A stretch of 51,013 nt of DNA, filler included, from Catajapyx aquilonaris (lineage: Eukaryota), in NCBI GenBank assembly GCA_000934665.2. It is 2 parts of 2 records of this genome, joined end to end, with 100 filler letters (N's around TTAATTAATTAA, not from the genome) between each part and the next. Parts side by side here need not be neighbours in the genome. Positions count along the whole stretch, not along the records: positions 25,535 to 51,013 come from JYFJ02005365.1; 1 more part is not named here. One strand, given 5' to 3'. The translations under genes and the position numbers were made by a program. Position 1 is the stretch's first letter, and each line of letters opens with the position of its first letter. Of the stretch, positions 1 to 51,013 are shown in pieces. The notes below the pieces were generated by a model that saw only the letters and a program-made list of their open reading frames with translations, had not been told where the DNA came from and searched no databases.

Positions 1-1538
1 AGATATTGAGCACCCATTCCATGGTTCCATGATGGTGCAATTCTATAGGTCTGACACGATACTTCTGAGGAAGTAAAATGAAGACTGGGATGCCCACTCA
101 CAATAAAAGCTGACAGTAAGCAGCAGGGCAAGACACTCTCAAATACTATACAGGACGTGTCTGTAAGATGCCAACAAAATTCGTGCTAACGAAGGCAATG
201 TTATAGCATTTACTTTGGGATGCAATCTGCTTCCCTCTCTCTCGGGACACCGGAAGCAGCACATGAAGCAATGAAACCATCAGGAAATAAGTTGAAGGCA
301 ATGAATGAAGAACATCATCTTATATAGCTTCAATTTGTCTTTTTACTAAGCTATGTTGCTTGAACGATTTTGCAATGTGACAAAAATGTCAGTAGCCTAC
401 AGCTGCAAAGGAAGATTCCGGAAAGATGCGGAAGTGATCATGGTTTCGGACTACCGTAGTTCCAATGTTGAAAAAAACTACTGTCGCAATGCAAGAGTCA
501 AATATCTCTTCCAGTTCTTATTTACAATATTACATTGCGAAGAGCCATGCCCAAAAAATGTCGGCAACGATCAACAGTTACAACAATATTTCTCCCCCTG
601 CATCGTCTCTTCTATCTTACCTCCCACCCCCGAGGCATCCAGCCTTTGCTGGCATTCGCTCTTGTTTGATGGGTTCTTATCATTCAAATGACTCCCCCCC
701 CTTCCCACACTCCTTTTAAATGCATCAATTAGTTAATAATTGCAGCAGCACACAATCAGCACACAAAAGCAAACATAATGCTCCCTAAGTTCAATGATAT
801 CTGATTATATGCAGATTGTAGCCATCAAGCTCGTATGCGCGCATTTAGTGGACACGATGGTTATTTTTCCCCCGGCATGGGCAAGTCAAAAAATGTATTT
901 AAAAAAGGCTTTATCGCTTTTACGGGGTAAGCAAGGTCAGCCCAGCGACCCCCACCTGGTTCCGTAGCCAGCCAACCCCCCAAGCCATGTTGCCGCTGAC
1001 TCGGTTCTGTTATCATGCCGTGTGGGTTGCTTAGGATAGCCAGGATAAAGCTCGTTTGCGGGGGGTATGAAACAATAATATGACGTATATAGTACAGTTC
1101 AAAAAATTGGCAATCATTTGCACTTGTCAAAATGGTCGCAATTTTGCAACATTTCTAGCATCTATGGTCATTAAAAATGTGAAAACATTTCAAATTTTCA
1201 AATTTGGATTGAGTGAAAAATAAGAAACAGCAGGAACCAGAAAAAATAGTAATGCACCAGTAAAGCTGGTGATTATACCTGTCAGCTGTGTCTTCTGCTC
1301 CTTGGTTCACCTGTTTAGCCCTTAATGCTTAATGGGTGCTTTGCTGGTGCTTTTATTTTCACCAAGGCTTTCTGACCACCCGATTGACACCCACTACGTT
1401 CGTTTCATGCAATACATGATTTGTATCTTGGTAACTGCTCCTTCCCCATACAAAAGCTCTCTCACAATCGTCAAGGAATGGTCATAATGTATTCCTTCTT
1501 CTTCTTTGGTGGCTAAATATTTTTCTTTACATCTTTAG

Positions 1539-3985
1539 GCGGGTTCTAGTAGTTGGATCTTAAAGGCTGAGGTGCTGCAGGATGTAGTCATCACCTTGCA
1601 AGAGGATCCTGTAGTAGTGAAGGAATGGGCCAAGAAGTTGGAACTGCACAACTTGGTTATGACGGTGACCGAGATGGAAGATCAGGCACTTAATTGCCTG
1701 CAGAAAGCAGTGATACAGGCAGTCAATCAGAATGAAGGGAAGGAAGTTCTGTCAGAAGCATACTTGCAGGTGGCTAGGTTCTGTCACAAGAAGATAAGTC
1801 AGCCTGGAATGGATAGTCTTCTAGTGAAGAACCTGTTGCAGGCCATCAAAGAGGGATCTTCCAAAGCACAGAAGCTATTCCCTTGGCTGCTCAGGCTCAT
1901 GGAGGAACGTCCTGGGTGCCACAAGCACTTCATCAATGAGGTGGGTTGACATTCTGGCACGGACTGGGGAATCTTGGATTGGATTTTTTACAGACCCTTT
2001 TGAATTTGTGTTTCAGTGTGCACAGGTCCCTGCATCCCTACTAGTGTGTTGGGTGGACCAGTTGCTGTCCAATCTGGAAGGTCCACTGATGGTTCCTTTG
2101 CAGCCCTTAATACTTCGCCTTGCTGAGGAGCAGCCATGGTTCCTAATGTTTCCCTTTCATTTGATGAAACATCTGGACAAGTGGAGGGTGGGAAATGAGG
2201 TAATGATGGTTCTGAGACAACGTCTAGGCCACATTCTTGATCATCCCCTGGCTGAAAAGTTTGTGCAAGCCCTGACATTTGTTGCACATCCAGCAACGTT
2301 ACTTTTGGAGATGATATCTGGCCTAGAGGCTCTGGTCAGATCAGAGGACGTTTCCTGGGAGAAGTTCAGGGCTAAGTGCCAGCAAGCACAGGAAATTTTC
2401 TTTGGCGAGAACAAACGAGTTTTCAGGGTAAGTGCCGCAGTTGGCTAATTTTAAATTTTGACTTGAAATCAATCAAAATAATTATCTCCTGCCCATGCAT
2501 AAAAAACCCTTCTCTATTAGATAAATTAATAATAATAATTAACTAATTGTGGAGGAGGACAACACATTTATGCTAGTGTGCTGTCAAAGCGATTGGGAAA
2601 TTCATACACTTCATAAATTAATTGCATTCCCACAGGGCCGTGCCTTCGACGAACTCATCCAGTACTTGGAGCTTCGCTTCTCTGAACTCCTGGATTCTCT
2701 CTCCTCCATGAAAAATGTGAATGAAATTCAGTCTGTGTGTTCACAACTTAAAGAAGGGGCTAAGTCAGCCCTACAGAAAATGAAAGGTGGATGGACCAAA
2801 TTGGAATCATACTCCCCATGGCTGGCTCACTTCCACTGGGAAGGAGCTGTAGGAGATTGGAGGCAAGAGTTATGTTTACCTGGTATCACTAGTGGTGGAC
2901 CAGGAACGAAACATACTCACCTGCTCTCCTTTCTTCCTACTGTTGCTGCACAACAGTCCAAGACTAGACCTGTACGAGTTGGGATCCTGGGTAGCGATGC
3001 ACGTACACATCTGGTGCTAGTGAAAGGTGGTGAGGATTTGCGACAAGATCAACGATTACAGACATTTTTCCAAATGTTCAGTCATGAATCTAGAGTCCGG
3101 ACTTATGCAGTACTTCCATTATCCGGGCGTTTAGGTTTGATTGGGTGGGTCAAGTCCTGTAAGGATCTGCGCATGCTCACATATTCTCGTGATAATGAGT
3201 GCCTTGAACAACAGCTGTGGAAAGTGCACCAGAATTGGTCAGCTAAAGGTGTGTTGAAAAGAAGTAGGCAGGAAGCAGAGGACCACTTTCATAGCCTGAA
3301 AAGAAAACTTCCAAGCTCCCTCTTGAAAGATGCATTCTTTCTCCTGTCACGTTCACCAGAAGGGTTTTTTGCCATGAGAACTGCATTTGCTAAGTCATAT
3401 GGTGCAATGTGTGCAATGCACTGGATTGCAGGTGTTGGTGACAGGCATCCTAGCAACACGCTAATTTGTTGCTATACTGGCGAAGCAGTTGGAATTGATT
3501 TTGGGCATGCTTTTGGAACAGCATTGCGGCTCATAATTCCTGAGCTGGTTCCAATAAGAATGACACCTCAGCTGGAATGCCTTCTTGGTTGTGGAGCCAA
3601 AGCCCAGTTCTGGGCAACCATGTCATCTACTCTTCGAACCACAAGAGCATCAAAAGAAGAGGTGGAGGCCACCTTAGGCATATTTGCTAAAGAGCCATCT
3701 TTAGACTGGAGCAGTATAGGAGAGTGGTGTCCAGACATGGTCTTGGACATAGTCAGTTCAAAATTGGATGGAGCCAATCCTAGTTGGGTCATGCAAAAGG
3801 AGTTGAGAGCCAGATGGGCAGAAGATGTAGCGGAAATGGTCAGAGGTCAGGGAGGTAAGGATTCCAGGGCAGGATTGCCAGATCATGGGTTGAGCCCAGA
3901 GAAGCAGGCCAATTGTATTATTGAGCAGGCAACTGATCCTAATCTTCTGGCAAGGGCATATGTTGGATGGCAACCCTGGGCATAA
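1539..3985 (+). CDS. PRKDC: DNA-dependent protein kinase catalytic subunit, 3' part (end of FAT, kinase, FATC); exons ~1539-1940, 2017-2427, 2636-3985; 5' exons not found in window
   Basis: PIKK motifs VKGGEDLRQDQR, GVGDRHPSN, IDFGHAFG, PELVPIRMT and C-terminal FATC ATDPNLLARAYVGWQPWA, typical of DNA-PKcs. Phase-0 GT-AG introns join the three ORFs in frame; AATAAA at ~4095. Confidence 0.9.
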
Positions 3986-6721
3986 GGACTTGGAATAAGA
4001 TAGTGTCTGGTTCATTTCATTCTTCATCCTTGGATTTATGAATGAACATTTTGCTGTGGGCAGCTTCAGACATGAACATTGATAAACTAATATTAATAAA
4101 AAATTGGGGAAGAGGATTGGAAGTCAATCATTCCTGATGTTATTTCCCAATTTAATGTATGTCACCAGTGGTTGATTAAAAAAGATATAGCAGCTGAATT
4201 CACTCCAGTACTGGAGCACCATGTAGAGGAAAAGTGAAATTCATGTGACACCAAATAACTCACATTAAAGCCCAGACACACAGGCTGTCAATGGTTTTGG
4301 TCTTTGGTTGCTGTGACGCTGCGGACCAATCATGACTCATGTAGACAAACTGTAAACAATGTGTTGCGCTTGTTTACCCGAGTCACGATTGGTCCGCTGC
4401 GTCCACCCAACCAAAGACCAAACCTGTCGACGGCCTATGTGTATGAGCCTTTATTCACTTATGAGTTCTGGTGTATGCATTTTTCTGTGCAACGTAAGTC
4501 GTCACAGCTCTCGTGTTTATATTGTTGCATATTTCATAAGCCTACAGTGTGCAAAACGAAACAGCGATCTGACGGAAATACCCTCACCGAACAATAATAG
4601 TAAACAGTAGCAACAAAAAGCAACAATGTAAGAAGCGATGACATCAGATCGTCGTTTGGTTTTCCGCACTTTATGATAATTTAATAAACACATTTGAGCA
4701 CTCTTGTGGTGTCAACAACTTACCTTAGTTTTCCAGCAAACACTTCTTCGGCACAGTGGCAGCTGAATGAAAGGCCAATGGAGCCGTATCTTTATTATAT
4801 GGGTGATTCTCCAAAAACTTACCAATACCATGTCCCGGCATAATAACTCAAAAATGGCTTGACTGAGAGAGTTGATTTTTTAAACATTTGTAGAAGCAGT
4901 TGACAGCTAGCCATCCCCATAAAAACAAAGAAAAATCCCTATATAGCTGAAAGTTGTACATATATATTATGTCACGCCTAATTGAGCCACTTCCCGGGTA
5001 CGGAGAGCGCTCAAATTTCGCACATGGGAACCACTGCACTAAACTTTGTCTCCCCAGTTTTGGGCTATTACTTATGCCTGCTCTATTGGACCATCGGCCA
5101 TAAGACGGGCAATACATTGAGTGTGGGTCAACCCCTTCCTCAAGGGGTTAACCCCTCTACCCTGCACTCGACTGTAAAGTGTCCACTGGAGTAGCAAATT
5201 CAAGGAGTGCCAAGGAGTACCAAAAAGTAAAATACGGAGTACCTGGGAGTACCACTGCAAGTGTACACCAGAGTACCGAATTGGGTAACCCCTTGCCCTT
5301 CCTCTTCCATGATATTTTAAAACTGAACAGTGAACAGTGAACAAAACTTGAGTGCACCTATATACAAATCATGAGTCGCAATCTTCTTGGCCCCCCTGCA
5401 AGCCGTCTCTTCGTTTTCCAACCAGAAATCTGTAGTTTCCTTTCCTCACCAATATCTTCAAAGCCATGGTCAGGTAGCAATTTCAGCAATTATGAGACAC
5501 AGTATGGACGTATATGGTGTAGGGCAGTGATTTCCGTTATGAACATAGATTTTCCGCTCTGAAGGGAGACGGAAATCCTTTCCACGTTATGCAGGTTCCG
5601 CTATATCCGTCATGTGCATATGCCTGTTCCCCGCAGAAAAGTTTCCGCAATGGATAGGTTCCCCCTATGACCAGGGTCAGCAATGGGCAAGTTTTACTGT
5701 AAGTGTACTGATTGGATGTATGTCAGGTTTTTAATTTGTGTCTGGCAAGTCTACTTCCAAATGCAAATTCCATGCAATTTCCCCCCCCCCCCNCCCCCCT
5801 TACTGGATAAATTACGGCACATTTAAAAGTGCCTTCAAAATTGGCGGGAAAAACGGGGCAGCCGGGTGGTGCCAATCGAAAGGGTAGGCCTACACTGATG
5901 AAATGCCTGGTTGACTGCGAGATATGAGGAATTTGACTTTGAATTAACCGCGGACACGACGGAAAGCATTCGCAAGGCGGCTGTAGGCCATCGAGGTGGA
6001 GAAATAAAGGGGCCTTCATGTGCCGAATTCGGGTGACAGATAATTCCTACCAGTTGGCACCACTGTCAGCCCAGAAGCGGCTTGAGCGGCCTGGAATAAA
6101 TACGCGCCCCGGCCGCTATCTTGCTCACGGAATGGGACGGTTGCTAACAACAGCGAAGCATTTTACAACAATGACGGGGCGCGTTCTATAACACCATTTT
6201 TGCGTTCATTTCACTTCGCGTGACGTCAACATTTTCTAGGGAAACAGTGACGTCACCATTTCCCTACATAAAAACCCCAATTACTCCGGAACTGAAACTG
6301 ATATCTTAAAACGGAATATGCCAAAAAAATCTAAAAAATATGGGCGAATTTATTAAGTAGTTTCCAAAATGGAGGCTACTTCCCCATTATGTACAAATAT
6401 TTTGGGCTTTATATTAATAGGGATGCTGATGCATAGCGTATGGTATATCTACTACATCACAGATAAAAATCCATTCATTTGAGTGGCATGGCATATTTTC
6501 TCTCTGGAAGACGGCGGCAATTTTTGTTACATTGCTCCAACATCGAAGAACAGTGACAAAACAATTTACCAGAAAATTCCAAAATGTATTTCATATTCAA
6601 CAATGCATTTCTTCTTTTTTTCCAACGTTACAATCGCGTAGAGTAGAGCCTTATCAGTGGTGTAACTATGTGTAGTCAGACACATCCAATCAGTGCAGGA
6701 TTTCTCTTCAGGTGGGGACAT

Positions 6722-7598
6722 TTATTTACACTTTCCAGATCTGCACATCAGCTGTAAAAAGGCAAGAAAAGCGGTTACATCTCTCGTCACTTCAATCGCC
6801 GTTCAGCACTTACGTTGAACATCTTGGGAACGAGTTTGGTGAAAGATGTCTCGACCCATGCTGCTGCCCCTGCGCTGCACTTCCCTGCCCATGTCTTGAC
6901 GCAGGCCATGAAATCCTTGATGGGACTGCGGACGCAAACATTGTTGTAGAACCCACCTGACGTACCATATGCACCTACTCCATTTACCAGCAAATCTTGA
7001 CGAACTCGAAATTAACCATGTTGGCCTTGAGTGCGTCGATAACACCGCCTGCGCAGTCCAGGGCCTTAGGAAACTCGTCGTTAAAGCACTGGGAGTTGGT
7101 CAGGTACTCTAAAAGCAGAAGAAGCGTTAAGAAAGTCATTGGCATGGTCCAGGTCGAGCCATACTAGATTGGTAGTCTCCTGCAGCGCAGATCATGTCCA
7201 TGAAGGTGTCGTAGCTCTTGCTTACCATGGGCCTGACGGCTCCTGGCATGCACTCCTTTGTGATATCCAGCAGCTCGTTTCGGAATCCTGCAGGGTCCCT
7301 GCAAGAATCATCGCCTTTTGGTATAGTTTACTGATCGAAAAGTTCCCAAAAACCGAGTTGAGGCAAACGTACTTGCAGCCGTTGCCCAGTTCTGTTTGGC
7401 TGAGAGGGATGTTGGAGGTCAGGACGAACTTTGCCTTGATGGTGGAAAGGAGTTTGTCCTTTAGTAGCAAGGGTTGGCACTCGGCGCGACACATGGTTAC
7501 CGCTCCTGAGGGGAACAGTAGTCAACGCATGTCATGCAATTTGCGGGTGAGAGGCATTGCTTACCTGCCAGTAAGAGGAATGTTCGCAGGGAGATCAT
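6722..7598 (-). CDS. Secreted cysteine-rich protein, paralog A (187 aa; exons 7598-7565, 7505-7373, 7298-7165, 7108-6988, 6925-6814, 6751-6722)
   Basis: Manual splicing with five GT-AG introns gives an uninterrupted ORF MISLRTFLLLAGAVTMCRA-ECQPLL...KYLTNSQCF...KICCPIKDFMACV...LMCRSGKCK*. It has a hydrophobic signal peptide and 12 Cys in the mature part, and the exon structure is conserved in the paralog at 12.2-13.1 kb. Confidence 0.85.
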
Positions 7599-7943
7599 GA
7601 TGTTTCGAGTTCGTTTAATCTGGAGAAAAACACTTCGTTACGATACACCACGTTACTAGCATGCACGTCTTACTCAATAGCGTAGTTCGCATTTTTCATG
7701 CCGAGTTATCGAGTTGTGAACATTTGTGGGCAAAAATCGCGATTAATATTTAGTTTTGGAAATTGCTACTTGCAGGGCGCAAGGTTTTGGCGGGACTTTG
7801 TGGTTGGAAAAGTAGTTGCCAAGGTAGCCCTAGCATGAATTGCACTGATCTTATATTTCAGAGAAATGTGCAATATGCGTAACAGTTTCTTTGCACAGTA
7901 TGAATATTAAACGCATATGTTGGATTCAACCCTTAACGCTTAA

Positions 7944-8371
7944 CCCCTTCGCTACCAGATAGGCCCGAACCACGTAGATTTTGGCGTACGCGTACTCAGA
8001 AGATACGGACAATATATTTTACAAATAATAACAGCTTACCCGATCAGTACGACGATTTCAGCAAATTTGTCTGGCATGATTCTCAAGGTTGTTATTTAGC
8101 ATATTTTCATGCATTTCATAATTAAATCACCCTAAGAGTTGGTCGGCAGTACGCCAGTACTCTAATTTCGAGTTTTTATGGCCATTTTGGAAATTTAATT
8201 TAGTGTCTTCTAGACGAGTAAAATTGTTCCAGACACATTCATAGTGTTTTCCCTGATCAGGTAAGCTATATTTATTACAGCTGTTAAAATTTGTAAAATA
8301 TCTTGCGAGTAACTTCAGAGTACGCGTAAGCCAAAATCTATGTGGTTCGGGCGTATCGGGTAAGGAAGGGG
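7944..8371. mobile_element. piggyBac-type MITE (CCCC...GGGG ends, TTAA flanks)
   Basis: TTAA|CCCCTTCGCTACCAGATAGGCCCGAACCAC...GTGGTTCGGGCGTATCGGGTAAGGAAGGGG|TTAA. Absent at the paralogous site (~13530) and related to the element at 19064-19750. Confidence 0.8.
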
Positions 8372-9297
8372 TTAATGATGTATAGTGGTCTTAAATGGAA
8401 TGTTGAGGGAAATTAGAAACCGTGCGTTTGCTGTGTAGGGCATTTTGCAGCAGTGAATAGACTATAGAGGATTGCATTCGGCAGCGAACTGAGTGTAGTA
8501 AAACAACAATATTTGAGAGTATCATGTTGGCTCTGTCACGGTATTAAAAGCATCAAATAATATTTCAAATACGTTTTCCCAACACGATAAGAAAAAATAA
8601 ACTCACTTTTGAGTAAGATGGTAGTGCCAACTGCTTCAATAAATAGAAATTACCAATACCAAGTCACGTTACTGGTTTCAATCAATAACATGATCTCACT
8701 CTCACTTACTTACTCGAAGACAGGAAGAGCTGTGCGACAGTGACACCGGACAATCTTCGACACACAGGAAAGATTGTCACATTTTTAATATGCCGATCAT
8801 AAACATACCCAATCGCTCAAAGTTCAATTTAACACGCAAGTACGTATATAGCCAATTGAATACTATGAACCGGCCGATAACACCAGTTTCTGTTAAGGTA
8901 TCAGAAATTTTACAATTGCAACTTAAATCTTTACAAGCCGAATCTGTCTCCTCTTGACGCGTGCAAGACAGTATAAAAAATAACAATGAATATCATTAAA
9001 GCAAGTTGGAGGCAGATATATCGGCTAGTCATTAAATTTTAATGCGCTTTGGTATCATCAAAGATTTCCAATCAAAGTATTCATTCCATCCTATATTTTT
9101 CTACTCATAATAGTGCTTTAAAGAGTCATCATGCCTTTGTATTCAATGTCCTTTAAAATGTATTATGGGCATTTCATGTGGTACGCGTATAGCTTGTGAC
9201 CTGTTATTTGTAACCCCAAGTTTACAACATACGGTAATGCATTATTTCATTCAATATTTTATTGTCACTGATTGTGTAATATCTCCGGCTACACAGT

Positions 9298-9976
9298 AGT
9301 TCAGTATACAATTTTGCAGTCACAGAATGCTGATCATAAAAATTAGAATAACTGGGACAATCTTGTAGGTAACCTATACCTTATGGTATAGCTGTTCCCT
9401 CATTCAAATTATTATTGCAGCCTGATCAAAATACAGTATTTGACCAGATTACGTTCAAATAATATTACTTATTTAAATTTTTTAATTTAATTTAATTCAT
9501 TAAATTCATGGGGAGTAACTGCGAAGATTATGCAGGGGTAATATTATTTGAACGTAATCTGGTCAAATACTGTATTTTGAGCAGGCTGCAATAATAAATG
9601 ATAACGAAGAGCTCCCTTCCAAAATGACCTAAGTCACTTTTAGTGTTTTTTCAGGACAGAGGGAAAACCTCTCTTTGACTAAGGTTGTTTAGGCGCGAAA
9701 GCCAAACTTGGGGACGGTTTTCCCATATGACAAAGGTTGTTTTGGCACAAAATGACATTGCTGGCAGCTGCGCGGCAGCATGAAGGGTGCATTCGTGTGG
9801 CTAACTCAAAATCTGCAAAAAATGACTCAGGTTGTTTTGGAAGGGAGCTCTATTACAATCATTTGAATGAGGGAACAGCTAATTTATACCATAAGGTAGG
9901 TTACCTACAAGATTGTCCCAATTATTCTAATTTTTATGATCAGCATTCTGTGACTGCAAAATTGTATATTGAACTC
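9298..9976. mobile_element. Foldback MITE with a second hairpin MITE (~9410-9597) nested in its left arm
   Basis: 9298-9410 is the reverse complement of ~9858-9976. Inner arms GAGCTCCCTTCCAAAA / TTTTGGAAGGGAGCTC; separate inverted repeat ATTATTGCAGCCTG... / ...CAGGCTGCAATAAT. Confidence 0.7.
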
Positions 9977-11647
9977 TCGTTGAGATCAGATGTAACCTAT
10001 CACTTAGTTAGGTGCCCAGCCCCGGGCGCGGGGTTGGTTGGGGCAGCTGATCAGAATTATTTGAAGTAAGAAAATGTCATTAACGCGCTAGTTTTGCTGC
10101 ATTCTTTTTGTATGTAACGTGGGAGTTTCCGGAACAATGCAATGTTTAGTTTCGGTTCTTCAGTGGTGTTTCTACCACAAGTTTTGTGCTGTAATGTAAA
10201 TTAGGGTGAATTGTGAACACCGTTGCGTGTGTGGCGCGATTCCACTTGGTCCCGACTTGGTCCAGATGGCATGCTGCCTATCACCGATACTCGGGTGTCC
10301 AGTCAACCCTTTGGAGGAGGAGGACCGGACAACATGACAGATCCAGCAGAAGGCCAGAAGCCATCCCGACAGCCTCGGTGCCCATCTGATGGAAGCTTGC
10401 CATCGTCAAACAAGCGTGAGTGGGCCCAGAGCAGGGAAATGTGTCGCACACACTCACAGCAGAATTTGTAAGCGTTTGTAATATTTTGGGATTTCAATAA
10501 TATTGTGCGTGCTTTTTAACTTACATGGTCCGAATAGTCATTCCATACATTTTCTTTCGTTCCACAACAACTTACGGGTGTTCCCCGGAGCCCGGATAAC
10601 CGGGATAATCCGGAGGGGCCCTGTCAGTACCGTACTATGATAAACTCCCAAGGGTCCATACTTTACAGGACACCCTGTACTGAGGAAACATGTTTACATA
10701 AACGATCACGTGGTCAGCAAATGACCTTTTGGCATATATGACTCAACTTAGCGGAAACAGGAGGGATTCTGGGGGGTGCTATGGTAGTTGAGTCACCATC
10801 CAAGTTGAAGAGTTGCTATTAGCAACTCTTCAAGCGGCCGTGGTGAAGTGGTAATGCAAAACCTACTGTTTCTATGGATTTATTACTAGTGTCAGTAGTG
10901 TTTATACAGCTCAAAAGTTTTTAAAAAATGGATGTGAGTTCTATGGGACAGATCAAAGAGCTTAAGGGGGCGCATGAGTAAAAATACGGTAGGCGCATTT
11001 TTGAGGGAATTTTATTTTTTGTGGCGAAACGGACGGTTAATCGGGAAAATCACGCCGAAGGTGCCCTGCGGAAAGGTTTGGCCTTTACTATGGTACCATG
11101 CTCGATATGATTGCATTAAAATTGTGGACATACGGGCGCCGATGCGTTCCCGAATTTGTCGCGTTCCTGCCGCCATGTTATTCAAATGGGCTTTTCGGGA
11201 ACTCCATTTTCCTTTCACTTCAACTCGATGAAAAGGTCACTTCTAGGCCGAAAATGGTAAAATGACGCCGAAGGTGCCCTGCGCCAGATCATGTCCTATT
11301 TTTTGGTGTAATTTTTGTGTCCATTGCTCAATTTTTGCGGCCGCACGGCCGCAGAAGCGTAGACATGTCGAATCCCCATATGCTGTCCATGCATACGCGA
11401 GTTTGTTTACGTGGTCGCCAAGGGCTCGCATTGTTACCGATTGTTACCGTTTTTTTTTAACTCGCCGACAGTGAGCAATGAAATGAAGAGCTCATGCACC
11501 CATTGCGCATGCGCAGAACGCAGCCACCACGTCTCCACCGCAGACCACAGGCCTAGAAAACGCGAGAGAAGCGTTTTCGAGGCCTGCGCCATAGGAAAAT
11601 GGAGCGAAGCTATAGGATGTTTCTATAGTAGAATGAAACGATTCCAA

Positions 11648-11899
11648 CTAGCAGGATACCCGTTATTCGTACGGGGCATCGTACGGGGATTGATAAATGC
11701 CAAAAGTTGCTATGGTAACCCTGTTACTATCGTAACCTGTTGGCATATAGCGTGGGCATTTGCTGTGGAAATCCGTTGGTATCGTGAGGGTCGGGGGTTA
11801 TACTGTATAAAGGCGATAAGGGAAAGGGGTGGTAAGATGGTAAGGGGTGAGGGGGGGGGGGGGCTGGACAAACAAACTAAGTTTGCCTTATATATAAGA
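11648..11899 (-). mobile_element. Non-autonomous Helitron-like element
   Basis: On the minus strand it starts TC (A|TCTTATATATAAG) and ends CTAG|T, with a subterminal hairpin (CCCGT...ACGGG). The same terminus CTAGCAGGATACCCG recurs at 25339. Confidence 0.65.
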
Positions 11900-12211
11900 T
11901 AAGATGATACAATATAATGCATTTATTCATTTTTTTAACGTTACAATCGCGTATAGTAGAGTCATAACCATGGTGAAACTATGTGTAGAGTCATATCCCA
12001 TTAGTGCTCAAATGTACCGCCACAAAGAAGTGCATGCAACCATGGAAGAACAAGGGATAGAAGGCAGCACTCAAGTGATTCGTCATTCTGAATGAGCAAT
12101 GTAACGATCAATTATAAATTGTGGCGACTAATCTACGGTGTTAGTTGAGACAGCATTTCTCTTCAGGTAGGGGCAGTTATTTACAACTTCACCACGTTTC
12201 CAACTTCACGT

Positions 12212-13086
12212 TTATTTACAACCAGATCTGCACATCAGCTGTAAAAAGAAAATAAAAGCGGTTACATCTCTCGTCATTTCCATCGCCCTTCAGCACTTAC
12301 GTTAAACATCTTGGGAATCAGTTTGGTGAAAGATGTCTCGATAAATTGTCCTGCCCCTGCGCTGCACTTCTCTCCCCAGGTCTTGATGCAGGCCATGAAA
12401 TCCTTGATGGGACTGTGGAGGCAAACATTGTTTAGAACCCACCTGCACCCCACTATCTGCACCTACACTACTTACCAGCACATCTTGACGAACTCGAAAT
12501 TGGCCAGATTGGCCTTGAGTGCGATGGCAACACCCTCGGCGCATTTCATGGCACCGTCAACCCCGTCGTTAAAGCACTGGGCGTTGGAAATGTACTCTGG
12601 AAGCAGAAGAAGCGTTACGAAGGTACTTGGTACAGTCCAAGCCGAGCCCTACTTGATTGGTAGTCTCCTGCAGCGCAGATCATTTCCATGAAGGTGTCGT
12701 AGCTCTTGATTGCCATGGGCTTGACGGCTGCTGGTGTGCATTCCTTTCCTATATCCAAGAGCTTGTCTCGGAAAACTGCAGGGGCCCTATAAGAATCGCC
12801 GCCTTTTGGTATAGTTTACTGATCGAAAAGTGTCCAAAAATCGAGTTGTGGCAAACTTACTTGCAGCCGTTGCCCAGTTCTGCAGCGGTGAGAGGGATGA
12901 TGGAGGAAAGGGCGAACGTGTCCTTGACGAGCGCGAGACCTTGGTCCCTCACCTTTATGAAGTCGCACTCGGCGCGACACATGGTTACCACTCCTGAGGG
13001 GAACAGTAGTCAACACATGTCATGCAATTTGGGGGTGAGAGACATTGCTTACCTGCCAGTAAGAGGAATGTTCGCAGGGAGATCAT
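12212..13086 (-). CDS. Secreted cysteine-rich protein, paralog B (~186 aa, 6 exons)
   Basis: Same five introns and phases as paralog A. ORF MISLRTFLLLAGVVTMCRA-ECDFIKVRDQ...KYISNAQCF...KMCCPIKDFMACI...LMCRSGCK*, with all 12 mature Cys conserved. Confidence 0.85.
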
Positions 13087-13694
13087 GATGTTTCGAGTTC
13101 GTTTAATCTGGAGAAAAACACTTCGTTATGATTAGCTGGACTTAACACCACGTAATTATTACTGGACGTTACTGGCATGCACGTTTACTCAACAGTGTAG
13201 TTTACATTTTTCATGTCGAATTATCGAGTTGTGAATATTCGCGGACAAAAATAATAGCATAATTGGCATGATACGAGGTAAGTACATGTCCATTTTCATC
13301 GGGAACCATACCATAGTTAAAAAGGTATTGAGAAATGTTTGGGTTTCCATTCTGGAGAATCACCCTGTATAATTATAGCATAATTAAGGGTCCCACCCTC
13401 TCTGGCCGCTCTAATTGTTGAACGTTGAGAGTTAAAACTATTGGTAACTACTTCTTAGGCAATGAGTCAACACGGACATATAAGCAGACAGACAGAATAA
13501 GGGAATTAGTAGTATGATGTTGAATTCAACCCTTAATGTATAGTGGTCTTAAATTGAATGTTAAGGGAAATTATAAACCTTGCGTTTGTTGTGTAGGGCA
13601 ATTTTCAGCAATGAATAAGAGGATTGAGTTCAGCAGCGAACTTACTGCAGTAAAACAACAATACAATATTTGAGAGTATCATGTGGCTCTCTCA

Positions 13695-13853
13695 GGCCGG
13701 GTTGCACCGGCTCCAGGAAAATTTGTCTGGCCGAAGAAGAGCCTGGTTAGTTTGTTATTCATTGTTGTCAACAATTCTGTCAACAATGAATAAAAAACTA
13801 ACCTGGCTCTTCTTCGGCCAGACAAATTTTCCTGGAGCCGGTGCAACCCGGCC
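13695..13853. mobile_element. PIF/Harbinger (Tourist-like) hairpin MITE, TCA TSD
   Basis: 159-bp near-perfect palindrome GGCCGGGTTGCACC...GGTGCAACCCGGCC flanked by TCA/TCA. The paralogous empty site (~8536) has a single TCA. Confidence 0.85.
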
Positions 13854-15191
13854 TCACAGTATTAAAATAGAGAAATAATTCTTTCAAACGATAAGGAAAA
13901 AAAAATTGCACCTTTGAGTATGATGGTAGTACCAACTGCTTCAATAAATAGCAATTACCTGTATACCAAGTCACCTTACTGGTTTCACCCAATAATAATC
14001 TAACGATCCACTTATAATTATCGCTTACTTACTCGAAGCCGGGAATAGCTGTGCGACAGTGACACCGGACACTTGTAGAGGGCCAGGAAAAATGGTCACC
14101 TTTATATATACCGAGCATGAACATAGACAATCGCTCAAAGTTCAAATGAACACGGAAGTTATAGCCAATTGAATACTGTGAACAGGCCGATAACACCAGT
14201 TTTTGTTAAGTAACCGAAATGTTACAATTGCAACTCAAATCTTTACAGGCCGAATCTGTTTGCACGTGACGCACAAACGACTGTAAAAAAAATAACAATG
14301 AGTATCATTAAAGCAAGTTGGAGGCAGGTAGATCGGGTATATAGTCACCTATCTAAAACGACAAACGAATAAGTACAGGAAGTACCGTGTTACGCCGCTT
14401 CATTTTGAGTAGTTTCACATTAACGCCGTGCCGGTTGATTAATTACAATTGATTTTTTTTTTAATCGAAAAATTTGAAGACACAATCTAGACATGAACAC
14501 ATGACTACAACATTTCTGAGTCCAAACACACGGCCGTAAAGGCCAATTTGTTGTTTTTCGTGGTGCCTCGTGGCAAGGTCTGTCGATATATTATACAGTA
14601 CCGTATTGTTGGTCTCGGCTAGTCTCGGCACTCCCCGAAGTACTGTACTCTAACCATTGTTAAGTGCCCTATACGTGTACTGCAGTTCTTGCCATAGAAG
14701 GGAAAGGAGCCCTCAGAAATATGATAATCCACAACCTGCTGGAACCTTCCGTTAAATGTGTGTAATAAATGTTTCAAAGATTCAACATTAAAAACAGCAA
14801 TATTAGTACTTTCTGTGGGAAATTATCGAAAATCTTTGAAGTAATCTCATTGCATTATAATTATGTCTCGTTTTACGCCGATTCACTTTACGCCTCTCTG
14901 TTGCTGAAACCAAGAGCTGAAACTCATTAACGGAGTAAAACAGGTAGGTCTACGCCAAAGTTGTGGGAGTACTGTTGAGACTTTTCTTACATCCTAAGGT
15001 AAGTAAATTGTGAAGCTTACAGATTTGTGTATGTGTTAGGCTCAAACCCCGCAAACGGCCATCGGCCGGGAAAAACCACCATATACTCATAAATTATACG
15101 ATCGTGTGCGCGGAAAGTTTTAACTCATTTCCAGACTACTATACGAACAGCACAGTCATAACGACTATAGTACAGTACTATACAATGCCAC

Positions 15192-15423
15192 CGAAGCAGG
15201 TTGGCATAGTGGATAGGGTGTCCGCCTTCTAATCTGGAGGTCCTGGGTTCGAATCCCGGGGCCGGCAACCCTGACTGTGGTTTTCTGTGGTTTTCCACGG
15301 TCTTTCTAGGATAATTCCGGGTCGCTTCCGTGTAATAGGCCACAGCCGCTTCCTTCCTTCCCTATCCTTGGAGGTTGAAAGGCAATGCTGGGCCAACCTC
15401 CTTAATATCAATTATAAAAGTAC
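15192..15423 (+). mobile_element. tRNA-derived SINE
   Basis: A box TGGCATAGTGG and B box GGTTCGAATCC, followed by a non-tRNA body (CTGACTGTGGTTTTCTGTGGTTTTCC...GGCCACAGCCGCTTCCTTCC). Flanking direct repeat TACAATGCCAC (15181-15191, 15424-15434). Confidence 0.8.
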
Positions 15424-16352
15424 TACAATGCCACGAATTTCCGTCGAAATGGTAAAAGTGGTATCAGTCGGTGTGGAATGCCCTATATTCGTACTTGCAA
15501 TATGTGCAGTACAGGAGGTGACCATGTTGTGTTTATTTAGGTTAATTCATACAGTATATCACAATATATTATGGTGCAGTGGACCCCCATCAAAAGACTG
15601 CCATATAACGTGCAGATTGGAAAATCACGTGAGCGTGATTCGAGTATACTTTTTTCATTGTCAAGGAAATTCAAATTGGACAACAATGACAAGGAATGTT
15701 GTCAGTCTCATTTCCGGTTTCCAGAAAACCCAAGATCATCCTCCTCTAGACTTGACCTTGGCGGATGGAGTGAACTCGGCCGGTCACAGAAACTTGATCA
15801 TGAAACCTATTTAGGGTCCTCTGAATCCGAATCCAAAATCCGTTTGTCGCTATCTCCTGCGGTTTAGGACCTGATACCTGCCAAGACGGACAGACAGAGC
15901 CGTTCGATAATACTTTTTTTGACGAGAAAAAGTCTAAAAGGGCTACCGATACTACTGTATTTTCCACTGTCATTAGTATGGAACCCAATACAAAGCTTAA
16001 GCAGAATATGTTATGTTATTCCTAATATGATACTACGATACGATACACCTATTCATTTCCCGACGATATGATGAGCCTGAAACACGGCATTGTTGTGTGG
16101 CCTGTCAACAATGTGTGTGTTGATGGTGCCGCGTCACCAGGGAAACACCAGACCTCGAGGCACAACAAGCGGACCAGCAAGCGGACAAAATGGAATCTCT
16201 CAGGGACAACAACCCCCCTTGGCTGCTACTGTCTGCCAAGTTAATTTAATAGGGCTGGTTGGTGTTGAATGGTTGATAGGCCCGAACCGAACCTTGCTGG
16301 AACGATATTTGTGCCAAATTCGGAGCCGGAATCAGACGAACCCGTAGTAACG

Positions 16353-18353
16353 ATGTCATCAGACGGCTCATCCTTGGACAGTCAGGGAAAGAAGAAGTGC
16401 ACGGCTCCATGCAGCAGGCCTTCAATTCCTCTTGGAGGACCCGATTCGGTAAGTCATGAAACGTACTCAGCTCATCAGCTTCGGCATAGCTAATGATAAT
16501 TATTTTCTTCAGACCCCAACCCGTACAAACATTCCGCCAACACTCGGCGGTTTATTGAAGACCGGCAAAAGTACCAGAGGTTCTCTCACGCAGGCTGGTC
16601 CGAAGATCCCGACCTCTCTTATGGACCAGAACAGTGCCTTCGACATCGACGCCCCGATACGCCCCTACAGACTCTCAGGAATCGTCTGCACTATCGGTGA
16701 GTCATTTGTACCACAACCGCCTGTACCACTATTTATAATCTGGATGACTCTAAATAGGTCCCGCCAGCTGTGCCCCGGAGATGCTGGTGAAGTTGATGAT
16801 GGCTGGGATGAACGTGGCACGCATGAACTTCAGCCACGGATCTTACGAGTACCACGGAGAGACAGTGGCAAGCGTGCGGAAAGCCTGCGACATGTACAGC
16901 GCCCAACTGGGATGGCGCTACCCATGCGCCATTGCACTGGACACCAAAGGACCAGAGATCAGAACCGGGGTGCTGGAGGCGGTATGTCCATTTTAGAGAA
17001 GGTCCAGGACCACTCAGGTCTCATTTCCATCCTTCATTCCAGGGCACGAACGCGGAGATGGAGTTGGCGAAGGGTGAGAACATCAGGCTGAGCACGGACA
17101 AGGACCACATGGAGAAGTGCACGAAGGAACTGCTGTACGTCGACTACGATAACATTGTCAGCGTACTGAAGCCGGGGAACAGGGTGTACATCGACGACGG
17201 ACTCATCTCCTTGATGGTCACCGGCGTGGGTTAGTCGCAACAACCACTAGTTCTTTCTTATACTCAAGTGTACTGTACATCGCAAGCAGTTATCCTGACT
17301 ATTCAGAGCCTACCATCATGTCTGATGTGTTCGCCGGGATGCCGCAAGTTCAGGATAACTGTTCTTGCCTTAAATAGCGTAAAATCGGATAAGTTAAATA
17401 CGGTACGTATAAATCTCAGGAAGCAATTACGTCGACTGCAAGATTGAGAACGGCGGGTTGTTGGGCAGCAAGAAGGGTTGCAACCTGCCGGGTGTGCCCG
17501 TGGATTTACCGCCGGTTTCCGAGAAGGACAAGTCTGACCTCAGGTTTGGAGTGGAGCAAGGGGTGGACATGGTCTTCGCCAGTTTCATCCGGAATGCAGC
17601 CGGAGTGCACGCCATACGGGATATTCTCGGTGGGTACACCTACATTATCGAAGTAAATGTAGTTTAATTATGACTGGAATGCCTTCAGGTAAGGATGGAG
17701 GCAACATCATGATCATATCGAAAATCGAGAACCACCAAGGTGTTGCAAACTTGGACTCGATTATCGAGGCATCTGATGGCATCATGGTGGCCCGTGGAGA
17801 CCTCGGCATAGAGATACCACCGCAGAAAGTCTTCCTGGCTCAGAAGTCCATGATTGCAAAATGCAACAAGGTACTGGCATACATACACCAAAAAGAAATA
17901 CAATGATTATGACCTGAGAACCTTATGAGTGAAATTGAGGCTGAATAATCAGAATAAGTTAAGGTCTGAACATTTGGACAAACTTTCAGAGAGGGAGGCC
18001 AATTATTTGCGCCACTCAGATGCTGGAATCAATGGTGAAGAAGCCACGCCCTACCCGTGCTGAAGCTTCAGATGTGGCCAATGCCATCTTGGATGGTGCA
18101 GACTGCGTCATGCTCAGTGGGGAGACGGCCAAAGGAGACTACCCTTTAGAGTGTGTGACGTGCATGTCAGACATTTGCATGGAGGCAGAGGCAGTGGCCT
18201 GGAATAAGAAATATTTCCAGGATCTTGTGGCCAAAGTAAGTAGTACACTTTGTCTCGTGGGCATGCAAACATCAACATCCAGGTCCATACAGGTTGGTCC
18301 GTGTCATTTCTCATCCCTGCAATTTAGTCTTGTTTTGGGCCAAGACACACCCT

Positions 18354-18395
<42 letters not shown>

Positions 18396-18969
18396 TAAAC
18401 ACTAGTGTTGCTGGTTGCATAATGCCCACATATGCTGGCCAAAACATTTTTTGATAATGTGGCTCACTTGCAATTTCTAGAATATCAGCCCAGTCGACAT
18501 ACCCCATGCTATCGCTATTGCCGCTGTGGAAGCTTCCCTGTCAAACCAAGCAGCTGCCATAATAAATTTAACCAGTACAGGAAAGACTGCCCATATATTA
18601 TCCCGCTACCGGCCATCCTGCCCAATCATCTCCGTCACCAGGGACATGCATGTTGCACGAAAATTGAACTTGTGGCGAGGGGTCAAGCCCTGCTTCTGCC
18701 AAAGTAAGGCTGCTTGACAAAAGTAGTTGCATTACAATCTTACATTTTGCTTCTGATACGGTACTAATTCATATTTTGCATTGCTTGAATACCTTGCAGC
18801 TGAAGTTGGCAGTGACTGGATGAAGGATGTTGACAATAGGATTCAGCTTGGAATTGAATTTAGTCGTAAGTTAGGATTTGTACATCCAGGCAACCATGTA
18901 GTTGCTGTCACCGGCTCAAAGCCTGGGCCTGGCCACACCAACACAGTTCGACTGGTACATATTGACTGA
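16353..18969 (+). CDS. PK: Pyruvate kinase (multi-exon; start codon uncertain, 16353 or 16269)
   Basis: Motifs [98 protein letters not shown] and C-terminal GHTNTVR, joined by GT-AG introns; AATAAA at ~18998. Confidence 0.95.
18356..18392. repeat. (TA)n microsatellite in a PK intron
   Basis: Uninterrupted TA run. Confidence 0.95.
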
Positions 18970-19063
18970 AACCTACTTGGCTGCATCACTCTTGTTTAAT
19001 AAAGTTGGGAGTCTTATGCTTGAGAAGTGCAATGATCACACTAATTTATAGTAGAGACATTAA

Positions 19064-19750
19064 CCCCTTCGGTACCAGAGATTCGCTTCTGTTCAACTTG
19101 CACGTACTCTGAAGATACGGACAAGATATTTTACAGATAATAACAGCTATACTTACACGTTCATGCTGTACACTATGAATATGTTTGGAACCATTTTCCA
19201 CTTATAGAATTTGCAAAATTAATTTTCAAAAAGATATCCGTAACAACTCGAAATTAAATTACTACCGCCCAACTGTTAGGCTGATTTTATTATGAAATAC
19301 GTTAAAATATACGGAACAACAACCTTGAGAATCGTGCTATGACGAATCTGCTGAAATCGTCATACATTGTGAGAATTAAATTAAGGCTTCCTGTAACTTA
19401 CCTCTCACTTTGGAAAACTCCTAAATTGATTTAATTCTCTCAAGTACGACAGTTTCAGCAGATTCGTCATACCATGATTCTCAAGGTTGTTATATATTTT
19501 AACGTATTTCATAATTAAATCAGTCTAACAGTTGCCCGGCAGTAATTTCATTTCGAGTTTTTACCGCGATTTTTGGTAATTAATTTTGCAACTTCTAGAA
19601 GTGGAAAATTTGTCCAAGCATATTCATAGTGTCCAGCATGGTCGTGTAAGTATAGCTGTTATTATTTGTAAAATATCTTGTCCGTATCTTCAGAGGACGT
19701 GCAAGATGAACAAAAGTGAATCTCATTGCCTAGATCTGGTACCGAAGGGG
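19064..19750. mobile_element. piggyBac-type foldback MITE, TTAA TSD
   Basis: TTAA|CCCCTTCGGTACCAGA...TCTGGTACCGAAGGGG|TTAA. The arms are reverse complements over ~330 bp, and it shares GTACTCWGAAGATACGGACAA with the element at 7944. Confidence 0.85.
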
Positions 19751-19879
19751 TTAATGATTCAAACTATTGTTTCCTGAAACTAGAATAATTTGATCCACTC
19801 AAAAGGGAAAGACTGGAAAGCCTCCTTGGGCTTTTTAGGGGATCATCTTTTTAATTAACAGACTTTAATCATTGTCTTT

Positions 19880-20037
19880 GCTGTGATGGATTTTGATAGT
19901 GGGAGGAAACGGGAGCACACCGAGAGAACCCATCGAAACTCTATCCACATAAGTATCCTCTGTCTGATCCGGGGATCGAACTCGGGACTTTAGAGGTGGA
20001 AGGTTGCAGCGCTAACCACTCCGCCACTGTGTCGCCC
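19880..20037 (-). mobile_element. tRNA-derived SINE fragment with V/Meta-SINE-like core
   Basis: Minus strand reads GGGCGACACAGTGGCGGAGTGGTTAGCG (A box), GAGTTCGATCCC (B box), then GGGTTCTCTCGGTGTGCTCCCGTTTCCTCCCAC. Confidence 0.7.
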
Positions 20038-20812
20038 TCAGAAATGATGAAGGATAAAATATTACTATCAGGTTCAGATACTCAAATGATCTGAAATATA
20101 TTCCCAAATCCCCTTTGGTGTGCATTTTGGAGGTATCCTTCAGCTGCGCCTTTGATGCATTCACTGCGCTGACTCACCAGTCCCACAAGCTATTTCCTAG
20201 CATTTTCAACAGTGTGTGAGAGGGTCAATAGTAAATCTTTGCAGATGATTTGATACTTTTGCAGAAACAAGTGCTTGTTGGAGGTTAAATGCTCCGTTTT
20301 TACCAGCAGACTGGTTGCATCTTCCATATGTACAAATCACTGAAGAAGGAAGTTTCAAATATGTGAAGTGAAGGAGTTGCAAGCTGTTAAGAAGGTGGGG
20401 GCCTAGCTTGCCCGACAGGCCGAAAAACATTTATGACCAATGATGTATTCTAAAAAATTCACATTGATCGAGTGCTGATTGTACATAATTGCAACATGAA
20501 GACACACTTGCCTGAACATTTTCAAGGCTTGTACTGTAGTAGAAAAAAAAATGCCTCCATCTCTCCACTTTCAACTGCTTCTAATATGAAGTGGACCACA
20601 TTGTATACAAAGAGTGAGATGTAACCCTCTTTTTCTTCTTCTCGATAGCATGTGTACACAACGTTCAAACTGTACTAGCGGGGGTGGCAGATAACATGAG
20701 ACATTCCCATGCAGAGTTCAACTTCTGTATTGTAAAGAGCACATGAAAAACATTTTATTCTCTCAAGAACCCACATGCACAAATGTGCTGGGGAAGCAAG
20801 GCAAATTACAAA

Positions 20813-23800
20813 TTAATTCATGAGAATCTCCAGCTGCACCAGGCGTGAATTTGTGTCACCAGGCATTCGGAATGGAATCATTCCAGCATATACTATCAGA
20901 GCCCTGGCCTGTGATCGAAGGCTCGTCAAATGCTGCAATAAAGAAAAATCCCTCTTTACATCCCTTTTACATTTACTAGTATAAATTATTACAGATGTAA
21001 TTGTTCACTGCCATCTACCCTGAATAAATAATACACAATCCAAGAAACAACATCACTTACCATGTCCTTTCCAGTGCTGTCAGATAATCGACATCCAGTG
21101 ACATCACTCACACCAGACCTGAAGAGTAATTATTGTTCGTAAAACTGGTCACATTTTAACTCAAATTAACTATGACGTAGATATCTCTTTCAGCCACTTC
21201 TGTCAAAAACCATTCCTAAGTCCACAGGCAGATTACGTTTGAAAACAAAGACCATCAGACACACACTCATGCTGTATGTAATGTACTGCCTTCTTTAAGA
21301 AATCTTAAAACTTTTTAAATTGGAAGTTCAACCTTGCAGGAATTTCCACTTGTAACTTCCACTTGTAATACCATCCAAATTCAATATCTCTAGAAAAATT
21401 GCACCCTTACTTGATTCGCTTGTACTTCGTGTGAAGGATGTCCATAGTGGCCAGCAAGAGGTCAGGAAGATTTCGCCGTACTTCATTGCTGAGGTTTCTG
21501 AAAGTTGCTGTCATGGGCTCAACTTCCTCCTGGCTCAAGGGGACTAGAGAAAGACCCTTCAAAAGCTGTAGTAAACAAAAAATTACAAAACTGATTAATA
21601 GGATGAAAATTTCACAATGAAAGACGACCCCAACTAGCTTCAAAATATGTAACCCCAACCCAGACGATGTTAGAAGTGGAAATTTAAAAACGATTACAAC
21701 TGTCTTGAACAATCTAATAAAAACAGGAAAAAAGCACAGAACTACGATAAACATAGATACTTTTCTGCTTGCTATATAGGAAAACCAATACAGATAAACT
21801 ATGCTGATTGCTAGCCTGCCTCCATCTTGGCTCCACTTGGATACCATTAGGGGATAAAAGGAGGGTTAAGGTAAACCCAAATGAAAGTTGCCCTTTGCAA
21901 TATGAATTCCGATGACGATTGGTTCCACACTTTTTTCAAATGCCCTATGTATACTGGGGGGGCGAATTTTTTTTTTTTACGTGACTTATCGATTCCTCCC
22001 AGGTTGGGTTTATTGTCAGTCCTACATCAACCAACAGATAACCAATTGAACCAGATGTTCTTTTTTCTCATTAAGTGCACTACCCGGATTATTATTATTA
22101 TTATCATCATCATCATCATTATCATGCCTTGCTTCGATGCCCCTATTGATCCCTTCATTCCACTTGGCACAAAAGAACAACTTCTTGAGTGTATGTGTAT
22201 TGTTCGCATCCTGTCCTATATCCAGTCCATGGATACCTACATGACGTAGCGAGAAAATCGGCTTGTTTGTACTTACCCTCAATGCATCCTCATGTTTCTG
22301 TGAGTGATAATCATCAAAGAAAGTGACAAGATCTAGCAGGAGGTGGAAAGTAGCAAGATCTTCTTGTGGAGCAGTGCATCCCTGCCTCTGATATCTCCGG
22401 GCTATTTGCAGTGCTTGACGGTGGTATCGATCCCTGGCAGACTCATGAAGGGGAGGATCTGGCACAGCCTGGCTCAGAAGCTGGTTTAGGAGTGACACCA
22501 CTTTCCCATGGTTCTAATCAGAAGAAAAATAGGTTGGAGTTACTGACAAAGATCAACTCAGAATTCAGGTATTACTTACCTTGCAGAGGTCATACAACTT
22601 GATGGCATCTTCGTGCATCCCTTTGTTCTCTGAGTCACGAGCAACAGTTTCAATCACAGTGCTTATGTCAACCTGAAATGTAACATTAATAGGTACTGTC
22701 AATGCCTATGGAGGAGACCTATGAGAGTTTGTTAAATCACATCTAGAATGAAACTTGTAATGCATAACAAAAAACTCATGATGTCAGAAGCCCTCTTCTC
22801 CCATCCTTCCTTCAACCACAATTCTTTTTCTAGGTGTCTGCCTGACCCCCTACCCCAGTTCTCATAAATGAGGCCCTGTGTGAATAAACCTATTATTTAT
22901 TCAATTAAGAATGACACTGATGCTGCAATGGGCAACAATGACTTTCAATGATTTCAACAACAAAATTTTCCATAAGTTTTGCACTGTCAATACTAATTTC
23001 TGGTTGAATCAATAATAGCAGGATATTTAATCCCATATTTATAAGTTACCCAACCAATATGTTAAGTCATGAACTGTAACTGATTTGAATTGCTTTCCAC
23101 AGTCTGTCAGTGATTTACCTGAACTCCATGGAACTTGTCTATAAGGCCAACAGAGCGGCAGCCATCATCCTCCATTCGGCCAAGCAGGAGGTCAAACTCT
23201 CTTGATTCCCTTACCAACTCACTCACACATGCACTGAATAAATTATCCCCTTTTGAACTCTTCACTGACCTGAAAGAAAATTTCACCTTACCAATCTTGT
23301 CAGCAGAATTACGAAATACCCACAAAATCTACTGTGCAGTAAAAATTATGCATAATGCTGAAAAAATAACTGACTCATTCAATCTTGCATCAAATTCACA
23401 AGTAATATGACACACTTTCTTTTTCCTGGCACTGCACTTGCTCATTCACATCAATTTGGAGGTCATATAATGTATACACAAGTATTGTACACACTTTCTC
23501 CTACAGTGCTGGACAAATTCGCCGTCGCTGAATGTTTTTTTTCCGTTGGTGATGGCGCTGCGTTACCTGGCAACCCTGTCCGGCGGCCCAATTCAAACAT
23601 CAGCCCATGGAGAGCACTTCCATTGTTGCCACTGTTTACAAATCGAGTGAGTGACGCGGACGACCCAGCGACGGGTCTCTTCTGCCTGCGCACTCACTCC
23701 CTCGATTTGTAAACAGTGGCAACAATGGAAGCGCTCTCCATGGGCTGATGTTTGAAGAGGAGAGGGTTGCCAGGTAACGCCGCCTCTGCCGCCGCCGCCG

Positions 23801-24918
23801 GAAAAAAACATTCAGTGACGGCTAATATGTCCAGCACTGTACTAACCTTAAGAAGTAAAAGTAGTTCAAGGCCTCTTGTGGATCTGATACCTCAAACTTG
23901 CGAGTGTAAAGCATAACCAAGCGAGAAAGGTTCAGTCTCCTTGTTGACGGCGGGTCTGTTGCCGATCTGGACACTGGGAAGAGAGGCAATTTGCATGTAT
24001 TACAAGAGGTTCAGAAAGGCATGTTTTTAGCACTCACACAACGGGGCTTCCATATTGACAGGCAGAGCCAGAAGATTTCGCTCATGCAGGGCCAGTGCAA
24101 CATGTACTGCATGACACTGCAACACCTCCAGTTCTGCCAGGAAGGCACAGGCAGCCTCAAACTGGCTGGTCAGGAACAAAACTTGGAAGTACAGATATGG
24201 TTGCTGGTGGGCATTGAAATATGCTTCACCTAGTATGGAAGATAATGGCAGACTGATTAGATGAGAGGTTTGTTAAGCAGCTGGATACATAATTCCATTG
24301 TAAGTTTACCATTTCAAGACAGATAATTACCGTCAAGTAGAAATGGTAGGCAGAGGATTTCAATAGGAGATATCATCTATATAACAACACTTTGTCAAGG
24401 TCTGGTTAATGCAAATTACGCGGCAGGCAAAGCTACTACCTTTCATTACATAGCATTGAATTATAGCACCATAAAGTTCTAGATGTGATAAGTACAGCAA
24501 TGTTTCCACTCTTTATTATACACACCATATTCTTCAAGAAGCAACTTCTGGAATTGTGCATAGGTGAACCGGTCAGGGACATGAGCAGCAATTCCCCCTT
24601 CCTCTTCCTCTCCTTCTTCCCTCAGCTGGCTCAATTTAACCCACAGATAATCATCAGTTGTAGTAGCCACATCTGAATGCTCTTCATTCACATCACAACA
24701 GCCCAGTATGCAGTGCACAATCCTACAAGAAAAGTGCAAATATGACATGACAGTATAACAAGTAATTCTCTGTAACTCACTTTTTGAAAGGATCAGTTGA
24801 ATTTCTAATGCTGCGCCTGTACTCCAGCCGAACCTTGTTCTCAGATGAATGGGAAAGACGATGGTCAACGCTATGGTAATACTCCTCCAGCATTGGGGTA
24901 AATTCATCCAACTGAGAA
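20813..24918 (-). CDS. NUP93: Nuclear pore complex protein Nup93, 3' part (about 10 exons); 5' exons not present in window
   Basis: Exon translations [28 protein letters not shown]...[61 protein letters not shown] and terminal [35 protein letters not shown] match Nup93. Confidence 0.93.
22088..22122. repeat. Compound (ATT)n(ATC)n microsatellite in a Nup93 intron
   Basis: Visible trinucleotide runs. Confidence 0.9.
23504..23839. mobile_element. Tc1/mariner-type foldback MITE, TA TSD, in a Nup93 intron
   Basis: TA|CAGTGCTGGACA...TGTCCAGCACTG|TA, with arms complementary over most of the length. Confidence 0.85.
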
Positions 24919-25338
24919 CTGCAAGCAATAGCTGGGTTACTAATGCAGAATTGATTACTTTCTGTATCTTTTTAACTTTATTACCTGAACCAACATGGAT
25001 TATCTGTAAAATGCACTCTCAATGAATGAAAAACAGTCCATTTATGGGAAAAGGAATGTCAAGTTACATTACACTGACCAACATTATTAGTCTCACAAAC
25101 ATTTCTGACTGACTTTGGGCACAAAGGTACACTTTGCTGAAATGCAGCCAGTTAGAACACGGCTTGATTTATGACTGATTAAATTCCATTTTTCCAAATT
25201 TGTGAAAAATGTTGCATACATGATGAAAAATTTGCTCACTAATGCAGCATAATTTTTTGGGAAGCTAATTCTGTCTTGATCATTACTTTTCAAACTGCAA
25301 CACATTATTTTTATTTTATTTTATTTATTTATTTTACA

Positions 25339-25432
25339 CTAGCAGGATACCCGGCGTTGCTCGGGTTATGAAATACTTTTCCATAGGAGTGACCCATTGA
25401 TTTGGTAGTAATCTTTGCAATAATTATGGCTA
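25339..25432 (-). mobile_element. Helitron-like 3' terminus running into the gap
   Basis: CTAGCAGGATACCCGGCGTTGCTCGGG (CTAG end plus hairpin), same family as 11648; preceded by (TTTTA)n. Confidence 0.55.
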
Positions 25433-25534
25433 TANNNNNNNNNNNNNNNNNNNNNNNNNNNNNNNNNNNNNNNNNNNNTTAATTAATTAANNNNNNNNNN
25501 NNNNNNNNNNNNNNNNNNNNNNNNNNNNNNNNNN
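25433..25534. other. Assembly gap with central TTAATTAATTAA linker
   Basis: N runs flank a 12-mer that places stop codons in all six frames. Confidence 0.9.
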
Positions 25535-28500
25535 AACAGGCAGCGTGGCGGACTTCCTCGCCACCATCAACACGGCAGCAGAAATTTCAGGCTGGACCGA
25601 GGCCCAGAAAACCTTAATACTGAAACTCCGAGTCAGCGGGGAAGCCCGTTCCTTCCTACATTCCTTACCAAGTTCCTCCACGCTGTTATGGGCGGAAGTA
25701 GTTGAAGCCTTGAGAGCACGGTACGAAGAACCAATCACCACGGCGAGCCTCATGCAACAATTGGGAGAAGTAAAACAGAAGGAAGGAGAAAACGTACGGG
25801 CTTTCGCGGTCCGAGTCCGGCAGCTGGGCTCAAAAATAGTAGAAACGACGAGATCCAGCCACAACAACACCCTCTTAACCGCACAATTGACGGCACAGTT
25901 CGCCAGAGGGCTGAAGTCCCCGGAGATTCGCAGATTCGTGAGCTATGCGAACCCTCCCACTCTAGACGAGGCTGTATCTATAGCCGCAACGCAGGAAGCG
26001 AACGAGGACGCAACGCTAAAAAAGTCAGTCCGACTGATGGAAGCGAAAAGCACGGAGGACAGATTGGAAGAAATACTGCAACGCGTCATGAACTTCGTCG
26101 TAACGAGAGAAGGGAAGGAAGAACCAGAAATGAGGGAAGCCACTAGGGGACGGAGCCCCGCCTCCCGAGGAAGCTACCAGCAAAATGGAAGTCGAGACCT
26201 CACCCCGGGAAGACCCAACAGAGACAACAGTAGGGGGAGGAGCCAATCTAGGGAAAGGGACAATTCGAGGGGAAGGTATCCCCAACACCCCAACTACCCT
26301 CCCCAGAGATACCCAAACCCCGCCCCCAACCACCCCTACTATCCCAGGCCGAGCTACTCTTACAACCTCCCCACGCCCAGCTACACCCCCTCGAAAAATC
26401 ATAACCAACCCAAACCTGCAAATAACCAAGCAGGAGGAATAACACAGGGACATCCCTGCCACCTATGTCTACGTTACGGCCACGATCCCAACGAATGCTG
26501 GACTCAATCCTCCCAGTGTTTCCGCTGTGGCGGGTGGGGCCACCTCGCCAGGGCCTGCCAGGGAAACGAGAAACGGCCCTCCCAGGACTAAGGGCGGAGG
26601 GCCACGAATCATCGAGAAGAGTTCATAGAATAACGAAGAGCGCCATCTTCGTGGATATCACCATCCAAGGCAGACCAGCAGTGTTCCAAATAGACACAGG
26701 AGCGGGCCTCGCTGATAAACCCAGAATGGCTACCACTACAAACAGGACTGGTCAAAGATGAGGAGACAACGGAGTTAGTAGGCGTCACGGGCGATGTCCT
26801 ACCCGTTCACGGAATCCACATGTTCGAGCTAACCATCGGAAAGACCAAGATCACCCACCCTCTGGGTTGTGACGCAAGGGAACAAGGCGTACGACGGCAT
26901 ACTCGGACAAGACTTCATCAATGACCAGGAGATTGACATCTTGACCAGCCAGTCGACACTACGTCTGGGGGATGAACACATCCCATACACCCGCACCAAC
27001 ACCAACCTCTCCAAGAGTGCCCCTATCAAATGGATAGACACACGACCCATTCCCGCCCGATCCGAGATAATCACAACCGGGCTGACGGACAGGAAGTACT
27101 GGAACAAGACCATCCTGCTGGAGCCCGTGGGGCAGCCGGTGGGCGGATTCGTGGTGGCCCACGCCCTCACGTAAGTCTCCGGGGACGGTCGAGTCCCTAT
27201 CAGGATCGTCAATACCACTGAGGAAGACATCCACATACCGGCGAACGCAACTATAGGAAAAGGAAGCTCGTCATACGCACTGTACGACACCTCGAAGAAC
27301 AACGCGGCCCAGCTGAAGCCTGACTGGACCGAACTCAAGATGGGACGCCTGGAGAGCCACCATCAAGACGACCTGAGGAACCTACTACAGGAATACAAGA
27401 ACGTGTTCCAGGCAAAGGACGGCCCCTTGGGGCAAACATCGACCGTAAAACACAGGATTGAGACGGGAGAAGCACGCCCCATCGCCTGCAGACCTTATCG
27501 AATCCCGGAAAGGCAGAGAAGAAGTAACCGCCTGCATCGACGACATGCTGCGGCATGGGGTAATTGAACCGACGTCATCCGCATGGGCGGCGCCAGTCGT
27601 CCTAGTCCAGAAGCCCGACGGCAAACTGAGGTTCTGCGTAGATTACCGAAAATTAAACGCGGTCACAAAACGAGACATCTACCCCCTACCCACCATCCCG
27701 GAGACGCTGGACAAGCTGGGAGGGTCCAGATACTTCAGCTCCTTAGATCTCCACACGGGATTCTGGCAAATCGATGTGGACGAACGGGACAGAGAGAAAA
27801 CGGCCTTCATACTACCTAACGGCAGGTACCAATTCACAAGGATGCCGTTCGGCTTAGTTAACTCACCCAGCACCTTTCAAAGATTAATGGACGTCACACT
27901 CGCCGGACTTAAGGAAGACATTGGTCTAGTGCACCTAGATGACATCATTATTTACTCGGAGTCCTTCCCGGAACACCTGAGACGCTTACGGTCAGTCCTC
28001 GACAGACTCAAGAAGGCGGGACTAAGGTTAAAACTATCCAAATGCCATTTCGCCAAGGAACGAGTCAAATACTTGGGACACATAGTCTCAAGAGACGGAG
28101 TCGAACCCGACCCCGCTAAGATCAGCACCATCCAAACCTACCCGGAGCCACGCACCATCAAACAAGTCCGAGCCTTTTTAGGCCTCGTCGGGTTCTACAG
28201 GCGATTCATCCCCAGATTTGCGGATCTGGCGCAACCATTGACCCGGCTGACGAAGAAACCCGCTTACCCAGGACAAAAACTGCAGTGGGAGGAAGAACAG
28301 AGCCAGTCCTTCAATACCCTGAGAAACTCCCTCACCAAATTCCCCGTCCTGCGCTGTCCCGACTTCTCAAAGCCATTCACCCTCTCTACTGACGCTTCGG
28401 CATACGCCATTGGCGCCACATTATCACAAAGATTTGAGGACGGAGAGCATCCCTTGGCATACCAGAGCCGGCAACTCAGCAAGGCCGAGAGAAACTACTC

Positions 28501-31000
28501 GACAACGGAAAGGGAATGCGTAGCTGTCGTGTGGGCGATGAGGTCGTTCAGATGCTACCTTTACGGCCGACACTTCACCGTCATCACAGACCACGCCCCC
28601 GTAAGGTGGCTAATAAACCTGAAGGATCCGTCTTCCCGGTTGGCCCGGTGGTCAGTCGCACTCCAGGGCTACGACTTTGAAGTAACACACAGGCCCGGCA
28701 GGCTCCACTCAAACGTGGATGCCCTCAGCAGGATCGAGGTCAACACCGTCAAAGGGTTGGAGGCTGCTTGGGATAGGGCCAGACTCAAGAAGGAACAAAC
28801 AGAGGACCCACATTGCAGTCACATCCTGGCCGACGTCCGGTGCGGAAGAAGGCAGGACTTCCATACGTCAGACGGGATCCTGTACACCGACAAAAAGGGC
28901 AGGGAAGTCGCCGTGGTTCCCAAAACCATGACGGAGAAAATTATGGAGCTCCACCATGACCCCCCGTTTGCCGGCCATCTGGGGTACCACAAAACCCTGG
29001 CAAAAATTCAACAACAATTCATCTGGCCAGGGATGACGAAGGACATTCGACAGTACTGCAAAACCTGCACACCCTGCCAGAAGAGGAAGCAGCCCAGACC
29101 CCGAGGAACGGCTCCCCTCCAACCTTACCCAGAAGTGCACCTGCCATTCGAGCGCGTATCGATGGACTTCATGGGGCCACTACCAACATCAGAGGGCGGG
29201 AACAAACACATCCTGGTGCTAACAGACTACCTGACGAGATATCCGGAGGCGTTCGCCTTACCAGACCAGAAGGCAGAGACGGTTGACAGAGTGTTGGTCA
29301 ACGAGGTGTTCCCACGGCACGGAATCCCGCGCCAGCTGCTCACGGACCAAGGCCGGAACTTCACATCACGCCTCATGAAGGATTTATGCCACCTTCTCGG
29401 GGTGAAGAAGATACAGACATCGGCGTACCACCCTGCGGCAAACGGGCTAGTGGAGAGGTACAACCGCACGTTGGTAGATTGTCTTAGCCACTACGTCAAC
29501 AAGGACCAAACCAACTGGGACGAAGGGGTACCACTCGTTTTGATGGCGTACCGAAGTGCGGTACAGGAGTCAACGATGGAGACACCCTTCTTTCTCATGC
29601 ACGGACGTGACATGACCCTACCAGCGGATGACACCTTCACAGCACCGCCAGAGCCATACAACGACAACCCTTCCTACAGGACCAAGTTAACACGCCGCAT
29701 GCAGTCAGAGTACGAAGTGGTCAAAGAGCGGTTAAAGGAGGCCTTCCAGAGGCAGAAGAGACATCACGACCGGAAAAAGAAGAAAAAATACATCGAGGAA
29801 GGTGACCTAGTCCTACTCCACACCCCGAATTGCCCACCCCGCCTCGCCCACAAACTCTTCACCCCTTGGGACGGACCCTTCCGAGTACTCCAGCAGACCC
29901 ATCCCTGCAACTACCTGATCCAACACATGAAGACGGGGAAGAGGCACCACGTCCACGTGGACCGCCTCCGACCATTTACACCCCGACACCCCTTCCCTAT
30001 GATGGATGACGCACCCCAAGCACAAGCGACTCAACCAGAGCCAGTCACGGAGAGGATTGTCGAAGCAGACGTCCCGATCCTGGAGGATATATGGATCGCC
30101 CCGCCTGCCGTCACCTCCACCGTAGCACCGAGCCCGGAGCGACGTGACCTGTTAACGGAGAGGAGCGGCCAGCCAGTAGCAGATCAGCGACAGTCCACCC
30201 ACCGGACGACGGAGGACCGCGACCAGGACAGACCACAGCCCACGCACGGCTACAACCTCCGCAGCCGTGGAAACCCAGCCGAGTGACACTAAACATTCAG
30301 TGGACACCCAAGTGTTGTGTTGAGGGGCGAAGGACAACCAATATGTATAGTGTTGATATGCGGGAAGTGAAATGTACTGTTGAGTTGAGAGTGACATTAT
30401 GGAATATTCTGTTTTAGCTAACCGTTGAAATGATAATGCAGTGGTGTCCCGTGTTGTAGGGACACCATGCTTGAAACTAAAGAGGGAAGTATGTAGCGTG
30501 AGAGAGAGAGAAAGTTGACAAAGTCCCGGTAGGGTGCAGCAGGGGCCGGCAGGGTGCAGAAGGGGAAGTGAGGACCCGAACCAACCCACAGTAGAGTGAA
30601 AGCAGAGGGCGCGACGAACGATCAAAAATTGAAAAGCAGATCTCGAATATTTCAGACTCAACTGGAATTTTTAGAGCAATTTTACTAAACAAACAAATGT
30701 TATGGATCGGATAGAAACCCCAATCAATTGTGAAAATAGAGTGTTACATTAGTAGATAAGCACCACGAACCAATAATGCACCAGTTTAATACATTCTTGT
30801 GAAGTCAAAAGGGCTATAACACGAAGCCGGTGGGCAGAATAAAGCAAGCTGAAGCTGAGGTGGAAACATTGTGGAAACCAAAGTGGAAGCATTGGAGCAG
30901 GAGAGTCGTGTTGCGTCTTTTTCTGAACTCCCTAACCCCCTCACCTTTCACCTACCTCACCTTTCCTCACCTGGTCTAGCGCTCTTTGTAGCTGCTGTAC
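25535..31000 (+). mobile_element. Ty3/gypsy LTR retrotransposon, degenerate: gag 25545-26591, pro ~26560-27450 (broken), RT-RH-IN 27458-30286, 3' LTR from 30492 (end approximate)
   Basis: Gag with two zinc knuckles; protease IDTGA; RT motifs FCVDYRKLN and MPFGL; RNase H TDAS...ERNYST; integrase HHCC and DDE core; GPF motif. PPT AAAGAGGGAAG precedes TGTAGCG. Confidence 0.92.
27458..30286 (+). pseudogene. Gypsy pol (RT, RNase H, integrase); upstream part frameshifted and YxDD changed to HLDD
   Basis: 942-aa ORF with domain order RT-RH-IN; frameshifts near 26710 and 27515, stop at 27172-27174. Confidence 0.88.
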
Positions 31001-31259
31001 AGGCATAGATTCCCACCCCCTTTAACTCTGCGCTCTTCAGCTGCGGGTTAAAGCCCTCTCACCCCTCGCTCTCAGCGACGCCTTACGTCGATGCCGGCCG
31101 ACAATAGGAGCGGCAAGAAGAAGGAAGGCGGCGGCAAGACAAAGCGGGGTTGCCGCGGAGGTCGGCAGCAGAAGACCAAGGCTCTGCTGAAGGAAGCAAG
31201 GCAAGGCCATTGCTCGTTCATTGATTCCTGGGTGCTCATTTCGAAAGCAGCGTGGTCCA

Positions 31260-31715
31260 AAAGCAAAAGTGTGCTATAAGCGTAAGAGAAGGGCAGATGG
31301 TCATCTTGCAGTTCCTGATGCTGTCCGCATGGCAAATCCAGAGCCTGCCCACCACATCCCAATAAAAACAGACACCAGGAAGCGCTGCCGAAATTGCAGC
31401 ATTAGGAAACAGGTGGAGGCAAGGACTTGGTATACATGTTGCGCATGCCATATTTACTGTGCCTAACATGCTTCAAAGAGTATTCCTATTATAGAAACAA
31501 TAAAATGTGGAAAAAAAAGTGATTTTCAATTGTTGACATCCCATTACCCCAGACTGTTACTGGGACACAAGGTGTCCCGGCAATTTTTAACAATGATGTC
31601 ATTGTTGTTGAGGTATGAAAAAATTTCCTTGTCATCTTATGTACTGTACGTACAGAATAAAGTTCTGATTTGATCTTGCATAGAATTTTCTAACAGAGTT
31701 TTATCAGTTAAAGGT
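31260..31715 (+). mobile_element. piggyBac transposase C-terminal Cys-rich fragment and decayed 3' end
   Basis: HHIPIKTDTRKRCRNC...RTWYTCCACHIYC, then frameshifted CFKEY; palindrome GGGACACAAGGTGTCCC downstream. Confidence 0.7.
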
Positions 31716-32665
31716 GCCCACAATGAATGCTCTCCTCATGCTATGGAATGACTTGAAAGATAACTGCTTGCAAGCAGAAGCTGTGATTTTTCACTTATCT
31801 AAAGGGTTTTCGCTAGTAAATATGGCAACTTGTAAGGAGCAAACTACGGGATTGAAACGTCATTTTTGGGAAAAGACAGCAGAGATATTCCAGGCGGATC
31901 ACGAGTTTGAAATGTTTGAACTACCATTTGCTGATATGATTCAATATTGCATGAAGTTAAATGGGAGACCACTAACGTCAATACGACCAATCCAGCCTCG
32001 AGGAGTTACTGTTGGTGAAAGGTTGCTCTATTTGTACCGTAAGTACTTACACTACTGTAACAAAAGCTGATGACATGGAAAGAAGCATTGGGTCTTAGCA
32101 ACCATTATATGTGGTAGAACCACATTCACGACAAGTGATTTCAAACCTTCATGAGCTGGGTCCGGAGTTTTGGAACATTGGAGAGGCTTTTTTCAGACAA
32201 GTTAGCCTGAGCTGGACTGGCCTGGTGTACAATGCACATGTGGAGGTGATTGCTGATCTAAAGTCCCAAATGGGCGGACAATGGCGTATGGTGCAGGATG
32301 CTGCCTTAACAACAAGTATACTACAAGAGATGGAACAGTATGCTACAGCCAAAGTAACAGAGTATATTAAGCATCAATGGCAACCAAATAGAGATTATTT
32401 AGCCAGCAGGCTTAGCAGGAGATACTATATCAATGCGAATTTTGCACTGATGGAGCAGAGAAGGACACAGTGGCATCAAAGAGGCCCACAGGGTGTTGAC
32501 ACCCCCAGGGAAACACGATACCGGAACCCAGCCGACACTCAACTATTACTGAATGTTCAGCATGGTCAAGACATACCTTCTGGTCGGGGGCTAGGGCAAG
32601 GTCAGTCCCGTGGCCGTGGTGGCGTTCGTTGGAGTAACTATAAAGTCGACTGTTCCTACCTCTAA
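31714..32665 (+). pseudogene. Disrupted ORF of unknown origin (two adjacent ORFs, 118 and 184 aa)
   Basis: Protein-like ORFs 40 bp apart that can be joined across one frameshift and one stop; followed immediately by AATAAA. Confidence 0.4.
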
Positions 32666-32989
32666 ATAAATAATGTCGATTACACTAGTTGCTGTTATGT
32701 TGACGTATTATTTAATTGAATGAATAAATGGGAAGGAGGGGCTGGAGGGCCATACTTTTGGCTATATCAATCCAAACTCCTTATTATGTTGGGAAAAACT
32801 GCCATTTTGGTGCATTCTTGCTAACGGCAGATAACGCAACAGACAAAATATACAATAATCCACCATTGTCATGTCCCCCAATGTCTGACAGTAGTGACCA
32901 TAGTGAATTTTCCATTCTTGAGGACGATCAAGTGTGCCTGGAGAATGCGAGTACTACGCCGCTGGATGGACGTGTCGAAAGGTTTTGAA

Positions 32990-33480
32990 AATGTATCCAT
33001 GTGACAGCTGTCGCTCGGTACTACTGTCAAAGGATAGGGAAGCTAAAGCTATTCATCAAGTATTTTTAAGAAAAAACTTCTGATGAACTGAAGAAAGGAG
33101 ATTTTGGGTAATTTTACGTGCCTTGAGAGATATTTATGATCTGAAGGAGGAGGCATTGAAATGTAAATGTTACGTTTGGCATGAAGGTGAGGGAAAGCGC
33201 GGCGTTAACGAAATACAACGTGAAATGAGCAACACCTTCTCATACCTCACCAAATCCTATCTTACAAAACCATGGACCCCCAACACCAGTTACCTCCTCT
33301 GCAAACTTAACAGGGCCTTCCATATAAACCACAATTACCACATGGCAGTTGTGGACCATACGTACATAGTTCCGAGTTCAACATATCCTTCAAGAATCCG
33401 AAGTCTGACACATGCGCTAAGTGTGATAAACATCAAATTGATATTGCCGAAGCCAAGCGACAAGGCAAGGGCTATGCGCA
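32990..33480 (+). mobile_element. Sola1-like transposase fragments in scrambled order
   Basis: IYDL...CYVWHEGEGKRGVNEI (33130-33215) and EFNISFKNPKSDTCAKCD (~33375-33430). Confidence 0.65.
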
Positions 33481-35849
33481 TGGTGGAGGTCACGGATGTG
33501 AAATGGAGAAGTGCGGTTCAAAGTGCGGAAATCCGGTCATCGAGTAATGCTACTTCTGTCAATGTCCATTTTTGAGTCATATTTTTTTTTTAGTCTGAGC
33601 AATGGTGAAATCGGTGTTCAGTTTGCCATCATGATGCAATGTGGCGCAATGTTGCGCAAGTTTACGTCAGCAATGTGAGCGGGGATTTTCCCTGCAGTTG
33701 TTTGTGCTTTATTAGCTGATGCAGCATCTTTCAAATCCATTGTCTTGTTTTATGTAGGGAGTAGCCTCTCCCGGGGTCTCATGGCCCGCACGTGGTTGGA
33801 CCACGGTTAAGGTCTTGTGACGTCAGAAATAGTGGGACCTTGTGCGAGGCGTTCCTTCTTGAAGAAGGAGGTGTGGAGTCGGAGTGTGGGGGCCTGGCTT
33901 TGTGCTGTGTCAAACATGCTGATGTAGTTGTCCAATCAGTGACGTGTAAATTTTGCGGCATTTTGAATTGACCAATAGGAGTATAGTTTTGGGTCTTTTG
34001 AAATGATTTTGGATAGTAGGCGGATAGTATCGGGAGGCTTGCCTCGGAAGGGAAAGCGGTGGCTTCGGGGTCTTTTGTCTGGGGCTTCTCGTGCTAGGTA
34101 GACGTGCCGGTTTGCTCTCCGACATGTAAAGACAAAGGCTGTTAGCTTTTTGTGTGCGGCGAGTGCACTAGAGTCAGGCTTGTGTGGCAGTATGGTCGCG
34201 AAGTAATTGGGGATAGCCGCCGGGCTGTTTGTGCGCACTTTTGGCAGTCGGTGCTGCAATTTTTGGGTGACCAATGTCGAGTCCAGTTTGTAGTGTAAAA
34301 TAGCTTCGGGTGGGTAGAAGCAGTGTGTGGGGTCCCATGCGGGTTGAGTCAGTGTAACGGTCAGTTGGGTGGGAAATTTCGGGAGTAATTTTGAGTAGTT
34401 TATTTTTGTACACAAAAGTGAGGTTGCAGGTTGAAAATTCAGTGGGTGCCGATGTGGCTTGCATAGGTGGGTGATCCAGTCACCCCGGGAAAATCCATTG
34501 TAACACCCTCCCACTCATCCACGCGTCGGTGGAGAAGATTTCAAGATGGCTGACCCGGTTCCAAGATGGCTGAACTTCCCCCACAAGATGGCGGACGGAA
34601 GTGAGAGGGACCACGCCACCATGGTTGTCCACCCCTACCTAACTGAGCCTGGAGTGGTGTGCGGACTGCCTTCCTGCTGAAGCGGGCTGCCTCAGACGGT
34701 TGCTGGTCGTCAGGAAATTATTGTATTGTAAGCGGTGGTTGGTTGAGAAAACCACAAGTGTTTGTTTTGATCGGAGAGTTGCTGTAACTGTGTGAATAAT
34801 TGGACTCAATAATAATTTGGTTTTGAACAAAAACATTTTGTCGACTACTCTTTCCATCTTGCATCGCTCATATCACAACTTTGGCAAGAGGCCACAGGGG
34901 GCTTATGACAGTTTGGTTGTTTGTCCGCTGCTTGCCACACTTCTGCCGCACCAGTGAGGCTTTCCGAGTGCTGTGATTCATTGGGTCATAAGGTGTCAGT
35001 ATTTAGAATTGACGACGATGAATCCAGTAATGAAAGTGTTGTTACATGCATTTCTTTAAGTAGTGAGAAAAATTTAACGTTAATGATAGAAAAGACGGTG
35101 GTCGCTGGGACGTCGGAACTTCATACGTGCACCGTCACGACGACCACCACTACACCAAAGCCAGCGAAGCCACTGCCTCCAAATGGACGTGATGCTCTTC
35201 TACCTCTTCTCATTTCATCGGTGATCAGGTATAGGTCCTACATCCAGCCCCACACTAGCTTTCCATTGTGCTGCATTCTCCATCACTTTGCCTGCCAGCT
35301 ACTGGTACCACCTGTGCCCACGAGTCAAGGACAGCAAAGTCTGGCGAGTTTGCCATGGGTGCAAGAAACACGTTTGTAAAGAGCATTCCGTAAGTCAAAT
35401 GGCATGCGCAGGAGAATGTAGCCAAAAGTAATTGGGCTCCTTGAAACTCACTTTCTTATTCAAAAAATAAAGAGGCCTATATGTTCGGAATGAGTCCTTT
35501 CTTCGATCAGCATGCTCCCATTTTTAGTCACACCAACAGAAAGTCAAGCGTAAGTCAACCAGATCCAGTTTCATTTCTGCCACATGATAAGGAGACTCTC
35601 ATTACAGATGCTGGGTAACACGTGGGATACTGGTAAACAGTAAACAGCGCCTCATGAGTCAACCCAGGGTCAGAGGAGGTCATTTTTTAAAAAATCTGCC
35701 ACTTATAGTCCCGGCCGAATTTAGGAAGCATTTATATTTTGATTTTTTTTTGTTCGTGTAAGTTTGTAAACGAAAAAACGACGTGGGGTCCGAAAAGGAC
35801 CCATGTTACCAGTTAAGCATGGCTAATGAGGTTGCAAGTTAAGTATTAA

Positions 35850-36335
35850 ATGGTTTACGATTTTGAAGTTCTAAACCCGCCGACTTCATTGATGAACTGA
35901 AAGAATATCAAGCCATCACTGGCTGTCCCGATGGGAATTGATTCACCATCATTATCCCCCACGCCTTGCAAGGTGGGGCTAAACTGTGGTACAAATATGG
36001 AGGGGGGGCCTTCGTCGATTGGTCCAGATTCCAGTACGCGTTTTTACGTGAGTACGAACCTGCAGCATACATTGACCAGCTTCGCATGGAATTGGACAAC
36101 GGCCGCCAGAGACCTAATGAATCGGCCACAGCCTTTATCTACCGGATGTGCGAATATTACCGGAAGCCGTGGACCAGACTCGCAGAAGGGCCACCATATT
36201 CTATCCCGTATTCATCATGAATACAAGCCCTTTTTTAGGCACACCACATTCCACTCTGTCGCTGACCTTATCAATACATCCCAGGTTGGGCACGCTGAGC
36301 TGTTTCGAGTACCACGCACTGACGGCAGTTCCTGA
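35850..36335 (+). pseudogene. Ty3/gypsy Gag capsid fragment (Arc-like), frameshifted
   Basis: NPADFIDEL...GGAKLWYKY...DWSRFQYAFLREY...LRMELDNGRQRPNESATAFIYRM...ILSRIHHEYK...FHSVADL. Confidence 0.7.
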
Positions 36336-36799
36336 AATCATCCAACAGCCTCGTGTCAGGACCTCAGTGCTGAAGTTTCCAGGTCCCGCTACTTGTGTCA
36401 CGACATCTGCGGCGACTTCCTGTCCTGTGATCAACCAACGAACACCTGTGATGACATCATTGCTGAAGCATCCATGTCCACCCCAGCCGTCCATCACGCG
36501 GCCTCCTGTGACACAAAGCCAGCCTACCGGTATCGAGACTACTGTGAACATCCCACGGCCACCTGTGATGGCATCAGTACTACCGCAGATGATTCAGAGC
36601 AGGGAGAGAAGCACAGGCAGTACAAAGAGACCAGCCATTCATCACCTCCACCGTTGCCTTGTGTGGAGGGCACCATTGCTTGCTATTGTTTCAGCTGGTG
36701 ATACTACCGCAGCTGATTCAGACCAGGGAGAGAATCACAGGGCGTCATATTTGATAGTGGGTACCCGACAAAAAAAAAAGTCTGGGGAGCATTGCTCTA

Positions 36800-37400
36800 A
36801 AGAGTGTCAAGAGCTTACACAAAGTTGTCTCTGCAGAAAGAGGAGCGAATGTCACAAGTGTGGCATGTATGAGTGCTGCTGGCCACTACATCCCACCAGC
36901 TCTTATCTCTCCTCTCAAACGAATGAAAGCGGGACTGTTAGATGGAGCACCTCCAGATGCCATGGCTATGCATTCAGACAGTTGATATATTGACTCTCAC
37001 TTGTTTGTTAACTGGCTGGATCACTTCCAAAGTCATGCAAAGGCATCAGTTGAAGATTCTATTCTCCTGATATTAGGCAATCATGGGTCACATATTAGTC
37101 TCCCAGCAGTGGAATTTTGCAGAGAAAATCCCCTGAGCCTACCGCCAAGCCATAGACTACAACCACTGGATGAAGGGTTTTTTTTTTTGGACCTCTCAAG
37201 TCATGCTTTGCCTGCGGTTGCGACAATTGGATGAGGAGTCATGCTGGGCGACCAATTACCATCTTCCAGATGGGGCAACTCATTGGGTATGCCTTTGCTC
37301 TGGCCGCCACACAGAAAAACACAATCTGCATTTAGTGTGACCGGAATTTGGCCAAACAACTCTGATGTATTTTCCGATGCAGATTTTTTGCCTTCAGACG
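36800..37400 (+). mobile_element. pogo/Tigger-type (DDE_1) transposase fragment
   Basis: SAERGANVTSVACMSAAGHYIPP, LFVNWLDHF...LLILGNHGSHISL...LPPSHRLQPLD, SAFSVTGIWP; multiple frameshifts. Confidence 0.8.
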
Positions 37401-37616
37401 TCACTCACAAGGAATTACCAGGGGTGACAAAACTGCAGCTTCAGCAAATGAAGACCTTTTCCCCCCAAAAAACACATGTCAAAAATATGCGAAAACCAGT
37501 TTTCAGATGTTTCACGTATTTCAAGGCTGGAGAATAATGTAGTGAAACTCTTACACAAAAACTGCACTTGTCTGTTGAGAAACAATGCAAGGCCGGTACC
37601 TACTCCATGTCCAAGA

Positions 37617-37815
37617 TGGCTCCCACAAAGAAGCAACTTGCGAAAGAGCGGGCGGAGGAGAAGAAGAGTCAGGCTGCGGAATGGAAGGGAAAACTCATCG
37701 CGGAGGTTCGGGCCCGCCCCTGTATATGGGACAAGGGCCGACAGGACCACCGGGACCGGGAGCTCCATGAGGTCATGTGGACCGAAGTGGTGGAGGCCAT
37801 GGGCACTATGACCAG
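37617..37815 (+). other. MADF (Myb/SANT-like) domain fragment, Harbinger ORF1-like or host-derived
   Basis: KLIAEVRARPCIWDKGRQDHRDRELHEVMWTEVVEAMG; ends at a possible GTATGT splice donor. Confidence 0.7.
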
Positions 37816-38319
37816 TATGTTTTTCCTAAGCACTCATGCTTGGTACCATCTTCTGCCCTGTGTGGTTTCTGAGTTCTCTAGGAGAGGGGGAGAAGGCCTG
37901 AGAAGCACTTGTACAGTGGTGGAAACTGGGTGGAAATCAATGGAAAAGCACAAGCATCGCGTCCTGGTGGAGTTTTCTCTGTACATGAAGCAGCTGTACT
38001 ATGTACAGGGAAAACTTCTCCAAGAAGTCGACCTGTGCTTCTCCAGTCATGAGGAGGGGAGTTGGAGGCGCTGTGATGGTCATGGTGAAAGAGAACAGTC
38101 CCAAATGATGTGCCTCGCAGACTGCACCCCTCCGTTGCACGGACAGCGGTCTGCAATCGTACTGTCTCCCTCCTCCTCGTCAACTCCCCTCTCCTTGTAC
38201 TCTCCAAGGTGAAAGCGACGCAGATATGCCCTATAGGGCCCGTGACCTGAGATGATTCTGGCAAGGTGGCCGTGTATGTGTCCGTGTTTATGCCCTCGCG
38301 AAGAGCGAAGCGTTACACT

Positions 38320-38960
38320 TTTTTACTTCCCACTCAAATCAGCCTACAACAGAGAGTGTGATACGTTCATGATAAGTCACACATATGAAGAAATCATACC
38401 ATACGAAATGGCATCCCTCGTTGGTAAGGCTTATGGTCGTGTAGCAACAGTAGAAAAGGCTATTAGTGGCTTCGCCTAGCTTCGGGGCGGGACACTGGGC
38501 TAGGGCCTGTGGGATGCGTATGGGAGTGCTGCAGTAGAGTTGGGTCCTTGAGCATTCAGGGCATTGCTTCCCCCTCCCCCCATTTTCCCTTCCATACTTG
38601 TTTTTGCTTTTAGAAATCTTAAATTTGCATAAATTTACCGAAAACTTGCATTAAATGTACATTAAAATTAAACTGTTGTGAACTATCACCTTTTCAGATC
38701 TTATTTGGCTCAGCTTCATTTTAAAATATAAATGTAATTTCTCTAACGTAAATTCTATTAATCGTTTGATTGGAGTTCCTTTTGTGAGGACAGTAAATGT
38801 AAATTCTTGTTCTTGATTAGCCTTTGAATAATTGTGGATGATGAGATACATTGGCGCGGGGCCTTTATGGTCGGGTCGCCGTAACTCTGACACAGTGGCT
38901 TTAAGAAAACTGGGATTCATGCATTGGACCCCGATGTATTTAATAAATCTAAGTTCATGG
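38320..38960 (+). mobile_element. Second pogo-type transposase fragment, split by the ~420-bp insert
   Basis: FYFPLKSAYNREC...GKAYGRVATVEKAISGF | KKTGIHALDPDVF resumes after the insert. Confidence 0.75.
38473..38894. repeat. Unclassified ~420-bp interspersed element, copy A
   Basis: ~99% identical to 40714-41136; flanked by GTGGCTT duplication. Confidence 0.85.
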
Positions 38961-39989
38961 ATGACCCTCTTTCTGAGTCAAGACCACCCGTTAGGCCAAC
39001 ACCAGAGCCAGCCAACGTACATAATTACCATGAGTGGTGGCGCCGGTCATCATTGCTACACGATCTATTGTCAGATGTCCTAAGAAGAACGGTGAAGGCA
39101 GCAGAAGTCCATCATTTTTATCAATAATACAGACAACACGTGTCTTCCACGAACAATAGTCGTGGGGATGGCTATACTCGAAGGCAGGCCCTAAAGGGAA
39201 TTTACTCCATCCACTTCCAATTTATCCCTTTGCGAAGCCCTATTTATGTGTAAAAAACGTTCGACGCTAGTGGATATGCGGAAGAGAAAACAAGGGTCCA
39301 TACACCGTTGTCGGGAGAGGTACTGGAAGGCATGCAAGACCCATGGTGATGGGAGGTCACCTTTATTACGTCCAGAAGATACAACACCCGAGCATGTGGC
39401 GAAGTACGTGCCTGAGCATCTGCAGAAGCCGCGGTGTGAGCAGCCCGAGAGGAAGAAGTTTGAAAACAATAACTGCATGTTCCTCGAGTGGCATGCCTGC
39501 GAGAAAGTAAGACTAGGTGAAAAGACCAGCTGATAAGCTACTGTAAAGCAGATGTGGCTATTCTGAATGCTGCATGCCTCAAGTTTCGGTCAATGTTCCT
39601 GACAGAAAATGGGGTTTCAACCTATACCACACGTACCCATTGAGGAAACCTTGCGCTGTATATTCAGACACACACTGGTGGGAAGTAGTGGAGTCGAAAA
39701 TAAAGCAAGACTCAGTTTGCATGGCAATTTTCCTGTCTCGGGTTACCCACAAAAGGTGCTGTTCCTCCAAGTGTTGAATCGCCTGCGAGATTACGAGTGG
39801 AAGCTCCACAACGCATGTAGTGTCCCTGAGAGAAGCTATCCAAGAGGTACACCAGGCATGCCAGCATGGCAAATGCAATGCCATGGGCACAGGGACAAAA
39901 AGTCCCACCTGACCTTCATTTCAGTTGCAAGAGGAAGTGCATCACAAAGGTTACGGATGAAGAAGAGCGACGTCTACTGGAGACTCGGA

Positions 39990-40300
39990 ACTCTATGGAA
40001 AAATAAACATGACATTTTATCTGAAAGGTCAGCTCGATTGTGTGGTGGTAAAGCAAAGGCCCATGAGAAAGGAAGGCGCAAGACCAAGAGATAAATCATT
40101 CATATGGCACATCACAAGAAGGTGCGACAGAGTGGCATCGTGTCAGAAAGCTTTTCGTTTCATTGTACGGGATCACAGAAAATCGGGCTAGGCGTTTGAG
40201 AGAACTACTGAAATAGGGTACAAGTCCAAAAGATTTGAGGGGAATGCATGTTAATATAGCTAATGCACTGTCAGAAAGAGAATTGCTTGAACATATATCC
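39990..40300 (+). mobile_element. Sola1-like transposase N-terminal fragment
   Basis: CQKAF / FVSLYGITENRARRLRELLK*GTSPKDLRGMHVN resembles the Sola1 VC..AF.SL.GI...R...SP.D.RG.H motif. Confidence 0.6.
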
Positions 40301-40713
40301 GACAAGAGACCAAATGGCCATACAGGGTCCCGATTCTCCAGCAACTAGTACCAGAGCACAACAGAATCTCTATACCACATGAATTACTTCACCTCATATC
40401 CGACTCCTGACCAAATGTCCATGCAGAGTTCCGATTCTGCATAACATAACCCCTACCCTAAAAGTCGCTCTGGAATACTACGGTATGTTAAAATCATCAC
40501 CAAGCGGCATGGAAATTATGCCAAGACAGAGAACAAAACCATATAAGGGGAAGGCAGAAAAATGCCCTATAATAGATTGTGCTTGCTCACTCAGTCAATA
40601 CACAAGTAGACCACCTCATTTAGTTAGTAATTTAAATACGAATTGCATGTATTGTCCCATTTGCTGCCGGTCGTGGCATAGTATCCTAGCTTGGATTAAT
40701 CACTTGGTATACA

Positions 40714-41136
40714 CGCATAGCTTCGGGGCGGGACACTGGGCTAGGGCCTGGGGGATGCGTATGGGAGTGCTGCAGTAGAGTTGGGTCCTTGAGCATTCAG
40801 GGCATTGCTTCCCCCTCCCCCCATTTTCCCTTCCATACTTGTTTTTGCTTTTAGAAATCTTAAAATTTGCATAAATTTACCGAAAACTTGCATTAAATGT
40901 ACATTAAAATTAAACTGTTGTGAACTATCACCTTTTCAGATCTTATTTGGCTCAGCTTCATTTTAAAATATAAATGTAATTTCTCTAACGTAAATTCTAT
41001 TAATCGTTTGATTGGAGTTCCTTTTGTGAGGACAGTAAATGTAAATTCTTGTTCTTGATTAGCCTTTGAATAATTGTGGATGATGAGATACATTGGCGCG
41101 GGGCCTTTATGGCCGGGTCGCCGTAACTCTGACACA
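40714..41136. repeat. Unclassified ~420-bp interspersed element, copy B
   Basis: Flanked by direct repeat GTATACACGCATA (40707-40719, 41137-41149). Confidence 0.85.
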
Positions 41137-42418
41137 GTATACACGCATAAGGAGTAGATGAATACAGTACTGAAGGAGACTGGTTATGAACACATCTTGC
41201 GTTATGGAAATACACAAATAATCACATAAGAGATTGAGGCATTTGGAGGTGGAGGAATGTTCTTTTGTTAATATTACTGACACTGCCATGATTGTTTTAT
41301 AGAATACACTTGAGTGTGTCTGAATGTAAAGGGTTATTATGTACGATGAAAGGTAATGATTATGAAGCAACTGGAAATTTTTTCCTTTATGGGTGGATAT
41401 TTGTCATGCCGCTTATGGCATAACAAGAAACTTAAACAGACTTTAATTAAGATATTAATTAGCGTCTGACGTACCCTTGAGTATCATAAATTATGTCTGT
41501 TTATTGAACACTTGCAGAGTTAGTGTACGTCCGACCACATGCAAAGATTTATTCATTGGCATTGGCATGGGCTTGTGTAGTGTGACCTGAATAATTTTTC
41601 TGCGTAAGAAAAATGTCGAAAAGCCTGGCGGTGCAAGAATTTGATGAAATTACTGGGCAATCTTAGCCTCAATCGAGCTGAGAAGTAGGAAGGTCGTGCC
41701 TAGACAGCTCTGGCCAGTTCAGTGGGGCTGATCCAGCTGCATTTGAAATCCGAGCTAGTCATGGCCTCAAAGGACGGAATCCAGCAGTTGCTGATGCAGC
41801 TAAAGGCGAACCTGAAAGAGGACATCCACAAGATTGACTCAGCAGCACAACGCACAGTGGGGCGAATATGTGAAAAGGCGGACAAAAAAATATTTTTAAA
41901 CAGTGAGTGAACAGTTTAAAAAGTATCGTATGACATTACCAGCACCTTCGAGCGTCACAAATGAGCAGTAAGTAAACATAGCTGGACTTTGGAACTTGGC
42001 AAGCTCCCAAAATGTGGCGTATGTGTGAAGGCATTCAGCCACCCTCTTCTTCAGTGTGCGTGCTGCGTCCAAAGTTGGTGGCTGTTCTTTGGTTCTACTA
42101 ATTTTGTGGCCGATTTCGCACTATGGCGTGTGCATTTCAAGGTATGAGCTACATTCTCGCCACATTTTTCATTCCCTGAAACATGTTCGAAAGTAATCGT
42201 CATGTTGAAATAGGTGTCTTTTTATAACGCTACTGCAAGTTAGAACACAGTGTTCGTGTCATACAAAACTCGCGCCCCGCCGCGCCCCTAAGATATATGC
42301 GGTAAGACAAAGATTTAGTCCTTGGCAACTGGAAAAATCAAAATTTGGCCGCACCAACTTGCACTTTATTAATAAATAAAATACATACAACCCCCCCCCC
42401 CCAAACCAGGTACGAAAT

Positions 42419-44572
42419 GTGAATCGAACATTATGTATCAAATATTTCGCTGTAAATGAGTCACCTCTACCAAATACTTACGCAGCTTTCTCTGTAACAA
42501 TAGGATTTTCGCTGACGCGAAGAGAGTTATTTAACATAATGAAAGGTGCGTCATCCACCGATTTCAAGAGCCAGTGCACCTATCTCGAACAGCAGGTGTT
42601 GGCCATGTATGGTGACTCTCAAGATGACAGTCTGGCTGCTGACGTTAGTCGGACCCTGTCTCAGAACTTCCTCAACAAATATACCCCCAAATGGAAAGCG
42701 GCCTCAAGAATGGAAGAAAGATTTTTGAAGAAGAACAGCACTTGGTCGGATGTGGAAGTCAAGTTTCACAAAAAAGCAGCTCCTGCGAAACGTGATCGGC
42801 GTGGCCGTCCCAAAACAGATTTTCCGGAGGGTTGTGAGAGGACAAAACGTCGCAGGACCGAGGAAGTAAGGAAGGTTGCAACCACACCTGAGCTTACGTA
42901 CGCTGCACAAATGAAGCTGCGTGCATCAGGGAAAAAAGATGCGGCAAACCTAGTGAAGCAAGCCACCTTAAGCACACCTACCAGAGCCAAGGCGATTCTT
43001 TCTGGATACCGGCAGAATCTTAGCAGCAAGCCTGTAATTCGTAGCAGTGGCGACGAAGCCCTTTCTATGATTATAGAAGCTCAACTGACAAAACACCAGT
43101 ACCAGATCATACGAAACCGGGCCAAGGAGAACAATGCTGACACTTTCCCATCATACCACATAGTTTCAGATGCTAAGAAGAGGTGCTACCCAGAAGACAT
43201 TGTTACAACAGACACTTCAGCTGAAGTTAAGCTACAGTCCCTGCTGGACCACACCACCGAGCGTTTGCTGCAGGTGCAGGAGAATGCCATCAAATCTCTT
43301 TCTGGTGAGCAACTTAAAAACTTAAACCTCATCTGTAAGTGGGGCTGTGACGGAAGTTCGGGTCATGCTCAATACAAGCAGACGTTTGGAGACGGTTCCA
43401 AGTTGTGCAGTGACAGTGACATGGTGCTAACATCACTCGTACCTTTGCGTCTCTGTGCACCGGATCAAGATTCATCAGAACAAATAATAGTTTGGCAGAA
43501 TCCTCGTCCATCTTCTTGCCGGTTTTGCCGCCCTGTCCGTTTTCAATTCATGAAAGAAACTAATGAAAGCATTAGAAAAGAGGTCAGTAATGTGGAAGAG
43601 GAGATAAATGCACTGTCACCTTCGCGTTCAAGTGTCAACGGACAGGAGGCAGTGGTTACCCACACATTGTTCCCCACAATGATAGACGGAAAGGTGTGCA
43701 ATGCCATAACCTCCACTGCATCCACTCAGAGGTGTTACGTGTGTGGCGCCACCCCGACTGAGATGAACGACATAGAGAAAGCACTGCAGAAGAAGGTGGA
43801 CCCAAGTACATTTAGATTTGGACTCTCGACTCTGCATGCTTGGATCCGGTTTTTTGAATGCCTATTGCATGTGGCCTACAGGCTAACAATAAAGAAGTGG
43901 CAGGTTCGCACTGAGAAAGAGAAGGCCCAACTGAAAAAGGAAAAACAGCGGATTCAAGATCGCTTTGGGGAGGAAATGGGCCTCATAGTCGATCGCCCAA
44001 GACCAGGAGGAAGTGGATCGACAAATGATGGGAACACTGCCCGACGTTTTTTTGCTGACCCGGAATCAACGTCGTCCATCACTGGCATCGATGAGAACAT
44101 CATCAGACGCTTTGGAACTGTTCTGAGGGCAATAGCCAGTGGTCAAGACATCAACGCAGGAGCTTTTCAAGCATATGCTGTTACTACGGCGAAGCTATTT
44201 GTTGACATGTACCCGTGGTACAGAATGCCAGTTACTGTGCACAAGATTCTCATCCATGGGAGCCAGGTGATAGCATCAGCACTTCTTCCAATAGGCCAGA
44301 TGTCTGAAGAGGCGCAGGAGGCCAGGAACAAAGACCTAAAGAAGTACAGGGAGCATTTCTCTCGTAAATGTTCCAGGGAAGTGACAAATGCTGATGTGAT
44401 GACGATGCTGCTAATATCATCTGACCCGAAGATTTCGAGCATCAGGCAGCTTCCAGGGAAAAAAGTGAAGGCGTTGCCTAGTGACGTTCTAGAGCTTCTG
44501 AACATACCAGAAACCCCAGCAGGAAATACTCCTGATGACTCGGATATGTCCAGTATGTCTGAAGATGAGTGA
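42419..44572 (+). CDS. Transib transposase (RAG1-core homolog); probable true start at a micro-exon 42123-42141 spliced to 42504
   Basis: Catalytic motifs KWGCDGSSG (D), TMIDGKV (D) and MSEEAQEARNK (E); WQNPRPSSCRFCRP, CYVCGATP, LSTLHAWIRFFE, GSTNDGNTARRFF, MPVTVHKILIHG; no stops. Confidence 0.95.
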   Translation: MNRTLCIKYFAVNESPLPNTYAAFSVTIGFSLTRRELFNIMKGASSTDFKSQCTYLEQQVLAMYGDSQDDSLAADVSRTLSQNFLNKYTPKWKAASRMEERFLKKNSTWSDVEVKFHKKAAPAKRDRRGRPKTDFPEGCERTKRRRTEEVRKVATTPELTYAAQMKLRASGKKDAANLVKQATLSTPTRAKAILSGYRQNLSSKPVIRSSGDEALSMIIEAQLTKHQYQIIRNRAKENNADTFPSYHIVSDAKKRCYPEDIVTTDTSAEVKLQSLLDHTTERLLQVQENAIKSLSGEQLKNLNLICKWGCDGSSGHAQYKQTFGDGSKLCSDSDMVLTSLVPLRLCAPDQDSSEQIIVWQNPRPSSCRFCRPVRFQFMKETNESIRKEVSNVEEEINALSPSRSSVNGQEAVVTHTLFPTMIDGKVCNAITSTASTQRCYVCGATPTEMNDIEKALQKKVDPSTFRFGLSTLHAWIRFFECLLHVAYRLTIKKWQVRTEKEKAQLKKEKQRIQDRFGEEMGLIVDRPRPGGSGSTNDGNTARRFFADPESTSSITGIDENIIRRFGTVLRAIASGQDINAGAFQAYAVTTAKLFVDMYPWYRMPVTVHKILIHGSQVIASALLPIGQMSEEAQEARNKDLKKYREHFSRKCSREVTNADVMTMLLISSDPKISSIRQLPGKKVKALPSDVLELLNIPETPAGNTPDDSDMSSMSEDE

Positions 44573-44797
44573 CTACAAAATGTAACGAGCGCCAAAGGAA
44601 AGTGAAGCAGTGTGTTTTTGTGACAAATGTTATTAGCTGCTCGGGACTCATTTGTAAGTTAAGTTTTTGTAACATTTTGTATAGAATTGCTGTATATGGC
44701 ACAGATAGGAAGCAAAATGAAAATATTTGACGCATTATGAGCATTTACTTTCCTCTCAATTTGCAAGTTTTCACATTATACTTTATGGAAAAGTCGC

Positions 44798-45034
44798 AAA
44801 TGACCGCCATATTGGATCCGCCATATTTACTTTCACATTTCTGAGAGCATATTTGAAATCAGCGACTTAAAAAACCCCCCAATTAAATTTTTCATGACTA
44901 TAAAACTAATATTTATAATACAATCGTCAAAAATGAGCGCCATATTGGATCCGCCATCTTTGTTTTCATATTTTTGAGAGCATATTTGAAATCAGCGACT
45001 TAAAAAACCCCCCAATTAAATTTTTCATGACTAT
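44798..45034. repeat. Two subterminal direct repeats (period 133 bp) inside the Transib right end
   Basis: AAATGAnCGCCATATTGGATCCGCCAT...GAAATCAGCGACTTAAAAAACCCCCCAATTAAATTTTTCATGACTAT at 44798 and 44931. Confidence 0.9.
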
Positions 45035-46544
45035 CCAATTCATATTTATGTATTTGTCCGCCTTTTCACATGTTCGCCCCACTGTGCAACGGCTTGAAGA
45101 TACGTGGGGAACCAAGCTGAGGGAGGTGTCCGTGGAGATCCACGCAATCAAGGCTGAGGTGCAGAAGATCCACAAAAGGACTCAGGACCTTGAACTACAA
45201 AATCAAGAGCTGAGCTACAAGTTAACCATCATGGAAAACCAGGCCAGGCGATCGAACCTACTGCTGCACGGGATTGTTGAAGAACAAAATGAGACATGGG
45301 ACAGATGTGCTGTTTTGTTCCGGAAAGTACTGAAGAATTTCCACTTACATTCTGACCCTGAGGGAGTGGAGATAGAGCGTGCTCATCGGACAGGGTCGAA
45401 TCGGGCCCAGGGCAGTAGGCCATTGATCGTCACATTACTTCGCTTTGGTGATAAGGAGGAGATTCTCCGTAACGTGAAGAATCTGTACGGTCACAAGATT
45501 AGCATTGGGAGTGACTACGCATACCCAACCAGGATGCTGCGAAAGAAGTTGCTGGCCTTTCTTAAACAAGCAAAGCAAGAAAACCGGCGAGCTCGTTTAA
45601 ATGTGGATCGACTGTTTATTGATGGGAGGGAGTGTAAGCTATCCGAGGACAATACAGAGGTGTACCCCGTCAATTACTCCAGGCACAACCCGCCGGCAAG
45701 TAACAGCCCAATAGCAGAAGATTTTCCGCGCCTTGCTGATGGAGCAGTGGGAGATAGGGTGAAGGACGTTGCAGCAGGTGCTGCTACCACAAGGTCAAAA
45801 CGTGGCCCTTCATCGCCGTTGGAAGAAGAAGCCACAAAAAAACGTCAACAGCAACAAGCTGCCCCAGATAAAAACGCAACAATGTACACCAACGTGGATT
45901 ATGGTCAACAGTAACAATTTGGGGCAGTGAGTGAGAAGAGGGCGATAGTGAGTGATCATGAAAAAGTGCAGTTAAAGTGTAAGCAGAAAGTGCCATTAAG
46001 TGGCATGTTATGCAGTGAGCGCGTTCCATTACCAACTTATATTCGGACCCGTACCGGCTTAGGTCCATCATCGTGATGTACTGCACAATGAGCATGGAAT
46101 TCAGACAGACCTTCATGCTGCTCTTATTTGCAATCATCAACTGAACAGAAATGGAGAGGAAGATCTTTTTGAGATGCTTTGACTCCTTCCCACTCAAACA
46201 AACAGACAAACAAACTGAATAAGCTCAAGACACGCAGTTTATTTTTATGACAAGATACTGCCCAAATGGTATTTGCAGAACTGCCCATATCGTCGGTGTC
46301 AAGCCAAAGGAGCGAATAGACTATTTCTTATAGTCCCCGGCGGGCTAACTTGGCAGTCCGCACACCCAACACTCCGCCCCCCACCCAAAGTCCCATCCCG
46401 GCCCGGACGCACCTCACGCCCGCCCCTCGCGGACCACTTCCCGTCTAACCAACGACACATGTGACCTTTTATAAGAACGGCGGGCCTGTCGCCGCTGATA
46501 TGACGCAGCACAAGGCATGCGCTCGTGCTGCACCATCTCGGGTG

Positions 46545-47420
46545 TCGAAGACCGTAACGTGGACCGTCATGACGACCACCACCACACCAAAGCCAGCAAA
46601 GCCACTGCCTCCAACTGCACGTGATGCTCTTCTACCGCTTCTCATTTCATCGGTGATCAGGTATATATCCAGCCCCACACTAGCTTTCCATTGTTTTGCA
46701 TTCTCCATCACTTTGCCTGCCTGCTACTGGAGACATTATAGTCATATGCTCCACCATTTTCCAGGCTGCCAGCAAGTCACGGATCAGCAGTGTCACCAGC
46801 TGGCCCATTTGCCTCCAACTCCACCACCAAATCTCCAGCCAAAGCGTGCGGCAGCTCCTGCAATCATCCAACAGCCTCGTCAGGACCTCAGTGCTGAAGT
46901 TTCCAGGTCCTGCTACTTGTGTCACGACATCTGCGACGACTTCTTGTCCTGTGTGATCAACCAACGAACACCTGTGATGACATCAATGCTGAAGCGTCCA
47001 GGTCCACCCCAGCCGTCCATCACGCGGCCTCCTGTGACACAAAACCAGCCTGCTACCAGTATCGAGACTTCTGTGAACATCCAACGGCCACCTGTGATGA
47101 CATCAGTACTACCGCAGATGATTCAGAGGAGGGAGAGAGGCACAGGCAGTACTAAGAGATCAGCCATTCATCCCCTCCACCGTTGCCTTGTGTGGAGGGC
47201 ACCATTGCTTGCGGTTGCTTCAGCTGGTGATAGTACCGCAGCTGATCCAGACCAGGGAGAGAAGCACAGGGTATCATATTTGAAAGTTGGTACGCGACAA
47301 AAATAGATTGGGAAGCACTGCTCTAAAGTCTAAAGAGTGCAAGAGCTGACACAAAGTGAGGAACGAATGTCACAAATGTGACATGTATGAACGCTGCTGG
47401 CCACTACATCCCACCAGCTC
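46545..47420. repeat. Dispersed duplicate of 35125-35305 plus 36328-36900
   Basis: Shared ACACCAAAGCCAGCnAAGCCACTGCCTCCAA, ATCATCCAACAGCCTCGT and GATCAACCAACGAACACCTGTGATGACATCA...GCTGCTGGCCACTACATCCCACCAGCTC. Confidence 0.85.
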
Positions 47421-48196
47421 ATGGGACCTACCAGCGAGCAAACGCCATAGCTGCAAGAAGGCAGCCCTATTGGAAACATTTTTCGGACCACCTAAAATAA
47501 AAGTGAACGTGAAAAGTTTTCCCCGAATCCATGTTGGCAGCATTCCCTGACATTAACTGTCCTTACATCAATTCTCTCAAAAAAGAAGCCGATGAAGCAG
47601 CTGTAGGTGTCATGGGAGCACTGCTTCTTGGAGTGGAGAAGAATTTACAAGAGAGAGCACAAGATACTGCCAAGGAGAAAATCCTGCAGAGGAGACTGCT
47701 GACGCGGTACAAAGTGTATCGAGCTGAAATCTGTGGGGAAACTAGTTTCAAAATATTTTCCCTTGAGTGGAGTGCTGGATCATCGGAGTGGTACAGACAA
47801 AATGTAGTGTGTGACGAAACTAAACTCAAAATGCGGTGCAAGGTTCACGGTTACTAGGCTTCCCCACATTGTAGAATCATCTACAGATGTTGTCACTATT
47901 CGGTGATTAGTTGTTGATGGAGCCGGGGGCTGTAGATGGCTATGCCGGGTAAGCCCCCTTATATACATATCTAATACAAGTGCCTGTTGAGTATAGCTCA
48001 ATGCCCCACGTACCAGCAGTCAAGACCTTTTTTGAAGCATGTCCCCCAAAGGATGTGTTCTTCGACTCAAGCAGGCAAGTAAATCATCAGAGAAAATAAA
48101 GAGAAAAAAAAGTGTGTGCTTGTCTATACTATTAATGTGGTCTTAAAGATTTGTCATTAGGCATTTTAAGAGGGTGTGAGCACATTGTCAGATAAG

Positions 48197-49070
48197 GCTG
48201 AAGTCCCCTGATGTTCGCAGATTTGTAAGCTATGCGAACCCTCCCACTCTCGACGAGGCGGTGTCCATAGCTGCAACTCTGGAAGCGAACGAAGACGCAA
48301 CGCATAAAAAATCAGTCCGACTAGTGGGAACAAAGAGCACGGAGGACATGTTAGAAGAAATACTACAACGCGTGATGAACCTCGTGGAAGCGAGGAATGA
48401 AGAACCACAAATGAAAGAAGCCACGAGGGGACGGAGCCCCGCCTCTCGCGGAAATTACCAACAGAATGGCAGGCGAGACCTCGCCCCAGGAAGACCCAAC
48501 CGAGAAAACAGCAGGGGAAGGAGTCAATCCAGAGAGAGGGACCATTCGAGGGGAAGATACCCACACAACCCAAGCTACCCTCCCCAGAGATATCCCAACC
48601 CCGCCCACAACCATCCCTACTACCCTATACCTAGCTTCCCTTACAACCACACCACGCCCAACTACATCCCATTGAGAAATCCTAACCAACCCAGCCAACC
48701 CAAACCCACAAATAACCAAGCAGGAGGAGCACAGGGACAACCCTGTCACCTATGTCTACGTTACGGGCGTGATCCCAACGAATGCTGGACCCAATAATCC
48801 CAGTGCTACTGTAGCGTGAGAGAGGGAGAGAGTTAGCAAAATTCCCCGGCAGGGGGCATCCGGGGGGTGAGACTCTCGCAAAGAACCCAGGAAAGTGAAA
48901 ACAGAGGGCGCAGCGGTCGGGCCATTTTTTTGGAAAGGACTAATTGAATTTTTTAGAGCAACCCTGATTTTTTTAGCATAAACAGTATACCTACTTTAAC
49001 TATGGATGGCGACCGAGTAAGGATCAATATGTCAAAGCAAGTGCATCAATGTCTAGATAAGCGATGCGGT
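48197..49070 (+). mobile_element. Truncated relative of the 25.5-31 kb gypsy: gag piece directly abutting an LTR start (48811)
   Basis: ORF 48261-48797 aligns with gag 25980-26510; TGTAGCGTGAGAGAG matches the LTR start at 30492. Confidence 0.85.
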
Positions 49071-49139
49071 GCAAATGTATGTATATTTAAGACACCAAAT
49101 GTACAAATGTAAAGTTAAAAGGACTATAAGTAGAAGTAG

Positions 49140-50065
49140 GACACTGCGGCCAAATCCGCGACCAGAAACGGCCATGTGGAGGAGGCCCTGCCCCCATCAT
49201 CCACAGAGGTCAAAAGCCTGGCCCTGAAAGAACTGTCCAGTGCATGGCAGGATGACTGGAGCAAATCCTCTAAGGGCCGTTTCCGATACAATCTGCGGAA
49301 GCGAATCGCACCCTCGCAGCCAATGCACCTAAATCGTACAGCTGAGTGTGCCATCACAAGGCTGAGGTTGGGCCATGCGGGGACCATAGACCACCTATAC
49401 CGTTTTGGCCTGGATGGTGTGACGAGCCCGGAGTGCAGATGCGGAGACAGGGCGGACGTAGAGCACATACTGCTTCACTGCAGATTTCACAGGAGGGAGA
49501 GACGCAGCTTGGAGGCGGAAATCGGATTCCGGCCTGAAAGCATTGCACAGCCTCTACTCCCTGAAGGCCCAGCAAGCAGACAGAGGAAGGTGCTGCAGAG
49601 GCTGGCCATATATCTGCTCAGGACAGGACACCTCACCCGTCTCTGAGTAGCCCATCGTCACCCACCTCCCATCATCACCTCACCGTCATAGTCACTTCAT
49701 CGTCATAATCATTCCACCGCCACAATCACCCCACAGTCACAGTCACTTCACCATCATAGTCACCCTAGGCTACTGTCATAGTCACAACACCTCATGCGCA
49801 TCGACACGAAGGGCTTGCCCGACCATCGACGTATGTAGGCACCTGGTCGAACCAGCTGACACGGTTGGCTTGCCCAGCGATCGGCTGGGGAGAACAGCGC
49901 CCTCATCACCCGTCCCCGTCCAACCCCTTCCAACCCACATCATCCTTATCCTATCCAGCCCCACCGGCTAAGGAGGGTCAATAACACTCCTGGCCCCTGG
50001 CTGCCAAGGCTCAATGCGAAAGAGCCATACAAGCCAGGCATTTCCCTTAAAACCAACCAACCAAA
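49140..50065 (+). mobile_element. 5'-truncated non-LTR retrotransposon (I-group-like) 3' end
   Basis: AWQDDWSKSSKGR...AITRLRLGH...CRCGDRADVEHILLHC (C-terminal CCHC of LINE ORF2), then a 3' UTR with CACAGT/CAT repeats and a (CCAA)n tail. Confidence 0.8.
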
Positions 50066-50401
50066 AAGTTGGATGGAATAAAACAACTGAGGCCGAGGTG
50101 GAAGCAGTATCAGGATGGGGGTTAGCCAAGTATGTGACTGTGTGGGGGTGCCGCGGTGGTGTGGCTGCGCGCGCCGGTGTTCCCCCCCCCCCCCATCCTG
50201 ATGTTCCTCCCACCGGGAGTTGTTGTATACTCTGGAGTGAGGGAAAAAGGGCAGTTGGTGGCCGGGCTCGGTGGGAGCCGGTCCTTATTGTATTTGACTG
50301 AGTGAAAATACATTGTGGTCCTGAATTTCTGGATCTATCCTTGTAGATAGAACCCCTTTTCAGAGAGCTAGTTGGGCCAGGCTCAGGCAAGAGTCTGATG
50401 A

Positions 50402-51013
50402 TGGCGCCCAGCGTGGATTTTTCCGGGTAAAGATTACCCGGAGATCCGGAGATTTGGGAAGGTAGGTTGTGACCCATAACTGCTCGCAGGATGGCGGGCG
50501 GACATGGGCAGAATGTTGGTGAGGAGTCAACTGAGGCCCAGTTGGCTAGTAAGGAGACACAGTCTGAGAGGGATGGAGTTCATTCCCAGGATGGTGTTGT
50601 TGGTACCGGATTGGCCGCGGCTGATCCGGACCAAGAAATGCGGGTGCTGCTCGGTGTAAATGCCGATGCAGATCCGGCTGCGTTGCTTGCGGCATTAAAG
50701 GCCAAGTTACTGGGGAGTACGGTGACTGGTCTAGGCAGTGATGGCGGTCCTGGGGGTTCTCCCCAGGGTGTGCTAGAGCAGGGCGGGAATGATGGGCAGG
50801 CACCTATCAATCCGCCGGGGCAGGGCTCGACGCAAGGTGTCGGGTTGCCTGCAGGCCAGGTGGCTGCACCAGCAGTAAATGCAGTTGTCACTCCGGTGCA
50901 AGTAGCAACCGGGGTGGAAAAAAAGTTGCCGGTGCGCGCAGCACCTGAACTTTTTTTTGATGGAACAACGGCCAAATCGGCTTTTGTTTTTCTACAGGAA
51001 ATCGACAGATACT
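50402..51013 (+). mobile_element. 5' part of another Ty3/gypsy element: PBS-like site and gag ORF from 50491, open to the window end
   Basis: TGGCGCCCAGCGTGG resembles a tRNA-Lys(CUU) PBS (TGGCGCCCAACGTGG). The ORF MAGGHGQ...PELFFDGTTAKSAFVFLQEIDRY is gag-capsid-like. Confidence 0.65.

Follow-up and report, generated by a model that had tools for sequence, protein, structure and literature searches.

Does a stretch of the Catajapyx aquilonaris genome in which fragments of many transposable elements (TEs) lie on one strand represent a piRNA source locus, or is a more ordinary explanation sufficient? The question is raised by one part of the window, i.e., the whole 51,013-nt stretch of DNA analyzed here, in which a first-pass annotation had counted at least 13 TE coding pieces, all on the plus strand, and had put the chance of such an arrangement, were the pieces independent, at about 2e-4. 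Both Drosophila (PMC10643416) and mosquitoes (10.1101/2022.08.22.504762) are established to have uni-strand clusters whose content is antisense-biased.

The window consists of two pieces, piece A (1-25434; 25,434 nt), which contains a host gene, and piece B (25535-51013; 25,479 nt), which contains the TE fragments. They are joined by a linker made of 44 N, the palindrome TTAATTAATTAA, which stops all six frames, and another 44 N. Because this junction is artificial, no part of 1-25434 counts as a known neighbor of piece B, and the near-equal lengths of the two pieces suggest length-sorted contigs rather than neighbors. Piece B is bounded by gypsy-like gag sequence at both its 5' and 3' ends, the 3' one being the terminal open frame without a family match; it is thus cut inside repeats on both sides and belongs to a larger repeat block, and the locus may extend beyond the 25,479 nt seen here. 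Pfam and ORF scans revealed no host domain on either strand, with the exception of an ambiguous plus-strand ORF with a MADF domain, and piece B is a gene-free, TE-only contig. About 39% of it carries no annotation, and non-coding minus-strand elements could hide there. The upstream end of any transcript of the minus strand would fall beyond position 51013. All features are listed in Table 1.

Table 1. Features of the linker and of piece B, in positions of the 51,013-nt window.
Feature	Position	Strand	Evidence
Artificial linker, 100 nt	25435-25534	.	Read directly; N-run listing
Ty3/gypsy copy 1, 5' end cut by the start of piece B	25535-30565	+	Pfam
Gypsy copy 1, gag	25535-26588	+	Retrotrans_gag 3.9e-08
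Gypsy copy 1, protease-like ORF	27175-27564	+	ORF list
Gypsy copy 1, pol ORF, 945 aa	27449-30283	+	RVT_1 3e-38; RT_RNaseH 2.4e-40; Integrase_H2C2 3.2e-24; rve 8.6e-14
Candidate piggyBac C-terminal cysteine-rich end, weak	31191-31463	+	zf-Tnp_2 E 0.21, sub-threshold
Three ORFs in three frames (128, 188, 162 aa)	31684-33572	+	No family match
Pogo-type element A	35105-37420	+	DDE_1 4.1e-06 (Pfam); homology to 46537-47420
Retrotransposon gag fragment in the extra segment of pogo A	35942-36217	+	Retrotrans_gag 1e-07
ORF with truncated MADF domain	37538-38209	+	MADF_DNA_bdg 1.1e-08, profile positions 1-62 of 84
Pogo-type C-terminal fragment B	38321-38989 (38321-38464 + 38900-38989)	+	tblastx to pogo A
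SINE-like repeat copy 1, 425 nt	38473-38896	.	Self-BLASTN
SINE-like repeat copy 2, 425 nt	40714-41138	.	Self-BLASTN
LINE ORF1-like gene, lead only	41704-45911 (41704-41852 + 45087-45911)	+	Frame continuity; Atlas look-alikes
Transib, full-length, 3,234 nt	41853-45086	+	PDB 6pqn match; TIRs; TSD
Pogo A copy 2, truncated, direct orientation	46537-47420	+	88-96% identical to pogo A
Gypsy copy 2	48196-48865	+	Self-comparison with copy 1
LINE, 5'-truncated: ORF2 C-terminus and microsatellite tail	49140-49764	+	Similarity to P0034
Candidate third gypsy/gag: open frame reaching the end of piece B	50473-51012	+	No family match

The strand distribution was examined with Pfam (E ≤ 0.01) on 260 stop-free ORFs of at least 50 aa ending beyond position 25000 (115 plus, 145 minus; three of them in piece A). 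TE-type families were matched by six plus-strand ORFs and by 0/145 minus-strand ORFs, and the complete set of shorter ORFs (33-49 aa; n = 221, with 109 plus and 112 minus) returned no TE family on either strand, in agreement with the earlier statement that no minus-strand TE piece had been recognized. Each TE coding piece that the tools recognized in 25535-51013 is thus on the plus strand, a result that concerns coding pieces only and leaves the unannotated 39% aside. Self-BLASTN of piece B gave 12 direct repeat pairs and a single inverted pair, the latter being the terminal inverted repeats (TIRs) of the Transib. Stop-free runs of at least 150 aa number 14 on the plus and six on the minus strand, with about equal stop counts (998 and 1004). 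Leaving aside minus-strand ORFs that face a plus-strand ORF of 100 aa or more, the longest one on the minus strand is 33939-34514; searched against 1.84 billion representatives, it hit nothing but the translation of a tandem repeat and thus has no real homologue. The plus strand is A-rich (A 0.284, T 0.229); polyA hexamers are more frequent on it (28 versus 12 on the minus strand), and this asymmetry gives no extra information since base composition accounts for all of it.

Two of the three gypsy elements named in the first-pass annotation are confirmed. Copy 1 uses three frames across its gag-protease stretch, and copy 2, whose gag is 82% identical to that of copy 1, passes from gag directly into the equivalent of 30492-30545, an internal deletion having removed protease and pol. 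The third, the frame that reaches the end of piece B, found no match in strict or relaxed Pfam searches or in one further search. Gypsy-type sequence amounts to ~6.7 of 25.5 kb, about a quarter of piece B, a sum that includes this unsupported frame (~0.5 kb). What had been called an Arc-like gag is indeed a retrotransposon gag fragment. It is located within the ~900 nt (35306-36322) that pogo A has in excess of its second copy; the two copies otherwise have a rearranged mosaic in common. The DDE_1 domain of pogo A is at 36986-37231, and its C-terminus reaches about 37420. Pogo B resembles pogo A by tblastx (37.5% over 48 aa, E 1.3e-08; beyond the insert E 0.021). The insert in pogo B is SINE-like copy 1, which splits the pogo reading frame cleanly. 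The two SINE-like copies are 99.06% identical over 425 nt and direct relative to each other, with the 9-nt duplication ATACACGCA on either side of copy 2; the repeat was entered without a sense strand since Rfam and tRNA scans of piece B gave no match.

The element at 41853-45086 is a Transib: its transposase matches PDB 6pqn with an E value of 5e-131 over residues 223-712 (RAG1-like DDE), its 41-nt TIRs start with CACAGTG and are 93% complementary, and the 5-bp target-site duplication (TSD) CAACG is present on each side. With a perfect TSD and an open frame of 730 aa (42380-44569), it is a young and apparently intact element, as had been proposed. It splits a LINE ORF1-like gene whose reading frame runs on across the insertion site. 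The look-alikes of this gene in the Atlas include clusters with some members carrying Transposase_22 or Baculo_FP, which we take as a lead only; strict and relaxed Pfam searches and PDB gave no match, and an AlphaFold2 single-sequence model is poor (mean pLDDT 54), the coiled coil alone being confident. The LINE ORF2 end is supported: 49140-49532 shares 32% identity with residues 1103-1246 of P0034 (E 7.5e-7 and 6e-10), a 1,290-aa protein with RVT_1, Exo_endo_phos, and RNase H, and the tail at 49651-49764 is a 17-nt microsatellite.

Other assignments fared less well. The piggyBac candidate has no PDB match beside its sub-threshold Pfam hit. The three ORFs at 31684-33572 may be the pair of Sola1 elements whose coordinates the first-pass annotation did not make clear; strict and relaxed Pfam, PDB, a word-indexed homologue search, and the Atlas returned nothing for them. 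The MADF match on the plus strand is ambiguous, since this domain is not TE-specific; the ORF could be either TE-derived or the remnant of a host transcription factor. A resemblance to a polymerase B motif noticed by eye at ~39.5 kb on the plus strand had no Pfam support and was set aside.

Eight plus-strand units are therefore supported, i.e., gypsy copies 1 and 2, the gag fragment, pogo A and its copy 2, pogo B, the Transib, and the LINE ORF2 tail; they become seven if one duplication gave both pogo A copies and nine if the LINE ORF1 lead is added. With 7-9 independent pieces instead of 13, the two-sided chance is 0.004-0.016 instead of 2e-4, for a single window and before allowing for the 988 windows scanned in this genome. 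The co-orientation itself is real for all recognized coding pieces, and its size is smaller than had been claimed. It spans no fewer than four superfamilies (gypsy, pogo, Transib, and LINE) and is shared by DNA transposons (three pogo pieces and the Transib). The pieces are nested, with the Transib in LINE ORF1, the SINE-like element in pogo B, and the gag piece in pogo A, and decayed fragments are mixed with young entries such as the Transib and the nearly identical SINE-like copies.

Such a layout, with diverse, nested, co-oriented TE pieces and young Transib and SINE-like entries, fits a uni-strand piRNA cluster. Clusters of this kind span tens to hundreds of kb and are defined by a long, spliced precursor transcript of one strand (here it would be the minus strand), by 24-30-nt piRNAs with a 1U bias from that strand, and by a discrete promoter at one end. 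That piece B is part of a one-strand piRNA source locus is tentatively our most likely reading, with duller explanations being about as likely. In this case, a long Pol II transcript would run along the minus strand, antisense to each trapped element, and would be cut to piRNAs directing PIWI proteins to the sense transcripts of TEs. Elements inserted the other way round would be lost from the locus, since we propose that they would yield useless sense piRNAs or carry polyadenylation signals truncating the precursor.

Drosophila flam-like loci are 227-1,085 kb long, and what defines them is that antisense LTR/gypsy elements are enriched; their promoter has been mapped, and their piRNAs come from one strand and are expressed in the soma (van Lopik et al. 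2023, PMC10643416). Piece B resembles flamenco and these loci in having nested TE fragments from several families in nearly one orientation, with recent elements among old ones and without host genes; it differs in that it shows 25.5 kb only and contains mostly DNA transposons or LINEs. Mosquito read-through core uni-strand clusters (10.1101/2022.08.22.504762) offer a parallel as uni-strand loci outside Drosophila with content antisense to the precursor; a difference is that the only gene next to piece B is on the far side of an artificial linker. Counted against the piRNA reading are the size of piece B, its gypsy-type share of only about a quarter, the chance value of 0.004-0.016 before allowing for the 988 windows, the unannotated 39%, and a crustacean preprint in which most predicted clusters are bidirectional (10.1101/2025.05.30.656998).

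Only slightly less probable is that a minus-strand host gene contains piece B in a long intron, or in a long transcription unit of another kind, and that piece B has no small-RNA function. Sense insertions would there be removed, as the polyadenylation and splice signals in them harm the host mRNA, and antisense TEs alone would accumulate. That TEs in introns tend to be antisense is well documented (PMC3517506, PMC1794541, PMC3088655) and is an example of one-sided TE orientation without small-RNA function; however, the bias reported there is partial and concerns mainly LTR elements and LINEs, whereas at least four DNA-transposon pieces are co-oriented here too. Piece A stops within an intron of Nup93, a gene on the minus strand, which shows that the assembly breaks within long repeat-bearing introns, but Pfam on the minus-strand ORFs of piece B found no exon or host domain, and no host-gene exons flanking the TE block on that strand were found in piece B. 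The Nup93 exons (profile positions 344-822; minus strand, 24971-20816) are confined to piece A, and a profile search did not find positions 1-343 anywhere in the whole 51,013-nt window. The reading of the TE block as part of a Nup93 intron was dropped, since A and B meet only at the artificial linker and their similar lengths suggest length-sorted contigs; Nup93 serves as an illustration only. Intronic antisense bias is weak for DNA transposons. The co-orientation of three pogo pieces and the Transib favors a piRNA source, since it is mostly LTR elements and LINEs for which antisense bias within introns has been described (PMC3088655).

Of comparable, rather low probability is a neutral TE graveyard, where co-orientation arose from chance and window selection, from non-independence (local duplication, or pieces of one element counted separately), and from a sense preference of retroelements inserting into A-rich strands of older elements. 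The fall of the independent count from 13 to 7-9 is in its favor, as are the A-rich plus strand and the mosaic shared by the two pogo A copies, which fits local duplication; a chance of 0.004-0.016 would also mean that 4-16 such windows are expected among 988. In human intergenic DNA, nested insertions of Alu/L1/ERVL combinations show a sense bias of ~2-fold (Levy et al. 2010, PMC2836564, Table 3), so that LINE/SINE pieces landing in older A-rich elements should not be held to a 50:50 null, which is too strict; this measured bias, however, gives no reason for a co-oriented Transib or pogo. The 12 direct repeat pairs against one inverted pair, itself a TIR, speak against the graveyard as well. 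So do the co-oriented DNA transposons and LTR elements, as we know of no target orientation preference for DNA transposons or LTR integrases. An assembly or pipeline artifact, e.g., a chimeric contig or collapsed repeats, is very improbable: gypsy-like gag lies at both piece ends and the window was put together from two pieces, but the clean nested junctions (the Transib with its TSD and the LINE ORF1 frame continuous across it, and the SINE-like insert in the pogo frame) are hard to produce by misassembly. With 7-9 independent pieces, a piRNA source, a long intron, and chance are not told apart by the layout alone.

Taking the piRNA-source reading further, we can imagine, as a less probable extension, a non-dipteran arthropod-like genome with many strand-locked TE archives acting as uni-strand piRNA sources, which would store mainly DNA transposons (pogo, Transib, and perhaps piggyBac) and LINEs beside gypsy, unlike Drosophila flamenco; piece B would be a fragment of one such archive shortly after it trapped an apparently intact Transib. 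Piece B alone is neither long enough nor well enough anchored for a flamenco-like claim, and its value is that of one candidate among many similar ones in this genome. Under the ordinary readings, it would be a routine contig rich in repeats. If small RNAs confirm the piRNA reading, it would add to the evidence for flamenco-like one-strand TE traps well outside flies and mosquitoes, and would indicate that such traps can target DNA transposons besides retrovirus-like elements.

At 25435-25534 lie 100 nt made up of two runs of 44 N around the palindromic dodecamer TTAATTAATTAA, which gives a stop codon in all six frames. We read this as an artificial spacer, so that the window is two concatenated pieces, A (1-25434) and B (25535-51013), the latter identical with the stretch singled out in the first-pass annotation, rather than one continuous locus, and no feature linkage is therefore allowed between them; their similar sizes (25,434 and 25,479 nt) suggest that they were ordered by size and are not neighbours. 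Piece A, which has one N at 5793, carries host genes, and no transposable element (TE) family was found among its 148 ORFs of at least 58 aa. All matches to a Nup93 profile made from 28 of 33 relatives fall in piece A; the nearest relatives (one exon compared, ~70% identity) are from spiders, ticks, octopus and centipede, on which ground the genome is taken as arthropod-like. Profile positions 1-343 are absent from the whole window by profile search, with tblastn in agreement, which indicates an intron upstream of the exon at ~24923, within which piece A terminates. The TE block of piece B as this intron was rejected, its basis being removed by the artificial linker, and the Nup93 case demonstrates only that the assembly breaks within long introns.

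Features of the two pieces, with positions along the whole window
Feature	Position	Strand	Remarks
PI3K-related kinase C-terminus	2543-3982	+	last 480 codons, single open frame; kinase and FATC domains
Pyruvate kinase gene, multi-exon	16754-18966	+	
Nup93/Nic96 gene, 3' part	24971 down to 20816	-	nine exon-bearing ORFs; profile positions 344-822
Gypsy gag ORF	25491-26588	+	Pfam
Protease-like ORF	27175-27564	+	Pfam
Pol ORF, 945 aa	27449-30283	+	Pfam; RT, RNase H, integrase
Gag fragment ORF	35942-36217	+	Pfam
Pogo-type DDE_1 ORF	36986-37231	+	Pfam
MADF ORF	37538-38209	+	Pfam; MADF not TE-specific
Pogo B, diverged second pogo C-terminus	38321-38464, continuing 38900-38989	+	E 1.3e-8 against pogo A
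425-nt repeat, copy 1	38473-38896		splits pogo B frame
425-nt repeat, copy 2	40714-41138		9-nt duplication at flanks
Split frame, LINE ORF1-like lead	41704-41852 and 45087-45911	+	
Transib element	41853-45086		41-nt TIRs
Transib open frame, 730 aa	42380-44569	+	
Tandem duplication	44798-45049		133 nt, 1.9 copies, 91% identical
Pogo A, copy 2	46557-46730 and 46849-47420	+	88-96% to 35125-35305 and 36323-36902
Gypsy gag, copy 2	48196-48805	+	82% identity
LINE ORF2 tail	49140-49532	+	

The strand survey covered every stop-free ORF of at least 50 aa ending beyond 25000 (n=260; 115 + and 145 -, three within piece A) with Pfam at E<=0.01. TE-type families were found in six of the 115 + ORFs and in none of the 145 minus ORFs, and the 221 ORFs of 33-49 aa (109 +, 112 -) yielded a TE family on neither strand. 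Relaxing Pfam to E<=5 for 21 large ORFs from each strand added solely a weak piggyBac-type zinc-finger match (+, E 0.21). Database-free counts agree with this + strand excess: 14 stop-free runs of at least 150 aa lie on + vs six on -, with 998 vs 1,004 stop triplets. Of the six long minus ORFs, five are antisense to + ORFs of 100 aa or more, in four cases to recognised coding sequence of gypsy or Transib; the sixth (33939-34514) had a single match among 1.84 billion representative proteins, a translated tandem repeat (E 6e-4). PolyA hexamers (28 on +, 12 on -) equal the expectation from composition and so add no evidence. The first-pass annotation had recognised no minus-strand TE coding piece, which the Pfam scans of ORFs of at least 33 aa on both strands bear out, and the many minus-strand pieces that it named as contrary to its piRNA-cluster proposal appeared neither in these scans nor in the long minus ORF search. 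Supported pieces make up ~61% of piece B (sum of the feature list), the rest being without annotation.

The Transib frame matches the solved Transib transposase 6pqn (E 5e-131). Its element is flanked on both sides by a perfect 5-bp duplication (CAACG) and is apparently intact. The TIRs run from CACAGTG through ~22 nt to an A-rich nonamer-like run and in this look like a V(D)J recombination signal, a likeness on record for Transib elements; the tandem duplication sits just inside the 3' TIR. Transib was inserted within another + reading frame, continuous over the insertion site, whose Atlas look-alikes include clusters with Transposase_22 or Baculo_FP in some of their members. Pfam and PDB gave no match to this frame, and a LINE ORF1-like gene is for that reason only a lead. 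The LINE ORF2 tail aligns with a 1,290-aa protein that has RT, endonuclease and RNase H domains, over residues 1103-1246 of the latter; it is followed by a 17-nt microsatellite and reads as a 5'-truncated LINE. The 425-nt repeat copies, 99% identical and in direct orientation, lack TIRs, matched nothing in Rfam and tRNA scans, and are probably a young SINE-like element.

In the self-comparison, 12 repeat pairs are direct and one is inverted, the latter being the Transib TIRs. For gypsy 1 (25535-30565), gag, protease and pol together are a single insertion; copy 2 skips from gag to the equivalent of 30492-30545 and is thus without protease and pol. The mosaic of pogo A (35105-37420) recurs as a second copy, copy 1 having ~900 nt more, the gag fragment included, and local duplication fits this shared, already rearranged mosaic as well as two separate insertions do. 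Eight independent + units are tool-supported (gypsy 1, gag fragment, pogo A, pogo B, Transib, LINE tail, gypsy 2 and pogo A copy 2); the number falls to seven if a single event gave rise to both pogo A copies, and rises to nine when the LINE ORF1 lead is included. The co-orientation of 13 pieces proposed earlier therefore stands for 7-9 units and not for the count: gypsy, pogo, Transib and LINE ORF2 are supported, while both Sola1 entries, piggyBac and a third gag are not and MADF is not TE-specific. With that, the chance of 2e-4 gives way to 0.016, 0.008 or 0.004 (two-sided, 50:50; 7, 8 or 9 units). The observation is partly confirmed; the piRNA interpretation cannot be judged from it.

Piece B may be a fragment of a candidate uni-strand piRNA source, a reading that we hold tentatively, below even probability, since its layout agrees with Drosophila flamenco-type loci and mosquito core clusters as described in PMC10643416 and 10.1101/2022.08.22.504762, and since DNA transposons are co-oriented too, which intron selection explains less well. 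A long intron, or a different kind of transcription unit on the minus strand, is somewhat unlikely: TEs within introns have a well-established antisense bias (PMC3088655; PMC3517506; PMC1794541), but the bias published there is partial and no exon is visible in piece B. In both cases a minus-strand transcript would select against sense insertions; the two differ only in the transcript's purpose, and sequence alone cannot separate them.

Chance, combined with non-independence and the choice of window, is likewise doubtful as the explanation, and the three readings are close in weight. Across the 988 windows of the genome, 4-16 chance cases are expected if content is similar throughout. Nested Alu, L1 and ERVL insertions in human intergenic DNA are ~2-fold sense-biased (PMC2836564, Table 3). 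The + strand of piece B is A-rich, which could favour co-oriented LINE/SINE entries. A 50:50 null is unsuitable for some TE classes, not for all, and no comparable orientation preference is known in the case of Transib and pogo or of LTR integrases. An assembly artefact is very improbable because the junctions of the nested elements are clean.

As to the piRNA-source reading, 25.5 kb is visible in piece B vs 227-1,085 kb for the flamenco-type loci of PMC10643416, and gypsy takes up about a quarter of it, whereas LTR/gypsy dominance is a trait of those loci; neither size nor dominance, as visible here, establishes membership. Most predicted clusters in one crustacean study are bidirectional (10.1101/2025.05.30.656998). 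Judged against these flamenco-type and crustacean clusters, a non-dipteran cluster that is one-strand and rich in DNA transposons would, if true, widen a known kind modestly rather than define a new one.
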